Sequence record: NC_054925.1
DNA: 64,000 nt
Source: Escherichia phage vB_EcoM_NBG2
Strand: one strand, 5' to 3'
Part shown: one piece after another, positions 1 through 64,000 of the stretch
Position numbering within the stretch: the stretch's first letter is position 1
Layout of the letters: each line of letters opens with the position of its first letter
Translations under genes and position numbers: made by a program
The notes under the pieces: model-generated
What the model was told of the DNA's origin: nothing
Databases searched by the model: none
The model's input: only the letters and a program-made list of their open reading frames with translations

Positions 1-74
1 TTCCTTTTAATGTATCTTTTAGACCATTCTATCATATCATCATAATCTAAAAAGTATTCATCAAATTCAGCCAT
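1..74 (-). CDS. hypothetical protein, partial (N-terminus in window, runs past window start)
   Basis: ATG at 74..72 opens frame MAEFDEYFLDYDDMIEWSKRYIKR that stays open to position 1; weak SD; same orientation as flanking early genes. Confidence 0.25.
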   Translation of the reverse strand, partial: MAEFDEYFLDYDDMIEWSKRYIKR

Positions 75-177
75 GCAAACAACGCCTTGTGCTGCTTTTG
101 ATGTGATATAAATTATTCCAACATATCTAGAATCTTCTTCGGTGTAATCAATATTTGCTATGAATTCATCGTTAATG

Positions 178-441
178 TCAAATGTCGAAAACTTCACAGT
201 ATGCATCCTTAATACAAGATACAGCCATATCTTGTAATGATTTAGGTGTGTCATTATCTAAAATGTTGAAGTTAAAAGATACAGCCCAATCTGTACAGAC
301 CGTAACCTTTTTAATACAATTATCTTCAACCTCTAGCGGTTCAAACCAGTATTCAATAGTTTCTTTATGCCCAATATCATCTTTTACTTCGCATTCAAAA
401 TGCTGACTCATCATAACATTTTTAAATTCATCAAAAGTCAT
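178..441 (-). CDS. hypothetical protein (87 aa)
   Basis: ORF track; stop abuts gene 47 start region; no recognisable motif. Confidence 0.5.
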   Translation of the reverse strand: MTFDEFKNVMMSQHFECEVKDDIGHKETIEYWFEPLEVEDNCIKKVTVCTDWAVSFNFNILDNDTPKSLQDMAVSCIKDAYCEVFDI

Positions 442-1457
442 TGTGTTGCCTCTACATATAACTGATTTGCATATTGAATAAGTGCTTCACGGTCAGAATC
501 AGTGATGTCTGGAATTGCATTAATGTATTCTTCCATCAATGTCTGAAGCGATTGAACTTCAACTTCTTCACTGTCATCTGACTCGACAGAGTTATCAATC
601 TTTGACACAACTCGTAATGAATGCACAACTTTTTCTAGTTCAGATTCGAACTTCGTTAGATTTTTGTCTACTTCAGTTACTATAACACGTACTGATAGAT
701 TTGTAAAATCTTTATAGTCAATTTTTCCTTTAAATGGATAATGAATTCTACGATGCCAGGTAGTATTGTTTGGAATAAATTCCATTCGTTCTGTTTCTGT
801 ATCAAACATCCAGAACCCACGAGGGTCATTCTCGTCACCTGCAGTTAGTGTCCATGGTGTCCCAATATATCTGACGTTTGCAGCCTCAGAAATAGTATGG
901 AAGTGACCAGACCACACTTCTTTATAAGTCTTAAGGAAATCGGGTTCAAGACCGTGAGATTTCATTCCTTTATAAAAATAAAATCCATTCAGTTCCCAGT
1001 GACCAACACAAAAAGAAGCAGATGAAGTTTTGATGTGTTCAAGAATTTCACCAGTGTTTTCTTCACACATCCAAGGAATCAAATCAATCAAACACCCGTC
1101 AAACTCTACTGTAGTAGGCTTATCATATACTTTAACATTAGGATATTTAGCCAAAAGCTCAGTAGAGGCATTTGGATGCATTACATTTTTATAGTGGAGA
1201 TCGTGATTTCCTACAATAGTGTGTAATGTAATTCCAGCATCATCAAGCGTTTGAACTATTTCACGGGCAAACTCCATAGTTTTATGTGTGATCGCTTTTC
1301 TCACATCAAAAATATCACCATATTGAATCCAGGTAGTAATTCCATTTTTCTTAGAATATTCTATTGCTTGTTTAATTCCATCAATTTGAATACCGCGAAT
1401 CCACTCATCATCAGCTTTAACGCCTAAATGCCAATCACCCAAGTTTAGTATTTTCAT
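438..1457 (-). CDS. 47: recombination endonuclease subunit gp47 (Mre11-like phosphoesterase)
   Basis: 339 aa; calcineurin-type phosphoesterase motifs (GDWHLG, GDIFD, GNHD, GHWE, GHFH); length matches T4 gp47. Confidence 0.93.
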   Translation of the reverse strand: MKILNLGDWHLGVKADDEWIRGIQIDGIKQAIEYSKKNGITTWIQYGDIFDVRKAITHKTMEFAREIVQTLDDAGITLHTIVGNHDLHYKNVMHPNASTELLAKYPNVKVYDKPTTVEFDGCLIDLIPWMCEENTGEILEHIKTSSASFCVGHWELNGFYFYKGMKSHGLEPDFLKTYKEVWSGHFHTISEAANVRYIGTPWTLTAGDENDPRGFWMFDTETERMEFIPNNTTWHRRIHYPFKGKIDYKDFTNLSVRVIVTEVDKNLTKFESELEKVVHSLRVVSKIDNSVESDDSEEVEVQSLQTLMEEYINAIPDITDSDREALIQYANQLYVEATQ

Positions 1458-2058
1458 GGTGTCTTTTCCATCCTAATTTAGCTGCTTTTGAAACTAGTTC
1501 TTTAATTTTTCCTTTTGTCCATTCAGGACCAGGAGGTTCATGACATAACATTTGCTTAACTCCGTTATTATACCATTTTTTACCTTTATTATGTGATGAA
1601 GCTTTAAATTTATTTGACCTTCCTTTTACATAACCTTCTGGAATATAAGGCAAAAAGGCAGATTTTCCTGTTAATGGATCATGTGAATGTATATTTCCTT
1701 TACAATTATGAGAACCATATAATGGATGATTTTGTCCTTTATTATCTCTTCCAAATGAACCTTTTGGAGCAGCATATGACATATTAAAGAATAATGGATT
1801 TTTAACTGCATCATGCAATCGTTGATAATATAACTCGCATTTAATAGCTTCTTCACGCGTATCAAATTTAGCTAAAATGCATGAATCAAATAAGTGAGGA
1901 TTATCTGAAAGCTCTTTATTATAAATTTTCTTATACTTTTTAGATAAAACTGAACCATGATATCCAGCTAAATGCCTATCTAAAGACGTAGATCCAATAT
2001 AAAAAGGAGGAAGTTTATCTCCACTATATATTGTTAAATAAGTTATATATTTTTTCAT
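1435..2058 (-). CDS. putative GIY-YIG family endonuclease-like protein (free-standing, Seg-like)
   Basis: 207 aa; N-terminal YLTIYSGDK..FYIGSTS then R, E and N at GIY-YIG-like spacing; basic Gly/His/Lys-rich C-terminal half; overlaps gene 47 start by 23 nt. Confidence 0.55.
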   Translation of the reverse strand: MKKYITYLTIYSGDKLPPFYIGSTSLDRHLAGYHGSVLSKKYKKIYNKELSDNPHLFDSCILAKFDTREEAIKCELYYQRLHDAVKNPLFFNMSYAAPKGSFGRDNKGQNHPLYGSHNCKGNIHSHDPLTGKSAFLPYIPEGYVKGRSNKFKASSHNKGKKWYNNGVKQMLCHEPPGPEWTKGKIKELVSKAAKLGWKRHHENTKLG

Positions 2059-2234
2059 ATATCAAGAACCGTCATTGAAATGCAAAATAAAATTATTGAA
2101 ATAAACCCATCTGGTGTGCTAAAGAACCCAATCCAACATGCTCTAGTGAATAGATAAAATGCAAGAAAAAGTATCACATATCCAAGAAATATCATTATAT
2201 CAAACTCCGCATAAAGCTAAAGGGCCGAAGCCCT

Positions 2235-3437
2235 TTATTTTGTAATAATGTCAAACTGTTCTTTAAAACAGAAGCTTGAATCTTGGTGCTGATACAAAAA
2301 TTCATATGCTTTTTCTCGCTCACGGTCATAAAGAGCTCGGTCAGATGACAGTTCTTTAATACGTTCAAACGTTGATTCCATATCATTTTCATCAAACCAA
2401 ATGATACCGCTATCATGCGAGGTCAAAGGAGTATTATCAACACGGAATTTTAAATTTTCGCCAGTAGATTTCCAAAATACCGGAATTGTTCCACATGCAC
2501 CAAGCTCGAGATGAGTATATTCTAAAGAACGTTGTAGATATTTTTTGTCCAACTTACTCAGCTGATAACCAAATCCGGATTTACTCATGCGTTCAAGCAT
2601 TTCGCTATTTACATAACGATCAAGAATTTGCGTTGGCAAATTAGGAGCAATTTTAATTTGGTCTACTTGATGAAGACGATAATACTCGTATGGAATTCCT
2701 TTTTCTTTAATAGGAATGAACGCTGGAGAACGTTCCAGACCTTCCATAATAGTACTTAGTCCTGCAGGTTTAAGATGTTTTTCATGAAAATCAAACATCT
2801 GATAAAAACCTTTCCATGTAGTCGTACGACCAATCCAACGGTTAACATTCATGTTAATTTCAGAAACATCTTTCCAGTAGGTTGACCGAACCTTCGCAAT
2901 ATCCATAGGAGGCTGAAAGTTATATACTGTCGGTGCTTCTTCAATATCATCAAACAGAGAAACAGTTTCTGGATACCATTCTTTCATCAGAACTTTATTA
3001 AAATCACCATTATCAGAATGACTAAAAATAACATCAGCTCGACGAACAGTTTCTTCTAATCCCAAATTTCGACGCAAAGAAAGAGAAGAATGGTCATGTT
3101 GATAAACTACAACACGAACAGAAGGTTTAATGTTATCAATAATTTTTTTATAGTTATTAATAGTGTCTTCTTCAACCGAAGTAGCAGGAACTGAATTGAT
3201 AATTAGAATATCACAATCATTTACCAGCTTAAGTGTTTTATCATATTCTTTTGCCAATAAAACCGGAATTGAAAATGATTTATAATCATGCGCGCAATTA
3301 CGAGTAAATGATTTATCTTTAGCATAAACCAAAGTTACTTCATGACCATTCTTAATAAACCAATCACGTTGCTCAAGAGAAAATTTAGTTACACCACAAC
3401 CTTCAAGACCTCGAGCCATAAAAATACATACTTTCAT
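2235..3437 (-). CDS. a-gt: DNA alpha-glucosyltransferase
   Basis: 400 aa; near-identical over its length to T4 alpha-glucosyltransferase as recalled. Confidence 0.93.
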   Translation of the reverse strand: MKVCIFMARGLEGCGVTKFSLEQRDWFIKNGHEVTLVYAKDKSFTRNCAHDYKSFSIPVLLAKEYDKTLKLVNDCDILIINSVPATSVEEDTINNYKKIIDNIKPSVRVVVYQHDHSSLSLRRNLGLEETVRRADVIFSHSDNGDFNKVLMKEWYPETVSLFDDIEEAPTVYNFQPPMDIAKVRSTYWKDVSEINMNVNRWIGRTTTWKGFYQMFDFHEKHLKPAGLSTIMEGLERSPAFIPIKEKGIPYEYYRLHQVDQIKIAPNLPTQILDRYVNSEMLERMSKSGFGYQLSKLDKKYLQRSLEYTHLELGACGTIPVFWKSTGENLKFRVDNTPLTSHDSGIIWFDENDMESTFERIKELSSDRALYDREREKAYEFLYQHQDSSFCFKEQFDIITK

Positions 3438-3461
3438 TTAATATCCTCTTTGTTTTGGTTT

Positions 3462-3488
3462 ATTTTACCAAAAATTTATAAAGCAATA
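3462..3488 (-). promoter_or_regulatory. candidate middle (MotA-dependent) promoter upstream of a-gt
   Basis: On minus strand tatTGCTTTA (MotA-box-like) then about 11 nt then TAAAAT. Confidence 0.4.
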
Positions 3489-3503
3489 TAGGAGCCGAAG
3501 CTC

Positions 3504-3620
3504 CTATCCACATAATACGCCATACAGAGGCTCGTTAGAACTTTTAAATTTTATGCGCTTATATTTTATAGTTCCTTCTGCTTTAGCTTTATCATGAGAC
3601 GCTTTAAAGAGTCTCATCAT
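3504..3620 (-). CDS. small basic ORF (38 aa), below ORF-track cutoff
   Basis: ATGATG preceded by AAAGAGGAA SD; frame MMRLFKASHDKAKAEGTIKYKRIKFKSSNEPLYGVLCG; followed by UUCG hairpin. Confidence 0.35.
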   Translation of the reverse strand: MMRLFKASHDKAKAEGTIKYKRIKFKSSNEPLYGVLCG

Positions 3621-3680
3621 TTCCTCTTTAGAGGAACGAATTTTATTATAATCTATTTCAGAAGTCTGGGTGTTCATCTT

Positions 3681-3887
3681 TCATAACTGCCACCATTTTT
3701 TGACTTGATAAGAATCAACCCACACTTTCATATTAGGGTCTGCTCTTACAATAGGAGGATTAACTTCTTTAATTGAACTATCATGGTATTCTTTTTCAGA
3801 AATTTTCACACAAAGATGACCATTCAAAGATTCAGTAAATCCTGCATTAATTTTAAGACGCTTGAATTTTACGTGTGTAAGCATCAA
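3681..3887 (-). CDS. hypothetical protein (68 aa)
   Basis: ORF track; early-gene orientation. Confidence 0.4.
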   Translation of the reverse strand: MMLTHVKFKRLKINAGFTESLNGHLCVKISEKEYHDSSIKEVNPPIVRADPNMKVWVDSYQVKKWWQL

Positions 3888-4170
3888 TCATATCCTCAAT
3901 TTGCGATCTAGTAGTCTTCCAAAGAATACTGATGAGTTCATCGTTATATGGCTGTTTTAGAATATCCCGACTTTTCTTGATAGCATATTCGTATTGAGCA
4001 AAATTATTGTTTTCAGCTGCAATCTGAGCGTGCTTATAAAGACGATTCAGTTCGCGTTTGTTTTTAGACAATAACTTATTTGCTTTTCTTTCTGCTTCAA
4101 GACGGTTCTTTTCTTCAATAGAAGAAATAAGCTTTTCCACTTCATCATTAATTTCGGGTTTATCAGTCAT
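3853..4170 (-). CDS. hypothetical coiled-coil protein (105 aa)
   Basis: ORF track; charged helical sequence. Confidence 0.45.
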   Translation of the reverse strand: MTDKPEINDEVEKLISSIEEKNRLEAERKANKLLSKNKRELNRLYKHAQIAAENNNFAQYEYAIKKSRDILKQPYNDELISILWKTTRSQIEDMIDAYTRKIQAS

Positions 4171-4171
4171 A

Positions 4172-4390
4172 TTATTTCTCTAATATAAAATAAAAATCAT
4201 CATCTGTTAAATGATACCTGTAATTTAATTCTACACCATTAGATTTAAAAGCGGTATCATACGGATTTTCTGGATCAATATCAATGTCAAGAGCTAAAAC
4301 TTCCCTGAGATACATTTTAAGTAAATAGGGAATAGCTTCAACTTCAGGTATTTCTTCCAAGAATCCGGAGAGGTTAATCGTTAGCCTCAT
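4172..4390 (-). CDS. hypothetical protein (72 aa)
   Basis: ORF track; overlaps gene 55 stop by 17 nt. Confidence 0.45.
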
Positions 4391-4931
4391 ATAAAAAATC
4401 CAAACTAGGAGAATCGTCTACAACACTTTTCTTTTCAGCCCCCGGTGTTCTATAGGTTGATTCTTCGTAATGCGTCATTTTATCGTAGATGTCTTGAATA
4501 AAAGTTTCATCTACTAACGCAACCATATCGTCGTCACGGCTGTCATAGACATTGTGAACGAAGTAACTGTATTTCTTTGCAACTTCCTTACGTTCTTTTT
4601 TAATACGTTGGACGAATGCATTAAAACAAGCTTGAGTTATATATGCATGCGGGTTTTTATATTTCGTTTCATCAAAATTGTGAAGCCCCTTAATAGAAGC
4701 TTCTATACCATCTGCAATCATTTCTTGTTTCCAAGACTGGGTGTATCCTGAAAAGTTGAAACGTTTAGATAAGCCTTCTGCAATAAGCATAATGGCTAAT
4801 CCGATAGTATCATTCTGACGAACTACTTTATTTGGGTCTTTATTATTTGCTAATTCTGTTTTCCAATCAATAATAGCTTGTAAAAGCTCTTTATTGTTTA
4901 CGTAATTATATTTAGGCTTAGTTTCTGACAT
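4374..4931 (-). CDS. 55: late-transcription sigma factor gp55
   Basis: Start moved to second Met ([17 protein letters not shown]) with AAGAGGTGA SD; 185 aa as in T4 gp55. Confidence 0.9.
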
Positions 4932-5009
4932 TTTCACCTCTTAGCTCAATTCATAGATCTATTATATCATAATATTTGAAGATCTATCTTAAAGCATAGA
5001 GGATATCAG

Positions 5010-5279
5010 TTATCTAAGTAAACAGTATGCTTGGAATACTTTCTCCATCATCTTTTTAAATTCATGAATATCTATGTAATGACTAGTTAAATCAGCATGA
5101 TATAAAAAGTCTAAAAACTTTTCATGTGTGCTAACATATTCGCTTTCATTTAATTCAGAAACATGGCTTTCCCAATATCCAACACCAGTCTTATTTGGGA
5201 AAAATGAAATTTTCATATATTGGTCAACATAGAAAATTCCATAATTTTCAATAGTAATAGAAATATTAATAAATTTCAT
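5010..5279 (-). CDS. hypothetical protein (89 aa)
   Basis: ORF track. Confidence 0.45.
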   Translation of the reverse strand: MKFINISITIENYGIFYVDQYMKISFFPNKTGVGYWESHVSELNESEYVSTHEKFLDFLYHADLTSHYIDIHEFKKMMEKVFQAYCLLR

Positions 5280-5491
5280 ACATTCATCAACTTAGCCGCT
5301 TCGAGAGCTGCATCTAGTGAATCAAATTGATCGACATATTCAATTAATTCGCCATAATTAGCATATAACCACCATTGGCTAAATTCATACTCAAGGATAA
5401 ATCCATTTCCTTCAATTTGAGTTAAACCAATACCGTTTGTATTTACTTCATATCCGGCAAGACGTAAATCGTTAATAAGAGCTTCATTCAT
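5276..5491 (-). CDS. hypothetical protein (71 aa)
   Basis: ORF track; 4-nt overlap with downstream gene. Confidence 0.45.
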   Translation of the reverse strand: MNEALINDLRLAGYEVNTNGIGLTQIEGNGFILEYEFSQWWLYANYGELIEYVDQFDSLDAALEAAKLMNV

Positions 5492-5493
5492 AA

Positions 5494-5820
5494 TTATACC
5501 TTAGTAATTTTCAGGTCAGCAAATTTTTTCTTGCGTTGATTTTTCATACGACGAATAGTTTTATCAGAAATTTCATGCTTCTGATAAGCTTTAGATTCTA
5601 CACCAAAAGCTTTAACATCAAATTCTGACAAGATATATTGAACCAACAATTCACGGACAGTATTTCGTCCAATTTTCTGATCATTCTGTTTCATCATCTG
5701 ATGAAGCTCTTTTTCCCATTTATCCAAAATTTGAGGAGTTACAATATCGCCTTTTTCTAGCAAAGAAACTACTTTATCATATGCGTAAGAATTGATGGCG
5801 TTTTTAATTTGAATAGTCAT
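5494..5820 (-). CDS. hypothetical protein (108 aa)
   Basis: ORF track. Confidence 0.45.
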   Translation of the reverse strand: MTIQIKNAINSYAYDKVVSLLEKGDIVTPQILDKWEKELHQMMKQNDQKIGRNTVRELLVQYILSEFDVKAFGVESKAYQKHEISDKTIRRMKNQRKKKFADLKITKV

Positions 5821-5854
5821 ACATTATCCTCAATTACATTAAAATTTTATTATC

Positions 5855-5878
5855 CAAAAAGGGCCGAAGCCCTTAGCT
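5855..5878 (-). terminator. intrinsic terminator-like hairpin (UUCG tetraloop) plus T-run
   Basis: Minus strand AAGGGC-TTCG-GCCCTT followed by TTTTGG. Confidence 0.5.
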
Positions 5879-6073
5879 AAACTGTTTGGCACCCTTCCAG
5901 CCTTCGTACATCATTGCAGCTGATATTAATATTGCTCCTGCGCATTTTGAGTATTTGTGATTCCAAAACCAGTTCAGAAAAACTTCGTCATCAATACCTT
6001 GGGCTATCATATTTTCAAAGAACTGACGACGAGCTTCGGCAATTCGTTGCGATAATTTAGATTCAGGATTCAT
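5873..6073 (-). CDS. hypothetical protein (66 aa)
   Basis: ORF track; followed by hairpin plus T-run. Confidence 0.4.
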   Translation of the reverse strand: MNPESKLSQRIAEARRQFFENMIAQGIDDEVFLNWFWNHKYSKCAGAILISAAMMYEGWKGAKQFS

Positions 6074-6205
6074 TTAAATTTTCCAGTTACCGTTTTCATC
6101 AATAAATTTAATCCAGTCATTTACTGACCACTTGGTCGTATCGCCTTTTGGAGCAACATTTAAAGTGTATAATCCTTGTTTAAAAAGCATGCGTTTGATA
6201 TTCAT
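6074..6205 (-). CDS. hypothetical small protein (43 aa, start revised)
   Basis: Internal Met MNIKRMLFKQ with GAGGAAA SD removes overlap with upstream ORF. Confidence 0.35.
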   Translation of the reverse strand: MNIKRMLFKQGLYTLNVAPKGDTTKWSVNDWIKFIDENGNWKI

Positions 6206-6212
6206 ATTTTCC

Positions 6213-6506
6213 TCAGCTATAACGATAACACTCGTTTGATTTGCGCTTAGCAACTCGTTGAGAAGTATTGTAATCAAAATCATCGTCAATGTAAACTGAT
6301 TTTTTCAACTTTCTTACTTCACTACGTAATTGACGATTTAGCTCATCTTTAACTTCTGAATCAATGCCTTTCATTCTACGCCATTTATCAGAGCGAAAAA
6401 TGTTTTCAACCATATCTTTATGACTTACACCATCAGGAGCTTTACGCTTTCCGAAATAGTCATAATCACGTACTTTTAAATCTTTACGACGATACGTTTT
6501 ACCCAT
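6213..6506 (-). CDS. hypothetical basic protein (97 aa, start revised)
   Basis: Start at MGKTYRR, coupled to upstream stop (ATGGGTAA). Confidence 0.4.
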   Translation of the reverse strand: MGKTYRRKDLKVRDYDYFGKRKAPDGVSHKDMVENIFRSDKWRRMKGIDSEVKDELNRQLRSEVRKLKKSVYIDDDFDYNTSQRVAKRKSNECYRYS

Positions 6507-6681
6507 GGAGTTTAATTTCCTTAGCAACTGAACTAAATACAGCACGATCACAAATCATCTGTTTATGTAACTTGAGTATAAGATAATAAACTTCAAAACC
6601 GTTTACATAAGTAACACGAACAACATTACCATTAATAAAATAATATTGTCCCTTTTTAATCTCTTTATCAACCACAACCAT
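6499..6681 (-). CDS. hypothetical protein (60 aa)
   Basis: ORF track; early promoter immediately upstream. Confidence 0.4.
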   Translation of the reverse strand: MVVVDKEIKKGQYYFINGNVVRVTYVNGFEVYYLILKLHKQMICDRAVFSSVAKEIKLHG

Positions 6682-6702
6682 ATCAAATCCTCAAAGGCAA
6701 TT

Positions 6703-6745
6703 CATATGTTAATAATACCACAGTTTGAACTTGTTGTAAACAACT
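6703..6745 (-). promoter_or_regulatory. early promoter
   Basis: Minus strand GTTTAC (6741..6736), 15-nt spacer, TGGTATTAT (6720..6712). Confidence 0.5.
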
Positions 6746-6838
6746 TTGTGAAATTATTTTAGGGAATGATAAGAAGGGAACGATAGCTTAGAATGGTAAT
6801 ATACAGAATGTGAGAAAGAAAGGCCCAGAGGGCCCGTC

Positions 6839-7147
6839 TTAGTCTTCTATGATATCTCTATCATATCCAAGTGAAATGAGAGTTTCTTTGAAGTGTTTAA
6901 TGTTCTTTTGTCTAGAATCATTAATGAAAATGACTGGATAACGAATGTTAAGAGATGTGAATCCAGCGCGTTTAGCAAGAGATACAATCAGTGGACGATC
7001 ATACTCAATCTTACCATTATTTGTAAGAACTTTATAGAAAGTAAAAGGAGCATTGAGCTCCTTTAGAAGTTTTGTAACTGATTGACATCCAGGACAACGA
7101 CCTACTTCATCTGGAATTCCATAGACTTCAATCTTGTTTTGTTTCAC
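6839..7147 (-). CDS. nrdH: glutaredoxin-like redoxin (NrdH-type)
   Basis: 102 aa; CPGC redox motif near N-terminus; sits just upstream of nrdG/nrdD. Confidence 0.7.
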   Translation of the reverse strand: MKQNKIEVYGIPDEVGRCPGCQSVTKLLKELNAPFTFYKVLTNNGKIEYDRPLIVSLAKRAGFTSLNIRYPVIFINDSRQKNIKHFKETLISLGYDRDIIED

Positions 7148-7149
7148 AA

Positions 7150-7362
7150 CTATTCCTTACTAAGAGCAGCATTCAGCTTGTTAGTAATTTTATCCAGACG
7201 CTCATTGAATTCGCTAGAAGATAAGCCTTTTTCTGGAGAAATCAAACTAATCACGAAAAATATAGCAATAAAAGGAATAAGGAAAATAGCTCCAACTGCC
7301 ATAAACAGAAAGAATGTTACAGTTGTAAGAAAATCAGCTAAACCTTTACGAAATTTATACAT
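7150..7362 (-). CDS. small membrane protein (70 aa)
   Basis: One long hydrophobic helix (FFLFMAVGAIFLIPFIAIFFVISLI). Confidence 0.45.
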   Translation of the reverse strand: MYKFRKGLADFLTTVTFFLFMAVGAIFLIPFIAIFFVISLISPEKGLSSSEFNERLDKITNKLNAALSKE

Positions 7363-7477
7363 ATTTTACCCTTAATTGATTAACCAAGCATTGATAAGCA
7401 CTAAACTATACTGCGAATAAAATTCTGGACCAAAATGAAAAATCATATCATTTATAGTATCCATAATGTAATTCAAT

Positions 7478-7948
7478 TTAATCATGTGTCCACACCCCAT
7501 CGGTATTTGACCAAAGTCGCTGATTATCTGATCCTCGCCACAGCTTTTTGGTCGGAAGATTTTTCTCATACTTCCCATCAATAATAACATCAACATATTT
7601 AAGCATTTCTAGTTGTTTAATATCTTCAAACTTATATCCTGTCCACAACCAAATGCTTTTATTCGGATAAAGATTTTTTACTGTTTGAACAATGCAATGA
7701 ACAACATCTCGGTTATCAGGATAAAGAGGGTCTCCTCCAGTTATAGTTAATCCTTCTATATAATCATTATTCAAACATTCAATTAATTGTTCTAGCGTTT
7801 CACCAGTGAATGGAACGCCATTTCTAGCATTCCATGTTGATTTATTATAACACCCTTCACATTTATGCAAACAACCTGTAACGAAAAGAACGACCCTGCA
7901 TCCAGGGCCATTCACAAAATCGCAGGGATAAAATCTATCGTAATTCAT
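7478..7948 (-). CDS. nrdG: anaerobic ribonucleotide reductase activating protein (radical SAM)
   Basis: 156 aa; Cys cluster GCLHKCEGCYN; 4-nt overlap with nrdD. Confidence 0.9.
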   Translation of the reverse strand: MNYDRFYPCDFVNGPGCRVVLFVTGCLHKCEGCYNKSTWNARNGVPFTGETLEQLIECLNNDYIEGLTITGGDPLYPDNRDVVHCIVQTVKNLYPNKSIWLWTGYKFEDIKQLEMLKYVDVIIDGKYEKNLPTKKLWRGSDNQRLWSNTDGVWTHD

Positions 7949-9762
7949 TGGTGTTTAACCCTATGCATGATTTCTTTATTTTTTCCAAGATTAAATCCGC
8001 GTTCATTCGGATTTCCCAAATAACCACAAGTTCTTCTTATGGTGTTCATCTTTTTAGGATCAGTTTCTCCACAAATAGAACAAACAAATCCGTTTTCAGT
8101 AGGAGTCATTTCATGGGTACTTCCGCATGTAAAACATTTATCTACTGGCATATTAACACCAAAATAATCTAAATGTTGTGCAGCATAATCCCATACAGCC
8201 TCAAGACCTTTTAGGTTATTTTTCATATCAGGAAGTTCAACATAAGAAATGTGACCACCTGTCGCAATGAAATGATACGGTGCTTCGCGAGAAATCTTTT
8301 CAAACGGAGTAATATTTTCTTCTACTGAAACGTGGAAACTGTTAGTGTACCAGCCTTTATCGGTAACATCTTTTACACTTCCATATTTTTCGGTATCAAG
8401 TTTACAGAAGCGATAGCACAGATTTTCAGCAGGAGTAGAATACAAACTAAAAGCAAAACCAGTTCTTTCAGTCCACTGCTTAAGATGAGTATTCATTTTA
8501 GTTAAAATTTCCTGTCCAATATCACGACCGACAAGAATATTCAATTCGTGAATACCAATGTATCCTAGGGATACTGAACTTCTACCGTTTTTAAATAACT
8601 CAATTATATCGTCATCAGGTTTAAGACGGACCCCGAATGCACCTTCTTGGTAAAGAATAGGAGCAACAGTAGCTTTAACTCCTTTTAAGGAACTAATTCT
8701 ACACAGCAAAGCTTCAAAACATAAATCCATTCGTTCATTGAACAATTCGGCAAATTTCTGTTCATTGAACTGTGTTCCAATATAAGAATCTAATGCAATA
8801 CGAGGAAGATTCAGTGTTACAACGCCAAGATTATTACGTCCATCAAGAATTTCACTACCAGTCGAATCTTTCCATACACCCAAGAAACTACGGCAACCCA
8901 TTGGAGAAACAGGAATAGATGAACCTGTGATAGCTTTATTGTTCTTAGCCGAAATGATGTCAGGATACATTCTTTTGCTTGCACACTCTAGAGCAAGCTG
9001 CTTAATATCATAGTTCGGGTCGTCTTTATAAAGATTAACACCTTCTTCAACGAACATAACAAGCTTAGGGAAAATAGGAGTTATCCCATCACGACCGAGA
9101 CCTTTAATACGATTTTTCAGAATTGCTTTCTGAATCATTCGTTCAGTCCAGTCAGTTCCCGTGCCAAATGTAATTGTTACAAAAGGCGTTTGTCCGTTTG
9201 AACTAAAGAGAGTATTTACTTCATATTCATAAGCTTGGAATGCATCGTATACATCTTTTTCTGTTTTAGATTGAGCATAATTTAACGCATCAGCGATTTG
9301 CCATTTTTCTGCATCCTCAATATGTTTTGCATAGGTGCGTTTAACATAAGGAGAAAGTACTTTATCTACATTAGCAAAAGTCGTTCCGCCATATTGATGG
9401 GAAGCAACTTGCGCAGTAATTTGTGCCATAATTGCAGTAGCAACGCCAATTGATTTAGGAGTTTCAATCTGCGCATTACCAAGCTTAAATCCGTTCTCAA
9501 GCATTCCTTTTAAATCTACTAAACAGCAATTAGTAAATGGAAGAGCAGGGGAATAATCAATATCATGAAAATGAATAATTCCGCTTTCATGCGCTTTCAT
9601 AATAAAAGACGGGACCATATTTTTGGCAATGTGTTTAGACACAATACCAGCCATAAGGTCCCGTTGAGTTGGAAAAACACGAGAATCTTTATTAGCATTC
9701 TCGTTTAAAAGGTCTTTATTAGTTTTATGAATCAATCCTTCAATTTCTTTTTCAATTGTCAT
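7945..9762 (-). CDS. nrdD: anaerobic ribonucleoside-triphosphate reductase (class III), uninterrupted
   Basis: 605 aa continuous ORF; C-terminal glycyl-radical motif RRTCGYLG and Cys-rich zinc site. Confidence 0.93.
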   Translation of the reverse strand: MTIEKEIEGLIHKTNKDLLNENANKDSRVFPTQRDLMAGIVSKHIAKNMVPSFIMKAHESGIIHFHDIDYSPALPFTNCCLVDLKGMLENGFKLGNAQIETPKSIGVATAIMAQITAQVASHQYGGTTFANVDKVLSPYVKRTYAKHIEDAEKWQIADALNYAQSKTEKDVYDAFQAYEYEVNTLFSSNGQTPFVTITFGTGTDWTERMIQKAILKNRIKGLGRDGITPIFPKLVMFVEEGVNLYKDDPNYDIKQLALECASKRMYPDIISAKNNKAITGSSIPVSPMGCRSFLGVWKDSTGSEILDGRNNLGVVTLNLPRIALDSYIGTQFNEQKFAELFNERMDLCFEALLCRISSLKGVKATVAPILYQEGAFGVRLKPDDDIIELFKNGRSSVSLGYIGIHELNILVGRDIGQEILTKMNTHLKQWTERTGFAFSLYSTPAENLCYRFCKLDTEKYGSVKDVTDKGWYTNSFHVSVEENITPFEKISREAPYHFIATGGHISYVELPDMKNNLKGLEAVWDYAAQHLDYFGVNMPVDKCFTCGSTHEMTPTENGFVCSICGETDPKKMNTIRRTCGYLGNPNERGFNLGKNKEIMHRVKHQ

Positions 9763-10232
9763 TTTAAACTCTTTCTAAGCTGCTTCTTAAATGAAGCTAT
9801 TAATTGTGTTTTAGTGTCAGATTCATTATATTCAAATCCTCTTTGAAGCATCTCGGCCATCATTTCCTCTTTTCCTAAACGAGAAAATTCCTTTGATTTA
9901 TCTCCAACAAAGTTAGGGTGAATATTATTTTGGGTGTAATCGGATTTTAAATAAGTAAGTAAATTTTCTAACCATTCAAGATAATCAACACCTTGTCCCT
10001 TTAAGCCAGAACGATTAAATTTATGTTTCATTTGACCTTCTGCCGCATTACAGAGATTACAGAGCAATCCACGTACCTTTCCAGCTTTCGGTCCATTTAA
10101 TTCATGGTCATGGTCAAGATGATTAGCTTGAACATCAGGATTTAATTCTCGTTGGCAAATTAAGCATTTACCATTTTGTGCATTATAAAATTTTTGTTTT
10201 TCTTCTTTGTATAATTTGCCAGTCAATAACAT
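9759..10232 (-). CDS. 49: endonuclease VII (Holliday-junction resolvase)
   Basis: 157 aa; MLLTGKLYKEEKQKFY.. with CxxC zinc site and HLDHDHE motif, matches T4 gp49 as recalled. Confidence 0.9.
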   Translation of the reverse strand: MLLTGKLYKEEKQKFYNAQNGKCLICQRELNPDVQANHLDHDHELNGPKAGKVRGLLCNLCNAAEGQMKHKFNRSGLKGQGVDYLEWLENLLTYLKSDYTQNNIHPNFVGDKSKEFSRLGKEEMMAEMLQRGFEYNESDTKTQLIASFKKQLRKSLK

Positions 10233-10274
10233 AATAAAACCCTTACCTTAAATAGATAAGGGTATTTATTATTT

Positions 10275-10451
10275 TCAAGTATTGTAAAACATTCGATGCA
10301 ATCGCTTATATTGCCGAATCATCTTTTTAGTAGGACGAGAATAAGTTCCTACACAAGTGGTCATATTAGGGTCTGTAGAATTTCCTTTAATAAAAAGTTT
10401 CCAAACCTTACCACCATTTAACTTTTCAGTATAAATCAATTCAGTTTTCAT
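10275..10451 (-). CDS. small ORF (58 aa), below ORF-track cutoff
   Basis: ATG overlaps upstream stop (TAATG); frame MKTELIYTEKLNGGKVWKLF. Confidence 0.35.
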   Translation of the reverse strand: MKTELIYTEKLNGGKVWKLFIKGNSTDPNMTTCVGTYSRPTKKMIRQYKRLHRMFYNT

Positions 10452-10897
10452 TAAAATGCTCGGTCAGAAAAAGAAATTTGAGTTTCAAGCCATTCAATAT
10501 ATTCTGCCGCAGCTTGCATCAAATTTCCTTCATAACCATCGTTATTTTCTTGCGCAGCCAATTTAGCTAATGCATATGAAATGCGTTCACCTTGAAAAGC
10601 GGCTTTAGGTTTATGAATAGCTTGATCAACTCGTTCTACAACTTCTTCAATTTCGCCATTTTCTACTGATTCAGTATTCCACAAGCACCAATACGTAATT
10701 GGCTTATCATAGATGTTAATAATCTTTCCGTCATAAAGTTCAATTTCAATAATTCCAGTATCAGGTTCTATATCATCTTCGCATTCTTTTGCAAGTTCAC
10801 GAACTTTAAAGACAGTACCTGCACTAAGTTCCGGCCAGTAATTACACAGCCCTTTATCAGCACGATTAATTCTAAACCACTTATCTACTGTAATCAT
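10451..10897 (-). CDS. hypothetical protein (148 aa, start revised)
   Basis: Start at MITVDKWF with GGAGATGG SD. Confidence 0.5.
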   Translation of the reverse strand: MITVDKWFRINRADKGLCNYWPELSAGTVFKVRELAKECEDDIEPDTGIIEIELYDGKIINIYDKPITYWCLWNTESVENGEIEEVVERVDQAIHKPKAAFQGERISYALAKLAAQENNDGYEGNLMQAAAEYIEWLETQISFSDRAF

Positions 10898-11020
10898 GTC
10901 CCATCTCCATATCAATTATGTCATTTATTGTAGGTTCATTATATACTGTTTCTTCATCAGTGTAAACCGGTTCTTCCGGCTCTGGCTCTACAGTTTCCCA
11001 TCTAGCCGCCCACCAGGGTT

Positions 11021-11329
11021 TTATAGCGTAATCCATTCTCGTATTGTCTGAGTTACTACACGTTCACGGGGTTCGACTAATTCAACAGTCGGAACTGCAT
11101 AATACCAGTCAGAATGATAAGAACCTGAACGGCATTCATTTACGGAAACATGTACATTATGTTTTGGGCTAAAATAAACACATTGCCGATATTGGCATTT
11201 GCCATCTTGTACCCAGTCTTCTATTTCGATAGGTTTAAGATAATCCGAAAAATCGAAATCATAATTTTCTGAAAATGCATCATGGTCTTCGATTATTTCG
11301 CTCAAAACTGCATCAACATCGTAAATCAT
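11021..11329 (-). CDS. hypothetical acidic protein (102 aa)
   Basis: ORF track. Confidence 0.45.
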   Translation of the reverse strand: MIYDVDAVLSEIIEDHDAFSENYDFDFSDYLKPIEIEDWVQDGKCQYRQCVYFSPKHNVHVSVNECRSGSYHSDWYYAVPTVELVEPRERVVTQTIREWITL

Positions 11330-11331
11330 AT

Positions 11332-11547
11332 TTACCCCAATTTAACCATGCAATCGCCATATTTCCATTTAGAAATAGACTTTTCACCGTTAGAATAATA
11401 AACTTCGAGTTTAGCGCGGCCATTTTTAATTTGAATAACCTTTGCTGTCATCAAAGTTCCATACCCATAGTAAACTGCAACCTCATCACCCACATATACC
11501 GCGCTTCCGCGGTAGTCATGGATATAATCAGTTCCTTCAAGCATCAT
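11332..11547 (-). CDS. hypothetical protein (71 aa)
   Basis: ORF track; 4-nt overlap with nrdC. Confidence 0.45.
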   Translation of the reverse strand: MMLEGTDYIHDYRGSAVYVGDEVAVYYGYGTLMTAKVIQIKNGRAKLEVYYSNGEKSISKWKYGDCMVKLG

Positions 11548-11807
11548 TTAAAGTATTCCCGCAATTGGTCAAATCCACCAATATGACTTCCATCAGGAGC
11601 AAATACCTGAGGCATCGTCAATCCGATTTGAGTATCACGACCCAGTTTAGTCAGAAGCTCAGCGATTTTCTCATCATCAAAAACACCTTTTTCCGGCATA
11701 ATATTGATAAATTCAAACGGCTGTTTCTTCACAGTCAAGAGACGTTTTGCATTATCGCAATACACACATTTGTGGATGTTGCTATCATAACCATATACTT
11801 TAAACAT
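11544..11807 (-). CDS. nrdC: phage thioredoxin/glutaredoxin
   Basis: 87 aa; MFKVYGYDSNIHKCVYCDNAKRLL with CVYC active site, matches T4 NrdC as recalled. Confidence 0.9.
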   Translation of the reverse strand: MFKVYGYDSNIHKCVYCDNAKRLLTVKKQPFEFINIMPEKGVFDDEKIAELLTKLGRDTQIGLTMPQVFAPDGSHIGGFDQLREYFK

Positions 11808-11808
11808 A

Positions 11809-12099
11809 TTATTCCTTAATTCCTAGTACTTGTTTAAAAATCTCGTCATAATCAAGACTTTGGCCCGTTTGTTCTTTATGTTTGTATATAATATCACTTA
11901 CTTCTGATAGCATATTTTTATATGAACGAGTTAAAGCAGATTTAAGAACGCTATATCTATCAGGAAATTTACCATGTTCATTATAATAAGCTATTGCTAA
12001 TTCACGGACTGCTTTTTCAGCAATCTCCATATATTCTTTACGCTTGGTCATTTTCTTCTCTCTCAAATCGGTGTTTGCAATGACGACATTTATATTCAA
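11809..12099 (-). CDS. hypothetical protein (96 aa)
   Basis: ORF track. Confidence 0.45.
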
Positions 12100-12355
12100 G
12101 CTCTGGTTTACGCCAGTTAATCAATTGTACCTGTTCAGTACCACATTTTGGACAGTTCGGAACATTCTTAGAAGCTCTTTCGCGGCGTTCAACCATAACC
12201 ATAATGGCATCCCAAGCAGGAGGTTTAAAGTCTAGATCGTCACAGCCATGAATCTTTCCACGCATTTCCAGATCGTCTTCTTCGCCAGCCATAATAATTT
12301 TAATTAGACTAGAATTACTTGAAGCTGCAATATCTTCTAATAAGCGCTTTTTCAT
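12038..12355 (-). CDS. hypothetical zinc-ribbon protein (105 aa)
   Basis: CPKCG..(x17)..CRHCKH four-Cys motif; overlaps neighbours. Confidence 0.45.
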
Positions 12356-13281
12356 TTCAATACCTCAATAGCATTACGTAAACCATTTGCTTTTGCATTA
12401 AGAGCTTTTAACAATTTAGTGTGTTCGGCAATCTGGGCTTCAACTTCAATCAAACGAGCATTGAGATATTCGCGTTCTTCGCTCAGGTTATCAACCTTTT
12501 CTACTTTAGGTTCTTTTACAACTGGCTTATATGTATTAGGGTTCTTCAGTTTAATTAGAATGCGTGAACTGTACAGCATTGAACCATTATCTTCGGTTTC
12601 GTCATACATTTCCACTACGTCCATCATCTCCACCATCGTGCAGAGTTTATAAGACAACGAACGAATAATTTTGTTGTGCTTATTAATTTCTCTAGCTGTC
12701 ATGGTGCCGAGATTACGTGAGTAATAATAAGGAACCTGGATATTAATTAATACTGATGAACCACCTGGCTTGTGTGTTACTTCATCAGCAATAACCCAAT
12801 CCTTAACATGAACTGTATTTGTACGGTCATCGCCCGCGGTAAATAGTTTACGAGCATGCTTAAAAAGCATATTCACTTGGTCATTGAATTGACAAGCGAA
12901 TTTATCAGCAAATTTAGTTTCGGGAATGGTAGATAACCAATCAGCCAAATGGGTCTTTTTAACATCGTTAACAATAGTAAATTCAACCAAATCGGTTATA
13001 GATGTCTCAGATTTAATGAAGCTCGGCTTCATAAAGTTTTTAATGTTATCACTAGCTACAGTAGAAGATAACAGACGAGAACGTTTAAACCATTGAAGCA
13101 AATTGCCTAACGAATGAGAATAAGCGTTTTGAGTATCTTTACAGATATGATTTTCCTGGCCAACATATTGAAGGAAATCACGAAGAATATTATTGATTAC
13201 TGCTCTGTGTCCGATCTGATAATTACGGTGTTTAGTAATAAGACTGTCAAAATAATCAATATAATGTTTACGAGTTTTCAT
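12352..13281 (-). CDS. hypothetical protein with C-terminal coiled coil (309 aa), paralog family member 1
   Basis: ORF track; C-terminal heptad region EEREYLNARLIEVEAQIAEHTKLLKALNAKANGL. Confidence 0.6.
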   Translation of the reverse strand: MKTRKHYIDYFDSLITKHRNYQIGHRAVINNILRDFLQYVGQENHICKDTQNAYSHSLGNLLQWFKRSRLLSSTVASDNIKNFMKPSFIKSETSITDLVEFTIVNDVKKTHLADWLSTIPETKFADKFACQFNDQVNMLFKHARKLFTAGDDRTNTVHVKDWVIADEVTHKPGGSSVLINIQVPYYYSRNLGTMTAREINKHNKIIRSLSYKLCTMVEMMDVVEMYDETEDNGSMLYSSRILIKLKNPNTYKPVVKEPKVEKVDNLSEEREYLNARLIEVEAQIAEHTKLLKALNAKANGLRNAIEVLK

Positions 13282-13335
13282 GTTCTTCTCACTTGGTTAA
13301 TGGTTTATACTCCGAGCCATCCTTGGCTTTAAATT

Positions 13336-14337
13336 TTACTTAATTAACTGTAAAGCTTGTTCAAGACGATCCAGGCGATTAACAGATTCTTCCCAAATCC
13401 TTTTAGCCTGCTCATATTCTTTCTGTGCTTTATTAGAAATTTCTAGAACTTCTTTATAAGCTTTTTCTAATGCAATAACTTCTGGACGAATTTCTATCGG
13501 TTCAGGTGAATCGTCAAGACATTCCATTAGTTCCTCAAGGGTAGTTTCTTCTTTAGGAGTATTCACAATTTCATCACATTTTTGCTGGTAAATTTCTTTA
13601 TCAGTCGGTGAGTACGCACACTTTACTTCACGAAGACTAACTACAATTTTATATCCTTCCCAGCCGCATATATTCTTAAAAGGATATGTATGAATATTTT
13701 CTACTGTTTCCATACAAAGTAATGCGGTCTCTAATTGACGAGTTATAGTACTAGCAATTGAGAAAAATTTATTAATGTTCTTTTGGTTAGCTTCTGGTGT
13801 AAAAAATCTGTAATTAATAAAAATAGCTACTTTGTTTTTATCAAGCTCATATTCTTCTGCTATAATCATATCATCAGCTAAGGGATGAATTGTACGATAA
13901 TCACCATAACATAATTTAGAAGCTGATTTTAGAATCTGTCCTTTGAAAAGTCTGAAATTACTAATCCAACGACGAGTAAAAATATTCTCGGTGTCTTCTT
14001 TGACATTAAGATGATAAGAATTAACATCACCGAACCAATTATATCCTACTACATCTTTGGTTCGTTTAATTTCTTTCCCAAAATTACCAAGAATATCCCG
14101 ATTAACCAAATATGAAAGAAGACGAGACTCTTTAAAGGCTTTCTTGATAACATCTTTATCTACACGGCTAGAAATTTTACGAATTTCATGAATAAATTTA
14201 ACAGAAGAAACAATACTTGCGTCAACACTATTGAGCCATTGATTGATAATGGAAATAACGCTATTTTGGCCAAACAACGGTATAGCTTTATCATCAATAA
14301 CGCTATTGAATGATTTGATATATTCGTTACGAGTCAT
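13336..14337 (-). CDS. hypothetical protein with C-terminal coiled coil (333 aa, start revised), paralog family member 2
   Basis: Start at MTRNEY with GGAG SD, downstream of an early promoter; C-terminal coiled coil. Confidence 0.6.
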   Translation of the reverse strand: MTRNEYIKSFNSVIDDKAIPLFGQNSVISIINQWLNSVDASIVSSVKFIHEIRKISSRVDKDVIKKAFKESRLLSYLVNRDILGNFGKEIKRTKDVVGYNWFGDVNSYHLNVKEDTENIFTRRWISNFRLFKGQILKSASKLCYGDYRTIHPLADDMIIAEEYELDKNKVAIFINYRFFTPEANQKNINKFFSIASTITRQLETALLCMETVENIHTYPFKNICGWEGYKIVVSLREVKCAYSPTDKEIYQQKCDEIVNTPKEETTLEELMECLDDSPEPIEIRPEVIALEKAYKEVLEISNKAQKEYEQAKRIWEESVNRLDRLEQALQLIK

Positions 14338-14359
14338 ATTAATCTCCTCAGTAGAAAGT

Positions 14360-14400
14360 AAGAACATTATACCACATCCTTGTGGTAAAGTAAACTAGTT
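14360..14400 (-). promoter_or_regulatory. early promoter
   Basis: Minus strand GTTTAC (14395..14390) and TGGTATAAT (14374..14366). Confidence 0.55.
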
Positions 14401-15423
14401 CAGTGCATTTAGTGCATTGTTCAGTTTAGAACGTTGCTTCGTGAGATTTTTGACTTTTTCTTGAGCTTTTTCTAACATCTTTTCAGCTTCTAACACTTCA
14501 TTAGTTGCTTTAACGAGTTCATCATCTACTGCCTTGATAGACTTCTCAATCGCATCAGCATGCCATTTTTCAACAGGTTTAAGACTCGGATTTTCAACAG
14601 GAAGAAAATTCACTTTATTGAATTTCCATGCATCCTTATTACCTGAACTATACATCCAAAATTTAGGATCGTTTGATGAGTAATTGGATAAATTTAAATT
14701 TAAGTTATCTTGCACTTCCTGCTTTTTCTCTTGCGTGACTTCATCCTTTCTCAAAAAATCGTATTTAAATGAAACGATCATATCAAGTTCATATGTTGTT
14801 GTGTCTAATTTAAATCGTTCGAAATGCTTTGAAATCTTAGACTGAACAGCGGCAACAACATCCATATACTTAAATGCTTCTGTCAACTGCGATTTAAGGC
14901 ATTCACAAATTGAAAGAGAATTTTTTGTATTAGGTTTAAAGCTAATTCGTGCAGTTCTATTATTTTCTTTTAATGGTCTTACTTCCATCTGAAGAGTATA
15001 ACCATCAAATTTCAGATTCTTTAAGTTAATATCAGAACCTTTTAATCGACTCGCAGTTGATAAAATTTGCTTTAATTGTCTACGGAACAGAGCAATAAAT
15101 CTCCATTCAATACGATAATGATTTGGATTGAAAAATCCAGATGATAAATCAACCTTACTCTGACCAACGCCTTGAACAAATAGAGGATTTTTATAATCAA
15201 TAGTTTTACAGAAATCGGTGAGCTGCTCACGAGCAGTCATTTGCGTAATATACCCTGCTTTACTAAAATTACGCACCCATTCACTGCTATTCTTATACTT
15301 AAAGTGATGAATAGTACGATTAACTTTATCAAGGTCTAAATTATTTTCACACAAAAATGTCATAACATCACGAGTATCGCTGGCATTACGAACCATATCT
15401 TCAATTTGAGAACGAGTTTTCAT
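14395..15423 (-). CDS. hypothetical protein with C-terminal coiled coil (342 aa), paralog family member 3
   Basis: ORF track; C-terminal coiled coil ...EAEKMLEKAQEKVKNLTKQRSKLNNALNALN. Confidence 0.6.
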   Translation of the reverse strand: MKTRSQIEDMVRNASDTRDVMTFLCENNLDLDKVNRTIHHFKYKNSSEWVRNFSKAGYITQMTAREQLTDFCKTIDYKNPLFVQGVGQSKVDLSSGFFNPNHYRIEWRFIALFRRQLKQILSTASRLKGSDINLKNLKFDGYTLQMEVRPLKENNRTARISFKPNTKNSLSICECLKSQLTEAFKYMDVVAAVQSKISKHFERFKLDTTTYELDMIVSFKYDFLRKDEVTQEKKQEVQDNLNLNLSNYSSNDPKFWMYSSGNKDAWKFNKVNFLPVENPSLKPVEKWHADAIEKSIKAVDDELVKATNEVLEAEKMLEKAQEKVKNLTKQRSKLNNALNALN

Positions 15424-15431
15424 AGTGTTCC

Positions 15432-16337
15432 TTAAGATTTAAGTAAATCAACAATTTTAATTAACTTTTCACGCTCAGATTTAGCTTTACTACTCAATCC
15501 AGATAGTCTGAAAATTTCATCGTCATACTGTTGAATAGAAATATTCAGCTCTTCAATCTGTTTATTAAAATAATCAATTTGTTCAGAGTGTTTTTCGTTA
15601 CTACGAACTGGTACAGGTTTCGTAGGCAATTTAGTTGAACTGGATTCATCCGGGCGATAAATCAAAATGCAATTTGAACCAATCGGGCATTTAGCACCAG
15701 ACGTATATTCTAATGTTCCAGCTTCTTTTAAAACTTCAAAAGCTAAACAGAGATGATGCCCCATATTAGCATAATCTGTAGAGTAAGCTCTGATGTAATA
15801 ATCATCTCCACGAATACTAAATTTAAAGCATTTAAGGTCTTCTGTATTATTGGTCTTAAAAATCATTTGTTTATCTAGACCTTTAGCTAATCGAGCGCCT
15901 AATGCTAATAATCGTCTTTGATTTTCCCACAAATCCGCAATCATTTGATCGAATGATAATTTTGGCATTAGTCGACCATAAAGGTCATATCCTTTATTAT
16001 AATTACGAAGGATTTCACTCGCATTAATGCGAGACAACGCTCCAATTTTATTAAGGGCTTTCATAATACGATTAGATAAACTCATTCCAGACCCATTTGT
16101 TCGCTGTAGATGTTTTTCTAATCCAAATCCAATATCAACTTTAAACTTATCTAAAATTTCGGCATGAACATCTCTATCAATAACATTCAAATCCAAAGTT
16201 GGGTTAAATCTATGAAAAAATTTATCTGGCTCTCCACGACGAAATACAGTCCATTCATTCATCATTTTTTTATTAACTAAAGATTTAATTACTGCATTGA
16301 CATTATTAATTACTACTGACATATTTTCCTCACTCAA
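15432..16337 (-). CDS. hypothetical protein with C-terminal coiled coil (301 aa), paralog family member 4
   Basis: ORF track; C-terminal coiled coil QIEELNISIQQYDDEIFRL... Confidence 0.6.
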   Translation of the reverse strand: MSEENMSVVINNVNAVIKSLVNKKMMNEWTVFRRGEPDKFFHRFNPTLDLNVIDRDVHAEILDKFKVDIGFGLEKHLQRTNGSGMSLSNRIMKALNKIGALSRINASEILRNYNKGYDLYGRLMPKLSFDQMIADLWENQRRLLALGARLAKGLDKQMIFKTNNTEDLKCFKFSIRGDDYYIRAYSTDYANMGHHLCLAFEVLKEAGTLEYTSGAKCPIGSNCILIYRPDESSSTKLPTKPVPVRSNEKHSEQIDYFNKQIEELNISIQQYDDEIFRLSGLSSKAKSEREKLIKIVDLLKS

Positions 16338-16731
16338 TTTTACTAATTACGCGAAATAAGATTGAACAGACTACATAAGCACCGCACACAGATTGAACTA
16401 ATACCATTCCAAAGAACCAAATAATATTATCAAACCATGTCTGTTTTACGTCGAAAGGACGTAAACTTACAGTAATATTATCGCCTTTTTCTATTGAAGA
16501 ATACATCTCTGGTGAAATATATTCACTAAATCTATAACCGTCATTTAGTTCATATACAGCAATAAACGATAAACTAGACCCCTTTCCTTGAGTTCCTGTA
16601 AGGGTATTAACTACAGTAACATCATAATCTTTATAATGCATATAATCATTAATAGCATAATAACCATATGCAATTACTATACATAAACAACATATCAATA
16701 AATTCAATCTTTTAATTATCAACTGTTTCAT
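16330..16731 (-). CDS. membrane protein (133 aa, two predicted TM helices)
   Basis: Hydrophobic segments at N- and C-termini. Confidence 0.5.
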   Translation of the reverse strand: MKQLIIKRLNLLICCLCIVIAYGYYAINDYMHYKDYDVTVVNTLTGTQGKGSSLSFIAVYELNDGYRFSEYISPEMYSSIEKGDNITVSLRPFDVKQTWFDNIIWFFGMVLVQSVCGAYVVCSILFRVISKIE

Positions 16732-16786
16732 AATAATCTCAATTAAAAGGGCTTAGAACCATTATACCATCCTTGGTATAAAGCAG

Positions 16787-17314
16787 TTATGCGAGTACCG
16801 TCTTTAACCGTTCTTCAAACTTCCGAAGAGTATTTTGGCGTTCAGCTCTTTGCTTTTTGTAAGTTTCAATACGCTCTGAAATGAGAGTGTATCGTTCATT
16901 TACTGATTCTTTCATAAAATCAGGAATTTCACGAGAAGCTTTAATCTCATCAAATTTATCAATAACAGCTTGCTCTTCAGCAATTAAGTTATCATACATT
17001 AAAATATCTTTCTTGATGAACTCAATATCTTCTTGAGTTACACGAGATAATTTAGATACTTTATCCTTTTTGTACTGTTCGTTAGTATCACGAGACCAGT
17101 GCAATGTACGATTTTTATTCGTATTCTTGTAAATTTCTACAATACCAATCTCATCGATAATAACGATCCAATTCCAACGGGATTTGTAAATTTGTCCTCC
17201 ATCAACAGTGATTTCACCTCCGATTGAGATGTCATTAAAGAACTTACTTTGTGCTTCAGATTTAAATTTACCATCGTTGTAATTTACCAAGTTGAAAATA
17301 TCTTTAGCGTTCAT
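16787..17314 (-). CDS. hypothetical protein (175 aa)
   Basis: ORF track; early promoter and GGAGGA SD upstream. Confidence 0.55.
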   Translation of the reverse strand: MNAKDIFNLVNYNDGKFKSEAQSKFFNDISIGGEITVDGGQIYKSRWNWIVIIDEIGIVEIYKNTNKNRTLHWSRDTNEQYKKDKVSKLSRVTQEDIEFIKKDILMYDNLIAEEQAVIDKFDEIKASREIPDFMKESVNERYTLISERIETYKKQRAERQNTLRKFEERLKTVLA

Positions 17315-17332
17315 TTTGTGTTCCTCCGTAGT

Positions 17333-17375
17333 TGATAGTTGTATAGTACCACAGAGGAACAGTCTTGTAAACCAC
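17333..17375 (-). promoter_or_regulatory. early promoter with conserved leader
   Basis: Minus strand GTTTAC (17372..17367) and TGGTACTATAC; leader CAACTATCAAC repeated at other promoters. Confidence 0.55.
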
Positions 17376-17677
17376 TAAAAGAAACTTCTTTCACAATTTT
17401 TTCCACTGAACCATGCGCTTACCGCTTTCTTAGTCTCAGGAGCAGTGTTATCCATAAACCATTCAAAGGCAGCCTTTTTATGATTCTGGAGGGCTTCTCG
17501 GGCTTTAATCTGCTCACGGTCTATTAACACTAACATATGAGCCTTTCTTGTCACCATGGGCTTCTTATGATTTTTTGAATACTCCCAGTCATTTGTCCAT
17601 CGCATTGTCGTTGCAAATTGAAATACAGCTTCTTTAATCTTAGTTTCGTAAATTTCACGAGCCTTTGAGTATAACAT
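17375..17677 (-). CDS. hypothetical protein (100 aa, start revised)
   Basis: Start at MLYSKAREIY with GGAGGT SD. Confidence 0.5.
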   Translation of the reverse strand: MLYSKAREIYETKIKEAVFQFATTMRWTNDWEYSKNHKKPMVTRKAHMLVLIDREQIKAREALQNHKKAAFEWFMDNTAPETKKAVSAWFSGKNCERSFF

Positions 17678-17778
17678 CACTACCTCCATTTACCAGTTTA
17701 ATTCTAGTCATCTTTTTAATGGCAGTCCATATAATCTATTTCTGAACTGCCTTTTTGTCATAGAAGTCCTCTTATGAA

Positions 17779-18747
17779 TTATTTCAGAAGAGTAACCTCA
17801 GCAATTTCTTCCCAACCGTTTTTGTCGGTCATAATAAAGTCAGCAAGATAAAGAGCAGTACGCAGTGAAACATTGCGTAAACGATTAACATTGACTTTCA
17901 TCCATGATAATGCTTTATAAGTTTCTTCATCAGAAAGACCGCGCTTTTGCATCATGTCAGTTGAAAGAATAACATCTTCAACCCTGACCATAATTTCTTC
18001 ATTAGTGTGAACACCCAAATCTAAATAAACCGAGCGGGACACTAATGCTTGTAAATGTGGAGCAAGTTTAGTACCGCGGTCTAATTCGCGGTCAATGTCA
18101 ACGTTTGTGATAAAAACAATCGTTCCTTTAAATTCAAACTCACGGTCAATGCCTTTTTCTTCTAAGTAAGAAGATGCAGTGCTCCAGCAGACTTTACGGG
18201 TCTCTCCAGTGTCCAGAGCAGCTTTTAGAAGATTAAGAATGTCCATATCAGAGAAAACATCCACATCATCAATCAAAAGGACAGAGTTCTCTTCACGATT
18301 ATACCAAAGCTGCTCATAAAGACCAATACCAGAGATTTTACCATTAATGCTTTTATATTCAATGTATCCAATATCGTTTGCTTTATTTAAAGCTTTATCT
18401 AAAGAATACGTTTTACCAATACCTGCTGCGCCAGAGATAATTAATGAACGAATATTTCCATTAATAATACCATTCGTCATCATTCCCATAACATTAAATC
18501 TTTTATTAATGCGGGTTTTCATATCTTCATATGATTCTTTAACTTCTTCAACTTTTACACCATCATATGAAATATCTGATTTGTAAACCCAAACACCACG
18601 ACGTTTACCGTCAATTTCAACAAAAACTTTACCATCTCCTTGTGCATCTACCGGAGCATTATCTGGGAACCATTCGCCTAAGAGCTCAAAAGTTCCAGAG
18701 ATTTCTTTACCGAAGTAGATACCCTTATTGATAGTTACAGTTTTCAT
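17779..18747 (-). CDS. P-loop NTPase (AAA-like ATPase) of unknown function (322 aa, start revised)
   Basis: Walker A SGAAGIGKT, Walker B VLLIDDVD; start at MKTVTINKG with GGAGA SD and early promoter upstream. Confidence 0.65.
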   Translation of the reverse strand: MKTVTINKGIYFGKEISGTFELLGEWFPDNAPVDAQGDGKVFVEIDGKRRGVWVYKSDISYDGVKVEEVKESYEDMKTRINKRFNVMGMMTNGIINGNIRSLIISGAAGIGKTYSLDKALNKANDIGYIEYKSINGKISGIGLYEQLWYNREENSVLLIDDVDVFSDMDILNLLKAALDTGETRKVCWSTASSYLEEKGIDREFEFKGTIVFITNVDIDRELDRGTKLAPHLQALVSRSVYLDLGVHTNEEIMVRVEDVILSTDMMQKRGLSDEETYKALSWMKVNVNRLRNVSLRTALYLADFIMTDKNGWEEIAEVTLLK

Positions 18748-18774
18748 TTTATTCTCCAAATCCGTATCAGTTGA

Positions 18775-18815
18775 TAGTTGTATAGTACCATAAAGCTTTA
18801 TGCTTGTAAACAGTT
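18775..18815 (-). promoter_or_regulatory. early promoter with conserved leader, preceded by terminator hairpin
   Basis: Minus strand GTTTAC (18811..18806) and TGGTACTATAC (18790..18781). Confidence 0.55.
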
Positions 18816-18834
18816 TTGTGAAAAATTTTTGAAA

Positions 18835-18862
18835 TAAAAAAGGGAGCCCGAAGGCTCCCTTA
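18835..18862 (-). terminator. intrinsic terminator after NTase-fold gene
   Basis: Minus strand GGGAGCC-TTCG-GGCTCCC followed by TTTTTT. Confidence 0.65.
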
Positions 18863-19876
18863 TCATTTATAATAACTTCGGTGGTTTTCAAGATAAACCC
18901 TCTCAAGGAAGTCATCCCAGAAACCCATGTCTACTTTTTGCTGCATACCGTTCTTAGAAGCTTCAATGGATGCTGCTTCTACTTGATCGACCACATCTTC
19001 CAAAAACTCTTGGACAGTTTTAAATGGATGTTTACCCAACTTCACGTCGAGAATAAATGGAGCATCTTGGAGTGGATAAACCAAATCACCAGTTTTGTAA
19101 ATTTCCAATAGTTGGAGTCCACCACGGCAAGCATGACTAAGAGCTTTCCAGTCAATGCCCTCATTCGCTTCAGCCTTACGAGCACGTTCGCCGTATTCAG
19201 CATCTAATTTGTTCAGTGACTGCTTAAGCTCAATAAGAGAAAGCGTTGTCTGATATTTACGACCCAACACAGTATAGAACGTTTGCGGGCCTGTTTTCTC
19301 GTGATTATGGAACACCCATTCACAGAACTCGTTCTCTGGAAGACGATGCTTAATATCTTCAACTTTAGTGCGACGCTGCTTAATGGAACCGTCTTCTTGA
19401 TAATCAACCCACTGATCGGGGATTTGATTAACTACTTTCAATACATCACGCAATGCGGCCAAACGAGAACCCTTAACACCATATTTAGAAGCTTGCTTGC
19501 GAACATATCCTAAATAGGATTTCATGTTAGTTGTATAAAACCGTGAACGATTGTCTTGAATAAACTTCCATACATCAGGCAAATCTGATTTAACTACTAG
19601 TTCAGGTGGAGTGTGGAGCATATCCAATGCTACAGTTTCACCATCTGCTGCTAATTTAAAGAAATACTTAAGACTGTATAGTTCATGGTCAATATCATCT
19701 TTAGTGTTTTTAGATGATGTGTTGTTAGTGTTTTTACTCATATGCTCTTTAACATTTCCGATAAGAATATCGCGAGCAGGAGGAACAAAGATTTCTTTAA
19801 AATCTACATCAGATTCTGGAGTAGAAGTTCCATAAAGATGACTACCAAAATAGCTTTTCATTACTGTTTTCATCAT
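18863..19876 (-). CDS. nucleotidyltransferase-fold protein (337 aa)
   Basis: N-terminal YFGSHLYGTSTPESDVDF fits the Pol-beta-type NTase signature G-S-x10-D-x-D; hairpin plus T6 terminator just downstream. Confidence 0.6.
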   Translation of the reverse strand: MMKTVMKSYFGSHLYGTSTPESDVDFKEIFVPPARDILIGNVKEHMSKNTNNTSSKNTKDDIDHELYSLKYFFKLAADGETVALDMLHTPPELVVKSDLPDVWKFIQDNRSRFYTTNMKSYLGYVRKQASKYGVKGSRLAALRDVLKVVNQIPDQWVDYQEDGSIKQRRTKVEDIKHRLPENEFCEWVFHNHEKTGPQTFYTVLGRKYQTTLSLIELKQSLNKLDAEYGERARKAEANEGIDWKALSHACRGGLQLLEIYKTGDLVYPLQDAPFILDVKLGKHPFKTVQEFLEDVVDQVEAASIEASKNGMQQKVDMGFWDDFLERVYLENHRSYYK

Positions 19877-20334
19877 TCAGCCTTATATTCAATAACAGGA
19901 CATACTTTAGCTTTACGAGCTTTTAAAAATTCGACGATAATAGATTTCTTGGGTTGAATAGGAGGTAAACCTTTATACGCCCTATCAATATTTTCTACAT
20001 GTAAAGCATAATCCTTTTTCCATTTATAATCTTTATATTTTTCATGCAGTTGTGCAGGAATAACACATGAACCGATAATAAGTAAAACAAGCAAAATAGC
20101 AAGTATAAATGCTGATGGAATAAGAGTCCATAAACTACCAAAAATAAGCCATTTCTGTATGATTTCTGCACAGATGATAGTTAGACCTGCGAGTATAGTA
20201 CATCCGAAAAAAGAAACGAAAAATGTAGGAATAACAATAGACCAAAAATACGCGCACAGTGTCTTAGGTCGTTTCCATTCATCATTAAACATTTTGAATA
20301 ATTTATAATGCCAAGAGTTTTCATTAATAATCAT
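19873..20334 (-). CDS. integral membrane protein (153 aa)
   Basis: Three or four hydrophobic helices. Confidence 0.5.
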   Translation of the reverse strand: MIINENSWHYKLFKMFNDEWKRPKTLCAYFWSIVIPTFFVSFFGCTILAGLTIICAEIIQKWLIFGSLWTLIPSAFILAILLVLLIIGSCVIPAQLHEKYKDYKWKKDYALHVENIDRAYKGLPPIQPKKSIIVEFLKARKAKVCPVIEYKAE

Positions 20335-20336
20335 AA

Positions 20337-20858
20337 TTATCCTTTCATTGAAGGTGTAACAGTTGTTAAATACTTAATCATAGCTTCAGCTTCTGATTTT
20401 GATAATGAAATTTCTCCATTGTTTTGACGAATAGAAATAAAATCCGGATGACGGTCACCACCAGCTTTTAAAACACACATATAAGTATCAGTTTCATCTT
20501 CAATATTTGAAATGATTGAAGCAGTTCCACATGAATGTGGTTTTTGATAAATCAATACAGCTTTTCTTCCACCGTTTGACTGTTCATAAACTTTTAACAC
20601 ATCAAACAAATCACTTCTTTTATCAATAGCTAAGATGTTGTTTTCATCTTCAATGTTAAATCCTTCGGATACTTCATAAAGCGTTACCCATAAATCACCT
20701 ATATCGATAGTAGCATTTTCCTTTCCATGACTTTCAAGAGCATGACAAATTTTCTTGATTTCATCATAACTCATTTTAATAATATCATCTCCTTGAATAA
20801 GGAAGATGTCATTTTTAAATTCAACACGAATTAAACCGCTTCCACTTGAAATAAACAT
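20337..20858 (-). CDS. hypothetical protein (173 aa), tandem paralog A
   Basis: C-terminus SKSEAEAMIKYLTTVTPSMKG resembles that of the next gene. Confidence 0.55.
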   Translation of the reverse strand: MFISSGSGLIRVEFKNDIFLIQGDDIIKMSYDEIKKICHALESHGKENATIDIGDLWVTLYEVSEGFNIEDENNILAIDKRSDLFDVLKVYEQSNGGRKAVLIYQKPHSCGTASIISNIEDETDTYMCVLKAGGDRHPDFISIRQNNGEISLSKSEAEAMIKYLTTVTPSMKG

Positions 20859-20864
20859 ATTTCC

Positions 20865-21431
20865 TCACTTTGAAATCATAGTTGGAATGACAGAATCAAG
20901 ATAAGTCTTTAGCGCAATAGCTTCGTCTTTTGTAAATGTAACAATATGTGCTCGAAAATCGTCAATTTGGCGAATAGTTAAGACATCTCCTTCTTCATAA
21001 CATTTTGATACATTTAAAACAGTTTCATCATTCTGATCGCACTGATCGCAAGCGTTAGTAATAATAGCATTGCAATTTTTGAGCCATTTTAAACTATGTT
21101 TTCTTTCATTAGAATAATAAAAATATTTAATCTTAGCTATAAAACTATCCCAATGGATAACTGATAAACACATTGACTCACTTTTAATATTAAATCCTGG
21201 GCATGAAGAATAAAAATGAATTTTGTGCTCATCATTGATGCTTACTATTTTATCAGTATAAGGATATTCAATTTGGATTAAATGAACGATTTCACTAGGC
21301 GTAAAATATAGCATATCGTCTTCTTGCGTCAAACGATACATGTTATTTACTTTTTCTATAGCCAATTCACCAAAAAGCGGACTAACTTCTAATACTAATC
21401 GTTTCATATTGATTCTCTTCGACTCACTCAC
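20865..21431 (-). CDS. hypothetical protein (188 aa), tandem paralog B
   Basis: C-terminus TKDEAIALKTYLDSVIPTMISK resembles previous gene; first codon in track is GTG so true start uncertain. Confidence 0.5.
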   Translation of the reverse strand: MSESKRINMKRLVLEVSPLFGELAIEKVNNMYRLTQEDDMLYFTPSEIVHLIQIEYPYTDKIVSINDEHKIHFYSSCPGFNIKSESMCLSVIHWDSFIAKIKYFYYSNERKHSLKWLKNCNAIITNACDQCDQNDETVLNVSKCYEEGDVLTIRQIDDFRAHIVTFTKDEAIALKTYLDSVIPTMISK

Positions 21432-21559
21432 AATTACATACTCCTTTGAATAATATCAATAATGTTGTTCACCAGATTATAAGTAAACATTGGGTAATTA
21501 TATTGAATCATCACATACACAACAAACAAAACTTTCATTCTCTTCTCCTTGACCGTTGA

Positions 21560-21600
21560 CAAGATTACTATACCATAACCTTGTCAACTTGTAAACCATT
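21560..21600 (-). promoter_or_regulatory. early promoter
   Basis: Minus strand GTTTAC (21596..21591) and TGGTATAGT (21575..21567). Confidence 0.5.
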
Positions 21601-21772
21601 AAATGACGTTTTCAATAAAATTCTGAAGCTTTGTGTGAGCATCAACCATAATTTTCATTTCTTCCTTTGCGAAAGCTGTACCTCTTTCCCGAGCAGAATA
21701 CTCATAGTCAGAAACTGCATTAGCATATTCTTCAATTAGCTTCATTAAAAACATTTGCTTTTCAGTTTTCAT
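21599..21772 (-). CDS. small ORF (57 aa), below ORF-track cutoff
   Basis: Frame MKTEKQMFLMKLIEEYANAVSDYEYSAREGTAF...; lies between promoter and downstream genes. Confidence 0.35.
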   Translation of the reverse strand: MKTEKQMFLMKLIEEYANAVSDYEYSARERGTAFAKEEMKIMVDAHTKLQNFIENVI

Positions 21773-21956
21773 TATTCCACCTAATCATTTCAAGATATTG
21801 AACTAACTTAGCTTTGGATTTATCCAAATCCTTTTTAGCTGCTTCTATACCGTCGTATGAATATCCTTCACAGTGCTCAACTGCCAATTGATATGAATCT
21901 ATTTCAATATCACGTGCTAATTTAATGATTTTTTCAAACTGTTCACGTGTTAGCAT
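21762..21956 (-). CDS. hypothetical protein (64 aa)
   Basis: ORF track. Confidence 0.4.
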   Translation of the reverse strand: MLTREQFEKIIKLARDIEIDSYQLAVEHCEGYSYDGIEAAKKDLDKSKAKLVQYLEMIRWNNEN

Positions 21957-21958
21957 AA

Positions 21959-22162
21959 TTAAACTCTCGTATTATGATCGATAATTTCATCAAGAAACAT
22001 ATCTAACGCTTCTAAAGCATTATCAACTTTAGCTTCAAATTTTTCAATACCTTTATTTGCAATGCCTGCCGAAAACCAAGCAAAGTCACTAAGTTCCTCA
22101 TCTGCTTTGCGAATTAAAGCTACCAATTCTTTAATTTTATCTGCTTGTTCAATTCTAGTCAT
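21959..22162 (-). CDS. hypothetical protein (67 aa, start revised)
   Basis: Start MTRIEQADK coupled to upstream stop (TAATG). Confidence 0.4.
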   Translation of the reverse strand: MTRIEQADKIKELVALIRKADEELSDFAWFSAGIANKGIEKFEAKVDNALEALDMFLDEIIDHNTRV

Positions 22163-22350
22163 TATTCCACCACATATGAAAGAGAGAATATTGCACACGC
22201 CATATGAGTTGCAGCTTCATCACACATATCATAACGTTTCTTAAGAAGTTCTACAAGTTCTTCACTAGTAACTTCATCCATGTCGACGAAAAAATCACCA
22301 TTAATGATGACGTAGATATTTCCTTCTTGATTAAGTGCTTCAATTTTCAT
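22162..22350 (-). CDS. hypothetical protein (62 aa, start revised)
   Basis: Start [10 protein letters not shown] with GAGGAGA SD downstream of early promoter. Confidence 0.45.
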
Positions 22351-22369
22351 GATGTTCTCCTCTTTATCC

Positions 22370-22410
22370 GATAGTTGTATAGTATCACAGCTCAAATGGA
22401 AAGTAAACCG
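22370..22410 (-). promoter_or_regulatory. early promoter with conserved leader, preceded by terminator hairpin
   Basis: Minus strand GTTTAC (22408..22403) and TGATACTATAC. Confidence 0.55.
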
Positions 22411-22417
22411 GTAAAAT

Positions 22418-22445
22418 GAAAAAAGTCTCCCGAAGGAGACTAATG
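22418..22445 (-). terminator. intrinsic terminator
   Basis: Minus strand AGTCTCC-TTCG-GGAGACT followed by TTTTTT. Confidence 0.65.
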
Positions 22446-22832
22446 TTATTCGAGGGAAAGAAGATATTTACTCTGGTAAAACATCCCAGTAATATCATCT
22501 ATCGTGCTTTGAATGGCTGGAGGCATTTCTTTATAAATGCTGTTAGATTGGTCTAGTATGCGATCAATCATTTTAATTGTGTCAGTAGGAAGTTTACTGG
22601 CATCTGGAATAGAAGGCGTGTATTTTCTACCAGAATACCCCAAATATTGCTCACCAAATTTATCAATCAAATCTGGCAACTCAGAGAAAATAAAATCGTA
22701 TGCTTTGTGTCTAGCATAACTTTTAGTTTCAAAATGCGCAGAATGAAAATAAGCTTGTGTAGCCATTAATAAACCTAAGTATTCATCTGCCTTTGAAGGT
22801 TTTCCACTTTGTGAAAAGTCGCTGAATTTCAT
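22446..22832 (-). CDS. hypothetical protein (128 aa)
   Basis: ORF track; hairpin plus T6 terminator downstream. Confidence 0.5.
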
Positions 22833-23122
22833 TCAGTCTCCAATTTAATGTTCATAATTCTAGCGTATGATTGTGCCATCTCCGCGCCTCGCTCTATACA
22901 TTCAAAATCGGAAGAGCACGGGTCATTTTTATAAGTCGTTCGCATAAAACTATAGAACTGTTCAGATGATTCTACGCTTTTGTTTTCAAAAAGCATATAA
23001 ACGTGTCTAATACCAGATTCCATAAATTTATCAAAATGAGGATCGACATTCGCTTCAATTGGTGGAGATAAAGCAAACGCTAATCCTAGCATGGCAAATA
23101 GTGCCGTTGCTTTTAAGGCCAT
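22829..23122 (-). CDS. rI: lysis-inhibition regulator rI (signal-anchored periplasmic protein)
   Basis: 97 aa; MALKATALFAMLGLAFALS signal-anchor followed by conserved periplasmic domain; position next to tk. Confidence 0.85.
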   Translation of the reverse strand: MALKATALFAMLGLAFALSPPIEANVDPHFDKFMESGIRHVYMLFENKSVESSEQFYSFMRTTYKNDPCSSDFECIERGAEMAQSYARIMNIKLETE

Positions 23123-23134
23123 AAAGGCCTCCTA

Positions 23135-23347
23135 TCATTTTTGTCCTGTATTTACTTTATGCCGATGCACGGCCTTAACTTTATCAAGGTATTTTTCAAA
23201 ATTTCGCAATCTAGTATAGTCTGCCGGAGATTGGTTGAGTGATACTTCTCGACGCAAAGCTGAAATGATATTTCCAACTTCCCTACGAATTTCATCTAAT
23301 TGAAGCACAGTAAGATTGCGAAGTTGCTTTTCAGTTAATTGTAGCAT
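23135..23347 (-). CDS. hypothetical protein (70 aa)
   Basis: ORF track. Confidence 0.45.
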
Positions 23348-23389
23348 ATATACCCCTTTAGTTAGATAAACCTATTTATAACTTTTGCA

Positions 23390-23971
23390 CTAACCGAGCT
23401 TTTTAGTTAATTCATTCCAATGTTTTCTACACAAAGAAACATAAATTTCATCACCAATACAGATTTGATTACCTTCTTTAACTGGTGTTCCATCTTCCGT
23501 TAATCGAGCTGTCATAATCGCTTTTTTACCGCAATGACAAACCGCCTTTAGTTCAATAAGTTTATCTGCAATCGCTAAAAGTTCTTTAGAACCTTCAAAC
23601 AATTTTCCAGCGAAATCAGTCCTTAATCCATAAGCCATAACAGGAACATTATATGTATCAACAATTCGACTTAATTGATGCACCTGTTCAGTTTTTAAAA
23701 ACTGAGCTTCATCTACAAATACGCAATGAATATCTTTTTGTGCTTCAGCCCATTTATAGAACTCGAAAATATCCATATCATCTGTAATAATATTTGCTTC
23801 CTGCCTAATTCCAATGCGAGAAACGACTTCACAGACAGAATCGCGAGTATCAATAGCAGGCTTAAGAACTAATACACTCATTCCACGTTCTTTATAATTA
23901 TGTGCAGCAGTCAAAAGAGAAGCAGATTTTCCAGCATTCATTGCTGCATAAGTAAAAATTAAACTCGCCAT
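23390..23971 (-). CDS. tk: thymidine kinase
   Basis: 193 aa; P-loop AAMNAGKS, Walker B FVDEAQF, C-terminal Cys zinc cluster. Confidence 0.92.
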   Translation of the reverse strand: MASLIFTYAAMNAGKSASLLTAAHNYKERGMSVLVLKPAIDTRDSVCEVVSRIGIRQEANIITDDMDIFEFYKWAEAQKDIHCVFVDEAQFLKTEQVHQLSRIVDTYNVPVMAYGLRTDFAGKLFEGSKELLAIADKLIELKAVCHCGKKAIMTARLTEDGTPVKEGNQICIGDEIYVSLCRKHWNELTKKLG

Positions 23972-23980
23972 ATCACCTTC

Positions 23981-24166
23981 TTAAAGCGTATTCACATAAG
24001 CTATTAATTCATTTTCTTTCTTATCAAACCGATCAGCAAATTCTTCCTGCTGTTCGGGAGATAACGGGCCGTATTCATCATAAAAGGTGTTTGCTTCTGT
24101 ATGCTCATCTAGAAGTTCATGGATAAGCTCAAATAATTTATCTTTTTGTTCTTTACTCAGACTCAT
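23981..24166 (-). CDS. hypothetical acidic protein (61 aa)
   Basis: ORF track. Confidence 0.4.
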   Translation of the reverse strand: MSLSKEQKDKLFELIHELLDEHTEANTFYDEYGPLSPEQQEEFADRFDKKENELIAYVNTL

Positions 24167-24332
24167 ATATTAATTTCCAAAAGTTTTAAAATAATTCGCT
24201 TTTGCTTAAATATTTCCACAGTTAAATGATCAGTATCTTTTTGACCGATTCCAATGGCAAAACCTTTATTAACAGCGAGTTCAATTAAATTATCAAGCTC
24301 ACGTAACACTTCGTATTGTAACTCAGAACTAT

Positions 24333-24539
24333 TCATTTCGGTTTACCTTCTTTAACGAAATCTGAATAAGGATAAAATCCCGAATAAAATCCTTCACCTT
24401 TATGATTGATGCATCCTTTATTAGAACAATAGCACCAATAATCGAAATCACAAACCATTTCATCGTTGCATAAAGCAAAAACAACCGGCCACTTACACTT
24501 TTCACAATGGGCATTTTTAAGAATACTAGTTTGGCTCAT
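24333..24539 (-). CDS. Cys-rich small protein (68 aa, start revised)
   Basis: Start coupled to upstream stop (ATGA); 9 Cys including CEKC. Confidence 0.45.
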   Translation of the reverse strand: MSQTSILKNAHCEKCKWPVVFALCNDEMVCDFDYWCYCSNKGCINHKGEGFYSGFYPYSDFVKEGKPK

Positions 24540-24748
24540 AACCATGTCACCTTCAAGCAATATTCTTCTACGTGCTGTTTGCGACCTTTCTTATCAATAA
24601 AGGTATATTCAACGAATGTTCCAATGTAGTCTTTATCTACATCATGTAGGCTATTAATTGGGCATTTAGTACGGCAAATGCGTTCCCATTGACGAATAAT
24701 TACTGCCTTATTCTTTGGGTCATATGGATGTGGATAATGTATATTCAT
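24536..24748 (-). CDS. hypothetical protein (70 aa, start revised)
   Basis: Start coupled to macro-domain gene stop (ATGA). Confidence 0.45.
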   Translation of the reverse strand: MNIHYPHPYDPKNKAVIIRQWERICRTKCPINSLHDVDKDYIGTFVEYTFIDKKGRKQHVEEYCLKVTWL

Positions 24749-25212
24749 AATAACGGTTCCCAATCAACAATCACAATTTCTAATTTAGAGGAATATGTAT
24801 CTAAAATCCCCTCAATAATATCCCAGTTCCCTTTACCTATGCCTGCACCAATCCTAGGCATATAGATTGTAGGTTTAATCAGTTTATTTTCACCAAACTC
24901 ATTTAATTCTAACATACAATTCATTAAAGCGGAATACTCAAAATTTGGCCCTGGTTGAAATTGAGTATAAAGATTAAAGCAGTAAGCTTTATGAGTCCTA
25001 AAGTATTTTTCATAAACTGAGTAAGAACCAAGTTTAGTTACATCACCCCATTCAGTCTGTAATTTATCAGCTTCCAAAATTTTAGGGAAAGCTTTAGTTA
25101 ATTGACCCGCTACGCCTGAACCCATAGTATGAAAACAATTGCATCCATGCGCAATATTTTTACCTTCAGCGAAAAGGGCGACAATATCGCCCTTGATATA
25201 TTTTACAATCAT
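24745..25212 (-). CDS. macro-domain protein (putative ADP-ribose binding/processing)
   Basis: 155 aa; KGDIV..IAHGCNCFHTMGSGVAGQL and PRIGAGIGKG resemble macro-domain Gly-rich loops. Confidence 0.6.
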   Translation of the reverse strand: MIVKYIKGDIVALFAEGKNIAHGCNCFHTMGSGVAGQLTKAFPKILEADKLQTEWGDVTKLGSYSVYEKYFRTHKAYCFNLYTQFQPGPNFEYSALMNCMLELNEFGENKLIKPTIYMPRIGAGIGKGNWDIIEGILDTYSSKLEIVIVDWEPLL

Positions 25213-25550
25213 CTAGTACTCAATCCTCGATTATAAGAATCTACCAAACGGTCAACCATTGAATGACAAGCGGCTTTATCTTTCTCCTCCGCAACTGAAC
25301 ATTCTAAGGTATTCCACTTTTTAGCATATCGTTTTAATAATGTATCGTTTTTGTATCTGCTTGATTTATCTCTTTCTCCGTCTTTATATGCATATATTAA
25401 TTTCTGTGCAAATTCAGCTTGGCATGCTTTATTTTTCCCACAATAATCTGCCGCAGTGCGGTTTACATATTCTCTAATTTCAGTATATGATGTATCTGCT
25501 GACGCAGAAAATGAAATTAATCCTATACATAAAACCAAAATTTTAGTCAT
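25209..25550 (-). CDS. secreted/periplasmic protein with signal peptide (113 aa)
   Basis: N-terminal MTKILVLCIGLISFSASA signal-like sequence. Confidence 0.5.
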   Translation of the reverse strand: MTKILVLCIGLISFSASADTSYTEIREYVNRTAADYCGKNKACQAEFAQKLIYAYKDGERDKSSRYKNDTLLKRYAKKWNTLECSVAEEKDKAACHSMVDRLVDSYNRGLSTR

Positions 25551-26088
25551 TTACTATTTCCAAAAGTTTATTATTTTTAAGGTAATTAGCCTTTTCTAGG
25601 ACTTCAGAAGCATATTTAGAACCTGCTTTAACATTCCATCCCGAATTATAAGAGGATATTGCTTTTCTTATATCGCCCTTATGTATATTTAACCAATAAG
25701 AAAGTTCAATGTACGCCCAGGAAGCTGAATTGGACCGTTTATTCAACATTCTTTTTATTTCAGCATCGGTCATATTATAACCAAGTTCCTTAACTCTTGC
25801 TCGCATAGTAGGCAAATAATTTTGGAACATTCCATAAGCGTGATGCTTTGGTTTAGATTTTAAATTAACTCCGCCAGAGCTTTCTTGCCATAAAATAGCA
25901 GCCATTATATGACCTAATCCGCTCTTGTGGATATTTTTGTGTGTTTTATATTTTCCATCCTTAGAAAATTGTTCCCCGAATTGATACGCGTAACGCATGT
26001 TATCGAGTTGGACATTACTGAAAGTATGCTCGGAGCTATGTGCCATCATTGAAATGGCCAATAGACCAGCGAGTAGTGCTTTTCTCAT
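25543..26088 (-). CDS. secreted lytic-transglycosylase-like (SLT domain) protein
   Basis: 181 aa; signal peptide MRKALLAGLLAISMMAHS; ESSGG...GMFQ motifs typical of SLT/goose-type lysozyme folds. Confidence 0.55.
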   Translation of the reverse strand: MRKALLAGLLAISMMAHSSEHTFSNVQLDNMRYAYQFGEQFSKDGKYKTHKNIHKSGLGHIMAAILWQESSGGVNLKSKPKHHAYGMFQNYLPTMRARVKELGYNMTDAEIKRMLNKRSNSASWAYIELSYWLNIHKGDIRKAISSYNSGWNVKAGSKYASEVLEKANYLKNNKLLEIVND

Positions 26089-26095
26089 GCTTACC

Positions 26096-26557
26096 TCATT
26101 GAGTTTTAATTACTGCTTTAGAAGCCTTTCCTGGTAAACGACGACTATTGATAATTGCCATCCTGCATTGAAGCGACGGGTCTTTGAACTTCGCATTAGG
26201 TTTACAAACTGTAAATCCAAGCCAAAGATTTCCATCTGTGATTTCTAAACGTCCAGGACGGTATTCAACCCCATCAATAAAATCCTCATCAATGTCAGGA
26301 CGCGGAGGCATACTCAGGAATTCATTAACTTCTAAAACATGGTCTTTTATTTTGTGGAATAATTCAAAAACATATGTCTCATCAATCTCCCGTTGAATTG
26401 CACGATCAAGAAGATGCTGAGAATATTTTAGATGAAACGATGAGACCCCTGCTGCTTTTGATGCCTCACGAATCTCATTGTTAATTTGACGAAACTCCGA
26501 CTCAAAATGACGACGAAGCTTATTTCGACGGATAAAAACTTCTGTATTGATAGTCAT
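26096..26557 (-). CDS. regB: sequence-specific endoribonuclease RegB
   Basis: 153 aa; MTINTEVFIRRNKLRRHFESEFRQ... matches T4 RegB as recalled; early promoter and GGAGA SD upstream. Confidence 0.88.
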   Translation of the reverse strand: MTINTEVFIRRNKLRRHFESEFRQINNEIREASKAAGVSSFHLKYSQHLLDRAIQREIDETYVFELFHKIKDHVLEVNEFLSMPPRPDIDEDFIDGVEYRPGRLEITDGNLWLGFTVCKPNAKFKDPSLQCRMAIINSRRLPGKASKAVIKTQ

Positions 26558-26579
26558 GTTGTTCTCCTCTTAACTGATA

Positions 26580-26618
26580 GAAAAATTATACCACAGTCAA
26601 GAGGAAAAGTAAACAGTT
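26580..26618 (-). promoter_or_regulatory. early promoter upstream of regB
   Basis: Minus strand GTTTAC (26614..26609) and TGGTATAAT (26593..26585). Confidence 0.55.
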
Positions 26619-26895
26619 ATTCTTTAAATCTAATCAATTTATTCATAGACTTTGAAACTTCTGCACGAACCTCATGTAGATTTTTGAGCTGTTCAAGACG
26701 CTGCGTATAGTAAGCAATTTCATCTTCTTCGAGACAGTCCTGTGAATCTTCTTTAAGATACCGTGCATAGTCCTGGAAAGCGTTACGGACTACTTCCTGG
26801 AAGTCATCAAGACTTTGAATTTTCTTAGGAGCAGCAGACACACGACGAGGGGCAGTATAATACTCATAACCAAACCCTGCGCTTAATTGAGCCAT
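26617..26895 (-). CDS. hypothetical protein (92 aa, start revised)
   Basis: Start [13 protein letters not shown] coupled to upstream stop (TAATG). Confidence 0.45.
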
Positions 26896-27161
26896 TAGTA
26901 TTTTTCCTCTGGTTGGAACACAGCACGACAAGCCCACATACTGGCTTCTTTGAGTTTCGTTTTAGCAATAGCTAACTGATCGAGGCTTTCAGCATAATTC
27001 TTCGCGAGTTCAAAGTCTTCGCAATTATCTAGTGCTTCCCAGAATTCATCATATAAAGCATCAAAGATAAGTCCTAAACGAACTTCAGCGTCTTTAATAG
27101 CATTTACTTTACCGATTTTTTCGTCGGTATGTGGCTTATAACCTTTAATATCTTCAATCAT
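26895..27161 (-). CDS. hypothetical protein (88 aa, start revised); by gene order this slot corresponds to T4 vs.4 (Acb2 anti-CBASS sponge), unverified
   Basis: Start MIEDIKGYK with GAGGAAG SD; positional inference only. Confidence 0.4.
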
Positions 27162-27375
27162 ATTTGACTTCCTCACCAGTACATAAATCGTATTCAACTA
27201 AACGAATAGGTTCATGAATGCCATATCCTTGAACAGAAATTTCTGTCGTAGGATAAATTCCATTAATATCACCCATGTTCCATGCTTCGTTAAATTGCTG
27301 TTCGCCTGAATTACTAAACCACTCGGCGAAAGCATTTAGCACATCTTCAGAACCTTCAATAATTATCTTTGCCAT
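27154..27375 (-). CDS. hypothetical acidic protein (73 aa)
   Basis: ORF track. Confidence 0.45.
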   Translation of the reverse strand: MAKIIIEGSEDVLNAFAEWFSNSGEQQFNEAWNMGDINGIYPTTEISVQGYGIHEPIRLVEYDLCTGEEVKYD

Positions 27376-27737
27376 TACAAACTCTCGGTGAAGGTACGAG
27401 CGATAACGTCGCGCTGCTGTTCCGGAGTCAGAGAGTTAAAGCGAACTGCATAACCGGATACACGGATGGTCAGCTGCGGATATTTTTCCGGATGCTTAAC
27501 TGCATCTTCCAGAGTTTCACGACGCAGAACGTTAACGTTCAGGTGTTGACCACCTTCAATTTTAACTGTAGGCTGTTGCTCAATTTCAATTTCACGGGCA
27601 TGCAAACCATAGAAAATTTCTGGGTCTACAAAAGAGTCCTCTTTAAAGGTTTTAGAGACAATAATTCGTGCTTGAATACCATCTTCAAAATAAATAGTAC
27701 CTTTATGTGTGCCTTCAAGAATTTGATATGCTTTCAT
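27375..27737 (-). CDS. grcA: autonomous glycyl-radical cofactor (GrcA/YfiD-like), chimeric
   Basis: 120 aa; C-terminal ~58 aa including [29 protein letters not shown] matches the E. coli GrcA C-terminus as recalled; 3' half of the gene is visibly GC-richer than surrounding phage DNA. Confidence 0.85.
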
Positions 27738-27743
27738 ATAACC

Positions 27744-28070
27744 TCAATTAGAAAATAAATTTATCCAAGATTGTTCTTTAATTAAAAATGGCTCAGAATC
27801 ATATGCCATTAAACTCTGTGTGATTAGTCCTTTAAAAGGCCCATCAATAAATTCCATGGTAAAATATGGAATTTTATTCATTAGCCGTGCATTAGGAGCC
27901 GTGCACAAAACTCTGCATCCTTTGAATACGCCTTTTTGTAATTTGTATTGCTTGGGATAAAATTCGCTCAAAATGTTATTTTTTGCCAAAATTTCAAAAT
28001 GATTCACCAATTTATTTTTAATAGTTTTTGGCGAAAAATAAAGATATTCGAAAAGCTGAGTGTCTGTCAT
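27744..28070 (-). CDS. hypothetical protein (108 aa, start revised)
   Basis: Start MTDTQLFEYLYF coupled to upstream stop. Confidence 0.45.
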   Translation of the reverse strand: MTDTQLFEYLYFSPKTIKNKLVNHFEILAKNNILSEFYPKQYKLQKGVFKGCRVLCTAPNARLMNKIPYFTMEFIDGPFKGLITQSLMAYDSEPFLIKEQSWINLFSN

Positions 28071-28657
28071 CATTGCATTCCGATTACGAAAAACTGTGGA
28101 CGAGTAATACCACCAATGCAACATTTAATATTACAGCAGCAGTGTACAGTGTCAATATGGACACTATAAATCTTATCCATATCAGGAGATTTGACAGGCT
28201 CATCAATTATATACAAAATTCGCGAAAGCGATAAACCTCTGAACTTACTTCCTTTATTACCGATAAAACTGCGCACAGAATCAGTAAATAAACGAAAACG
28301 TATATCATCATTAGAATAACGCGAAAATTCCTTTTTGATGTTATTTGCAGAAATTTTAGCGTAAGCTGAAGTATTAGAAAGAACAATAACTGTTCCACCG
28401 TCATACAACCAATTAGCGGCAAAATTAGTTACTGCAGTTGATTTACCAGATTGACGCCCACCATCTAGTCGAAGTGTACAATACTGCTTAAGTAAGTCTT
28501 CAAATGGTGGGATATAATCGTTTTTACAAATTTCTTCTACTCTAGCATCAGAATGGTGTGTAAAAGCATTCATCAGGGATAGATAAGGACCAGTTAAAAA
28601 TGTTCTCATTTTATTCTCTCTAAATTTGGGCCATTCCATGGCGCATGAATTGTCCAT
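28070..28657 (-). CDS. small P-loop NTPase-like protein (195 aa, start uncertain)
   Basis: Walker A-like GGRQSGKST and Walker B-like ILYIIDEP. Confidence 0.5.
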   Translation of the reverse strand: MDNSCAMEWPKFRENKMRTFLTGPYLSLMNAFTHHSDARVEEICKNDYIPPFEDLLKQYCTLRLDGGRQSGKSTAVTNFAANWLYDGGTVIVLSNTSAYAKISANNIKKEFSRYSNDDIRFRLFTDSVRSFIGNKGSKFRGLSLSRILYIIDEPVKSPDMDKIYSVHIDTVHCCCNIKCCIGGITRPQFFVIGMQ

Positions 28658-28762
28658 TTCTGTATTTACCCATTACCGCACTCAGGCTCGACCTTATTAC
28701 AGGTTGGCGGGAATCCCTCATAGAATCATGAGGTCCAGTTTGTTCCCATATTTCTTATTTGC

Positions 28763-29236
28763 TTATTTGAACGATTTAACGTACTGAATAGAACCTTTAC
28801 TATTTACAAAGGCAATTTTACCATTTTTATTATACATTGTAGCAGTACGTTGATAGCCATAAGTTTGTTTACCAGATTGATAACCAACTAATGCAAAATT
28901 ATCTTCACCCATTTTATTCTGTTTAGCGCGAATGCGTTCATGACCATGTGCCATAAGAACCTTAGCATCACCAGTTGCAATGGATCGACGAGTTTTTTCA
29001 TCTTCAACTGTATTAACAAAGTCGTCAAATGAATCAAATTTAGCATGAGATTTATTATACAGTTTTCCATCTACTGCATAATTATATCCCTGTACATCCA
29101 TCTCAACTTCTGTACCATCATCCAATACAGCAGTAATTTTTTGACCTTTTTTAAATTTCAAAAGATCAGTAAAAGATTCAGCGATAATTTGAGAATTAAT
29201 AGCTGCTTCAGTGATAAATTCTTGATATGTTTTCAT
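28763..29236 (-). CDS. internal (capsid-injected) protein with capsid-targeting sequence
   Basis: 157 aa; begins MKTYQEFITEA, the T-even capsid-targeting sequence pattern; adjacent to e as ip genes are in T4. Confidence 0.7.
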   Translation of the reverse strand: MKTYQEFITEAAINSQIIAESFTDLLKFKKGQKITAVLDDGTEVEMDVQGYNYAVDGKLYNKSHAKFDSFDDFVNTVEDEKTRRSIATGDAKVLMAHGHERIRAKQNKMGEDNFALVGYQSGKQTYGYQRTATMYNKNGKIAFVNSKGSIQYVKSFK

Positions 29237-29284
29237 ATGTTTCCTTTAAATATTTTAATTAGTAATTTGTCTCTTCAAGCAACT

Positions 29285-29322
29285 GTGAATATACTATCAC
29301 AATTCTAGGAGAAAGTAAACAA
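29285..29322 (-). promoter_or_regulatory. early promoter upstream of internal protein gene
   Basis: Minus strand GTTTAC (29320..29315) and TGATAGTATAT. Confidence 0.5.
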
Positions 29323-29324
29323 CT

Positions 29325-30293
<969 letters not shown>

Positions 30294-30297
<4 letters not shown>

Positions 30298-30782
30298 TTT
30301 AATTTCCTGCATTCAGTGATAAAGTTATTTAAATTTTGAGTATATTTCTTTTCATCAAAAATCTTTTGTTGTCTGCGTAAACGCCATGGCATTTCAATGA
30401 ACATACGCCATATTCCTGATAATACTGCTGCTGTAAAAATATTAACAAGTATAGTTAAAAGAACCCAATCTCCTATTCTGTCCATTGGATTTTTTATAAA
30501 AAAGTAAAATACGAACGATGATATAGGAAGACTAATGATATACCACAGAAGAACCTTCTTATCTGTGAACCAATCAGCATTCGTTAACTTAGCGCGACCG
30601 TTTTGAATACATACGAACTTATCATCTGTTACAGTAAATGGCTTAGCTGCTTGATATCCCATTCTAAACTCCCTAATTAATCGTTTCTTTGTATCTTCAG
30701 AACAACCATTCCAGTCAACTCTATCAACTGGAATGCCATCATCCCCATCATCTAAATCATACCAGCGAGTTTTTAAAATCAT
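30294..30782 (-). CDS. membrane protein (162 aa), tandem family member 1
   Basis: Soluble N-domain then two TM helices; C-terminal motif FITECRKLK shared with next two genes. Confidence 0.5.
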
Positions 30783-31141
30783 TTAATTTTCCTACAATCA
30801 CTCACAAACTCTTTCATTGACTCATTTTCAATATAAGACATGTAGCTATTATATTCCTTTAATTGTATTTTGTAATCCTTTTTTCTTTGCCAATTTATTT
30901 TAAAATTATCATAATGAAAATATAAAATGATACCAAAGAATGAAAACAATGAAATAATTTTAGTATAACAAAGCTCATTCCAAACTTCTGTTATATTTAC
31001 TGTGCCGTCGATGTTTAAAATAAGACAGTCAATTAACAATCCAAAAAGACTACCCGCAAGAGCTGCAGCCAACGCCACAGCAAAAATTAAAAATGACTCA
31101 GAAAACGAATATTTGACTTTATTTAGTTTTGGCTTTTGCAT
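30779..31141 (-). CDS. membrane protein (120 aa), tandem family member 2
   Basis: Two TM helices; C-terminal FVSDCRKIK. Confidence 0.5.
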   Translation of the reverse strand: MQKPKLNKVKYSFSESFLIFAVALAAALAGSLFGLLIDCLILNIDGTVNITEVWNELCYTKIISLFSFFGIILYFHYDNFKINWQRKKDYKIQLKEYNSYMSYIENESMKEFVSDCRKIK

Positions 31142-31536
31142 CGTGATTCCTTAACAAATTTCATAATTTCATTAAATTCATACTCAGCAAGTTTAAGCTG
31201 GTGTTCCTTTTTAATCTTTTTACACTGAGCTTTCCAATCGTGTACACGTTTACGATAATGTCTTCCTTGATACCAGTATCCTACCCAATTTACGGGTACT
31301 AATAAAAGTGGAACTACCAATGGAAGAATTAGCATTAACACAAGTATTTCGCCAGAATCAATATCAGTCATAACATCTAAAACACCTCCAATAATCAATA
31401 GAATTACAAATGATATAAGTATAACAGGACCTATTAATACATCAGTAGAAATTATCTGGTGCTTTGATTCATACTTCAAAGGTTTACTTGGAAGGTATAG
31501 TGATGGTTTTGACATATTCTCTACATTCCTTAACAA
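31123..31536 (-). CDS. membrane protein (137 aa), tandem family member 3
   Basis: Two TM helices; C-terminal FVKESRCKSQN. Confidence 0.5.
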   Translation of the reverse strand: MLRNVENMSKPSLYLPSKPLKYESKHQIISTDVLIGPVILISFVILLIIGGVLDVMTDIDSGEILVLMLILPLVVPLLLVPVNWVGYWYQGRHYRKRVHDWKAQCKKIKKEHQLKLAEYEFNEIMKFVKESRCKSQN

Positions 31537-32092
31537 ATTTTTCTAATAATAAATCGCTTTCAAAATTGGGATTTTCCACGAATTTATCAAAAAGATCATC
31601 AACAATAGTTAAGATATTCTTTTTACTAAGAATACGCTTATTTTCATGCTTCGTTTCAGAATCAACTATAAGAGTAAAGAAATATTTCTTGCCCTGAAAT
31701 TTTACAGTAGTATCAATATAGAATAAATTTGACTTTTGTAAATTACGTTTAAACCATGCGTCACTTAAACTATAAACACCGAGATAATCATAATCGTCGT
31801 TTAAATAACATACTGTCCATTCAGGAGAAATGAAATCAGTAAATTCAACATCAAAATCACGCGTCAATGAATGAATTGATTCAATACTGTTAATAAGTAT
31901 TCCAGGACGTATTAAAGACTTTTTACCTCTGGAAAATCTTCCAGAAAGACTTTCATCAGTTTCATATGAAGAACCCCAATAATAATTACGTCCTTCTGCC
32001 ATACGTTTAAGAGCATTTAATAATTGGTCTGGAACATCAACCTGCCTTTGGAACTCTTCAAACATTGAATTGAAATCACTTTGCATTCTCAT
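31484..32092 (-). CDS. hypothetical protein (202 aa)
   Basis: ORF track; C-terminal EKFVKECREYVK echoes the motif of the three downstream membrane genes. Confidence 0.5.
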   Translation of the reverse strand: MRMQSDFNSMFEEFQRQVDVPDQLLNALKRMAEGRNYYWGSSYETDESLSGRFSRGKKSLIRPGILINSIESIHSLTRDFDVEFTDFISPEWTVCYLNDDYDYLGVYSLSDAWFKRNLQKSNLFYIDTTVKFQGKKYFFTLIVDSETKHENKRILSKKNILTIVDDLFDKFVENPNFESDLLLEKFVKECREYVKTITIPSK

Positions 32093-32133
32093 TCCTATTT
32101 ACTCCAAGTAATAGGGGCCGAAGCCCCTTATCA

Positions 32134-32727
32134 TTATTTCAGAGAATTAATGTATTCCTGAACATCGGCAGAGGTAGTTTCAACCCCAGAAATATTACCG
32201 TTAAAGGTTTCAACTCGAGCAAGAGTATCTTCAATATCAACCTTAGTCAGTGCTGCAATTTCAACTACATCATCAGCAGTACTAATTCCAAGGGCATTTG
32301 CTGCACGAGTTTCACGGATATATTCCAATTTAACCGCAAGTTCTTGGCGTGCATCATCCAATTCAACTACTTTCTTAGCGATTTCAATTCGCATTTCAGC
32401 ATAACCATCAGCTTTAGTAGTCAACTGCTCAGCTGTTCGACGATATAGTAAACCGAGTTTAGCATGCATTGTTACATCTTGACCTTCGGAAAGAAGCTTG
32501 CGAATTTCACGCTCTTTTGATTCAGCCTGCTTATTCTTTTCGACAATAAGTTCACGAATACGTTTTTCTTCATTAATAGATTTAACAGAAGCAGTTTTTA
32601 GATCTTTAATCTTATCAAGTAGTTTTGCTGCTGCAGCAGTATACTGTTCTTCAACAGATAGATTTTTAGCCATAGCAGAACCAAGTTTAGTGCGAATAAA
32701 CTCAACAATTTTCTTCAGTGTGTTCAT
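32134..32727 (-). CDS. coiled-coil protein (197 aa), possibly PspA/IM30-like
   Basis: Continuous charged heptad-rich helices with N-terminal amphipathic segment; assignment to PspA family is tentative. Confidence 0.45.
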
Positions 32728-32764
32728 AGTATTTCCTTAGGTTAATTAAGATTTAAAATCCATG

Positions 32765-32797
32765 AGAGTATTATACTCCGGATAGTTTGTAAACTAT
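32765..32797 (-). promoter_or_regulatory. early promoter
   Basis: Minus strand GTTTAC (32794..32789) and GAGTATAAT. Confidence 0.5.
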
Positions 32798-33015
32798 GTT
32801 AACATCGCCTTTTGCTGCTTTATAACCTTCAGCCCAAGATACAACCGAGTTTTTATCTGAAGATTCAAATTCTGGCATTGGGCTTTCGCCAATGTTCACG
32901 CAGTATGTTTCTTCATTTTCGTCGAACCAAATAATTAAAGTAGTCATTTATTTCTCCGTTTCTGTATTTGTTTTGATAAGTCTATAATAACACCATCCTT
33001 GGTGTTTGTACACAA

Positions 33016-33279
33016 TTATTTCATATTATTGAAATATTCTTCTGCGATTTCGTCGTTATCATGGTAAACTTTAGAAGACAGTTTAACATAACCTTCAGCA
33101 GTGAACATGTTAATCACAACCTTTACAGTATACCACTGACCATCTTCATTACCCATTACTGCGTAAGTTTCAAACATCGGATGATCAGGACCGATAACTT
33201 TAATATCATTCACTGTACGACCGAAATCTTCTGAAACACATTTCATAAAGAAGTTGAACAGTTCGCCGTAATTATCCAT
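33016..33279 (-). CDS. hypothetical protein (87 aa, start revised)
   Basis: Start MDNYGELFNFF with GGAGA SD downstream of early promoter. Confidence 0.45.
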   Translation of the reverse strand: MDNYGELFNFFMKCVSEDFGRTVNDIKVIGPDHPMFETYAVMGNEDGQWYTVKVVINMFTAEGYVKLSSKVYHDNDEIAEEYFNNMK

Positions 33280-33314
33280 TTCATTCTCCAAGTTGTTTTC
33301 TGTATCAGTAGTTG

Positions 33315-33355
33315 ATAGTTGTATAGTACCATGGAAGGACAAGGATGTAAACAGT
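33315..33355 (-). promoter_or_regulatory. early promoter with conserved leader
   Basis: Minus strand GTTTAC (33352..33347) and TGGTACTATAC (33331..33321). Confidence 0.55.
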
Positions 33356-33485
33356 TTTGTGAAAAAAATTTTTAAAAAGTTTTAGGGAATTCTAGGGTCA
33401 GGAGGGGCAATTAAAAGGTAGGATAATATATTATAAAGGGTATAAACTAAATGATGCCTAGAGAGGCCCGGAAAGGCCTAGATAC

Positions 33486-33516
33486 CAAAAAGCCCCAACC
33501 TTTCGGTCGGGGCTAA
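33486..33516 (-). terminator. intrinsic terminator (copy 1 of identical 31-bp element)
   Basis: Minus strand GCCCCGACC-GAAA-GGTTGGGGC followed by TTTTT; identical to 34042..34073 element. Confidence 0.6.
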
Positions 33517-33521
33517 GAATG

Positions 33522-33995
33522 TTATTTGATTTGTTTAGCAGACCAAATGCGGTCTTTAATAATTTTTTGGATGTCTTCAACATACTCAAGAGAGTGAGCA
33601 TGTGGATTATCTTTGAAACTATAAGCACGAGCTAGTTTTTGGCCTTCAGTTTTGATTACTAAAAGCTCTTTAAGGATAGCTTCATATTTGGAGATAATTC
33701 CTTTAACAATATTTTTTTCTTGTGCAGCTTTAGGATCTGCTTTAGGAGCAGGTTTACCCGAAGCCTTTGCAAAAGCAGCGCCAGTAGCAACTAGACTTTT
33801 CCAGGCCATACTAACCGCATTTCCTGTAAATCCTTCTGCTTTCATGTCGCGAGCAAATTGGAATCGCGATTCGTCAGAAGCATCTTTATAAGAATATTTA
33901 CCCGCTGCAATGGCTGCTTTTGCGACAGCTTGAATTTCGGTGCTAGATGCTTCATTTAACACCGCTTCATTTAAAAATTGAGTATATGATTTCAT
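33522..33995 (-). CDS. internal-protein-like protein with capsid-targeting sequence (158 aa, start revised)
   Basis: Start at MKSYTQFLNEA (CTS-like); Ala/Lys-rich; flanked by identical 31-bp terminator hairpins. Confidence 0.55.
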   Translation of the reverse strand: MKSYTQFLNEAVLNEASSTEIQAVAKAAIAAGKYSYKDASDESRFQFARDMKAEGFTGNAVSMAWKSLVATGAAFAKASGKPAPKADPKAAQEKNIVKGIISKYEAILKELLVIKTEGQKLARAYSFKDNPHAHSLEYVEDIQKIIKDRIWSAKQIK

Positions 33996-34041
33996 CTTAT
34001 TTCCTGTTTTAATTCGTGGATTTAATATACTAATATTTATA

Positions 34042-34073
34042 CTAAAAAGCCCCAACCTTTCGGTCGGGGCTAA
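34042..34073 (-). terminator. intrinsic terminator at end of tRNA/stable-RNA unit (copy 2 of identical 31-bp element)
   Basis: Minus strand GCCCCGACC-GAAA-GGTTGGGGC followed by TTTTT. Confidence 0.6.
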
Positions 34074-34099
34074 GCCTTGCGGCAACCTTGTCGGGGTTC

Positions 34100-34387
34100 C
34101 ACCTGCTAAGGCAAGTGTTTGTACGAAACGCCGGGATTCGAACCCGGTTATTAAGTAGTTGACGCTACTCAATATTTTTAAAAGGCCATATCTCGACCAT
34201 ATCCGAACGTTCCGTCAAAAACGCTACTCGGCTTATGGCAAAGATATTTCCTCGAATCGATAATTCGGTGCGCCGTTTCTGCTGTGATATAAGGGGACAT
34301 TAACAAAACATAAAGATTTATTAATGCCAGTCCTTAAACAGGGAACATCAGTCCGACGACTTGCCGGTAGCGACCCGGCTTCTTGTC
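34100..34387 (-). ncRNA. candidate small stable RNA region downstream of the tRNAs (T4 species 1/2 RNA equivalents?)
   Basis: No protein-coding frame; contains a tRNA-like T-arm (CCGGGTTCGAATCCCGG at 34131-34147) without a matching acceptor stem; lies between tRNA-Arg and a terminator. Confidence 0.3.
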
Positions 34388-34463
34388 TGGTCGAGGCAGT
34401 AGGGATCGAACCTACGACCCAGGACTTAGAAGGTCCTTGCTCTTCCTTCTGAGCTATGCCTCG
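34388..34463 (-). tRNA. tRNA-Arg (anticodon UCU)
   Basis: Cloverleaf read by hand: acceptor CGAGGCA/TGCCTCG, anticodon loop CTTCTAA, T-loop TTCGATC, encoded CCA. Confidence 0.8.
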
Positions 34464-34467
34464 TATT

Positions 34468-34542
34468 TGGCGGACGTGATAGGATTCGAACCTATAACCA
34501 ATCGCTTAACAGGCGATCGCTCTGCCATTGAGCTACACATCC
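34468..34542 (-). tRNA. tRNA-Asn (anticodon GUU)
   Basis: Acceptor GGATGTG/CACGTCC, anticodon stem ATCGC/GCGAT with loop CTGTTAA, T-loop TTCGAAT, encoded CCA. Confidence 0.7.
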
Positions 34543-34546
34543 AAAT

Positions 34547-34633
34547 TGGTGGGGAGTGGTGGAGTCGAACCACCCGAGTCGCAATGACAATGAATTTACA
34601 GTCCACACCGCTACCCCTACGGGATAACTCCCC
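34547..34633 (-). tRNA. tRNA-Tyr (anticodon GUA), type II with long variable arm
   Basis: Acceptor GGGGAGT/ACTCCCC, anticodon loop CTGTAAA, long variable arm, T-loop TTCGACT, encoded CCA. Confidence 0.65.
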
Positions 34634-34642
34634 AAATTAATT

Positions 34643-34717
34643 TGGTGGCCCTGGGTGGAATTGAACCACCATCTGGCGATTATGAGTCGCGTGCTTGAAC
34701 CTTCCAGCTACAGGGCC
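34643..34717 (-). tRNA. tRNA-Ile/Met (anticodon CAU; probably the AUA-reading tRNA-Ile as in T4)
   Basis: Acceptor GGCCCTG/CAGGGCC, anticodon loop CTCATAA, T-loop TTCAATT, encoded CCA. Confidence 0.7.
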
Positions 34718-34718
34718 T

Positions 34719-34794
34719 TGGTGCTGATTGACGGAATCGAACCGCCGACCTTCTCATTACAAGTGAGTTGCTCTACCTACTGAGCTAAATCAGC
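34719..34794 (-). tRNA. tRNA-Thr (anticodon UGU)
   Basis: Acceptor GCTGATT/AATCAGC, anticodon loop CTTGTAA, T-loop TTCGATT, encoded CCA. Confidence 0.8.
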
Positions 34795-34799
34795 AAAAC

Positions 34800-34889
34800 T
34801 GGCGGAGGCGATAGGATTTGAACCTATGAGTCGCCGGAGCGACTGCCGGTTTTCAAGACCGGTGCATTAAACCACTCTGCCACGCCTCC
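34800..34889 (-). tRNA. tRNA-Ser (anticodon UGA), type II
   Basis: Acceptor GGAGGCG/CGCCTCC, anticodon loop CTTGAAA, long variable arm, T-loop TTCAAAT. Confidence 0.8.
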
Positions 34890-34891
34890 AG

Positions 34892-34965
34892 TCTCCATAC
34901 AAGGATTTGAACCTTGGACCTCCTGATCCCAAATCAGGCGCTCTACCAAACTGAGCTACACGGAG
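34892..34965 (-). tRNA. tRNA-Pro (anticodon UGG), CCA not encoded
   Basis: Acceptor CTCCGTG/TATGGAG, anticodon loop TTTGGGA, T-loop TTCAAAT; 3' end followed by AC rather than CCA. Confidence 0.75.
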
Positions 34966-34975
34966 TAAATTAAAT

Positions 34976-35049
<74 letters not shown>

Positions 35050-35054
35050 AAATT

Positions 35055-35141
35055 TGGTGCGAGAAGTGGGACTCGAACCCACAAGGAAATCATTCCGCAG
35101 CATTTTAAGTGCTGTGCCTTTACCAATTTGACCATTCTCGC
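35055..35141 (-). tRNA. tRNA-Leu (anticodon UAA), type II
   Basis: Acceptor GCGAGAA/TTCTCGC, anticodon loop CTTAAAA, long variable arm, T-loop TTCGAGT, encoded CCA. Confidence 0.8.
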
Positions 35142-35142
35142 G

Positions 35143-35215
35143 CTGGGAATAAAGGACTCGAACCTTTGCATCCTGGAATCAAAATCCAGTGCCTTACCAA
35201 CTTGGCTAATTCCCA
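35143..35215 (-). tRNA. tRNA-Gln (anticodon UUG)
   Basis: Acceptor TGGGAAT/ATTCCCA, anticodon loop TTTTGAT, T-loop TTCGAGT; 1-nt spacer to tRNA-Leu (dimeric precursor arrangement). Confidence 0.8.
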
Positions 35216-35312
35216 ATTATTAACAAAGGCTCTTTAGCAAGAACCCTTGATGATAGAGGGTATTAATCAGTGCGGTATGAGTTAATAATAACAAATAATT
35301 CTTAAAGCATAT

Positions 35313-35606
35313 TTACCATTTATGATAATACATATTTACGATGCATTCAAGACCCAAAGGATTCTTGAAAATATCATATTCAAGAGGACCTTTTTCTGTT
35401 TCAATAAAGAAATCAAAATTTACTGTATTAAATTTACGGTCTTCCTTTACTAATTTAACTTGAGAAGATGAACGGTCAATGTAAACCTTTTCAACTTCAA
35501 AACATGTTAAAATGCCATAATCATCAATCAAGGCTTTAGCTGCTTCTTGATCATATTTATATCCATTTTCAATGGATGATACTTTAGCATAAAGAATCAT
35601 TATCAA
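35313..35606 (-). CDS. hypothetical protein (97 aa)
   Basis: ORF track. Confidence 0.45.
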   Translation of the reverse strand: MIMILYAKVSSIENGYKYDQEAAKALIDDYGILTCFEVEKVYIDRSSSQVKLVKEDRKFNTVNFDFFIETEKGPLEYDIFKNPLGLECIVNMYYHKW

Positions 35607-35986
35607 CCTTCATCAACAATAGTATGAGTATGGGCATTTACAATTTGCCACCAATCAAAGCGATTAGAACCATACATCGGTTTGTTTTCATTTTCTTTGA
35701 TAATATCACGAAGTTCATCTTCAGTAGCGGCTTTCGCGATTAAATCAGCATATCCACCACGAGGATAATAATTATCACCTGCAAAAAGTAAAAAGTTTGG
35801 TTTAATGTTATTGAACTCTTCAAGAGTAATAACTGTTCCTGATGGTAGTTGAACAATCTCTACATATTTATATCCTAATTTTTGAGCAGCATCTACTGCT
35901 TCAAGCAAAGTATCATGAGCCCATCCAATTTGACAACCTGGCTTTTCAGATGGATTAGCCTGATAATCCGCATACACTTTGTACAT
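35603..35986 (-). CDS. hypothetical protein (127 aa, start revised)
   Basis: Start MYKVYADYQ with AAAGGTGA SD. Confidence 0.5.
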   Translation of the reverse strand: MYKVYADYQANPSEKPGCQIGWAHDTLLEAVDAAQKLGYKYVEIVQLPSGTVITLEEFNNIKPNFLLFAGDNYYPRGGYADLIAKAATEDELRDIIKENENKPMYGSNRFDWWQIVNAHTHTIVDEG

Positions 35987-35987
35987 T

Positions 35988-36173
35988 CTATTCACCTTTA
36001 GAAATTTTATCCATAACGATAGCAATTAAACCAATTAAAAATGCTACTACAAGTGAAAACACATTTTCTGCTGTAGTCAATAATCCGCATATAAATCCAA
36101 CAAACATTGAAAAACTAAAAGCAGAAGCAGAAATTGCAATAGCAACATTTCGAATTAATTCACAACGTTTCAT
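35988..36173 (-). CDS. small membrane protein (61 aa)
   Basis: Two hydrophobic helices; early promoter upstream. Confidence 0.45.
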   Translation of the reverse strand: MKRCELIRNVAIAISASAFSFSMFVGFICGLLTTAENVFSLVVAFLIGLIAIVMDKISKGE

Positions 36174-36194
36174 TTTATTCTCCTCGGTAGTTGA

Positions 36195-36235
36195 TAGGGT
36201 AATAGTATCACAACTAAAACCCTATGTAAACAACT
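36195..36235 (-). promoter_or_regulatory. early promoter inside an inverted repeat
   Basis: Minus strand GTTTAC (36230..36225) and TGATACTAT; flanked by TAGGGT/ACCCTA inverted repeat. Confidence 0.55.
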
Positions 36236-36249
36236 TTGTGAAATATTTA

Positions 36250-36537
36250 TTACAAAAGATTTTTAGCAATAATCTTGAGATGTGCCGCAGAAATGTGTTT
36301 AGCTTTAAACAACGCAGTTTCTTCAGCAGGAGAGATAACGATTGTAGCACCATCCTTTTTAGCAGACCACCCATCACCTAGGTAAACAGTACCTTTGATT
36401 TCTTCGCCATCAACCAGACTAATCATTGGTTTACCTTCTCGTCCTTTATTTGCTTTAATAACTTCAGAAGTAAGAGTAGCCTCGGTAATGGTAGAAACCG
36501 GGGTAGTTGTAGAAGTAAATTCTTTAAATGTTTTCAT
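36250..36537 (-). CDS. ipI: internal protein I (capsid-injected; anti-restriction against GmrSD-type enzymes in T4)
   Basis: 95 aa; MKTFKEFTSTTTPVSTITEA... capsid-targeting sequence and overall match to T4 IPI as recalled; early promoter upstream. Confidence 0.85.
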   Translation of the reverse strand: MKTFKEFTSTTTPVSTITEATLTSEVIKANKGREGKPMISLVDGEEIKGTVYLGDGWSAKKDGATIVISPAEETALFKAKHISAAHLKIIAKNLL

Positions 36538-36559
36538 TTTATTTTCCTAATTAATTTTG

Positions 36560-36600
36560 ATGAGGTAATAGTATCACTACCTCATCAACGTGTAAACAAC
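36560..36600 (-). promoter_or_regulatory. early promoter upstream of ipI, inside an inverted repeat
   Basis: Minus strand GTTTAC (36597..36592) and TGATACTAT; TGATGAGGTA/TACCTCATCA inverted repeat spans the -10. Confidence 0.55.
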
Positions 36601-36609
36601 TTTGTGAAA

Positions 36610-37306
<697 letters not shown>

Positions 37307-37307
<1 letters not shown>

Positions 37308-38032
37308 TATAGTACCTTTAGTGTATTTTTAATTTTAGAAAAAAGTTCTTCAAGAGAACCATCGTTTGTAATTACTAAATCGCCATCACGAATTGGCAAT
37401 CCAGCTTCTGTAATATGTGTATCATTGGATTTTTGACCAGGACGAACTACATGAATTACTGTAGCACCCATCGCCCTAGCCGCATCCATTTCATGATCTT
37501 GACGAGTATCAGGAACGATATAATAATCATAACCTGGGTTAAATTTATCAAGATAATCTAAAGCAAATAATTTTACCCAATACATGCGGTCGAAGTTATT
37601 AACAATCAAATCCGTACCTAGGGCTTGCATCAGACGACGGACTGACCATTGGTCTTCAATATTATTTATAACGTCAATAATCTTGTTAAATGCTACGGAA
37701 TTAACTGATTCTTTTCCTTCGTCATCAAAAACAAACACGCCTTTAATTGGGCTTTTACTATTAAGATAGCAAAATGCTTGTTCCATAATCGTAATTACTT
37801 CTAATTTAGTCAGATTTAAATTAGTCTCACGATCATAGTCAATTCCTTCAAACTCTTTACGAGTTAAGCAAGGATAGTCAGTGTTTGCTGCGAATACGCC
37901 CCATGCATAAGCCAATGCATCTTTAATAGGACCAGCAAGTTGATATTTAACTGCAGAATAATTATTCATGATAAAATCTGCAGTAGTATCTTTTCCACTA
38001 CGCTTTACACCACTCAAAAAGATTAGTTTCAT
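37307..38032 (-). CDS. 1: deoxynucleoside monophosphate kinase
   Basis: 241 aa; P-loop LSGVKRSGKDT; matches T4 gp1 as recalled. Confidence 0.92.
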
Positions 38033-38081
38033 ATGTTTCTCCTCAAATTTAGTTAAGATTATAACACATGAAACTGAAGCA

Positions 38082-38612
38082 TTAAACTTCTGCTATAATT
38101 TTACCATCTTTTTCTACTTGAAAATACGTATAAGGAATCGTTGCTGTACATACTAAAGCCGGGTCTGAATCTTCCGTGTAGCTAAATTCTACTTCAGACA
38201 GGTCAGAAACCCAAGGCTTATAAAAGTTTATTGACATCACGATTTCAGTTTTACTATTATCTAAAATGTAAAGCGTAATGTATTCAGGACCTGTTTTTTG
38301 GGCAGTATTTTCGCCTGTAAGATAGTTACTAGTTCCTAGCATCCATTCATACATTCCTATCCACGACTTAAGTTCTTCATCAACTATAAATCTCACGATG
38401 AGTGGATCGTACTCAAATGTAACTCCTGGACGCTGTGCTCGGCCTAGTCCAAACGGCCCAGTCACGGTATCAGTAACAGGTATCCTAATTCCCGGAATAG
38501 GAACTGACTGAGCATTTAAAGTAAAAGCAGATGTAGTATTACTATGCGGTATTGATACTACAAAGTTAGTTGTATTTGCTTGGTTAAAAATTTGTTGCAG
38601 AGCTTGCGACAT
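38082..38612 (-). CDS. 3: tail sheath stabiliser / tail completion protein gp3
   Basis: Start set at MSQALQQIFNQ (176 aa) as in T4 gp3; ORF-track start at 38693 is an upstream in-frame extension. Confidence 0.85.
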   Translation of the reverse strand: MSQALQQIFNQANTTNFVVSIPHSNTTSAFTLNAQSVPIPGIRIPVTDTVTGPFGLGRAQRPGVTFEYDPLIVRFIVDEELKSWIGMYEWMLGTSNYLTGENTAQKTGPEYITLYILDNSKTEIVMSINFYKPWVSDLSEVEFSYTEDSDPALVCTATIPYTYFQVEKDGKIIAEV

Positions 38613-38718
38613 ATATTCCTCATAATGCTTTATAAATGTTGGTGGTATAATGGGTCTAAGTCCCTTCCATTCAATTCCAATTAGAACAAACAATAGAAAA
38701 GAATGGAAGATAATAGAA

Positions 38719-39543
38719 TTAGATATTTGACCAGACTTTGTTTGCAGAGAAACGTTTTCCTTTTGAAACGAACTGCTGAAGTGGCATTAACACAACGTTC
38801 GCCCAGTCTTTCGGGGCGATTTCAACTAGGCTACCCATAATATTACCGGGTATATATGCCTTAATCATTTGGTCTGCACCCCTAAATCCTTTCACTTGAC
38901 TCCAATCAATTTTTAATTTCGTTTTATTAGTAATAGTAGGTGTATTCGAATATTGCTTTAAAAGCTCTTCTAGAAATTGCTGACGAGCTTTAGGTGGAAT
39001 ATAGTGCAAGTTCAATCCATACATTAAATTATGTTTACCTAAACCAAGATAAATTATCAAAGGAAATTTATCCCAGTAAGGAAGAGTTTCTTTGTGTTTA
39101 GCATCATAAGCAAAAGCATATATTCGTCCCGGCTGAGGGCGAACAACTTTATGTCCTTTTACCTGCTTAATAGTTTCAGCAAACCACTTTCTGGTTTTAT
39201 TATTAATTGCTGCACCTTCATTACGAATTTTATCGCGCAATGTTTGCCTGAATGAATTTATCATAAGCAGTTGTCTTTCTTGCTTATTGAGTTTATTCAT
39301 TGGTTTCGATTCAAGCTTTTGAATCTTTTCAGCTGTTTTAATTCCTGAAGCATATTTTGACATTGCCGAAGTAAACGTAGAATATTTAATTCCTCTTTCT
39401 TCAGCAAATTGCTTTCCTGTCATTCCTTTTGCTTTGGCCTTTTTGTATTCAAGACCTATCTGAATCCATTTCTTTTCGTTTAATGATTGCTTAACCTTTG
39501 GAACTTGGGGAGTGCTTTCATTAATTATTTGAAAAATAGCCAT
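38719..39543 (-). CDS. 2: DNA end-protector protein gp2
   Basis: 274 aa; size and position match T4 gp2. Confidence 0.85.
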
Positions 39544-39995
39544 TATGCCCCCTTAAAGCCAAGAGCTCGTAATCCATCTTCTGTTAGAATTCTAAATTTT
39601 ATTCCACGCTTTTCAGCTAAAGATTGTGCTGCTTTCCATTTGTCAGTATTAACGGAATATGTATAAATTTCATTCATAAATCTTTTCTTCGCTGCAGTTG
39701 TTAGATGTGCTGGTTTAACTGGTGGTTGTGTTTCTTTTTTAGGCTTTATTTCAATAAAAAATTCTTGTCCAGAAGAATCTTTCATCCAAATATCCATGAA
39801 GTATCTACGTTTTTTCCCTTCTGCATTACAAAAATAAGGAATTACTGCTGTTTCACTACCCCATGCAATAATTTCTGGATTTTTATCTAACCATTCAAAA
39901 AAGAATTTTTCCCAATTTGATCTATACGTAATTTTTTTAGGGTCACCTCTATATTTTGATATATTTTTAGGAACCCATTTTCCAGAATATGCCAT
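39543..39995 (-). CDS. 4: head completion protein gp4
   Basis: 150 aa; late promoter TATAAATA on minus strand just upstream. Confidence 0.85.
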
Positions 39996-40006
39996 TGGAT
40001 TCTCCT

Positions 40007-40014
40007 TATAAATA
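40007..40014 (+). promoter_or_regulatory. late promoter (TATAAATA) for gene 53
   Basis: Exact TATAAATA about 30 nt upstream of gene 53 start. Confidence 0.6.
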
Positions 40015-40021
40015 GATAATA

Positions 40022-40029
40022 TATTTATA
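40022..40029 (-). promoter_or_regulatory. late promoter (TATAAATA) for gene 4, divergent from gene 53 promoter
   Basis: Exact TATAAATA on minus strand 27 nt upstream of gene 4 start. Confidence 0.6.
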
Positions 40030-40042
40030 AACAGGAGGGCCC

Positions 40043-40633
40043 ATGCTCTTTACATTTTTTGATCCGATTGAATATGCGGCCAAAACGGTGAATAAAAACG
40101 CGCCGACTATTCCTATGACAGATATTTTTAGAAACTATAAAGACTATTTCAAACGCGCTCTTGCGGGATACCGTTTACGTACTTATTATATTAAAGGTTC
40201 ACCACGCCCGGAAGAATTAGCAAATGCTATATATGGAAATCCACAGTTGTATTGGGTTTTATTGATGTGTAATGATAATTATGATCCGTATTATGGATGG
40301 ATTACTTCGCAAGAAGCTGCTTATCAAGCATCTATACAAAAATACAAAAATGTAGGTGGAGACCAAATAGTATATCATGTGAATGAGAATGGTGAAAAAT
40401 TTTATAATTTAATATCATACGATGATAATCCATATGTTTGGTATGACAAAGGCGATAAAGCTAGAAAATATCCTCAATATGAAGGAGCACTTGCTGCGGT
40501 CGATACGTATGAAGCTGCTGTTCTTGAAAATGAAAAACTTCGTCAAATAAAAATAATAGCAAAATCAGACATCAATTCATTTATGAACGACCTTATACGT
40601 ATAATGGAGAAATCTTATGGAAATGATAAGTAA
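40043..40633 (+). CDS. 53: baseplate wedge protein gp53
   Basis: 196 aa; late promoter TATAAATA and GGAGGG SD upstream. Confidence 0.9.
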   Translation: MLFTFFDPIEYAAKTVNKNAPTIPMTDIFRNYKDYFKRALAGYRLRTYYIKGSPRPEELANAIYGNPQLYWVLLMCNDNYDPYYGWITSQEAAYQASIQKYKNVGGDQIVYHVNENGEKFYNLISYDDNPYVWYDKGDKARKYPQYEGALAAVDTYEAAVLENEKLRQIKIIAKSDINSFMNDLIRIMEKSYGNDK

Positions 40634-42344
40634 TAACCTTAATTGGTTTGTTGGTGTTGTTGAAGATAGAATGGACCCATTAAAATTAGGTCGTGTTCGT
40701 GTTCGTGTAGTTGGTCTGCATCCACCTCAAAGAGCACAAGGCGATGTAATGGGTATTCCAACTGATAAATTACCATGGATGTCAGTTATTCAACCTATAA
40801 CTTCTGCAGCAATGTCTGGAATTGGAGGCTCCGTTACTGGTCCGGTAGAAGGAACTAGAGTTTATGGTCATTTTTTAGACAAATGGAAAACTAACGGAAT
40901 TGTTCTTGGCACGTATGGTGGAATAGTTCGCGAAAAGCCTAATAGACTTGAAGGATTTTCTGACCCGACTGGACAGTATCCTAGACGTCTAGGAAATGAT
41001 ACTAACGTATTAAACCAAGGCGGAGAAGTAGGATATGATTCGTCTTCTAATATTATCCAAGATAGTAATTTAGATACTGCGATAAATCCCGATGATAGAC
41101 CACTATCAGAGATTCCAACTGATGATAATCCAAATATGTCAATGGCTGAAATGCTTCGCCGTGATGAAGGATTAAGACTAAAAGTTTATTGGGATACTGA
41201 AGGATATCCGACAATTGGTATTGGTCATCTTATCATGAAGCAGCCAGTTCGTGATATGGCCCAAATTAATAAAGTTTTATCAAAACAAGTTGGTCGTGAA
41301 ATTACCGGAAATCCAGGTTCTATTACAATGGAAGAAGCGGTAACTTTATTTGAACGTGATTTAGCTGATATGCAACGTGACATTAAATCACATTCTAAAG
41401 TTGGCCCAGTTTGGAAAGCAGTTAATCGTTCTCGTCAAATGGCATTAGAAAATATGGCATTTCAGATGGGTGTTGGCGGTGTAGCTAAATTTAACACAAT
41501 GTTAACAGCTATGTTAGCCGGAGATTGGGAAAAAGCATATAAAGCTGGTCGTGATTCATTGTGGTATCAACAAACAAAAGGCCGTGCATCTCGTGTTACC
41601 ATGATTATTCTTACAGGGAATTTGGAATCATACGGTATTGAAGTGAAAACACCAGCTAGGTCTTTGTCGGCAATGGCTGCTACTGTAGCAAAGTCTTCTG
41701 ATCCAGCTGACCCTCCTATTCCGAATGATTCGAGAATTTTATTTAAAGAACCTGTTTCTTCATATAAAGGTGAATATCCGTATGTTCATACAATGGAAAC
41801 TGAAAGCGGTCATATTCAGGAATTTGATGATACCCCTGGGCAAGAACGATATAGATTAGTTCATCCGACTGGAACGTATGAGGAAGTGTCACCGTCAGGA
41901 AGAAGAACAAGAAAAACTGTTGATAATTTGTATGATATAACAAACGCTGACGGTAATTTTTTGGTAGCCGGCGATAAAAAGACTAACGTCGGTGGATCAG
42001 AAATTTATTACAACATGGATAATCGTCTTCACCAAATAGATGGAAGCAATACGATATTTGTGCGTGGCGATGAAACTAAGACGGTTGAAGGTAATGGAAC
42101 TATCCTAGTCAAAGGTAATGTTACTATTGTAGTTGAAGGTAATGCTGACATTACAGTTAAAGGGGATGCTACTACTTTAGTTGAAGGAAACCAGACTAAT
42201 ACAGTAAATGGAAATCTTTCTTGGAAAGTTGCTGGAACAGTTGATTGGGATGTTGGTGGTGATTGGACAGAAAAAATGGCATCTATGAGTTCTATTTCAT
42301 CTGGTCAATACACAATTGATGGATCGAGGATTGACATTGGCTAA
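40617..42344 (+). CDS. 5: baseplate hub / tail-associated lysozyme gp5
   Basis: 575 aa; central T4-lysozyme-like domain (EGLRLKVYWDTEGYPTIGIGHL) and C-terminal VxGxxxx beta-helix repeats. Confidence 0.95.
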   Translation: MEMISNNLNWFVGVVEDRMDPLKLGRVRVRVVGLHPPQRAQGDVMGIPTDKLPWMSVIQPITSAAMSGIGGSVTGPVEGTRVYGHFLDKWKTNGIVLGTYGGIVREKPNRLEGFSDPTGQYPRRLGNDTNVLNQGGEVGYDSSSNIIQDSNLDTAINPDDRPLSEIPTDDNPNMSMAEMLRRDEGLRLKVYWDTEGYPTIGIGHLIMKQPVRDMAQINKVLSKQVGREITGNPGSITMEEAVTLFERDLADMQRDIKSHSKVGPVWKAVNRSRQMALENMAFQMGVGGVAKFNTMLTAMLAGDWEKAYKAGRDSLWYQQTKGRASRVTMIILTGNLESYGIEVKTPARSLSAMAATVAKSSDPADPPIPNDSRILFKEPVSSYKGEYPYVHTMETESGHIQEFDDTPGQERYRLVHPTGTYEEVSPSGRRTRKTVDNLYDITNADGNFLVAGDKKTNVGGSEIYYNMDNRLHQIDGSNTIFVRGDETKTVEGNGTILVKGNVTIVVEGNADITVKGDATTLVEGNQTNTVNGNLSWKVAGTVDWDVGGDWTEKMASMSSISSGQYTIDGSRIDIG

Positions 42345-42378
42345 TATACTTCCAATGAGCGCTGATTTAGGAGAATCC

Positions 42379-42873
42379 ATGGAAGGTTCTTCTATCGACG
42401 TCACCTTTACCGCTCAATTAGAAACAGGTGAAACGTTAGTATCTATAAATATAACTAGTTACGAAGAAACTCCTGGGGTTTTAGTAGAAGAAAATCGTTT
42501 ATATGGAACGTATGAATCTGTATTTGGATTTGGAAATGACGCATTGAAATATCGTTTAGATGATGAATTTAAAACTGCTGCTTCATGGGAAGACCTTCCA
42601 ACTGATTCTAATACTCAGTTATATTTATGGAAAGCTCCTCAAAACCTCCAGAAGACATTCACTTACGAAGTAACATTAATATATGACTACCAAGAACAAA
42701 GTGAATCTGGAGGTTCTGGTAGTAATTCTAGGTCATCTTCTGATACTACTGAACCAACGGATCCTCCTGCTCCAATAAGAAAAACTCTTGTTAAAAATTA
42801 CACAAAAACTATAGTTGGAAATTGGAGCCGTTGGGCTAATAAATTGAGAAGCTACGTATATGAGAGGCAATAA
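42379..42873 (+). CDS. hypothetical protein gp5.1 (164 aa, start revised)
   Basis: Start MEGSSIDV with AGGAGA SD. Confidence 0.6.
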
Positions 42874-43166
42874 TGTCAGGATTAAGTTATGATAAGTGTG
42901 TCACTGCTGGCCATGAAGCGTGGCCTCCAACAGTTGTGAATGCTACACAAAGTAAAGTATTCACTGGAGGAATTGCTGTTCTCGTAGCAGGTGATCCAAT
43001 TACAGAACATACAGAAATTAAAAAGCCATATGAAACACATGGCGGAGTGACACAACCTAGAACTTCTAAGGTATATGTCACTGGAAAGAAAGCTGTTCAA
43101 ATGGCTGATCCAATATCATGCGGTGATACTGTGGCTCAGGCATCATCTAAAGTATTCATTAAATAG
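42873..43166 (+). CDS. 5.4: PAAR-repeat spike tip protein gp5.4
   Basis: 97 aa; size and position match T4 gp5.4. Confidence 0.8.
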
Positions 43167-43174
43167 GATTTAAA

Positions 43175-45157
43175 ATGGCAAATACCCCTGTAAATTATCA
43201 ATTAACAAGAACAGCAAATGCTATTCCCGAGATATTCGTCGGGGGTACATTTGCTGAAATAAAACAAAACCTCATTGAATGGCTTAATGGTCAAAATGAA
43301 TTTTTGGATTATGATTTTGAAGGCTCAAGATTAAACGTTCTGTGCGACCTTTTGGCTTATAACACATTATACATTCAGCAGTTTGGTAATGCTGCCGTGT
43401 ATGAAAGCTTTATGCGTACTGCTAACTTACGTAGTTCAGTAGTTCAAGCGGCACAAGATAATGGATATTTACCTACTTCAAAATCAGCTGCTCAAACTGA
43501 AATTATGCTAACTTGCACAGACGCATTGAATAGAAATTACATTACTATTCCTCGTGGTACTCGCTTTTTAGCATATGCAAAAGATACTTCCGTTAATCCT
43601 TACAACTTTGTATCTACCGAAGATGTTATTGCTATTCGCGATAAAAATAACCAATATTTTCCGCGTTTAAAATTAGCCCAGGGACGTATAGTAAGAACTG
43701 AAATCATTTATGATAAATTAACACCTATTATCATTTATGACAAAAATATAGATAGAAACCAAGTTAAACTATACGTTGATGGAGCAGAATGGATTAACTG
43801 GACAAGAAAGTCAATGGTTCATGCTGGTTCTACATCAACAATTTACTACATGCGTGAAACTATTGATGGAAATACTGAATTTTATTTTGGTGAAGGTGAG
43901 ATTTCTGTTAACGCGGCAGAAGGAGCATTGACCGCTAATTATATTGGGGGTCTTAAACCTACCCAGAACTCTACGATTGTTATTGAGTACATCAGTACTA
44001 ACGGTGCAGATGCGAATGGTGCAGTCGGATTTTCATACGCAGATACATTAACAAATATAACTGTCATCAATATTAACGAAAATCCAAATGATGACCCAGA
44101 TTTTGTTGGGGCAGATGGCGGCGGCGATCCAGAAGATATTGAGCGTATTCGCGAATTGGGTACTATTAAACGCGAAACCCAGCAACGCTGCGTAACTGCG
44201 ACTGATTATGATACATTCGTTTCAGAAAGATTCGGTTCTATTATTCAAGCGGTTCAGACTTTCACTGATTCTACTAAACCTGGTTATGCATTTATTGCTG
44301 CTAAACCTAAATCAGGACTATATTTAACTACTGTACAACGTGAAGATATTAAAAATTATCTCAAAGATTATAATTTAGCTCCTATTACACCATCAATTAT
44401 TTCTCCTAATTATCTTTTTGTTAAGACTAATTTAAAAGTCACATATGCTTTAAATAAGCTGCAAGAATCAGAACAGTGGCTAGAAGGTCAAATAATTGAT
44501 AAAATTGATCGTTATTATACCGAAGATGTAGAAATTTTTAACTCATCTTTCGCTAAATCTAAGATGCTGACATACGTAGATGATGCAGATCATTCTATCA
44601 TTGGCTCATCCGCGACAATTCAAATGGTACGTGAAGTACAAAACTTCTATAAAACGCCTGAAGCGGGTATTAAATACAATAATCAAATAAAAGATCGTTC
44701 TATGGAATCTAATACGTTTTCATTTAATTCCGGACGAAAGGTTGTAAATCCTGATACTGGCTTAGAAGAAGATGTATTATATGACGTTCGTATAGTATCA
44801 ACAGACCGAGATTCTAAAGGAATTGGTAAAGTTATTATTGGTCCATTTGCTTCGGGTGATGTTACAGAAAATGAAAACATTCAGCCATATACAGGCAATG
44901 ATTTTAATAAATTAGCAAGTTCCGATGGACGTGACAAATACTATGTTATCGGTGAAATAAATTATCCAGCTGACATGATTTATTGGAATATCGCTAAAAT
45001 TAATTTAACATCCGATAAATTTGAGGTTCAGACTATTGAGCTATATTCTGATCCAATAGACGATGTTATTTTCACACGCGATGGTTCACTGATCGTATTT
45101 GAAAATGATTTACGTCCACAATACTTAACTATCGATTTGGAGCCTATATCACAATGA
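43175..45157 (+). CDS. 6: baseplate wedge protein gp6
   Basis: 660 aa; size and order as in T4. Confidence 0.92.
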   Translation: MANTPVNYQLTRTANAIPEIFVGGTFAEIKQNLIEWLNGQNEFLDYDFEGSRLNVLCDLLAYNTLYIQQFGNAAVYESFMRTANLRSSVVQAAQDNGYLPTSKSAAQTEIMLTCTDALNRNYITIPRGTRFLAYAKDTSVNPYNFVSTEDVIAIRDKNNQYFPRLKLAQGRIVRTEIIYDKLTPIIIYDKNIDRNQVKLYVDGAEWINWTRKSMVHAGSTSTIYYMRETIDGNTEFYFGEGEISVNAAEGALTANYIGGLKPTQNSTIVIEYISTNGADANGAVGFSYADTLTNITVININENPNDDPDFVGADGGGDPEDIERIRELGTIKRETQQRCVTATDYDTFVSERFGSIIQAVQTFTDSTKPGYAFIAAKPKSGLYLTTVQREDIKNYLKDYNLAPITPSIISPNYLFVKTNLKVTYALNKLQESEQWLEGQIIDKIDRYYTEDVEIFNSSFAKSKMLTYVDDADHSIIGSSATIQMVREVQNFYKTPEAGIKYNNQIKDRSMESNTFSFNSGRKVVNPDTGLEEDVLYDVRIVSTDRDSKGIGKVIIGPFASGDVTENENIQPYTGNDFNKLASSDGRDKYYVIGEINYPADMIYWNIAKINLTSDKFEVQTIELYSDPIDDVIFTRDGSLIVFENDLRPQYLTIDLEPISQ

Positions 45158-48100
45158 CAGTAAAAGCACCTTCAGTCACTAGTCTCAGAATTTCCAAGTT
45201 ATCCGCAAATCAGGTGCAAGTACGCTGGGATGACGTTGGTGCTAATTTCTACTATTTTGTAGAAATCGCTGAGACAAAAACAGACTCGGGGGAAAATCTC
45301 CCGAGTAATCAATACAGATGGGTTAACTTAGGATATACTGCAAATAACAGCTTCTTTTTTGATGATGCCGACCCATTGACATCGTACATTATTAGAGTAG
45401 CTACAGCTGCGCAGGATTTTGAGCAGTCTGATTGGATTTATACTGAAGAGTTTGAAACTTTTGCTACAAACGCTTATACATTTCAAAACATGATTGAAAT
45501 GCAATTAGCTAATAAATTCATTCAGGAAAAATTTACTCTTAATAATTCTGACTATGTCAATTTTAACAATGACACTATAATGGCTGCATTGATGAATGAA
45601 TCGTTTCAATTCAGCCCATCATATGTTGATGTTTCATCAATAAGTAATTTTATTATTGGTGAAAATGAGTATCATGAAATACAAGGTTCTATTCAGCAAG
45701 TATGTAAGGATATTAACCGAGTTTATTTGATGGAATCAGAAGGGATTCTATATCTTTTTGAGCGTTATCAACCTGTAGTTAAAGTATCTAATGATAAAGG
45801 ACAAACCTGGAAAGCTGTAAAGCTCTTCAATGACCGCGTAGGATATCCTTTATCTAAGACTGTATATTACCAATCTGCGAACACAACATATGTTCTAGGA
45901 TACGACAAGATTTTCTACGGCCGCAAATCTACTGATGTTAGATGGTCAGCTGATGATGTCAGATTTAGTTCGCAGGATATAACATTCGCTAAACTTGGCG
46001 ACCAATTACATCTAGGATTTGATGTAGAAATTTTTGCCACTTACGCGACTTTACCAGCTAATGTATATCGCATTGCAGAAGCTATTACTTGCACCGATGA
46101 TTACATTTACGTTGTCGCCAGAGACAAAGTTAGATACATAAAAACGAGTAATGCACCTATAGATTCTGATCCATTATCTCCAACGTATTCGGAAAGGCTA
46201 TTTGAACCTGATACGATGACTATAACTGGAAATCCTAAAGCAGTATGTTATAAAATGGATTCTATTGGTGATAAAGTTTTTGCTCTTATTATTGGTGAAG
46301 TTGAAACATTAAATGCTAATCCTAGAACATCAAAAATAATTGATTCTGTTGATAAAGGAATATATGTTTTAAATCATGACACAAAAACGTGGAAAAGAGT
46401 TTTTGGCAACACTGAAGAAGAAAGAAGACGTATTCAACCAGGGTATGCGAATATGTCAACTGATGGTAAATTAGTTTCTTTATCTTCTAGTAATTTTAAA
46501 TTTTTAAGCGATAACGTTGTTAATGACCCTGAAACTGTGGTGAAGTATCAGTTAATCGGTGCTGTTAAATATGAATTTCCTCGTGAATGGCTAGCTGATA
46601 AGCATTATCATATGATGGCATTTATAGCAGATGAAAAATCTGATTGGGAAACTTTTACACCTCAGCCGATGAAATACTACGCAGAACCATTCTTTAACTG
46701 GTCTAAAAAATCTAACACACGCTGTTGGATAAACAACTCTGATAGAGCTGTAGTAGTTTATGCTGATTTAAAATACACCAAAGTTATAGAAAATATTCCG
46801 GAAACATCACCAGATAGATTAGTTCATGAATACTGGGATGATGGTGATTGTACGATAGTAATGCCAAATGTTAAATTCACGGGATTTAAAAAATACGCAT
46901 CTGGGATGCTTTTTTATAAGTCTTCTGGTGAAATAATTTCTTACTATGATTTTAACTATCGAGTGAGAGACACGGTTGAAATAATTTGGAAGCCAACTGA
47001 AATATTTTTAAAAGCATTTTTACAAAACCAAGAGCGTGAAACTCCTTGGTCCCCGGAAGAAGAGCATGGATTAACTGATCCTGATTTAAGACCATTGATT
47101 GGCACAATGATGCCTGATTCTTATCTGCTACAGGATTCTAATTTTGAGGCATTCTGCGAAGCATATATTCAGTATCTTTCTGATGGATATGGAACTCAGT
47201 ATAATAATTTACGAAATTTAATTCGTAACCAATATCCGCGAGAAGAGCACGCGTGGGAATATTTGTGGTCAGAGATATATAAAAGAAACATTTATTTAAA
47301 TGCTGATAAACGTGATGCTGTTGCAAGATTTTTTGAATCACGTAGCTATGATTTTTATTCTACTAAAGGAATTGAAGCATCATACAAATTTCTTTTTAAA
47401 GTTCTTTATAATGAAGAAGTTGAAATTGAAATTGAATCTGGGGCTGGTACTGAATATGATATAATCGTTCAATCTGATTCTTTAACCGAAGACTTAGTAG
47501 GACAAACGATTTATACAGCTACAGGAAGATGTAATGTTACTTATATAGAAAGAAGCTATTCTAATGGTAAATTGCAATGGACCGTAACTATTCATAATCT
47601 TTTAGGAAGATTAATTGCCGGTCAAGAAGTTAAAGCAGAAAGACTCCCTAGTTTCGAAGGAGAAATTATTCGCGGGGTTAAAGGAAAGGATTTGCTTCAA
47701 AATAATATAGACTATATTAATAGAAGTAGATCATATTATGTAATGAAAATTAAATCCAATTTACCTTCTTCCCGCTGGAAATCTGACGTTATTCGTTTTG
47801 TTCATCCAGTAGGATTTGGATTTATAGCAATTACCCTTTTAACAATGTTTATTAATGTTGGTTTAACTCTTAAACATACAGAGACTATAATTAATAAATA
47901 CAAAAACTATAAATGGGATTCTGGATTGCCTACTGAATATGCTGATAGAGTAGCCAAATTGACTCCAACCGGTGAAATTGAGCATGATTCAGTAACAGGC
48001 GAAGCAATTTATGAACCTGGCCCAATGGCTGGTGTAGAATATCCTCTTCCTGATGACTATAATGCTGAAAATAATAATTCAATATTTCAAGGTCAATTGC

Positions 48101-48252
48101 CATCTGAACGACGTAAATTAATGAGTCCTCTATTTGATGCATCTGGAACAACATTTGCGCAATTTAGGGATTTAGTTAATAAACGTCTAAAAGATAATAT
48201 AGGAAATCCAAGAGACCCTGAAAATCCAACACAGGTTAAAATAGATGAATGA
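45154..48252 (+). CDS. 7: baseplate wedge protein gp7
   Basis: 1032 aa; size and order as in T4. Confidence 0.92.
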   Translation: MTVKAPSVTSLRISKLSANQVQVRWDDVGANFYYFVEIAETKTDSGENLPSNQYRWVNLGYTANNSFFFDDADPLTSYIIRVATAAQDFEQSDWIYTEEFETFATNAYTFQNMIEMQLANKFIQEKFTLNNSDYVNFNNDTIMAALMNESFQFSPSYVDVSSISNFIIGENEYHEIQGSIQQVCKDINRVYLMESEGILYLFERYQPVVKVSNDKGQTWKAVKLFNDRVGYPLSKTVYYQSANTTYVLGYDKIFYGRKSTDVRWSADDVRFSSQDITFAKLGDQLHLGFDVEIFATYATLPANVYRIAEAITCTDDYIYVVARDKVRYIKTSNAPIDSDPLSPTYSERLFEPDTMTITGNPKAVCYKMDSIGDKVFALIIGEVETLNANPRTSKIIDSVDKGIYVLNHDTKTWKRVFGNTEEERRRIQPGYANMSTDGKLVSLSSSNFKFLSDNVVNDPETVVKYQLIGAVKYEFPREWLADKHYHMMAFIADEKSDWETFTPQPMKYYAEPFFNWSKKSNTRCWINNSDRAVVVYADLKYTKVIENIPETSPDRLVHEYWDDGDCTIVMPNVKFTGFKKYASGMLFYKSSGEIISYYDFNYRVRDTVEIIWKPTEIFLKAFLQNQERETPWSPEEEHGLTDPDLRPLIGTMMPDSYLLQDSNFEAFCEAYIQYLSDGYGTQYNNLRNLIRNQYPREEHAWEYLWSEIYKRNIYLNADKRDAVARFFESRSYDFYSTKGIEASYKFLFKVLYNEEVEIEIESGAGTEYDIIVQSDSLTEDLVGQTIYTATGRCNVTYIERSYSNGKLQWTVTIHNLLGRLIAGQEVKAERLPSFEGEIIRGVKGKDLLQNNIDYINRSRSYYVMKIKSNLPSSRWKSDVIRFVHPVGFGFIAITLLTMFINVGLTLKHTETIINKYKNYKWDSGLPTEYADRVAKLTPTGEIEHDSVTGEAIYEPGPMAGVEYPLPDDYNAENNNSIFQGQLPSERRKLMSPLFDASGTTFAQFRDLVNKRLKDNIGNPRDPENPTQVKIDE

Positions 48253-49249
48253 TTCAAGTGTTATCTATCGTGCGATAGTTACTTCAAAATTTAGAACAGA
48301 AAAAATGTTGAATTTTTATAATTCAATTGGAAGTGGTCCGGATAAAAACACTATCTTTATTACATTTGGAAGATCAGAACCGTGGTCATCAAACGAAAAT
48401 GAGGTGGGATTTGCCCCACCTTATCCCACCGATTCTGTGTTAGGTGTAACTGACATGTGGACTCATATGATGGGAACCGTGAAGGTTCTTCCATCTATGC
48501 TTGATGCAGTTATTCCTCGTCGAGATTGGGGGGATACTAGATATCCGGATCCATACACATTTAGAATTAACGATATTGTAGTGTGTAACTCAGCTCCTTA
48601 CAACGCTACCGAATCAGGCGCAGGCTGGTTAGTATATCGTTGTTTAGATGTTCCTGATACCGGAATGTGCTCAATTGAGTCTTTAACTAATAAGGATGAA
48701 TGCCTTAAGTTAGGTGGAAAATGGACTCCTTCTGTTAGGTCAATGACTCCTCCTGAAGGTCGAGGAGACGCGGAAGGAACAATCGAACCTGGAGACGGGT
48801 ATGTATGGGAATATCTTTTTGAGATTCCGCCTGATGTATCTATAAACAGATGCACAAATGAATATATCGTAGTTCCTTGGCCTGAGGAATTAAAAGAAGA
48901 CCCAACTAGATGGGGGTATGAAGATAACCTCACCTGGCAGCAAGATGATTTTGGATTAATTTACCGGGTTAAGGCAAATACTATTCGTTTTAAAGCATAC
49001 TTAGATTCAGTGTATTTTCCTGAAGCTGCATTGCCAGGAAATAAAGGATTTAGACAAATATCGATAATCACGAATCCTCTTGAAGCTAAAGTTCATCCAA
49101 ATGACCCAAACGTTAAAGCTGAAAAGGATTACTATGATCCGGAAGATTTAATGAGGCATTCGGGCGAAATGATTTATATGGAAAATAGGCCACCTATTAT
49201 TATGGCAATGGATCAAACAGAAGAAATCAATATTCTGTTTACATTTTAA
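48245..49249 (+). CDS. 8: baseplate wedge protein gp8
   Basis: 334 aa; followed by hairpin plus T-run terminator. Confidence 0.92.
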   Translation: MNDSSVIYRAIVTSKFRTEKMLNFYNSIGSGPDKNTIFITFGRSEPWSSNENEVGFAPPYPTDSVLGVTDMWTHMMGTVKVLPSMLDAVIPRRDWGDTRYPDPYTFRINDIVVCNSAPYNATESGAGWLVYRCLDVPDTGMCSIESLTNKDECLKLGGKWTPSVRSMTPPEGRGDAEGTIEPGDGYVWEYLFEIPPDVSINRCTNEYIVVPWPEELKEDPTRWGYEDNLTWQQDDFGLIYRVKANTIRFKAYLDSVYFPEAALPGNKGFRQISIITNPLEAKVHPNDPNVKAEKDYYDPEDLMRHSGEMIYMENRPPIIMAMDQTEEINILFTF

Positions 49250-49254
49250 ATTAA

Positions 49255-49280
49255 GGGAGCCCATGGGCTCCCTTTTTCTT
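49255..49280 (+). terminator. intrinsic terminator after gene 8
   Basis: GGGAGCCC-ATG-GGCTCCC followed by TTTTTCTTT. Confidence 0.7.
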
Positions 49281-49288
49281 TATAAATA
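49281..49288 (+). promoter_or_regulatory. late promoter (TATAAATA) for gene 9
   Basis: Exact TATAAATA between gene 8 terminator and gene 9. Confidence 0.6.
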
Positions 49289-49312
49289 CTATAAACTCAT
49301 AAGGAAACCGCT

Positions 49313-50179
49313 ATGTTCATTCAAGAACCAAAGAAATTGATTGATACCGGCGAAATTGGTAACGCTTCTACTGGTGATATCTTATTCGACGGTGGTAATA
49401 AAATTAATAGTGATTTTAACGCAATTTATAACGCGTTTGGCGATCAGCGTAAAATGGCAGTAGCAAATGGCACTGGTGCTAACGGCCAAATTATCCATGC
49501 TACTGGATATTATCAAAAACACTCTATTGCAGAGTACGCAACTCCAGTAAAAGTTGGTACTAGACATGATATTGATACCTCTACTGTTGGTGTTAAAGTT
49601 ATCATTGAAAGAGGCGAACTTGGCGACTGCGTTGAATTTATTAACTCAAATGGATCAATATCAGTTACTAATCCTTTAACGATTCAAGCTATTGATTCAA
49701 TTAAAGGCGTTTCAGGTAATTTGGTAGTAACTAGCCCATATAGTAAAGTTACTTTACGTTGTATTTCATCTGATAATTCTACGTCAGTTTGGAATTATTC
49801 TATTGAAAGTATGTTTGGCCAAAAGGAATCACCGGCCGAAGGTACATGGAATATTTCTACATCTGGGTCAGTTGACATTCCATTATTTCATCGTACTGAA
49901 TATAACATGGCTAAATTGTTAGTTACATGCCAATCAGTAGATGGAAGAAAAATTAAAACAGCAGAAATAAATATTCTTGTAGATACTGTTAATTCAACGG
50001 TCATTTCTTCTGAATATGCTGTCATGCGGGTTGGGAATGAAACCGAAGAAGACGAAATCGCTAATATTGCATTTAGTATTAAAGAAAATTATGTAACGGC
50101 GACTATAAGTTCTTCAACTGTCGGTATGAGAGCAGCAGTTAAAGTTATCGCTACGCAGAAAATCGGGGTGGCTCAATAA
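49313..50179 (+). CDS. 9: baseplate wedge protein gp9 (long tail-fibre socket)
   Basis: 288 aa; late promoter TATAAATA upstream. Confidence 0.92.
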   Translation: MFIQEPKKLIDTGEIGNASTGDILFDGGNKINSDFNAIYNAFGDQRKMAVANGTGANGQIIHATGYYQKHSIAEYATPVKVGTRHDIDTSTVGVKVIIERGELGDCVEFINSNGSISVTNPLTIQAIDSIKGVSGNLVVTSPYSKVTLRCISSDNSTSVWNYSIESMFGQKESPAEGTWNISTSGSVDIPLFHRTEYNMAKLLVTCQSVDGRKIKTAEINILVDTVNSTVISSEYAVMRVGNETEEDEIANIAFSIKENYVTATISSSTVGMRAAVKVIATQKIGVAQ

Positions 50180-51984
50180 TGAAACAAAATATTAATATCG
50201 GTAATGTTGTTGATGATGGTACCGGTGACTACCTGCGTAAAGGTGGTATAAAAATAAATGAAAACTTTGATGAACTTTATTATGAACTTGGTGATGGAGA
50301 TGTTCCATATTCAGCCGGTGCCTGGAAAACTTATGATGCTTCATCTGGACAAACACTAACGGCAGAATGGGGAAAATCATACGCTATTAATACCTCTTCT
50401 GGAAGAGTAACTCTACAACTTCCTAAAGGAACTGTTAATGATTACAACAAGGTAATTAGAGCTAGAGACGTATTCGCTACATGGAACATCAATCCAGTTA
50501 CTTTAGTAGCTGCTTCCGGAGATACAATTAAAGGGTCGTCATCGTCAGTTGAAATTAATATTCAATTTAGTGATTTAGAGCTCGTTTATTGCGCTCCAGG
50601 ACGCTGGGAGTATGTCAAAAATAAGCAAATTGATAAAATTATTAGTTCAGACATTAGTAATGTAGCTCGCAAAGAATTTTTAGTTGAAGTTCAAGGGCAA
50701 ACAGACTTTTTAGATGTTTTCAATGGAACTAGTTATAATGTCAATAACATCAGAGTAAAACATCGTGGTAACGAATTGTATTACGGTGATGTATTTAGCG
50801 AAAATAGTGACTTTGGCTCTCCGGGCGAAAATGAAGGCGAATTAGTTCCTCTTGATGGATTTAATATTCGATTAAGACAGCCTTGTAATATTGGTGACAC
50901 CGTTCAAATTGAAACATTTATGGATGGTGTATCACAATGGAGAAGTTCATATACAAGACGCCAAATAAAAGTACTAGATTCAAAACTAACATCAAAGACT
51001 TCTTTAGAAGGAAGCATTTATGTTACTGATTTATCGGCGATGAAATCAATTCCATTTTCTGCATTTGGATTAATTCCTGGTGAACCCATTAATCCTAATT
51101 CTCTTGAGGTTCGTTTTAATGGAATTTTACAGCAGCAGGCTGGAACCGCTGGATATCCTCTGTTTTTGTGTGAAGGCGCTAGTTCAGATACGCGAGAAGG
51201 TTGTATATCTCTTGGTGGTGAATGGAAAGAATCAAACACAGATTATTCTATAGAATATGAAGATGGAAAACCTACCAGTCTTTTATTTGATAGAAAATTT
51301 GAATCAGGTGATATAATCGTTATAACGTGGTTCAATAATGATTTAGGAACTCTTTTAGAAAAAGATGACATTATTGAATTAACGGATGACCGTTATGTTA
51401 GCAAAGGATCATCTACCGAAGTTACTGGTGATGTAGCCTTAACAGATTTTGATAAAATCGGTTGGCCAAATGTTGAAAAAGTTGATTCTTATACTAGAAT
51501 GTATAATTCAATATCATCTATTTTCGACAGCATTTATCCTGTTGGTTCAATTTATGAAAATGCTATAAATCCAAATAATCCGGTGACTTATATGGGATTT
51601 GGTTCATGGAAATTATTTGGTAAAGGACAAGTTTTAGTAGGATGGAATGATGATGTTACGGATCCAAACTTTGCTTTAAACAATAATGATTTAGATTCTA
51701 GCGGAAATCCTTCACATACTGCCGGTGGAACAGTTGGAACAACAACGGTGACACTTGAAAACGCAAATCTTCCTGCAACTAAAACCGACGAAAGAGTTTT
51801 AATTGAAGACGAAAACGGATCAGTTATTATTGGAGGTTGCCAATATGACCCAGATGAAACTGGTCCTATATATACAAAATATCGTGAAGACTACGCAACA
51901 ACAAACTCTTCACATACTCCTCCTGCTAATATTAGTAATATTCAACCGTCTATTACTGTATACCGTTGGATAAGGATTGCATAA
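50179..51984 (+). CDS. 10: baseplate protein gp10
   Basis: 601 aa; size and order as in T4. Confidence 0.92.
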
Positions 51985-52643
51985 TGAGTTTACTTAATAA
52001 TAAAGCGGGAGTTATTTCCCGCTTAGCAGATTTTCTTGGTTTTAGAACTAAGAAAAATGATATTTCGGTTATGAATAATCAGCCAGTAGGCGCTGTAACA
52101 ATTTCACAAATAGCAAAAGGTTTTTATGACCCAAATGTAGAATCTGCTATCAATGATGTTAGAAATATGGCAGAGCAACAAGTTGGAGCTGTATTAGTTA
52201 ATATAAGCGGCGTATCTCCTACTGGCGTGCAGCAAACAGACTATTGGTCATTTGAAGGAACTGTCAATGATACTTCAGCCAAACCAGGTGACCCAGTTAT
52301 TGTTAACATGTTTGGCATTCCTGTTAAAGCTACTAATGGAATGACTTCAATCGAATTTACCAGTGCCGTTAGAACAGCTCTGCAGGAAATGGTTGCAAAA
52401 TTTATTGCAATTGATTCATTTGAAGACCATCCTACCATAGGAAATAAAATACAAGTTAAGTATTTAGATAACCAAGAACATATCTTAGAACAATACTCTG
52501 ATAAAGGAATTACTTTCAAACAAGAAATAATTTCTCCTTCTAAACCTGGATACGGAACTTGGCAATTATTAGGTGCGCAAACTGTCACGCTAGATAGTCA
52601 CACACAACCTACGGTATTTTATTATTTTGAGAGAATAGCATGA
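51984..52643 (+). CDS. 11: baseplate protein gp11 (short tail-fibre attachment)
   Basis: Start set at [20 protein letters not shown] (219 aa) as in T4 gp11; coupled to gene 10 stop (TAATG). Confidence 0.9.
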
Positions 52644-54196
52644 GTAACAATACATATCAGCACGTATCAAATGAATCAAAATATGTTAAATTCGATCCTA
52701 CTGGATCGAATTTTCCTGACACTGTCACGACAGTGCAGTCTGCATTATCAAAAATAAGTAATATCGGCGTAAATGGTATTCCTGATGCAACTATGGAAGT
52801 TAAAGGAATAGCAATGATTGCGTCAGAGCAAGAGGTTTTAGATGGAACTAATAATTCTAAAATCGTTACACCAGCTACATTAGCAACAAGATTATTGTAT
52901 CCAAATGCTACTGAAACTAAGTATGGTTTAACGCGCTATTCAACAAATGAAGAAACATTAGAAGGCTCAGATAATAATTCATCAATAACGCCGCAAAAAC
53001 TGAAATACCATACTGACGATGTGTTCCAAAATAGATATTCGTCTGAGTCATCAAACGGGGTTATTAAAATATCATCTACACCTGCAGCTTTAGCTGGAGT
53101 TGATGATACTACGGCGATGACTCCATTAAAAACGCAAAAACTTGCAATAAAATTAATTTCACAAATAGCTCCTTCCGAAGATACTGCATCAGAATCTGTG
53201 AGAGGTGTAGTTCAATTATCTACTGTTGCGCAAACTCGTCAAGGAACTCTCCGCGAAGGATATGCAATTTCTCCGTATACCTTTATGAATTCTGTTGCAA
53301 CACAAGAATATAAGGGTGTTATACGTTTAGGAACACAATCGGAAATTAACAGTAATTTAGGAGATGTTGCAGTAACAGGTGAAACACTAAATGGTCGAGG
53401 AGCTACTGGTTCTATGCGTGGGGTGGTAAAATTAACGACGCAAGCCGGTATTGCCCCTGAAGGTGATAGCTCTGGTGCATTAGCATGGAACGCAGATGTA
53501 ATTAATACTCGTGGTGGACAAACTATTAATGGTTCTTTAAATTTAGACCATCTTACAGCAAACGGAATTTGGTCGCGCGGCGGAATGTGGAAAAATGGCG
53601 ATCAACCTGTTGCCACTGAAAGATATGCGTCAGAAAAGGTTCCAGTTGGAACTATTATGATGTTTGCGGGAGATTCAGCACCTCCGGGTTGGATTATGTG
53701 CCATGGTGGAACAGTGTCAGGAGATCAATATCCTGATTATAGAAACACAGTTGGAACAAGATTTGGTGGTGATTGGAATAATCCTGGTATTCCTGATATG
53801 CGAGGTCTTTTCGTCAGAGGAGCCGGCACGGGCGGTCATATTTTAAATCAACGAGGACAAGATGGTTATGGGAAGGATAGACTTGGTGTAGGATGTGACG
53901 GAATGCATGTTGGTGGCGTTCAGGCACAACAAATGTCATACCATAAACATGTTGGTGCCTGGGGGGAAAATGGAAATAACAGAGGTTATGCACCGTTTGG
54001 CGCATCTAATGGCAGTGGATATTTAGGCAATGGTAGAAGCGCCGACTGGGACAACCATTTGTTCTTTACTAACGACGGATTTGAAATGGGTGGTGCTCGT
54101 GACTCGTTTGGCACGTTAAACCGTGAAGGATTAATTGGTTATGAAACTAGACCATGGAATATATCATTAAACTATATTATTAAAGTTCATTACTAA
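52640..54196 (+). CDS. 12: short tail fibre protein gp12
   Basis: 518 aa; position and repeat-rich sequence. Confidence 0.9.
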
Positions 54197-54205
54197 GGAT
54201 TACAA

Positions 54206-55663
54206 ATGATTGAATTAAAAGAGTTACCTTTTGTTGATAGCGTTCCTGGCGAAGGTCAGGAACGTATTTCATGGATTAAAAATGGTGAAGAAATATTAGG
54301 AGCTAGTACTAAGTATGGAAACGATGGGTCAATGAATAGACCAACTGTTTCCGTGTTTAAAAATGTCGAGGTTCTCGACGAAAATGTAGGAATTCTTAAA
54401 ACTGCCATTGAAACATCTCAGGAAGATATTAAAACAATTCAAGGAGTTTTAGATGTATCAGGAGATATAGAAGCACTATCGCAGATCAGCATTAATAAAA
54501 ATGATATATCAAATTTAAAGACACTTACTAATGAACACACTGATATATTAACTGGAACTAATAATACAGTTGATAATATTCTTTCTGATATTGGTCCATT
54601 TAATTCGCAAGCAAATTCAGTTTATAGAACGATTAGAAATGATTTGTTATGGATTAAAAGAGAATTAGGACAATATGCTGGGCAAGACATTAATGGTCTT
54701 CCTGTTGTAGGAAATAGCAGCACGGGTATGAAGCACCGCATCATTAATAATACAGATGCTATAACTTCCCAAGGAATACGTCTAAGTGATTTGGAAGAAA
54801 AATTTATTGAATCTGATGTAGGTTCACTGACAATTGAAGTCGGAAATCTTAGACAAGAACTTGGACAAAGACCATCTTCATTCAGTGAAAGCATATATTC
54901 ACGTGTTCATAATTTAGATCAATCGCAGATTAATCTTAGTTCCGAAATTAAATCTATCAAAACTTCTATTGGATATCCAGGAAATACTTCAATAATCACA
55001 GATGTTAACACTAATACACGAGAAGTTTCAGCTTTAAATGATGAACTAAATAAAAGCGGAGGTATTAAACAACGATTGACTGTCATTGAAACGTCAATTG
55101 GCTCAGATGATATTCCTTCTAGTATTAAAGGTAGAATTAAAGATAATACCACATCAATTGAGTTTTTAAATGGAATTGTTGGTGAAAACACTTCATCTGG
55201 ACTACGAGCAAACGTTTCATGGCTAAACCAAATCGTTGGAACTGATTCTAGTGGAGGTCAGCCTTCTCCTCCTGGGTCTCTTTTAAATAGGGTTTCAACT
55301 GTTGAAACTTCAGTTAATAGACTGAACAATGATGTTCAAAACTTACAAGTTGAAATTGGTAATAACACTACTGGAATTAAAGGCCAAGTTGTTGCACTAA
55401 ATAAACTAGTAAGCGGCACAAATCCAAATGGTTCAACAGTAGAAGAGCGCGGATTAACTAATTCAATAAAAGCTAATGAAACTAACATTTCTTCTATTAA
55501 TCAAGAAATGCGTAGTATTAAAAGTAATGTATCTTCATTACAGGGGGATGTTCAGACTTTACAGGAAGCAGGTTATATCCCTGAAGCTCCAAAAGATGGC
55601 CAAGCTTACGTTCGTAAAGACGGCGAATGGGTACTACTTTCTACCTTTTTATCACCAGCATAA
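54206..55663 (+). CDS. wac: fibritin (whiskers)
   Basis: 485 aa segmented coiled coil ending in [27 protein letters not shown] foldon. Confidence 0.93.
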
Positions 55664-55666
55664 CAT

Positions 55667-55682
55667 GGGGCCGCAAGGCCCC
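55667..55682 (+). terminator. stable hairpin after wac (GCAA tetraloop); terminator or RNA-stability element
   Basis: GGGGCC-GCAA-GGCCCC; no immediate T-run. Confidence 0.35.
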
Positions 55683-55695
55683 AAAGGATTTTTAA

Positions 55696-57397
<1,702 letters not shown>

Positions 57398-57438
57398 TAA
57401 ATATTATAAACTAATTAAAGCCCAGATTAGGAGAAATC

Positions 57439-60579
<3,141 letters not shown>

Positions 60580-60607
60580 TATTAAAGCATATTAAAGAGG
60601 ATTAAAA

Positions 60608-62587
60608 ATGACTTTATTATCTCCGGGCATTGAGCTCAAAGAAACTACGGTTCAAAGCACCGTGGTTAATAACTCTACTGGTACAGCAGCTTTGGCCGGT
60701 AAATTCCAGTGGGGTCCTGCTTTTCAGATCAAACAGGTTACAAATGAAGTAGATTTAGTTAATACTTTTGGTCAACCTACAGCTGAAACTGCTGACTATT
60801 TTATGTCTGCAATGAATTTCTTACAATATGGAAATGATTTGCGAGTTGTGCGTGCTGTCGATAGAGATACCGCTAAAAACTCATCTCCGATTGCTGGTAA
60901 TATTGAATACACTATTTCTACCCCAGGTAGTAACTACGCGGTTGGAGATAAAATCACAGTTAAGTATGTTTCAGAAGACATTGAAACGGAAGGTAAAATT
61001 ACCGAAGTAGATGCTGATGGAAAAATTAAGAAAATTAATATTCCTACCGCAAAAATTATCGCTAAAGCGAAAGAAGTCGGTGAATATCCAGCATTAGGTT
61101 CTAACTGGACCGCGGAAATTTCTTCGTCTTCCTCTGGTTTAGCTGCAGTAATAACTCTTGGAAAAATTATTACTGATTCTGGTATTTTATTAGCTGAAAT
61201 TGAAAATGCCGAAGCTGCTATGACAGCGGTTGAATTTCAAACAAATCTCGAAAAATATGGAATTCCAGGAGTAGTAGCTCTTTATCCAGGCGAGTTGGGC
61301 GATAAAATCGAAATCGAAATCGTATCTAAAGCTGACTACGCAAAAGGAGCTTCTGCATTACTCCCAATTTATCCAGGTGGCGGAACACGCGCATCTACTG
61401 CCAAAGCAGTGTTTGGATATGGACCACAAACTGATTCGCAATACGCTATTATAGTTCGTCGTAATGATGCTATTGTTCAAAGCGTTGTTCTTTCAACAAA
61501 GCGTGGTGAAAAAGATATTTACGATAGTAACATCTACATTGATGACTTTTTCGCAAAAGGCGGTTCAGAATATATTTTCGCAACTGCACAAAACTGGCCA
61601 GAAGGATTCTCTGGAATTTTAACTCTGTCTGGTGGATTATCATCAAATGCTGAAGTAACAGCAGGAGATTTGATGGAAGCTTGGGACTTCTTTGCTGACC
61701 GTGAATCTGTTGACGTTCAGTTGTTTATTGCGGGTTCTTGTGCCGGTGAATCTTTAGAAACAGCATCTACTGTCCAAAAACACGTCGTTTCAATTGGGGA
61801 TGCTCGCCAGGATTGCTTAGTATTGTGCTCACCACCGCGCGAAACTGTAGTTGGAATTCCTGTAACTCGCGCTGTTGATAACTTAGTCAATTGGAGAACC
61901 GCAACAGGTTCATACACTGATAATAACTTTAATATCAGTTCAACCTACGCAGCAATTGATGGTAACTACAAATATCAGTATGACAAATATAATGATGTCA
62001 ATCGCTGGGTTCCATTAGCAGCTGATATTGCCGGTTTATGTGCAAGAACCGATAACGTTTCTCAGACTTGGATGTCTCCAGCTGGTTATAATCGCGGCCA
62101 GATTCTTAACGTTATTAAACTTGCTATTGAAACTCGCCAAGCTCAGCGCGACCGTTTATATCAAGAAGCTATCAACCCAGTAACTGGTACAGGTGGTGAT
62201 GGTTACGTATTATATGGTGATAAAACAGCTACTTCTGTTCCTTCTCCATTTGATCGTATTAACGTTCGTCGTCTGTTTAATATGTTGAAAACGAATATCG
62301 GACGTAGTTCAAAATATCGTTTGTTCGAATTAAACAACGCGTTTACTCGTTCATCATTCCGCACAGAAACTGCCCAATACTTACAGGGAATTAAAGCTCT
62401 CGGTGGAATTTATGAATATCGTGTAGTTTGCGATACAACAAATAACACTCCGTCAGTAATTGATAGAAATGAGTTTGTTGCAACATTCTACATCCAACCG
62501 GCTCGTAGTATAAATTATATCCAACTTAATTTCGTCGCAACTGCTACTGGTGCAGATTTTGATGAGTTAACTGGTCTTGCAGGTTAA
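60608..62587 (+). CDS. 18: tail sheath protein
   Basis: 659 aa; late promoter TATAAATA upstream. Confidence 0.95.
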   Translation: MTLLSPGIELKETTVQSTVVNNSTGTAALAGKFQWGPAFQIKQVTNEVDLVNTFGQPTAETADYFMSAMNFLQYGNDLRVVRAVDRDTAKNSSPIAGNIEYTISTPGSNYAVGDKITVKYVSEDIETEGKITEVDADGKIKKINIPTAKIIAKAKEVGEYPALGSNWTAEISSSSSGLAAVITLGKIITDSGILLAEIENAEAAMTAVEFQTNLEKYGIPGVVALYPGELGDKIEIEIVSKADYAKGASALLPIYPGGGTRASTAKAVFGYGPQTDSQYAIIVRRNDAIVQSVVLSTKRGEKDIYDSNIYIDDFFAKGGSEYIFATAQNWPEGFSGILTLSGGLSSNAEVTAGDLMEAWDFFADRESVDVQLFIAGSCAGESLETASTVQKHVVSIGDARQDCLVLCSPPRETVVGIPVTRAVDNLVNWRTATGSYTDNNFNISSTYAAIDGNYKYQYDKYNDVNRWVPLAADIAGLCARTDNVSQTWMSPAGYNRGQILNVIKLAIETRQAQRDRLYQEAINPVTGTGGDGYVLYGDKTATSVPSPFDRINVRRLFNMLKTNIGRSSKYRLFELNNAFTRSSFRTETAQYLQGIKALGGIYEYRVVCDTTNNTPSVIDRNEFVATFYIQPARSINYIQLNFVATATGADFDELTGLAG

Positions 62588-62593
62588 TTGATT

Positions 62594-63232
62594 ATGGGGC
62601 TTCGGCCCCTATTCTCGAGGAAACAAGTGATTATTTCTAAGTTTGTTACAATAAAACCAAGAAATCATTCAAAAATGTGGTCGACAATTCTGGGATATAA
62701 AGTATCATATCATGATACAGTATCTGTTCCAATAGAATTAATGCCAAAGAATAGTAATAAAATAGTTGACGCTAAGTGTGATTTGTGTGGTATTAAATTT
62801 AGTAGAAGCATTCAGCTTTTAAATAGAACACCCACGCATGCATGTAGAAAATGTAGCATTAAACAAGTTGCTATTAAAAATTCGGAAGTTCAATCTGGAA
62901 TAAGCAGACCATGGCAAAGAGGTGATAAACATCCTCGATGGACTGGTAAAAGAAAAGAGTTTGCATTATATGCTAGTAGAGTTCATTCTATAACTAAGTC
63001 AGCTAAAATAAGAAAAATCTGGTCAAAATGGCCGAATGCTGATAAAATAGGAGTGTGTGGTACAAAAGGTGCTTACCAACTCGATCATAAGGTATCTATC
63101 AAATATGGATTTGATAATTTAATTCCGCCGGAAATTATAGCAAGCGTAAAAAATTTAGAAATAATCACTTGGGAATCTAACCGAGAAAAGTCAAAAAGAA
63201 ATAGCGTAGATCTTTGGGATTTACTAGAATGA
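62594..63232 (+). CDS. putative HNH-family nuclease with N-terminal zinc ribbon (inserted between genes 18 and 19)
   Basis: CDLCG..(x15)..CRKC zinc ribbon; C-terminal LDHKVSIKYGFDNL...ITWESNREK resembles HNH core; ORF-track start is a TTG at 62588, first ATG at 62594 lies in a GGGGCttcgGCCCC hairpin, so start is uncertain (ATG at 62675 is an alternative). Confidence 0.55.
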   Translation: MGLRPLFSRKQVIISKFVTIKPRNHSKMWSTILGYKVSYHDTVSVPIELMPKNSNKIVDAKCDLCGIKFSRSIQLLNRTPTHACRKCSIKQVAIKNSEVQSGISRPWQRGDKHPRWTGKRKEFALYASRVHSITKSAKIRKIWSKWPNADKIGVCGTKGAYQLDHKVSIKYGFDNLIPPEIIASVKNLEIITWESNREKSKRNSVDLWDLLE

Positions 63233-63317
63233 TTCTAAAGGCCTGTTTCGGCAGGCCATATAAATACACTATATCCTTAATTCTTTAATTCTATATGCCC
63301 TAGGTTAAACATAGGGA

Positions 63318-63325
63318 TATAAATA
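63318..63325 (+). promoter_or_regulatory. late promoter (TATAAATA) for gene 19
   Basis: Exact TATAAATA 15 nt upstream of gene 19 start. Confidence 0.6.
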
Positions 63326-63339
63326 CTACAGAGGCTAAT

Positions 63340-63831
63340 ATGTTTGTAGATGATGTAACACGAGCGTTTGAATCTGGTGATTTTGCTCGACCTAACTTAT
63401 TCCAAGTAGAAATTTCTTATCTTGGACAAAATTTTACGTTTCAATGCAAAGCCACTGCTTTACCAGCTGGTATTGTAGAAAAAATTCCAGTCGGATTTAT
63501 GAACCGTAAAATTAACGTAGCAGGCGATCGTACATTCGATGACTGGACTATTACAGTAATGAATGATGAGGCACATGATGCACGCCAGAAGTTTGTTGAC
63601 TGGCAAAGCATTGCTGCTGGGCAAGGAAACGAAATTACTGGTGGAAAACCAGCAGAGTATAAAAAGAGTGCTATTGTACGCCAATATGCTCGTGACGCTA
63701 AAACTGTAACAAAAGAAGTCGAAATTAAAGGCCTGTGGCCTACTAACGTGGGTGAACTTCAGTTAGATTGGGATTCAAACAATGAAATCCAAACCTTTGA
63801 AGTAACTCTCGCTCTCGATTATTGGGAATAA
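63340..63831 (+). CDS. 19: tail tube protein
   Basis: 163 aa; MFVDDVTRAFESGDFARPNLFQVEISYLG as in T4 gp19; late promoter upstream. Confidence 0.95.
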   Translation: MFVDDVTRAFESGDFARPNLFQVEISYLGQNFTFQCKATALPAGIVEKIPVGFMNRKINVAGDRTFDDWTITVMNDEAHDARQKFVDWQSIAAGQGNEITGGKPAEYKKSAIVRQYARDAKTVTKEVEIKGLWPTNVGELQLDWDSNNEIQTFEVTLALDYWE

Positions 63832-63863
63832 AATGAATGGGGAGAAATCCCCATCCTGCTTAA

Positions 63864-64000
<137 letters not shown>

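Follow-up and report, generated by a model that had tools for sequence, protein, structure and literature searches.

In bacteriophage T4, intronless homing with localized marker exclusion has been shown for SegA, SegB, SegC, SegE, SegF and SegG, and SegG, encoded between genes 32 and 59, cuts in gene 32. The window analysed here, a 64,000-nt stretch of Escherichia phage vB_EcoM_NBG2 (NC_054925.1), carries a 207-aa ORF between homologs of T4 genes 47.1 and 47. With a probability of about 0.8, we consider this ORF to be a free-standing, intron-less Seg-type GIY-YIG homing endonuclease gene that forms a promoter-less 601-bp cassette in the 47.1-47-46 operon. According to PMC2988022, the SegG cassette likewise has no promoter, and Table 1 of that paper gives no T4 homing endonuclease for the 47.1/47 position. 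Our literature search returned no study of the 207-aa protein.

SegE, SegB and the 207-aa ORF are all intergenic, co-oriented with their neighbours and ~205–221 aa long. Their proteins have the same type of nuclease domain, with YIG followed by GY(M/L/H)GS and a conserved Glu and Asn, and all contain hairpin units with a P(E/D)G(W/F/Y)xKG(R/M) motif, two in SegE, one in SegB and two in the 207-aa protein. However, identity to SegE and SegB is low (phmmer E 1e-5 to 1e-3, against a database of only nine proteins), the β1–β2 loop of the 207-aa protein is two to three residues longer, with a conserved KLPPF, and the genes sit at different places, the 207-aa ORF at 47.1/47, SegE and SegB at inh/uvsW and the tRNA cluster of T4. 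Of the T4 homing enzymes, SegG gave the top individual phmmer match (residues 15–113); its YIG strand also takes the form PP(F/Y)YIGS, but its C-terminal region and insertion site are different. Unlike the free-standing 207-aa ORF, I-TevI (catalytic domain 1LN0/1MK0) is encoded within an intron, and the 207-aa protein has neither its Zn finger nor its helix-turn-helix DNA-binding domain; the two proteins are ~16–19% identical, with the equivalent of Arg27 not securely placed. Paralogs were found upstream of gene 39 in HX01 (gp190), Klebsiella phage Mexia (gp006) and Yersinia phage TG1. They are likewise free-standing, each runs into the start of the essential gene that follows, as the 207-aa ORF does, and their N-terminal nuclease domains are 52–65% identical to that of the 207-aa protein. 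In contrast, their C-terminal halves consist of NUMOD3 repeats and a different tail, and their neighbour is the topoisomerase gene 39.

A 601-bp cassette between genes 47.1 and 47

The complete endonuclease CDS lies at 1435..2058 on the minus strand, with an ATG start and a TGA stop at 1435–1437. It was delimited from the ORF list and is supported by PHROG matches (PHROG 10820, E 2e-94; phrog_314 'homing endonuclease', E 4e-17), by its dN/dS and by its GC content of 29.6%, compared with 34–36% in the flanking genes. Downstream lies gene 47 (438..1457, minus strand; Pfam Metallophos and T4 annotation), which encodes an Mre11/SbcD-like nuclease subunit and which we suspect to be the target of the ORF product; its 5′ end encodes the conserved GDWHLG motif, 19–36 nt from the junction. 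An overlap between the ORF and the gene 47 start had been noted from the sequence, and it amounts to 23 shared nucleotides. On the other side, the ATG of the ORF overlaps the stop codon of the 46-aa gene 47.1 homolog (ATGA; 2055..2195, minus strand; phrog_6693, E 1.5e-31, and T4 annotation), which is preceded by a-gt (2235..3437, minus strand; Pfam AGT, E 4e-237).

Pairwise alignment with T4 and an alignment of 17 genomes showed the cassette to be a 601-bp insertion (1458..2058) when compared with T4 and other Tequatrovirus genomes without the ORF. In T4, both annotation and alignment place the 47.1 stop directly over the gene 47 start, with no gene between. The 207-aa ORF occupies the initiation context that in T4 belongs to gene 47. 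This comparison bears out the proposal of the sequence-only reading that the site is not used by T4 homing endonucleases, in agreement with Table 1 of PMC2988022: the 47.1/47 interval is filled here and empty in T4, and the ORF is not a conserved T4 gene. A 7-nt direct repeat, TTTTCAT (ATGAAAA on the coding strand), is present at the gene 47 start (1451..1457) and at the endonuclease start (2052..2058). Because this repeat makes the junction ambiguous, the insertion could equally be placed at 1451–2051. The repeats could mediate precise loss of the cassette.

The N-terminal domain matches Seg-type GIY-YIG nucleases

The nuclease domain spans residues ~1–105 (1744..2058, minus strand) and is marked by ITY7/TIY11, Y20-I21-G22, R28, G32-Y33-H34-G35-S36, E75 and N92. 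The two motif strings initially recognized are present, YLTIYSGDK at residues 7–15 and FYIGSTS at 19–25, but the nine residues said to separate them are in fact three, LPP; TIY11 precedes Y20IG by 8 residues and ITY7 by 12. Both ITY7 and TIY11 sit in a modelled strand (residues 4–11), Y7 and Y11 are at least 90% conserved in 44 relatives, and hhalign places Y7 opposite the Tyr of the Seg 'YTY'. Y20-I21-G22 lies in a modelled strand (19–25), is likewise at least 90% conserved in these relatives and aligns with the YIG/YVG of all nine T4 enzymes. It is followed by G32-Y33-H34-G35-S36, the counterpart of the Seg GY(M/L)GS motif, with an invariant Y33. E75 and N92 are invariant in the 44 relatives and align with the Seg Glu and with the invariant Seg/I-Tev Asn, respectively.

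The catalytic Arg is less clear. Of the Arg, Glu and Asn originally proposed, Arg28, Glu75 and Asn92 are all present (R27, E75 and N90 in I-TevI), but whether Arg28 is the true counterpart is uncertain. It falls in a short modelled helix (26–30), in a column that is R or K in most of the 44 relatives and N or Q in a few. SegA–E likewise have no alignable Arg at the I-TevI R27 position. R68, at least 90% conserved among relatives, could stand in for the canonical GIY-YIG Arg.

A search with the Pfam GIY-YIG model, suggested as a check, gave a mixed result: PF01541 matched with a significant E-value of 5.6e-4, but its 20.6 bits fall slightly short of the 22.6-bit gathering score. As a detection criterion, this sub-threshold score is offset by profile–profile and fold evidence. 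Among the 44 relatives, 15 matched PF01541 (E 0.01 or better), 20 matched NUMOD3 and one matched SegE_GIY-YIG. The family profile aligned to that of T4 SegA–G, I-TevI and I-TevII over 92 columns (hhalign, 97.8%, E 9e-13). As PDB sequence searches with either the protein or the 44-sequence profile yielded nothing relevant, a fold comparison was required. The 207-aa protein has the GIY-YIG fold, a three-stranded sheet flanked by helices. Its AF2 model (pLDDT 84.5) had I-TevI structures as its top three Foldseek matches, and BFVD matches bore the names GIY-YIG, Seg-like or group I intron endonuclease. Together with the conserved YIG, Glu and Asn, the profile match to the Seg proteins and these fold matches uphold the Seg-like GIY-YIG identity first suggested from the sequence.

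Several records name the product differently. It is called 'HNH endonuclease' in NC_054920, NC_055723 and other RefSeq records, and in the description of PHROG 10820. That the ORF encodes an HNH endonuclease is nevertheless almost certainly wrong: no HNH-family Pfam model matched at E up to 1, GIY-YIG being the sole Pfam match, and NCBIfam returned one spurious sub-threshold match only and thus nothing relevant. The fold matches are GIY-YIG proteins, with no ββα-metal (HNH) nuclease structure among them, and profile homology links the protein to Seg proteins rather than to HNH enzymes. As far as Pfam, fold and profile comparison reach, the HNH label is refuted.

A putative DNA-binding region at the C-terminus

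Residues ~106–207 (1438..1743, minus strand) form a basic, putative DNA-binding region, as judged from phmmer matches to SegE and SegB, modelled secondary structure and pI. This region contains a degenerate NUMOD3-like 'GQNHPLYG', two β-hairpin units that close with IPEGYVKGR and PEWTKGK and, at residues 186–200, a terminal helix, the hairpins and helix being taken from the secondary structure of the model. No Pfam model matches it; in relatives, NUMOD3 repeats stand in place of this tail. The basic tail described earlier was borne out by a pI of 9.97 for residues 100–207, 39% of which are K, R, H or G, and the region has a PEG(Y/W/F)xKGR motif in common with the SegB and SegE C-termini. It resembles Seg DNA-binding regions, a putative role to which its composition and motifs point.

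Probable expression with the neighbouring genes

A terminator scan and the annotation of phage SA20RB identified, on the minus strand at 2194..2237, an a-gt terminator hairpin (2218–2237) followed by a T4 middle-promoter-like GCTT-N14-TATAAT (about 2194–2217); in SA20RB, promoter and terminator features are annotated at the homologous place. On this motif evidence, the middle-promoter-like site is the likely source of the ORF transcript. Sigma-70-like sites inside or just upstream of the ORF were fewer than expected by chance, and no TATAAATA late promoter was found within ~20 kb of it. A promoter of its own for the 207-aa ORF was therefore rejected.

Silent changes in gene 47 accompany the cassette

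Directly beside the junction, gene 47 codons 3–6 carry four synonymous differences (1440..1449, minus strand), reading ATA CTA AAC TTG here and ATT TTA AAT TTA in T4-type genomes. In the 17-genome comparison, these were the sole fixed differences between 8 genomes with and 9 without the ORF over 3 kb, and they are tightly linked to ORF presence. We considered whether they are immunity substitutions that mark the target. However, collection-wide searches for hybrid junctions identified nine empty-site records that carry them, one ORF-containing record lacks them (an unverified, frameshift-ridden, low-quality record), and in Gelderlandvirus the ORF-containing SEA1 and the ORF-less CGG4-1 are identical in gene 47 codons 1–20. 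Because these three results undercut the idea of a target mark, we read the cluster as linkage or co-conversion and not as evidence; as a clue to the target it is suggestive but not diagnostic. An effect of the changes on gene 47 mRNA structure was also considered and dropped, as real and swapped initiation-region folds were all weak (z 0.3–1.5) and hence uninformative.

Distribution, decay and selection

At ≥95% DNA identity, the ORF is present in 67 phage records, compared with about 500–556 that contain the flanking locus, a prevalence of ~13% of Tequatrovirus records. In the public genomes, about 60 sites are occupied, about 420 are empty and of T4 type, and nine are empty and carry the ORF-linked silent changes. 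Pattern scans of IMG/VR for the two junction types returned six empty-site and no occupied contigs, too few to use. The distribution among close relatives is sporadic, which fits a free-standing homing gene. Decayed copies also occur: ESh16 and KPV15 carry frameshifts, and KNP1/KNP5 have an internal deletion.

Outside Tequatrovirus, gene 47 is immediately preceded by a homolog in Gelderlandvirus SEA1 (79% aa identity), Dhakavirus IME08 (61%) and Jiaodavirus KPV15 (69%), irrespective of what lies farther upstream. An old resident gene, often lost, would also account for such a shared locus. The ORF would then be an ancestral Tevenvirinae gene, now immobile and missing from most lineages including T4, with a phage function linked to gp46/gp47, for instance as a DNA-binding or nicking accessory factor or as the provider of the gene 47 translation start. 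Homologs with 61–79% identity immediately precede gene 47 in four genera, which speaks for this, as do strong purifying selection and the conserved 3′ end, which reaches into the gene 47 start and provides the region upstream of it. The 7-nt direct repeat would offer a simple route to precise deletion, and empty sites with the flank type of ORF-containing phages do occur, SHFML-26 being nearest to ORF-containing haplotypes in 1300–1457.

We nonetheless consider an old resident unlikely. Within Tequatrovirus, the ORF is 96–100% identical while the a-gt flank differs by up to 10%, which is hard to square with purely vertical descent. Among ORF-containing phages, diversity is reduced only over the ~300 bp of gene 47 next to the cassette; farther than a few hundred bp away, their flanks vary as much as those of phages without the ORF. 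This local reduction and the linked silent changes are the only signs, both indirect, of putative cleavage of the ORF-less allele and preferential inheritance in mixed infection. In Gelderlandvirus, SEA1 is the one record that matches across the ORF; the next-best Salmonella-phage records cover the flanks only, and NP4 and CGG4-1 have two unrelated small genes in its place. Moreover, the protein has kept the catalytic residues of a site-specific nuclease family, and the characterized relatives of this architecture are all homing enzymes (PMC2988022).

Compared with a 96%-identical Tequatrovirus allele (17–18 synonymous and 4–7 non-synonymous changes), dN/dS was 0.05–0.09, and compared with homologs from other genera it was 0.10–0.18. 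With values of 0.05–0.2, the ORF is more than a chance ORF: substitution patterns indicate that the protein is under purifying selection and has retained its function. Purifying selection over such long divergence would also suit a homing-type nuclease kept mainly because it benefits the phage, through allele exclusion or local recombination and amplification, with selfish spread secondary. The interlocking of the gene with gene 47 expression points the same way, and SegB offers a precedent, as it was recently reported to promote the amplification of anti-defence loci (PMC13096335). Yet no evidence here points to any benefit, and ~13% prevalence together with decayed copies fits a selfish cycle of gain, decay and loss, which makes retention for phage benefit very unlikely.

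Discussion

Overall, our data suggest a model of intronless homing for the Seg-type cassette: it would share a transcript with the neighbouring genes, probably started at the middle-promoter-like site that precedes 47.1, and its translation would be coupled to that of 47.1 via the stop/start overlap. In a mixed infection with an ORF-less phage, the C-terminal region would bind a site in or beside the conserved gene 47 5′ end or the 47.1/47 junction, after which the GIY-YIG domain would cut both DNA strands. With the ORF-carrying genome as the repair template, the recipient would acquire the cassette together with short flanking tracts, resulting in intronless homing with localized marker exclusion. 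As the 3′ end of the cassette overlaps the gene 47 start and replaces its initiation region, retention of the cassette may be tied to expression of an important gene.

The 207-aa ORF belongs, as an ordinary and uncharacterized member, to a familiar class of mobile phage genes, and it leaves the current understanding of phage homing endonucleases unchanged. A further, doubtful extension of the homing reading is that the Seg-like lineage might be a long-term specialist of the gene 47 5′ end, interlocked with its expression or acting as an allele-exclusion weapon, with a new DNA-binding module. In at least four Tevenvirinae genera the lineage has stayed at one position, where it overlaps the start codon of gene 47 in every case and provides the translation-initiation region of that gene. 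If so, the cassette would not be merely parasitic and may modulate expression of the gene 47 recombination nuclease. Its target would encode an Mre11-like nuclease whose resection homing itself needs, and the C-terminal hairpin/PEGxxKGR repeats would represent a DNA-binding module not yet described.

The analysis adds an uncharacterized free-standing GIY-YIG homing endonuclease at 47.1/47, a site that is empty in the T4 paradigm, and corrects a mis-annotation ('HNH endonuclease') propagated through RefSeq and PHROG. The natural series of genomes, including several decayed copies, makes the target site and the gain–decay–loss cycle easy to test. Finally, the paralogs illustrate domain shuffling, with one nuclease head joined to different DNA-binding tails beside gene 47 and gene 39.

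An additional gene at the 47.1/47 junction

The window belongs to a Tequatrovirus, a phage of the T4 type; over the first 3.6 kb, identity is 98.6% with Escherichia phage TadeuszReichstein and 97–98% with many other phages. Its minus strand carries gene 46.2 (178..441), gene 47 (438..1457), a 207-aa ORF (1435..2058), the 47.1 homolog (2055..2195) and a-gt (2235..3437). The 47.1 stop and the ORF start overlap as ATGA; the ORF also overlaps the start of gene 47, as the sequence-only reading had it, by its final 23 nt. That reading was also right that the site is unlike T4's, as in T4 the 47.1 stop directly overlaps the gene 47 start with no gene in between. Alignment with T4 revealed 601 additional bases in the window. 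A 7-nt direct repeat, ATGAAAA when read along the coding strand, leaves the junction ambiguous by that length, with the result that the ORF starts in precisely the initiation context of T4 gene 47, and the sequence now preceding gene 47 is the conserved 3' end of the ORF (...AGGATGGAAAAGACACC-ATG). None of the 15 homing endonucleases listed for T4 is at 47.1/47, and the nearest, mobB, is beyond a-gt (PMC2988022). The window lacks mobB, an HNH homing endonuclease gene of T4: just 66 bp (3438-3503) separate a-gt from the a-gt.2 homolog (T4 counterpart, 3886-4680 of T4 sequence L001), a spacing also found in T2, in RB27 and in most of the relatives compared. Using tblastn with the T4 free-standing (SegA-G) and intron-encoded (I-TevI, I-TevII) GIY-YIG enzymes, we found no further GIY-YIG homing endonuclease in the 64-kb window at E<1e-3; if collinear with T4, the window should presumably cover the T4 positions of I-TevII, segB and segC.

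The ORF protein has a Seg-like GIY-YIG domain

The GIY-YIG profile anticipated from sequence (PF01541) was the sole Pfam match of the ORF protein (residues 4-84, E 5.6e-4), at 20.6 bits and so just under the curated cut-off of 22.6 bits. The segments YLTIYSGDK (7-15) and FYIGSTS (19-25) are present as described, separated by three residues and not by nine. When 1.84 billion cluster representatives were searched exhaustively, 1,464 relatives were returned at E<=1e-3 (1,163 at E<=1e-10), most of them aligning only over residues ~1-120. Among 5.8 billion proteins searched, the first ~105-120 residues were common to many with differing C-terminal halves, often NUMOD3 repeats; Pfam matches in 44 aligned relatives were to PF01541 (15), NUMOD3 (20) and SegE_GIY-YIG (1). 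Residues invariant across the family include Y33, S39, E75 and N92, and those at least 90% conserved include Y7, Y11, Y20-I21-G22-S23 and R68. R28 lies in the short helix where an equivalent of I-TevI R27, the canonical Arg, would be expected, but its conservation is not strict. In profile-profile comparison, the family matched an alignment of T4 SegA-G, I-TevI and I-TevII with 97.8% probability (E 9e-13, 92 columns), pairing the GIY-like strand, YIG, the GY(M/H)GS motif, Glu and Asn with the T4 enzymes, which upholds the earlier Seg-like interpretation. PDB sequence searches found nothing; in Foldseek against PDB, I-TevI gave the top three matches, and the predicted viral structures matched were named GIY-YIG, Seg-like or group I intron endonucleases. 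PHROGs placed the ORF in phrog_10820 (E 2e-94, 'HNH endonuclease') and also in phrog_314 (E 4e-17, 'homing endonuclease'). No HNH model or fold occurred among any of the matches, and the 'HNH endonuclease' label given in RefSeq and PHROG therefore lacks support. In several GenBank records the protein already bears the name 'putative homing endonuclease' or 'GIY-YIG domain-containing protein'.

The C-terminal 108 residues form the basic tail noted before (pI 9.97; 39% K+R+H+G), with a predicted structure of two beta-hairpins and a terminal helix. None of the curated domain models covers this half. When compared with T4 proteins by phmmer, HSHDPLTGKSAFLPYIPEGYVKGR and KKWYNNGVKQMLCHEPPGPEWTKGK aligned with the repeated SegE units (…VPEGFVKGM, …IPDGFIKGRL) and with the SegB C-terminus (…IPEGWFKGRKMKF). 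We infer by analogy that the C-terminal half may be the DNA-binding region.

Coding constraint and expression

Compared with a ~96%-identical Tequatrovirus allele (phiC600P9, SA20RB, P922), the ORF has 17-18 synonymous and 4-7 non-synonymous differences (dN/dS = 0.05-0.09); dN/dS is 0.10 against the Salmonella phage SEA1 homolog and 0.18 against that of Escherichia phage IME08. Its GC content is 29.6%, that of the flanking genes 34-36%. Judged by its sequence, the ORF is a real, constrained gene. Residue 64 of the window's protein is Lys (LAKFDT; codon 1867-1869), a charge reversal relative to the Glu or Asp (LAEFDT/LDEFDT) of all seven other homologous sequences compared.

We detected neither sigma-70-like sites above chance nor a T4 late promoter within the ORF or immediately 5' of it. 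A middle-promoter-like sequence, GCTT-N14-TATAAT, follows the a-gt terminator hairpin (2218-2237) and is annotated as such at the homologous place in SA20RB. The ORF is thus a cassette that has no promoter of its own and relies on an operon already in place, as do segC, segF and segG in T4 (PMC2988022); its translation is probably coupled to that of 47.1.

Patchy distribution and fixed position at gene 47

Compared across the 47/a-gt interval, as the sequence-only reading had envisaged, the ORF proved patchy: 67 phage records contain its DNA at >=95% identity and about 500-556 contain the flanking locus, so roughly 13% carry it. A search with a 61-nt empty-junction probe sorted records into three classes: 422 at 90-95% identity, the band holding the ORF-free T4-type junction (four mismatches, 93.4%); about 60 matching at two separate places, that is, occupied sites; and 9 (8 phages; SHFML-26, PBM-1, UGKSEcP1/2 and others) with an empty site and the ORF-linked flank variant. 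In a 17-genome alignment, phages with the ORF (ORF+) and without it (ORF-) had equal flank diversity save in ~300 bp of gene 47 adjoining the insert (0.018-0.05 in ORF+, 0.058-0.08 in ORF-). Decayed copies are frameshift-split in ESh16 and KPV15 and lack ~120 bp in KNP1/KNP5; the frameshifts in ESh16 (L017 2277-2901) and KPV15 may be real decay or sequencing error.

Homologs in three other genera also lie directly upstream of gene 47 and overlap its start: in Gelderlandvirus SEA1 (79% aa identity; L029 1498-2118), Dhakavirus IME08 (61%; L030 1498-2115) and, frameshifted, Jiaodavirus KPV15 (69%; L031 1498-2208). Upstream neighbours differ among genera, yet the position at gene 47 is the same. 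The intact 205-aa IME08 homolog is unannotated in its record, where gene 47 is given an N-terminal extension into it. Where SEA1 has the endonuclease, the other Gelderlandviruses examined, NP4 (L032 634-1142) and CGG4-1 (L033 646-1142), have two small unrelated hypothetical genes, one of 47 or 43 aa and the other of 109 aa; the SEA1 gene is a replacement, not a clean insertion. Paralogs in HX01 (L034 1498-2181) and Klebsiella phage Mexia (L035 1498-2190) combine the same nuclease head (52-65% identity) with NUMOD3 tails and lie immediately upstream of topoisomerase gene 39, overlapping its start by 8-14 nt, a position occupied in T4 by the HNH gene mobA. HNH-type homing endonuclease genes lie between genes 46 and 46.1 in T2 (L007 222-836) and SHFML-26 (L027 19-873), and right after gene 47 in SEA1 (L029 3115 onward), the latter with an AHHILPKSIFPEY motif. 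This makes the 46-47 cluster an apparent hot spot for endonucleases of different families.

Silent changes in gene 47 beside the insertion

Over 3 kb, three differences are fixed between ORF+ (n=8) and ORF- (n=9) genomes, at window positions 1440, 1443 and 1449; a fourth, at 1448, distinguishes seven of the eight ORF+ genomes. Each is a synonymous change within codons 3-6 of gene 47, at a distance of 8-17 nt from the junction, and the group sits just ahead of the stretch encoding the conserved GDWHLG metal-binding motif. They are present at roughly 60 occupied sites and absent from one, that of ERS-1, whose unverified assembly contains frameshifts even within gene 47; nine empty sites have them and about 420 do not. 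This pattern is a clue that the target may lie in the 5' end of gene 47, with the changes being protective. It would fit equally well if the changes were merely linked and travelled with the cassette, or if precise cassette loss via the 7-nt repeat had left a linked variant behind; in SHFML-26, 160 bp beside the empty site are closest to ORF+ haplotypes. Gelderlandvirus, an independent replicate, has no such changes, SEA1 and CGG4-1 being identical at gene 47 codons 1-20. RNA folding of the alternative gene 47 initiation regions was uninformative.

Free-standing homing endonuclease genes have as their standard signature the combination seen here: patchy presence, a fixed place by a conserved gene, decay, and DNA-binding tails that have been shuffled. 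Overall, these data support reading the ORF as a free-standing homing endonuclease gene of the Seg-like GIY-YIG type, at a position that is empty in T4. The searchable literature yielded no experimental work on its protein, and the ORF is an uncharacterised member of a well-known kind that would not surprise a phage biologist.

Follow-up and report, generated by a model that had tools for sequence, protein, structure and literature searches.

Why does the early region of a T4-like phage carry almost the same 20-25 bp at five separate places, and do these copies serve as promoters, as substrates for gene exchange, or as both? The window analysed here, 64,000 nt of record NC_054925.1, is a segment of a Tequatrovirus (T4-like) genome with a G+C content of 35%. 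Its 17-37 kb portion is 95-97% identical to SH7, RB14, SA21RB and others. The nrdC-tk-vs-e-tRNA-ipI early region occupies 16-38 kb of the window and is transcribed from the minus strand.

Early promoters of the T4 type

At least five near-identical sites on the minus strand had been proposed in a preliminary description, and a motif search across the 64-kb window supports this count. The gapped core TACTATNNNNCTATC occurs on the minus strand at the five named sites and at no others (0.06 expected). The exact 20-mer GTTGATAGTTGTATAGTACC (plus strand) is present in three copies, at 17331-17350, 18770-18789 and 33311-33330, and a search allowing up to three mismatches returns three matches in the window, against 0.01 expected. 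Sites 3 and 5 are more diverged, matching the 20-mer at 16/20 (22365-22384) and 15/20 (36188-36207) positions, and a repeat search places all five sites in a single 71-nt family (D1) with 61-70% identity. As the 20-mer extends from about -14 to +6, with the -10 at -12..-7, it represents a promoter core and not a long leader. The repeat does cover the -10, as had been claimed, but its reach into the transcribed leader was overstated, with only about six transcribed bases included. A true common 5' UTR (CTGATACrGA...TTGGAGAATrAAATG) is found at sites 2 and 4 only.

Each of the five sites consists, on the minus strand, of GTTTAC, a 17-bp spacer and TGn-TACTAT, with 18 nt between GTTTAC and TACTAT, located 15-45 nt ahead of a Shine-Dalgarno sequence (SD) and ATG (Table 1). 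The pattern GTTTAC-N18-TAYWRT occurs 12 times in the window, every time on the minus strand and below 37 kb (0.12 expected). At site 1 the promoter runs into the 3' end of nrdC.9, the -10 context of site 3 is TGATACTATACAACTATCGG, site 4 carries a long UP-like A/T tract, TTTTTAAAAATTTTTTTCACAAAAC, and site 5, with the core TGATACTATTACCCTATCAAC, lies directly 3' of the ipI stop codon.

Table 1. Predicted promoters and terminators of the early region, in window positions.
Feature	Position	Strand	Context
Site 1 early promoter	17331..17372	-	upstream of nrdC.8 homologue (gene 16787-17314)
Site 1 elements	-35 GTTTAC 17372-17367; -10 TACTAT 17348-17343; 20-mer 17331-17350	-	
Site 2 early promoter	18770..18811	-	upstream of nrdC.10 homologue (ATG at 18747)
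Intrinsic terminator AAGGGAGCCTTCGGGCTCCCTT + T-run	18840..18861	-	28 nt upstream of site 2 -35, after nrdC.11
Early promoter	21567..21596	-	upstream of mobD.2a homologue
Site 3 early promoter	22365..22408	-	upstream of mobD.5 homologue (22162-22350)
Intrinsic terminator AGTCTCCTTCGGGAGACT + T-run	22424..22441	-	15 nt upstream of site 3 -35, after rI.-1
Early promoter	26585..26614	-	upstream of vs.3/regB
Early promoter	29291..29320	-	upstream of Ip4-type internal-protein gene (28763-29236); repeat family D11
Variant early promoter	32984..33013	-	GTGTACA...TGTTATTAT, leader AGACTTATCAAAACAAA
Site 4 early promoter	33311..33352	-	upstream of e.8 homologue (33016-33279)
Terminator hairpin AGCCCCGACCGAAAGGTTGGGGCT + T-run	33491..33514	-	within 36-nt direct repeat 33482-33517
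Site 5 early promoter	36188..36231	-	upstream of trna.4 homologue (35988-36173)
ipI early promoter	36568..36597	-	sixth member of TGATACTAT sub-family

All five sites are orthologous to T4 promoters, those of nrdC.8 (T4 53914-53943, an identical element), nrdC.10 (55355-55384), mobD.5 (58751-58780), e.8 (70667-70696) and trna.4 (73543-73572), with 0-2 differences over the 30-nt stretch from -35 to -10. Promoters are likewise annotated by the depositors in the Lutter record at each of the five orthologous positions. Between orthologues the -14..+6 block is nearly invariant, while the flanks are variable.

T4 early promoters (Pe) were reportedly described by Liebig and Rueger in 1989, Wilkens and Rueger in 1996 and Miller et al. 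in 2003. Like them, the sites have GTTTAC at -36..-31, a 17-bp spacer, a TGn extended -10 with TAnnAT at -12..-7, and an A/T-rich UP tract bearing the TTTTTCACAAAAC signature, and they stand ahead of early genes in unchanged orientation, with a positional orthologue in 5/5 cases. There is no substantive difference between the two sets, the window phage having a few spacer substitutions. GTTTAC at -36..-31 with a UP tract has been documented for T4 early promoters by a logo and positions (PMC1524935), and a review lists their UP, -35, TGn and -10 elements together with 'additional regions of consensus' (PMC2988021). Alignment of 31 T4 early promoters yields the consensus ttTtcA.aaA.ttGTTTACat...tgTGgTAttATa.aacTATcaacta, and the motif accordingly stands at the upper end of what this family has in common. 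Within T4 Pe, the five sites constitute a sub-family with TACTAT, not TATAAT, as the -10. Judged by sequence, sites 1-5 are early promoters of the T4 type.

The region holds further early promoters. In the ipI promoter, the -10 is flanked by an 11-bp perfect inverted repeat, TTGATGAGGTA/TACCTCATCAA (-18.1 kcal/mol, z -4.6). The mobD.2a promoter has TATAGT as its -10, a leader that also differs from the motif and a 14-bp stem across the -10 (-18.3 kcal/mol, z -5.5), while the vs.3/regB promoter combines TATAAT and an unrelated leader with a hairpin that holds the SD within its 3' arm (-22.4 kcal/mol, z -4.8). The polymorphic IP/denV locus is bounded on the right by the promoter at 29291..29320, whose Ip4-type gene belongs to phrog_3155, internal virion protein. 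The variant promoter leads an ORF (32771-32947) that substitutes for T4 e.7.

Stem-loops and terminators

The sites had been described as usually lying just downstream of a terminator hairpin and often next to stem-loops. The former is true of sites 2 and 3 (2/5), whose upstream terminators are annotated as such in the Lutter, G9062 and Ge15 records, and not of sites 1, 4 and 5. The terminator nearest to site 4 is about 140 nt upstream (33491-33514), and no canonical terminator (G+C stem plus T-run) was found upstream of sites 1 and 5. The latter holds only in part, with stem-loops upstream of sites 2 and 3, overlapping the -10 at sites 1 and 5, and not adjacent to site 4. RNA folding gives a 14-bp stem across the -10 of site 1, GUUCCUCUGUGGUA/UACGGAGGAAC, with the SD in its 3' arm (-20.2 kcal/mol, z -5.5), and the stem ATAGGGT/ACCCTAT across that of site 5 (-14.2 kcal/mol, z -2.3). 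Complementarity of at least 7 bp between spacer and leader is present in 10/31 T4 promoters, against 1.2 expected under partner permutation.

In T4, genes e, soc, 49 and I-TevI are under translational control with a promoter inside the hairpin (PMC3014915). The nrdC.8 and vs.3 hairpins are similarly arranged, in that the start site follows the 5' arm and the 3' arm holds the SD, such that read-through transcripts would mask the SD and transcripts from the proximal promoter would not. However, the internal promoter is late in the four T4 genes and early at nrdC.8 and vs.3, where the effect on translation is a predicted one.

Gene-cassette junctions in relatives

The positions of the sites had been thought to coincide with the boundaries of gene blocks that differ from T4. 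Alignment with T4 argues otherwise, as 0/5 sites are breakpoints. Sites 1, 2 and 3 fall inside long colinear blocks (11543-19877 and 20840-23971), and the nearest breakpoint is 165-330 bp from site 4 and about 200 bp from site 5. Across T4 plus 10 other Tequatrovirus relatives (counts are per 11 phages), the proposed link to indel boundaries applies in part. Sites 2 and 5 are exact indel junctions, while sites 1 and 3 coincide with no structural breakpoint in any of the 11.

At site 2, gene insertions of 275 bp or 458-493 bp have their exact junction (18757-18771) in 5/11 phages (SH7, Ge15, PYps14T, G9062 and EcNP1). In PYps14T, two strict early promoters flank the insert and the left crossover lies immediately past CTATCAA, and in SH7, the downstream promoter copy has the variant -35 GTATAC. 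PYps14T, G9062 and Ge15 have an extra IP gene of 274 bp whose junction, overlapping by 24 bp (36191-36214), is site 5; the two promoter copies that flank this gene have GTGATACTATTACCCTATC in common. At the ipI junction, a 123-bp overlap (36503-36625) flanks a 207-bp Ip5 insertion in RB3 and RB14.

Site 4 itself is not a junction among these phages, the closest events being at 33484-33538 and 32984-33016. At the first, the 36-nt direct repeat at 33482-33517 has a second copy at 34039-34074 (97% identity; family D8). The two copies flank a 522-bp cassette carrying ORF 33522-33995, which is missing in T4, RB3 and pSe_SNUABM, where the aligned segments overlap by 35-36 bp. G9062 and EcNP1 have a further cassette of 634-659 bp at the 33491-33514 hairpin. 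At the second, the e.7 swap starts exactly at the e.8 stop codon; 8/11 relatives differ there, and the alternative segments have early promoters at both edges.

Junction overlaps measured 21, 24, 49 and 123 bp, and those at the nrdC.10, trna.4 and ipI junctions are promoter-cassette sequence. Inserts at promoter-linked loci have early promoters at both edges, a feature absent from the homing-endonuclease, tRNA and in-operon insertions that make up about half of the region's events. Under a strict definition, events occur at 5/9 early-promoter junctions and 13/41 other gene junctions (p = 0.17, not significant); with two variant promoters reclassified, the counts are 7/11 and 11/39 (p = 0.037). 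The junction-level enrichment of events at early promoters is weak, and because promoter-holding intergenic regions also tolerate insertion, co-location is no proof that the promoter sequence mediated an event.

Promoter cassettes and their probable role in gene exchange

The reading preferred here, with a probability of nearly nine in ten, is that sites 1-5 are sigma-70-dependent early promoters in paralogous cassettes that may also act as patches for cassette exchange. The most serious alternative, itself rather unlikely, is pure functional convergence on an optimal early promoter contacted by RNA polymerase from -14 to +6, with no rearrangement role and with indel co-location reflecting mere tolerance of insertions in intergenic DNA. 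The lack of junctions at sites 1 and 3, the strict enrichment value, the near-invariance of precisely this block between orthologues and the further consensus positions reviewed for early promoters of T4 (PMC2988021) all agree with convergence. Against it, equally canonical promoters in the window use other -10s and leaders (TATAAT, TATAGT, TATTAT), so the exact block is dispensable for function. Distant copies also match in non-functional spacer and terminator tails, the 24-123-bp junction overlaps consist of cassette sequence, and some cassettes are chimeric, such as that of trna.4 in SfPhi01, whose promoter has an ipI-type spacer.

It is improbable that a dedicated phage factor recognises the block, as an operator or other target in the DNA or in the 5' end of the RNA. 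Candidates for such a factor would be a function that shuts off early promoters, Alt-dependent stimulation, or a protein for targeted recombination. The block does reach past the canonical sigma-70 elements, contains the short direct repeat ACTAT-N3-ACTAT and is confined to about one third of early promoters, and the shut-off mechanism is stated as unknown (PMC2988021; PMC3014915). However, no such factor is known or indicated by the analysis, and the extended -10, discriminator and +1 are all contacted by RNA polymerase. Furthermore, the variants TACCCTATC and AGACCTATC co-vary with the spacer while the stem is kept, which favours structure over a fixed protein site. Still less probable is a mobile element in its own right, resembling a MITE or an integron attC and mobilised by either a transposase or a site-specific recombinase. 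Dispersed copies, copy-bounded gene cassettes and stem-loops would suit one, but there are no common terminal inverted repeats or target-site duplications, the extent of similarity varies from pair to pair in a mosaic manner, crossover points vary (-10/+1 core, -35 edge, SD, terminator), and the region's homing endonucleases are a separate, promoter-less class of events. Chance similarity in A+T-rich DNA, favoured by the 35% G+C and nothing else, is refuted by shuffling controls, with expectations of 0.01 for the exact 20-mer (three found), 0.06 for the gapped core (five) and 0.12 for the promoter pattern (12).

Under the preferred reading of promoters in paralogous cassettes, each site would drive a small minus-strand accessory early gene, the homologue of nrdC.8, nrdC.10, mobD.5, e.8 or trna.4. 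The common 20-25 bp runs from the extended -10 (TGn-TACTAT) through the discriminator to about the sixth transcribed base, and the motif represents one sub-family (GGTACTATACAACTATCAAC, TGATACTATTACCCTATCAAC) among the approximately 30-40 early promoters of a T4 genome. The exact 20-mer has six copies in T4, before six different genes, and when the window and IMG/VR contigs are added to T4, the kinds of gene that follow it number seven. Distant loci have identical spacers and UTRs in common, and identity of 77-87% over 93-108 bp links the window cassette at 18741-18874 with five other loci in T4. As the likeness of some copies extends to the spacer, the UP tract, the tail of the terminator and the 5' UTR, they are paralogues of a cassette of about 60-105 bp and not merely convergent.

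Such promoter-centred exchange has been described as promoter-early stem-loops (PeSLs), both in the T4/PST pair, with TTTACW-N17-TAYWAT and stem-loops, and in KVP40/nt-1 (Comeau et al., 2014; PMC4122927). In RB49/phi1, where stem-loops may overlap the -10, crossovers were mapped between the -10 and ATG (Arbiol et al., 2010; PMC2839356). The resemblance to PeSLs suggested in the preliminary description is thus upheld by the promoter architecture and these T4/PST and RB49/phi1 accounts. Shared features are a strong early promoter with a stem-loop (upstream of the -35 or over the -10) and SD/ATG, concentration in hyperplastic regions before small ORFs of unknown function, and indels between close relatives that have a copy at each end and crossovers in the stretch from the -10 to the ATG; all of these features are present at the nrdC.10, e.7, IP and trna.4 loci. 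In contrast, site 4 has no adjacent stem-loop and sites 1 and 3 no associated plasticity, and RB49/phi1 PeSLs, which are analogues and not homologues, use near-perfect TTGACA/TATAAT promoters and polyG/polyC stems.

PMC2839356 cites the analogues at T-even IP loci to Repoila et al. (1994, EMBO J 13:4181), whose work, as related there and in PMC4122927, describes promoter-containing repeats of about 70 bp flanking IP genes. On these accounts, site 5 and the ipI promoter are those same elements. The ipI, Ip5, extra IP and Ip4 genes each follow an early-promoter repeat and have a conserved N-terminal leader, and the number and identity of IP genes differ among relatives. The promoter family is already described, and the shuffling mechanism already proposed, in the literature on the T4 early-promoter consensus, PeSLs and the IP locus.

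Near-identity of the copies would be upheld by strong selection for a very strong promoter and by occasional homologous recombination or gene conversion, for which T4 has an efficient recombination system. In addition, the copies may incidentally serve as short homology patches for the insertion, deletion and exchange of promoter-led gene cassettes at nrdC.10, e.7, Ip4/denV, trna.4 and ipI, with crossovers in the -10/+1 core or at cassette edges. Upstream terminators or -10-spanning stem-loops would insulate each cassette against read-through, and those of nrdC.8 and vs.3 may also hide the SD in read-through transcripts. Sites 1-4 lie outside both IP loci, which shows that use of the promoter sub-family is genome-wide, as is also noted in PMC4122927.

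Architecture of the repeated early promoters

Many Tequatrovirus phages match the 17-37 kb part of the window at 95-97% identity across 95-99% of its length, among them SH7, PYps14T, RB14 and vB_EcoM_SA21RB. Alignment to annotated T4 (AF158101) identifies 11.5-40 kb as the early region nrdC.1...nrdC.11 - mobD.x - rI - tk - vs - regB - e - tRNA - ipI - 57 - gene 1, transcribed entirely from the minus strand, and GC skew flips sign at ~40 kb. The exact 20-mer GTTGATAGTTGTATAGTACC occurs here at 17331, 18770 and 33311, with no further copy at up to three mismatches and 0.01 expected in the 64-kb window. Copies at 22365 and 36188 have diverged (16/20 and 15/20 identities to the 20-mer), and the gapped core TACTATNNNNCTATC on the minus strand is matched by exactly five sites in 64 kb, against 0.06 expected. 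An independent repeat search also grouped the five sites as a single 71-nt family (D1). Given these 20-mer, gapped-core and repeat-family counts, the recurrent near-identical motif reported in the preliminary description is real and far from chance.

On the minus strand, each site consists of GTTTAC, a 17-bp spacer and TG(G/A)TACTAT, followed by ACAACTATC or TACCCTATC. According to PMC1524935, T4 early promoters combine an A-rich UP tract with GTTTAC at -36..-31 and an extended -10 rich in GT; Hinton's review (PMC2988021) speaks of 'uber' promoters of the UP/-35/TGn/-10 kind that have 'additional regions of consensus'. By the position convention of PMC1524935, GTTTAC is present at -36..-31 at 5/5 sites, with a 17-bp spacer to a TAnnnT -10 that follows a TGn or GT-rich extended -10. 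Sites 1, 2 and 4 read TTTACA-17-TACTAT with TG directly upstream, while the extended -10 context at sites 3 and 5 is TGATACTAT. An A/T-rich UP-like tract precedes the -35, as (A)nTTTTTCACAAAa(c/g)T at sites 2, 4 and 5 and TTTTTTCATTTTACCG at site 3; it is weakest at site 1, where the UP region is coding sequence (GAAAGAAGTTTCTTTTAGTG). At all five sites the -10 hexamer is followed at ~15-45 nt by a Shine-Dalgarno (SD) sequence and ATG, which belong to co-oriented early genes with positional T4 orthology, namely nrdC.8, nrdC.10, mobD.5, e.8 and trna.4. In addition, promoters are annotated at all five orthologous positions in the phage Lutter record. As predicted from sequence, the five sites are members of the T4 early-promoter (Pe) family. 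Placing the -10 at -12..-7 puts the 20-mer at about -14 to +6. It comprises the core of the promoter and only a few bases at the start of the transcript, to which the shared transcribed leader initially proposed is reduced; there is no long leader.

Searching the window for GTTTAC-N18-TAYWRT yields 12 sites against 0.12 expected, every one of them below 37 kb and on the minus strand. A generic sigma-70 scan is uninformative: it returns 93 promoter-like sites, and shuffled sequence gives 77.8 +/- 10.4. Discrimination comes only from the T4-specific pattern, which serves annotation as a promoter finder of high specificity when applied to the early strand. Chance similarity is rejected on the counts of exact 20-mers, cores and promoters. 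Lists of T4 promoters were reportedly published by Miller in 2003.

Positions of the early-promoter sites, associated hairpins and segments differing from T4
Feature	Position	Strand	Remark
Site 1	17331..17372	minus	nrdC.8
Site 2	18770..18811	minus	nrdC.10
Site 3	22365..22408	minus	mobD.5
Site 4	33311..33352	minus	e.8
Site 5	36188..36231	minus	trna.4
Terminator, site 2	18840-18861		28 nt upstream of -35
Terminator, site 3	22424-22441		15 nt upstream of -35
Nearest terminator, site 4	33491-33514		~140 nt upstream
Strong -10-spanning stem-loops, window	17310-17372, 21534-21596, 26552-26614, 36535-36597	minus	
Strong -10-spanning stem-loops, T4	20583, 57961, 65385, 73910, 123064, 129890, 133302		
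Terminator-hairpin repeats	33482-33517, 34039-34074		flank ORF 33522-33995
T4 segments missing from window	3428/3453, 7928-7948, 9224/9227, 19877-20840, 34433-34698, 42872		

Stem-loops upstream of and across the promoters

In promoter-early stem-loop (PeSL) cassettes, the stem-loop can be placed ahead of the -35, in the interval between the two boxes, or over the -10 itself (Arbiol et al. 2010, PMC2839356). With stem-loop positions defined in this way, an early promoter accompanied by a stable stem-loop is found at 4/5 sites, because the only hairpin at site 4 lies far upstream. The sites also lie in a hyperplastic region with small non-essential ORFs downstream, and all five downstream genes match PHROGs of unknown function. 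The likeness to PeSL cassettes first suggested for these promoters was right in kind, and the description fits four of the five, the exception being site 4 without an adjacent stem-loop. The hairpin terminator said to adjoin the sites is close upstream at sites 2 and 3, but not at site 4, and a terminator scan of the window gave no canonical upstream terminator at sites 1 and 5. At the latter two, a stem-loop instead extends across the -10 (-20.2 kcal/mol, z -5.5 at site 1; -14.2 kcal/mol, z -2.3 at site 5), while RNA folding of sites 2-4 is no better than that of shuffles. The mobD.2a, vs.3 and ipI promoters are likewise spanned by stems, of -18 to -22 kcal/mol (z about -5).

In the -10-spanning stems, spacer bases pair with the start of the transcript, and the arm sequences are different at each promoter. 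In T4, 10/31 early promoters have a stretch of 7 or more contiguous spacer bases complementary to downstream sequence, a significant excess over the 1.2 predicted by partner permutation. As stems at different promoters each have their own sequence, this amounts to covariation among paralogues. Among orthologues from 11 relatives, the promoter cores hardly vary, leaving covariation too sparse to test the stems; a single U-G-compatible change at site 1 in SfPhi01 is anecdotal only. Dyad symmetry around the -10 was rejected as a new feature, since the same kind is already present in Arbiol et al. 2010 (PMC2839356).

At nrdC.8 and vs.3, as well as T4 denV/ipII, the 3' arm of the hairpin holds the SD, which would be masked in a read-through mRNA and not in a promoter-proximal one. 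By analogy, the nrdC.8 and vs.3 hairpins resemble the e/soc/49/I-TevI logic, in which the SD is masked in read-through transcripts (PMC3014915). The -10-spanning hairpins may tie translation of these two genes to which promoter made the mRNA, and would then be the early-promoter counterpart of the e/soc/49 switch.

Mosaic cassette copies and gene-content junctions

In the full T4 genome, six exact 20-mers lie upstream of imm.1, nrdC.8, nrdC.10, e.8, motA and denB, with near copies upstream of mobD.5 and frd.3 and the TACCCTATCAAC variant upstream of trna.4, frd.2 and ndd.4. T4 nrdC.10 and frd.3 have an identical upstream spacer AAGCATAAAGCTTTATGG and terminator tail, the spacer AAGACTGTTC(T/C)TCC is found again upstream of imm.1, nrdC.8 and ndd.4, and the 5' UTR CTGATACGGATTTGGAGAATAAAATGAAA is common to imm.1, nrdC.10 and denB. 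None of this shared spacer, terminator-tail or 5' UTR sequence has a known promoter function, which makes the sites mosaic paralogues of one cassette, ~60-105 bp long. Five other T4 loci align to the window cassette at 18741-18874 with 77-87% identity over 93-108 bp. A transposable or site-specific mobile element, expected to have constant ends or terminal repeats, target-site duplication and an associated recombinase, is rejected, as the extent of similarity and the crossover points vary between copies and the junction sequences have no flanking duplications.

Gene content was compared between window 15-38.5 kb and T4 plus ten other relatives (loci L001, L005-L014) with chained HSPs, giving 14 polymorphic loci in 22 kb. 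Against T4, none of the five sites is a breakpoint. Sites 1-3 lie inside long colinear blocks, and the nearest breakpoint is 165-330 bp from site 4 and about 200 bp from site 5, contradicting the supposed coincidence with boundaries of blocks that differ from T4. Across T4 and the ten other relatives, sites 2 and 5 are junctions, but sites 1 and 3 never are. The site 2 boundary carries 275-bp or 458-493-bp inserts in five phages. In PYps14T, this insert sits between two strict early promoters, with the left crossover directly after ...TACTATACAACTATCAA, and in SH7 the downstream promoter copy has the variant -35 GTATAC. At site 5, three phages have an extra internal protein (IP) gene of 274 bp with a junction overlap of 24 bp, and GTGATACTATTACCCTATC is common to both flanking promoters. 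Similarly, RB3 and RB14 carry an Ip5 insert at the ipI promoter (overlap 123 bp), right boundaries at the Ip4/denV locus fall at 29201-29336, and promoter-plus-gene modules are swapped at the e.7 locus, from the e.8 stop codon or the -35 edge to the e.6 leader. Early promoters are located at the edges of alternative segments at the nrdC.10, e.7, Ip4/denV and trna.4 loci. Between close relatives, indels or replacements with an element at their boundary are evident for sites 2 and 5 as well as the ipI, Ip4 and e.7 promoters, and absent at sites 1 and 3.

The trna.4 promoter of SfPhi01 (L008), compared with window 36202-36231 and 36568-36597, combines an ipI-type spacer (GCTGATGAGGTA) with a trna.4-type downstream half (TACCCTATCAAC), switching within the shared GTGATACTATTACC core. 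Judged from its sequence, this chimera is consistent with recombination between two neighbouring cassettes.

Insertions of homing-endonuclease genes, tRNAs or in-operon genes make up about half of the gene-content events in the 22-kb region, and no early promoters are found in the homing-endonuclease (17772, 19877-20840, tRNA region), tRNA or in-operon (21419, 23971, 24167) events. A further, terminator-type class is represented by a 522-bp cassette between 36-nt direct repeats (97% identity) of a terminator hairpin. It holds a 157-aa ORF (phrog_2280, function unknown) after a TATAAATA late-promoter match, and is missing from T4, RB3 and pSe_SNUABM_01. G9062 and EcNP1 have a further cassette of 634-659 bp at the first of these hairpins. 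The 522-bp cassette looks like a terminator-mediated gain or loss.

Other differences from T4 were also observed. The window is without the segments bearing mobB, mobC, the nrdD intron with I-TevII, mobD, segB and segC. Two ORFs, 19873-20334 (phrog_944, membrane protein) and 20337-20858 (phrog_1502), occupy the mobD position, and extra tRNAs (Asn, Tyr, Met) that of segB. Between genes 18 and 19, an ORF of 214 aa in a 644-bp insertion (62588-63232, plus strand) has Cys-rich and H-N-type motifs and is probably an HNH-type homing endonuclease. Beyond the range of the early-promoter finding there are two further insertions, one of 595 bp at 1457-2052 near gene 47/a-gt and one of 260 bp at 5004-5265 near gene 55. 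The gene 5 homologue has five to six tandem 24-nt (8-codon) repeats at 42060-42203 (plus strand), GTTGAAGGTAATGG...-like, which probably code for the octapeptide repeated in the C-terminal beta-helix needle of gp5.

Overall, an event is found at 5/9 promoter-bearing gene junctions and 13/41 others (one-sided Fisher p = 0.17), or at 7/11 and 11/39 when two variant promoters are counted (p = 0.037). The sequence-level evidence for crossovers within cassettes is good, whereas the statistical association of promoters with junctions in the sampled relatives is weak.

Conservation of the core and agreement with the PeSL model

The consensus of 31 aligned T4 early promoters, picked with GTTTAC and 18 spacing, is ...TtcA.aaA.ttGTTTACat...tgTGgTAttATa.aacTATcaacta, and on this alignment the motif is the strongest form of the family consensus around +1. 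The -14 to +6 block (GGTACTATACAACTATCAAC and its TACCCTATCAAC variant) is common to only ~1/3 of early promoters, distinguishing TACTATACAACTATCAAC promoters from those of the TATAAT type. Fully canonical early promoters at 6712, 14366, 21567, 26585 and 29291 have TATAAT, TATAGT or TATTAT and unrelated downstream sequence, so that function does not depend on the exact block. The invariant block is more conserved than sigma-70 recognition would seem to require. It is conceivable, though improbable, that it is recognised by a further, putative phage factor such as an early-promoter shut-off function. The candidate most worth interest may be the shut-off of T4 early promoters 2-3 min after infection; alternatively, a putative factor may aim recombination at the cassettes. 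An IMG/VR scan for the 20-mer gave 21 loci on a handful of T4-like contigs, with several different downstream genes, too few for statistics.

The PeSL model has been demonstrated experimentally for RB49/phi1: crossovers fall in the interval from the -10 to the ATG, and mini-circles, excised by recombination of neighbouring PeSL copies, are the criterion assayed by inverse PCR (PMC2839356). For the T4/PST pair, to which the model was later applied, the consensus is TTTACW-N17-TAYWAT (PMC4122927). In T-even phages, IP genes are also reported to be flanked by early-promoter repeats of roughly 70 bp (Repoila 1994, as related in PMC2839356). All promoter, cassette and stem-loop observations made here are covered by published work and are already known.

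Several accessory-gene swaps, including the nrdC.10 insert, the e.7 alleles and the IP genes, have their junctions inside cassettes or at cassette edges, in agreement with the PeSL model and with what is related of the 1994 IP-locus work. The model is tempered by the weak association, by about half of the events being promoter-free and by two of the five promoters being structurally inert. The main value of the finding is confirmation, on a new Tequatrovirus segment, that a classical T4 early-promoter sub-family is a dispersed ~60-105 bp cassette.

What the first reader, a model, noticed from the sequence alone, without database searches (positions are those of the whole stretch)
24745..25212. 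Macro-domain protein in the tk-regB interval
The 155-aa ORF carries Gly-rich loops typical of macro domains (ADP-ribose binding or hydrolysis). T-even phages encode ADP-ribosyltransferases (Alt, ModA, ModB, known from T4), and hosts use ADP-ribosylation or NAD-derived signals in defence. A phage macro domain could therefore reverse ADP-ribosylation or degrade a signalling nucleotide. Whether this is the conserved T4 gene at this position is not something I can confirm from memory.
Basis: partly seen in the sequence, partly recalled or inferred. Interest (0 to 1): 0.5.

Follow-up and report, generated by a model that had tools for sequence, protein, structure and literature searches.

The report
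T4 Tk.4/AdfM macrodomain, anti-DarTG2 factor
The ORF is a real macro-domain gene, identical in protein sequence to phage T4 Tk.4, which a 2025 preprint renamed AdfM and showed protects T4 from the bacterial DarTG2 DNA-ADP-ribosylating defence, so the finding is correct but already known.

Summary
Window 24745-25212 (minus strand) encodes a 155-aa protein that is 100% identical to phage T4 Tk.4 (NP_049723). It sits in the conserved order tk ... tk.3, tk.4, vs, vs.1, regB.

It is a true macro domain:
- Pfam PF01661 scores 27.7 bits against a cut-off of 22.
- An AlphaFold model built with an alignment reaches pLDDT 95.

The A1pp/macro assignment for tk.4 dates from 2006. A 2025 preprint (HIDEN-SEQ) found tk.4 to be the only T4 gene needed on a DarTG2 host, confirmed this with a clean knockout, and named it adfM. 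I found no published biochemistry for T4 Tk.4.

What I add concerns the active site. The position of the catalytic lysine of DarG (K80) and TARG1 (K84) holds a glutamine (Q84) that is invariant in 115 relatives, supported by N25. This is the lysine-free arrangement of Streptomyces SCO6735, which cleaves DarT-made thymidine-ADP-ribose. Tk.4 is therefore not a DarG copy: it has no lysine, no DarT-binding domain and no DarT neighbour.

Verdict: observation confirmed, interpretation supported, already known, low interest.

The parts
24745..25212 (-). tk.4 / adfM coding sequence, 155 aa, a single macro domain
   Evidence: ORF listing. 100% aa identity to T4 NP_049723. Pfam Macro 27.7 bits against a cut-off of 22. 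PHROG 335 at 1.3e-65. AF2 model pLDDT 95.3.
25135..25149 (-). Codons for H22-G23-C24-N25-C26. N25 is the conserved macrodomain asparagine, equivalent to SCO6735 N27, Mtb DarG N22 and PhiKZ gp104 N23.
   Evidence: Residue counts in the family alignment: H 110/115, G 114, C 109, N 114, C 114. Profile alignments to the reference enzymes. SCO6735 N27S is nearly inactive (PMC9411070). A mutation of a conserved asparagine in PhiKZ gp104, whose N23A construct is listed in that paper's methods, reduces activity (PMC13309987).
25108..25122 (-). Codons for G31-S-G33-V-A35, the first glycine-rich (GxG) ADP-ribose-binding loop
   Evidence: G33 and A35 are invariant and G31 is 102/115. The GxG loop is a defining macro-domain feature (PMC9503650).
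24961..24975 (-). Codons for N80-L-Y82-T83-Q84. Q84 occupies the position of the catalytic Lys of DarG (K80) and TARG1 (K84), and of Gln85 of SCO6735.
   Evidence: Q84 and Y82 are invariant in 115/115 sequences. Profile alignments give nlYTQ = TARG1 YLITK = DarG NFPTK = SCO6735/BT1257 NMIGQ. The codon at 24961-24963 reads ttg on the + strand, which is CAA (Gln) on the coding strand.
24823..24858 (-). Codons for P119-R-I-G122-A-G124-I-G-K-G-N-W130, the second glycine-rich (diphosphate-binding) loop. G126 sits where TARG1 has the catalytic Asp125.
   Evidence: P119, I121, G122 and G124 are invariant; W130 is 113/115. Alignment to TARG1 IGCGLDRLQW and SCO6735 IGCGLAGGTW.
25209..25212 (-). Four-base overlap between the vs stop codon and the tk.4 start codon, consistent with translational coupling
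   Evidence: ORF coordinates vs 25209-25550 and tk.4 24745-25212. The same arrangement is annotated in T4.
24745..24748 (-). ATGA overlap between the tk.4 stop codon and the tk.3 start codon
   Evidence: Sequence read directly. tk.3 (24536-24748) matches T4 tk.3 with 1 aa difference in 70.

Best explanation
The gene is the T4 tk.4 orthologue, recently renamed adfM (anti-DarT factor, macrodomain). It is a stand-alone 17.5-kDa macrodomain of the ALC1-like class, which includes TARG1, DarG, Poa1p and SCO6735.

Proposed mechanism: the host toxin DarT2 ADP-ribosylates thymidines in single-stranded phage DNA during infection and blocks replication. Tk.4 binds the ADP-ribose through its two glycine-rich loops and hydrolyses the thymidine-ribose bond, releasing ADP-ribose and restoring usable DNA.

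The chemistry is probably the lysine-independent kind described for SCO6735. The invariant Gln84, held in place by Asn25, would position the distal ribose and the transition state while a water molecule does the chemistry. This differs from the Lys80-dependent route of DarG.

What is shown and what is inferred:
- Shown here: the identity with T4 Tk.4, the fold and the active-site residues.
- Shown in the literature for the identical T4 protein: the anti-DarTG2 phenotype.
- Inferred: the hydrolysis itself and the role of Gln84.
For: - Identity: 155/155 aa to T4 Tk.4, with conserved neighbours.
- Weak but specific DarG profile hits: NCBIfam 30.3 bits and PADLOC 36 bits.
- Genetics (literature): tk.4 was the only significant hit in a T4 transposon library on a DarTG2 host, and a clean knockout was sensitised.
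- Active site: Q84 aligns with DarG K80, TARG1 K84 and SCO6735 Q85, and is invariant in 115/115 relatives. N25 is present in 114/115.
- Precedent: SCO6735 lacks the lysine, cleaves DarT-made thymidine-ADPr on ssDNA and rescues E. coli from DarT. Q85A is inactive and N27S nearly so (PMC9411070).
- Another phage macrodomain, PhiKZ gp104, removes DarT2 marks from DNA in vitro (PMC13309987).
- Purifying selection: 7 synonymous and 0 non-synonymous differences from T4.
- Phage T5, which the preprint used as its DarTG2-sensitive control, encodes no detectable macrodomain of this class.
Against: - I found no biochemical assay of T4 Tk.4. Hydrolysis is inferred by homology at about 20-29% identity to the characterised enzymes.
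- The genetic evidence is a preprint, obtained at 30 C in minimal medium.
- Tk.4 lacks features that the SCO6735 paper links to efficient DNA de-modification. The loop after the Gln is 8 residues, against 13-14 in SCO6735/BT1257 where it carries Lys89. Gly23 stands in place of Val25 and Ser32 in place of Lys34.
- The protein is mildly acidic (pI 5.9), whereas SCO6735 has pI 9.7. PhiKZ gp104 has pI 5.05 and is active, so this point is weak.
- The role proposed for Gln in SCO6735 rests on mutagenesis and molecular dynamics, not on a substrate-bound structure.
Confidence: 0.75

Rival explanations
1. Tk.4 protects against DarTG2 mainly without catalysis, by binding and inhibiting DarT2 or by shielding the modified site, rather than by removing ADP-ribose.
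For: Catalytically dead SCO6735 Q85A, DarG K80A and TARG1 K84A all reduced DarT activity in vitro, SCO6735 most strongly (PMC9411070). The knockout phenotype alone cannot separate hydrolysis from inhibition.
Against: Tk.4 has no counterpart of the DarT-binding C-terminal domain of DarG: it is 155 aa, whereas the DarG profiles are 329-338 positions long. The strict invariance of Q84, N25 and both glycine loops across relatives of 35-60% identity is what an enzyme active site would show. A phage protein facing diverse DarT2 variants gains more from acting on the common product.
Confidence: 0.1
2. The main physiological substrate is something other than DNA: ADP-ribose-1''-phosphate or O-acetyl-ADP-ribose (the 'phosphatase' annotation, like Poa1p), or ADP-ribosylated protein or RNA. 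Anti-DarT2 activity would then be a side activity.
Against: The only phenotype on record is specific to DarTG2. Poa1p has Ser, not Gln, at the position of Q84. The SCO6735 paper argues that thymidine-ADPr reversal is a shared activity of this macrodomain class (PMC9411070). The 'phosphatase' label comes from the old SMART A1pp domain name (PMC1524935), not from an assay.
Confidence: 0.1
3. Tk.4 erases or tunes the phage's own ADP-ribosylation marks, made by Alt, ModA and ModB on host proteins, or ModB-mediated RNAylation.
Against: From established knowledge, not tested here: Alt and Mod modify arginine, a linkage that macrodomains are not known to cleave. The gene is not adjacent to alt or mod in this window, and a profile of the class finds no other member in the window. 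The HIDEN-SEQ passages I read report tk.4 only as a hit conditional on DarTG2.
Confidence: 0.03

Closest known systems
Phage T4 Tk.4 = AdfM (NP_049723; bioRxiv 10.1101/2025.11.20.689424)
   Same: Identical protein (155/155). Same position upstream of tk.3 and downstream of vs, vs.1 and regB.
   Different: Nothing at protein level; 7 synonymous nucleotide differences. The host phage is not T4 itself: the tk.1-tk.2 segment is replaced. The best DNA match for the 24000-26600 stretch searched is phage vB_EcoM_ACG-C40 at 98.7%.
Streptomyces coelicolor SCO6735 (PDB 5E3B) and Bacteroides BT1257 (2FG1/2AFC): lysine-free ALC1-like macrodomains
   Different: The loop after the Gln is short, 8 residues against 13-14, and lacks Lys89. 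Gly23 replaces Val/Ile25 and Ser32 replaces Lys34. Tk.4 is acidic rather than strongly basic. Sequence identity is only 20-29%. Tk.4 is phage-borne.
DarG antitoxin macrodomain of DarTG2 (Mtb 5M3I, T. aquaticus 5M31/5M3E, Thermosipho 7OMU)
   Different: The catalytic Lys80 is replaced by Gln. There is no C-terminal DarT-binding domain and no adjacent darT. The NCBIfam DarG equivalog scores 30.3 bits against a cut-off of 250.
PhiKZ gp104, the chimallivirus 'AdfM' (PMC13309987)
   Same: A phage macrodomain that counters DarTG2 and was independently given the same name. The conserved Asn is present (N23 = N25).
   Different: gp104 has the DarG-type FPTK lysine motif (sequence, translated). It is the most distant of the references from the Tk.4 profile (37.3 bits). 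It is imported into the phage nucleus. Its activity on DNA was shown in vitro, whereas that of Tk.4 has not been.
Human TARG1/OARD1 (4J5R) and yeast Poa1p (6LFQ)
   Same: Same class and size. TARG1 is the top Foldseek hit. Poa1p shares the H-x-C-N-C motif.
   Different: The TARG1 Lys84/Asp125 dyad is absent: Tk.4 has Gln84 and Gly126 there. Poa1p has Ser at the Gln position.

Membership tests
Macro domain (Pfam PF01661) | Profile score above the curated gathering threshold | tested here: met
   27.7 bits against a cut-off of 22, residues 22-132.
Macro domain (Pfam PF01661) | Alpha/beta macrodomain fold | tested here: met
Macro domain (Pfam PF01661) | Glycine-rich ADP-ribose-binding loops (GxG after strand 2, and the diphosphate loop) | tested here: met
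   G31-x-G33 and I121-G-A-G124 are invariant or nearly invariant.
ALC1-like macrodomain class (TARG1 / DarG / Poa1p / SCO6735) | Closest structural and sequence neighbours are members of the class, separated from other classes | tested here: met
T4 Tk.4 / AdfM orthologue group | Sequence identity and conserved position between vs and tk.3 | tested here: met
   155/155 identity. Flanks are 97-98% identical to T4.
T4 Tk.4 / AdfM orthologue group | Required for growth on a DarTG2-expressing host | not testable with these tools
   Reported for T4 in bioRxiv 10.1101/2025.11.20.689424. Needs plaque assays.
DarG antitoxin (NCBIfam NF048014 equivalog) | Score above the equivalog cut-off, which implies the two-domain architecture with the C-terminal DarT-binding domain | tested here: not met
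   30.3 bits against a cut-off of 250. The match covers only profile positions 2-146 of 338, and the protein is 155 aa.
DarG antitoxin (NCBIfam NF048014 equivalog) | Catalytic lysine (Lys80) | tested here: not met
   Gln84 aligns with DarG K80 in profile alignments to both Mtb and T. aquaticus DarG. Gln is invariant in the family.
DarG antitoxin (NCBIfam NF048014 equivalog) | Encoded next to a darT toxin gene | tested here: not met
   The neighbours are vs and tk.3. The two 'bacterial MAG' homologues I checked lie in T4-like phage contigs with no DarT.
SCO6735-type lysine-free thymidine-ADPr hydrolases | Gln at the catalytic-lysine position, held by the conserved Asn | tested here: met
   Q84 = Q85 and N25 = N27. 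Both are conserved.
SCO6735-type lysine-free thymidine-ADPr hydrolases | Extended mobile loop with Lys89, and Val/Ile25 | tested here: not met
   The loop from Q84 to Y93 is 8 residues in 82 of 115 family members, against 13-14 in SCO6735/BT1257. Gly23 occupies the Val25 position.
SCO6735-type lysine-free thymidine-ADPr hydrolases | Hydrolysis of DarT-made thymidine-ADPr on ssDNA | not testable with these tools
   Needs an enzyme assay. Shown for SCO6735 and for the Lys-type PhiKZ gp104, not for Tk.4.
TARG1 | Lys84/Asp125 catalytic dyad | tested here: not met
   Gln84 and Gly126 occupy the aligned positions.
Poa1p-type ADP-ribose-1''-phosphate phosphatase | Phosphatase activity on Appr1p | not tested
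   Only the H-x-C-N-C motif and the fold are shared. The residue at the Q84 position differs (Ser in Poa1p). The 'phosphatase' label in RefSeq and PHROGs derives from the domain name.

The most novel reading that the evidence does not exclude
The T-even 'AdfM' would be an independently recruited, lysine-free (Gln84) branch of the ALC1-like macrodomains rather than a captured DarG, and so convergent with the lysine-type AdfM of PhiKZ. Because it is spread over about 5% of sequenced phage records, it may have a broader substrate range than DarT2 products, for example protein Glu/Asp-ADPr or RNA-linked ADPr made by other host ADP-ribosyltransferase defences.
Probability: 0.3. Interest if true: 0.4.

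Novelty: already known. Interest (0 to 1): 0.15.

Why it matters
DarTG systems stop phages by ADP-ribosylating their DNA. T-even phages carry two separate erasers, the NADAR protein AdfN against DarTG1 and this macrodomain against DarTG2, which explains their resistance. That is already in the literature, so this window adds no new biology.

The one useful refinement is that T4 Tk.4 lacks the catalytic lysine of DarG and carries the Gln/Asn arrangement of SCO6735. The natural mutants for a mechanistic test are therefore Q84 and N25. It also means the two phage proteins now both called AdfM (T4 Tk.4 and PhiKZ gp104) belong to different catalytic types.

Tried and rejected
- AlphaFold without an alignment gave an unusable model (pLDDT 38.6). 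I discarded it and used the alignment-based model.
- The sigma-70 promoter scan of 23000-29000 found 23 sites against 23.5 expected, so it is uninformative. The best-placed candidate on the coding strand lies upstream of regB (26613-26585). No terminator-like site was found on the minus strand. I make no claim about expression timing from sequence.
- I looked for bacterial relatives next to a darT gene, to test the idea of a captured antitoxin. The two homologues labelled as bacterial MAG proteins (P0072, P0118) sit in T4-like phage contigs carrying Rnl1, a Dda-like helicase, PNKP, spanin or dCMP deaminase, with no DarT. This gives no support for a recent DarG origin, but only two contigs were checked.
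- I considered filing the protein as DarG and rejected it: it has Gln instead of Lys80, lacks the second domain, and scores 30 bits against a cut-off of 250.
- I considered that the acidic pI (5.9) argues against DNA binding and rejected that, because PhiKZ gp104 has pI 5.05 and is active on DNA.
- I checked phage T5, the DarTG2-sensitive control of the preprint, for any macrodomain of this class. None was found with either the family profile or a profile of six reference enzymes (best hit 9.2 bits, E 0.04). The reference profile finds Tk.4 in the window at 65 bits. This is consistent but rests on a single genome.
- The planned combined class profile (references plus family members) was not built because a sub-script failed. 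The profile actually used there contains only the six reference enzymes.

Full report
**Observation.** A 155-codon ORF runs from the ATG at 25212 to the TGA at 24745 on the minus strand, exactly as reported. It lies in a same-strand array. Its start overlaps the stop of vs by 4 bases, and its stop overlaps the start of tk.3 in an ATGA.

**Identity of the gene.**
- The 2.6 kb around the ORF matches 671 phage records, nearly all Tequatrovirus, with vB_EcoM_ACG-C40 best at 98.7%.
- In those records the gene is labelled 'macro domain protein', 'Poa1p-like family protein', 'ADP-ribose binding module protein', 'phosphatase' or 'hypothetical protein'.
- The T4 reference record has the same order: tk, tk.1-3, tk.4, vs, vs.1, regB. 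There tk.4 is annotated 'phosphatase; contains A1pp phosphatase motif'.
- The window protein is 155/155 identical to T4 Tk.4. The two genes differ at 7 nucleotides, all synonymous.
- The window is not T4 itself. Between tk and tk.3 (23972-24534) the sequence has no match to the T4 region and carries three different small ORFs, while both flanks are 97-98% identical to T4.

**Macro domain.**
- Pfam Macro scores 27.7 bits against a cut-off of 22, and PHROG 335 gives 1.3e-65.
- A single-sequence AlphaFold run failed (pLDDT 38.6). With an alignment of 115 relatives the model reached pLDDT 95.3 and pTM 0.91.
- Foldseek against the PDB puts TARG1, Poa1p, BT1257, DarG and SCO6735 on top.
- The protein therefore belongs to the ALC1-like class of macrodomains.

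**What is already published.**
- The A1pp (macro) assignment for tk.4 orthologues was made in 2006 (PMC1524935).
- A 2025 preprint screened a T4 transposon library on E. coli expressing DarTG2. tk.4 was the single significant hit, and a clean knockout was sensitised. The authors renamed the gene adfM and proposed that it removes ADP-ribose from DNA (10.1101/2025.11.20.689424). They described the protein as a DarG homologue and reported no biochemistry.
- A 2026 paper independently used the name AdfM for PhiKZ gp104. It showed in vitro removal of DarT2-made ADP-ribose from DNA and rescue from DarT2 toxicity (PMC13309987).
- A full-text search for 'Tk.4' found no other functional study. A T2 study detected the protein in infected cells.

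**Active site: the one point that goes beyond the literature I found.** I recovered the sequences of the solved reference enzymes from PDB searches and aligned them to a profile of the Tk.4 family.
- The motif N80-L-Y-T-Q84 aligns with TARG1 Y-L-I-T-K84, DarG N-F-P-T-K80 and SCO6735/BT1257 N-M-I-G-Q85. Tk.4 thus has glutamine where DarG and TARG1 have their catalytic lysine. It also has Gly126 where TARG1 has Asp125.
- Gln84 is invariant in all 115 relatives, which range from 34% to 98% identity to the query. Asn25 is present in 114 of 115.
- This matches SCO6735, a lysine-free member of the class. SCO6735 cleaves DarT-made thymidine-ADP-ribose on ssDNA and rescues E. coli from DarT. Its Q85A mutant is dead and N27S nearly so. 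The authors proposed a water-mediated mechanism in which Gln positions the distal ribose (PMC9411070).
- PhiKZ gp104 keeps the DarG-type F-P-T-K motif. The two phage 'AdfM' proteins are therefore of different catalytic types.
- Tk.4 differs from SCO6735 in three ways. The loop after the Gln is short (8 residues against 13-14) and has no Lys89. Gly23 replaces Val25. Ser32 replaces Lys34.

**Not a DarG.** The NCBIfam DarG equivalog scores 30.3 bits against a cut-off of 250, and the match covers only the macrodomain half. PADLOC DarG scores 36 bits. There is no second domain and no darT neighbour.

**Distribution.**
- tblastn finds the family in 2749 of 50,697 phage records. These include Straboviridae of many hosts, and phages of Escherichia, Salmonella, Pseudomonas, Campylobacter and others with genomes of about 85-175 kb.
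- This agrees with the published estimate that 41% of myoviruses carry a macro domain (PMC9503650).
- Two homologues deposited as bacterial MAG proteins lie in T4-like phage contigs.
- Phage T5, the DarTG2-sensitive control in the preprint, has no detectable member of the class.

**Mechanism and confidence.**
- Most likely (0.75): Tk.4 hydrolyses thymidine-linked ADP-ribose placed on phage ssDNA by DarT2, using a Gln84/Asn25 lysine-independent active site.
- The identity, fold and residues are shown here. The phenotype is from a preprint on the identical protein. The catalysis is inferred.
- Rivals: inhibition of DarT2 by binding (0.1); a different main substrate such as Appr1p, OAADPr, or protein- or RNA-linked ADPr (0.1); erasure of the phage's own Alt/Mod marks (0.03).

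**Verdict.** The gene and its role are already known, so interest is low. The Gln-for-Lys difference is a modest, testable refinement.

Noticed in passing
window 23972-24534: The segment between tk and tk.3 has no blastn match to the T4 tk.1-tk.2 region, although both flanks are 97-98% identical to T4. It carries three small minus-strand ORFs (23981-24166, 24163-24336, 24333-24545) that match PHROGs 653, 3452 and 2306, all of unknown function. This looks like a swapped cassette of accessory genes. The third ORF is cysteine-rich.
   Followed up: partly
window 34388-35215: A cluster of 10 tRNA genes on the minus strand: Arg, Asn, Tyr, Met(CAT), Thr, Ser, Pro, Gly, Leu, Gln. From my own knowledge T4 is usually listed with 8, so Asn-GTT and Tyr-GTA would be extras in this phage. 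I did not check this against the T4 record.
   Followed up: no
window 25209-25550: The vs gene (valyl-tRNA synthetase modifier) is two codons shorter than in T4: a Ser-Ala repeat is missing from the hydrophobic, signal-peptide-like N-terminus. It is otherwise identical. The HIDEN-SEQ preprint reports vs as the most depleted T4 gene in minimal medium.
   Followed up: no
window 24536-24748 and 25543-26088: Annotation noise in public records. The 70-aa tk.3 homologue is labelled 'putative ABC transporter ATP-binding protein'. The vs.1 homologue matches PHROG 600 (unknown function, 2.1e-68) with weak matches to lytic tail protein and endolysin families, and was assigned an SLT transglycosylase domain in the 2006 study, yet it is labelled 'endoribonuclease' in the ESCO58 record.
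   Followed up: partly
L006 7689-8195 (phage T5 gene T5.105): This T5 gene is annotated 'Sir2 (NAD-dependent deacetylase)'. Its N-terminus reads I-F-L-D-I-D-G-V-L-N, which looks to me like a HAD-phosphatase motif, and it does not match the macrodomain profiles. It is probably mis-annotated. T5.102 nearby is also labelled Sir2.
   Followed up: no
literature (PMC13309987 and bioRxiv 10.1101/2025.11.20.689424): Two groups independently gave the name AdfM to non-orthologous phage macrodomains. PhiKZ gp104 is of the lysine type (FPTK motif) and T4 Tk.4 is of the glutamine type (YTQ motif). PhiKZ gp104 scores only 37 bits against the Tk.4 family profile.
   Followed up: yes

Follow-up and report, generated by a model that had tools for sequence, protein, structure and literature searches.

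The 64-kb stretch of phage DNA analysed here, which we refer to as the window, comes from a T4-type phage of the genus Tequatrovirus and carries vs.6 (Y06I in T4), the phage autonomous glycyl-radical cofactor gene, at 27375..27737 on the minus strand. The open reading frame runs from ATG to TAA and encodes 120 residues. Its assignment draws on the ORF list, on Pfam, PDB and NCBIfam matches and on synteny, the gene order vs.8-vs.7-vs.6-vs.5-vs.4-vs.3-regB-vs.1 being that of phage e11/2 and T4; in annotated relatives the lysozyme gene e lies a few genes away. At the DNA level vs.6 is 100% identical to the copies of Escherichia phages Pinarejo and REP3 and differs from the T4 copy, which is named GrcA in RefSeq, at 6 nt (357 of 363 nt and 118 of 120 amino acids identical), the residue changes being Q54P and R73H (Q54 and R73 in the window phage). 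A preliminary description of this DNA had stated that a T4 homologue is known and that the function is not new. Indeed, the gene is vs.6, two residues from its T4 counterpart; gene and function belong to textbook T4 biology and do not constitute a new kind of system.

The product is a stand-alone small protein of the ~14 kDa class, with its own start and stop and with unrelated phage genes on either side. The Pfam domain Gly_radical (PF01228) spans residues 60-101 (E 2.5e-18), and the RVxG[YF] signature of the glycyl radical domain homologous to PflB ~697-759 is present as RVSGYAV at residues 92-98, which places the radical glycine at G95. The solution structure of E. coli GrcA (PDB 6OWR) aligns with residues 22-120 (E 9e-42), and residues 697-759 of PflB (1H16) are also matched (E 5e-26). 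The NCBIfam model TIGR04365 'spare_glycyl' scores 154.9 bits over residues 20-120 (E 1e-45), short of its equivalog cut-off of 170 bits, compared with 234 for E. coli GrcA; the cut-off is narrowly missed because the N-terminus of vs.6 has diverged.

T4 Y06I and E. coli YfiD are named as the two biochemically validated spare parts for pyruvate formate-lyase (PFL), and Y06I is stated to have been shown to be activated and to rescue oxygen-cleaved PFL, in a passage of PMC8683613 that cites Wagner et al. 2001. From this orthologue we infer that vs.6 is likewise a spare part for oxygen-damaged host PFL. Host PflA would convert G95 to a radical, and vs.6 would then dock on oxygen-cut PflB that is without its own radical domain, reviving the enzyme and sustaining the fermentative energy metabolism of the infected cell at low oxygen. 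Nolan et al. 2006 (PMC1524935) connected vs.6 with nothing beyond the Gly_radical domain and proposed that it acts in nucleotide metabolism.

Immediately downstream lies vs.5 (27154..27375, minus strand; 73 residues, phrog_1986, no assigned function), which provides the context for the 3' junction discussed below. Its start overlaps the vs.6 stop (TAATG), so that the 3' tail of vs.6 is also the DNA just upstream of the vs.5 start. Pairwise alignment of the vs.5 region with the DNA downstream of E. coli grcA showed no similarity past the stop codon, and vs.5 is not host-derived. Promoters and terminators were sought around vs.6, and none scored above shuffled expectation.

The surroundings hold two further points of note. 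Two genes downstream of vs.6, in the vs.4 position, ORF 26895-27197 (minus strand; listed with a TTG start, an internal ATG probably being the true one) contains an Acb2/Tad1 hairpin domain (Pfam, E 2.1e-20), a family of phage proteins reported to sequester cyclic-nucleotide immune signals. The minus-strand features at 28070-28657 and 28763-29236 belong to the interval from vs.8 to lysozyme e, which holds a single ORF of 157 residues, of the internal-virion-protein type as in e11/2. T4 has denV, ipII and ipIII there; denV (endonuclease V) appears to be absent between vs.8 and lysozyme e in the window phage.

A host-identical tract inside a phage-type gene

Pairwise alignment with E. coli chromosomal grcA revealed a run of 169 nt without a single mismatch at 27391..27559 (minus strand), comprising residues 61-115 and parts of the flanking codons. 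The preliminary description had equated the C-terminal ~58 residues with GrcA; the match stands, its length does not, the identical segment being 60 residues long (vs.6 61-120, GrcA 68-127). The BLASTN comparison with host genomes that it had proposed was carried out on 5,426 complete E. coli genomes: nt 179-363 of vs.6 (27375-27559) match grcA at 95-99% in 5,426 of 5,426 genomes, the best matches listed being at 97.3%, and nt 1-178 (27560-27737) have no nucleotide match in any of them. Annotators should expect part of vs.6 to map as host DNA. Megablast of the full 64 kb against the same 5,426 genomes returned only the vs.6 tract and one tRNA-Tyr-like plasmid match, and no further host-derived segment in the window. 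The tRNA-Tyr region, at ~34544-34636, has 89.5% megablast similarity to the tRNA-Tyr of some E. coli plasmids.

The tract stands out in composition as well. Its GC content is 0.492 in 27375-27559, compared with 0.337 in 27560-27737 and 0.353 in the whole 64-kb window, a deviation (z = 3.1) that ranks in the top 0.9% of 185-nt windows; GC3 rises from 0.20 in the N-terminal part to 0.44, the value of E. coli grcA itself. Thus the scan of GC and codon usage bears out what the preliminary description had said of a GC-richer segment at about 27375-27565 and of an AT-rich, phage-like N-terminal half. The only other GC peaks are a tRNA cluster and the glycine-rich end of a 518-residue glycine-rich ORF, which we take to be gp12-like; both were considered as transfers and rejected on account of what they encode. 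The cluster, at 34388-35215 (minus strand), holds ten tRNA genes (Arg, Asn, Tyr, Met, Thr, Ser, Pro, Gly, Leu and Gln); T4 has eight.

With phage codon usage drawn from 28 long ORFs of the window, the nucleotide identity to grcA expected for the same 55 residues is 77%, and the probability that 55 of 55 codons are identical is ~1e-29; 15 of these 55 codons are rare (<0.2) in the window phage. The expectation is supported by the phage homologues that lack the tract (RB49 and T5-like), which encode nearly the same domain and are 73-77% identical to any host grcA. In both composition and codon usage the tract resembles its donor, not the recipient. As grounds against a host origin, the preliminary description had named an identity merely at the level of protein conservation and a GC content that is no outlier. 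We found neither, the identity being 100% over 169 nt against ~77% expected, and it is thus correct to read the tract as a segment acquired from a host gene.

Independent evolution of host-preferred codons for high expression, with no transfer of DNA, might be considered instead, as grcA codons are typical of highly expressed host genes and the unconverted phage copies, too, are somewhat GC-richer in the radical domain than upstream. However, the identity extends to CAA, AAG, CAT, TAT, TTT and GTA, codons that are non-preferred in E. coli, and it thus speaks against convergent codon optimisation. Further counterevidence lies in the probability of ~1e-29 under phage codon usage, in the mere 73-77% reached by the T5-like and RB49 copies with nearly the same domain, and in the fact that phage copies follow the synonymous states particular to E. 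coli or to Klebsiella, a diagnostic-site test, described below, that refutes convergence. We give this explanation hardly any credence. Less credible still is an artefact. Phage sequencing commonly contains host reads, and contamination or a mis-join during assembly could place host DNA in a phage record, but hundreds of phages sequenced independently, the T4, T2 and RB69 references among them, show the same junctions, the reading frame is intact, and phage sequence lies on both sides of the tract inside one ORF.

Among host genes, identity to the vs.6 tract is 100% for E. coli grcA, 98.8% for another Escherichia species, ~92% for Citrobacter, 88% for K. pneumoniae and 82% for Salmonella, and the donor is therefore Escherichia coli itself. 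Two other candidates were rejected: tdcE, at ~75% to the window gene against 100% for grcA, and pflB, at 80% to the tract of the Tequatrovirus locus L105, with grcA again at 100% to the window gene. Within the hosts, the two parts of grcA have diverged with no break between them when E. coli is compared with Klebsiella, Salmonella or Citrobacter. Identity in the N-part and in the tract is 84.3% and 87.9%, respectively, between E. coli and K. pneumoniae, and 84.8% and 82.4% between E. coli and Salmonella. Host genes without a break, together with a tract of host composition, indicate transfer from host to phage. The opposite direction, the copying of a phage tract into bacterial grcA, has a precedent of sorts in the two-way exchange proposed for cyanophage psbA (PMC1484495). 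It is exceedingly improbable here, given that the tract is found in all 5,426 E. coli genomes, that the halves of the host gene show no break, that a tract GC of 0.50-0.58 suits the hosts and not phages at 0.35, and that divergence is graded among Escherichia, Citrobacter, Salmonella and Klebsiella.

What flanks the tract decides how it was acquired. The phage-type 5' part (27560..27737, minus strand; codons 1-59 and the first base of codon 60) is AT-rich and, as noted, without an E. coli nucleotide match. Its nucleotide identity to grcA is 37% in ungapped register, yet the two are homologous as proteins: the N-terminal half of vs.6 is 33% identical to the GrcA N-terminus (BLASTP, E 1e-5), and the motifs ARxIVxK, ED and RE..E..P.V are common to both N-terminal regions. 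The same 5' part is 89-90% identical to that of Mosigvirus and ~72% to that of Jiaodavirus. At the other end, the 3' tail (27375..27390, minus strand; third base of codon 116, codons 117-120 and stop) encodes the amino acids of GrcA with five synonymous sites in a non-host state. These five mismatches, all within the last five codons (TTC ACC GAG AGT TTG against TTT ACT GAA AGC CTG), are the only ones 3' of the perfect run. Among phages the tail is a mosaic, with two differences from grcA in T4, two in fFiEco06, three in RB69 and five in the window phage.

The N-terminal half of vs.6 is hence a diverged GrcA homologue, and the tract is internal, with both of its ends inside the ORF. The preliminary description had called the gene chimeric, which is right as regards the host tract and wrong if taken to mean a fusion of unrelated parts; the idea of a host fragment fused to an unrelated ORF was rejected, since the N-half aligns to GrcA and the tail codons are phage-type synonymous variants. 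Because both tract ends fall inside a pre-existing full-length phage homologue, they carry the signature of gene conversion, by which we mean double exchange or copy-repair, and not that of illegitimate capture of a gene end. As its N-terminal half, too, is distantly homologous to GrcA, the gene is an old phage homologue in which an internal tract has been overwritten by the host gene. An internal near-host tract bounded by a diverged pre-existing homologue is also what psbA-type conversion would be expected to leave.

One stretch within the tract deserves separate mention. The nucleotides CCGGAACAGCAGCGCGACGTTATCGC (residues PEQQRDVIA; vs.6 nt ~313-345, window ~27393-27425) are near-invariant across many host genera and also in the unconverted phage copies, a degree of conservation that exceeds what synonymous sites should permit. 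The stretch may be the usual recombination seed, or it may be subject to a constraint at the RNA level.

Klebsiella-type tracts and the number of events

The preliminary description had suggested that alignment with the T4 homologue would date the transfer. This cannot succeed, since T4 has the same host tract. Twenty positions of the 165-nt tract distinguish the grcA genes of E. coli and K. pneumoniae, and these served as diagnostic sites. The K. pneumoniae gene was taken from a chromosome mis-filed among plasmids in PLSDB. Several chromosomes of 4-5 Mb are filed there as plasmids (K. pneumoniae, E. coli, Proteus and Aeromonas; for example CP125156.1 and NZ_OL790696.1), which is a trap for plasmid statistics.

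All 20 sites are of the E. coli type in the window phage, T4, fFiEco06 and the Mosigvirus phage RPN187, as are 19 of 20 in RB69. In Jiaodavirus, by contrast, the K. pneumoniae type prevails, at 17 of 20 sites in KP1, 16 of 20 in Kp17-11 and 15 of 20 in PKO111. The freshest Klebsiella tract is that of KPV15, represented by its IMG/VR copy L128; it reaches 98.2% identity to K. pneumoniae grcA, including a perfect run of 140 nt, and its GC content is 0.58 compared with 0.36 upstream. The matched region of that copy (L128:401-759; UViG_2974754850, same length as KPV15) is 359 nt long rather than 360, and a naive translation of its vs.6 shifts frame after about residue 42, which points to a sequencing error or else to a pseudogene with a host-identical 3' tract. 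The 5' junction follows the codons AAA AT(T) in both the E. coli-type and the Klebsiella-type group, coinciding with the onset of protein conservation. The Jiaodavirus tracts are 90-98% identical to K. pneumoniae grcA and their N-parts 95-98% alike, a range suggesting that the events differ in age, or in their Klebsiella donor, and were followed by drift.

In GenBank, identity to E. coli grcA over nt 200-384 is ≥95% in at least 504 phage records, and at least 77 are 95-99% identical to the 3' part of K. pneumoniae grcA. No tract of Salmonella or Enterobacter type reaches 95% among sequenced phages in GenBank. Karamvirus and Pseudotevenvirus show no recent tract, being at most 85% identical to any host of a panel that is without Cronobacter and many other species. 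In IMG/VR, an exact pattern placed on the conserved 5' end recovered 6 loci and an alignment-based scan 80. The IMG/VR locus L123 (UViG_3300008607_000007) is a more distant phage homologue of ~60% amino acid identity whose tract is 86.7% identical to Haemophilus parainfluenzae grcA with a perfect run of 51 nt, and a Pasteurellaceae phage could thus hold a third tract of host type, albeit a partial one.

The two parts of the gene have different histories. Between T4 and RB69, identity is 89.8% for the N-part and 98-100% for the tract; between T4 and Jiaodavirus it is ~72% for the N-part and 87-88% for the tract, the latter equalling the 87.9% between E. coli and K. pneumoniae themselves. The N-part thus tracks the divergence of the phages and the tract that of the hosts, a pattern for which parallel drift is insufficient and which requires at least two independent host-to-phage events. 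Tracts that match the phage's own host genus in different phage lineages are likewise to be expected of psbA-type conversion.

An alternative history would place a single conversion in one ancestral T-even phage, followed by spread from phage to phage with no continuing exchange with the host. The 5' junction is shared exactly by all E. coli-type phages, tract divergence within Tequatrovirus (0-1.8%) is not below that of the N-part (~1%), and T-even phages recombine readily. Such a history nevertheless leaves unexplained the Klebsiella-type tract (15-17 of 20 sites, 140-nt perfect run), for which at least two events are needed, as well as the mosaic tail, whose 3' end points differ between phages. 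Moreover, RB69 has the E. coli tract and yet, according to a passage of PMC6024577, is reported to be unable to recombine with T4 or other RB phages. Overall we regard a single conversion as a rather doubtful account.

Applied lineage by lineage, the data allow a finer distinction. For Tequatrovirus, one ancestral conversion suffices. For Mosigvirus, the reported failure of RB69 to recombine with T4 favours an independent event from the host; its E. coli-type tract could also have come by phage-phage recombination and not separately from the host. Two allelic differences were found in the tract among E. coli genomes, at grcA nt 213 (A/G) and nt 240 (T/C), and the same variants occur in the few phage sequences sampled, C240 in RB69 and L105 and G213 in L105. 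The L105 combination of C240 and G213 is in no E. coli genome, the best match being 99.4%. These shared variants are only suggestive, of several E. coli donors or of recurrent third-position transitions.

Proposed origin and relation to known systems

Taken together, we consider it very likely that vs.6 is the known T4-type GrcA homologue with the tract for its radical domain overwritten from host grcA, and that this has happened separately in Klebsiella phages. An AT-rich homologue of the phages' own is long-standing in T4-like and T5-like phages. In E. coli T4-type phages, an internal tract of ~169 nt, encoding the conserved radical domain, was copied from the chromosomal grcA of the infected cell, and T4-like phages of Klebsiella underwent a separate conversion with Klebsiella grcA as the donor.

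Host-DNA degradation and modified cytosine in T4-type phages might lead one to expect such exchange to be rare. T-even replication is primed by recombination, and T4 exchanges sequence readily with plasmid-cloned homologous DNA, on which marker rescue and the insertion/substitution method depend. Unconverted phage copies share perfect runs of 20-29 nt with host genes, and runs of this kind (~20-30 nt, in the conserved radical domain) would seed the first event: in recombination-primed replication a phage 3' end would invade a fragment of host grcA and copy it. Copying yields a tract made of phage-type nucleotides, so that the problem of unmodified cytosine would be avoided. A first conversion would create complete identity and thereby make later ones easier. 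The 5' end of the tract lies where protein conservation, and with it DNA homology, ends; that the tract often ends before the stop codon is reached may reflect selection on the region upstream of the vs.5 start, although this is speculation.

Going a step further, it is somewhat probable, in our judgement, that vs.6 evolves in concert with the grcA of the enterobacterial genus being infected, the tract being re-copied repeatedly in lytic infection and drifting towards AT in between. If so, vs.6 would be an easily scored natural reporter of recombination between a lytic phage and the host chromosome, in a phage that is strictly lytic, degrades host DNA and modifies its cytosine, and the genus of the recent host would be recorded in the tract sequence.

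T-even phages break down the chromosome of their host and substitute the cytosine of their own DNA, and they are usually regarded as nearly closed to host DNA. The best-studied of them nonetheless carries a verbatim 169-nt tract of E. coli, and in its Klebsiella-infecting relatives the same position is occupied by the Klebsiella version. The tract makes host-templated conversion during lytic infection directly testable and offers a simple sequence marker from which the recent host genus of metagenomic T4-like phages could be read. In the searchable literature we found no mention of the nucleotide identity between vs.6 and host grcA, an earlier mention being possible, and no report of host-tracking of vs.6 by repeated conversion; the tract of K. 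pneumoniae type in Klebsiella T4-like phages, 96-98% identical with a 140-nt perfect run and sharing the 5' junction, is new as far as we found. What the host-tracking pattern adds to phage evolution is modest, clean and testable.

Among known systems, T4 Vs.6/Y06I is the orthologue, located between vs.7 and vs.5 and bearing the same host-derived tract; the window gene differs from it in having Q54 for P and R73 for H and in that its host-identical tract ends three synonymous sites earlier on the 3' side. E. coli GrcA (YfiD, 6OWR) shares with vs.6 the C-terminal 60 residues, including the radical glycine, a homologous N-region and what may be called the same size (127 and 120 residues for GrcA and vs.6, respectively). 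In vs.6, however, the N-region is AT-rich and only ~33% identical, with a TIGR04365 score of 154.9 rather than 234, and the gene is phage-encoded and transcribed within a phage early-gene cluster. The Jiaodavirus copies (for example KPV15 and KP1) have the same length, the same 5' junction and a GC-rich host-type tract, but their donor is Klebsiella grcA, they have the Klebsiella-type residues L77 and E81 where the E. coli type has E77 and K81, and their 3' junction lies ~9 nt further upstream.

The closest evolutionary parallel that has been described is cyanophage psbA/psbD, host-like metabolic genes with patchy GC content and intragenic recombination between host and phage (Sullivan et al. 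2006, PMC1484495; such recombination is also attributed to Zeidner et al. 2005, as cited in PMC1484495). As with vs.6, a phage copy of a host metabolic gene replaces a damage-prone part of a host protein, and GC content is patchy within the gene, segments are exchanged between host and phage, and sequences cluster by host. As in cyanophage psbA, we read the E. coli-type and Klebsiella-type tracts of vs.6 as repeated host-to-phage gene conversion. Compared with psbA/psbD, the vs.6 tract is sharper (169 nt at 100%), its junctions are resolved to the base and its direction is unambiguous, and its carrier is a hydroxymethylcytosine-containing T-even phage of enterobacteria.
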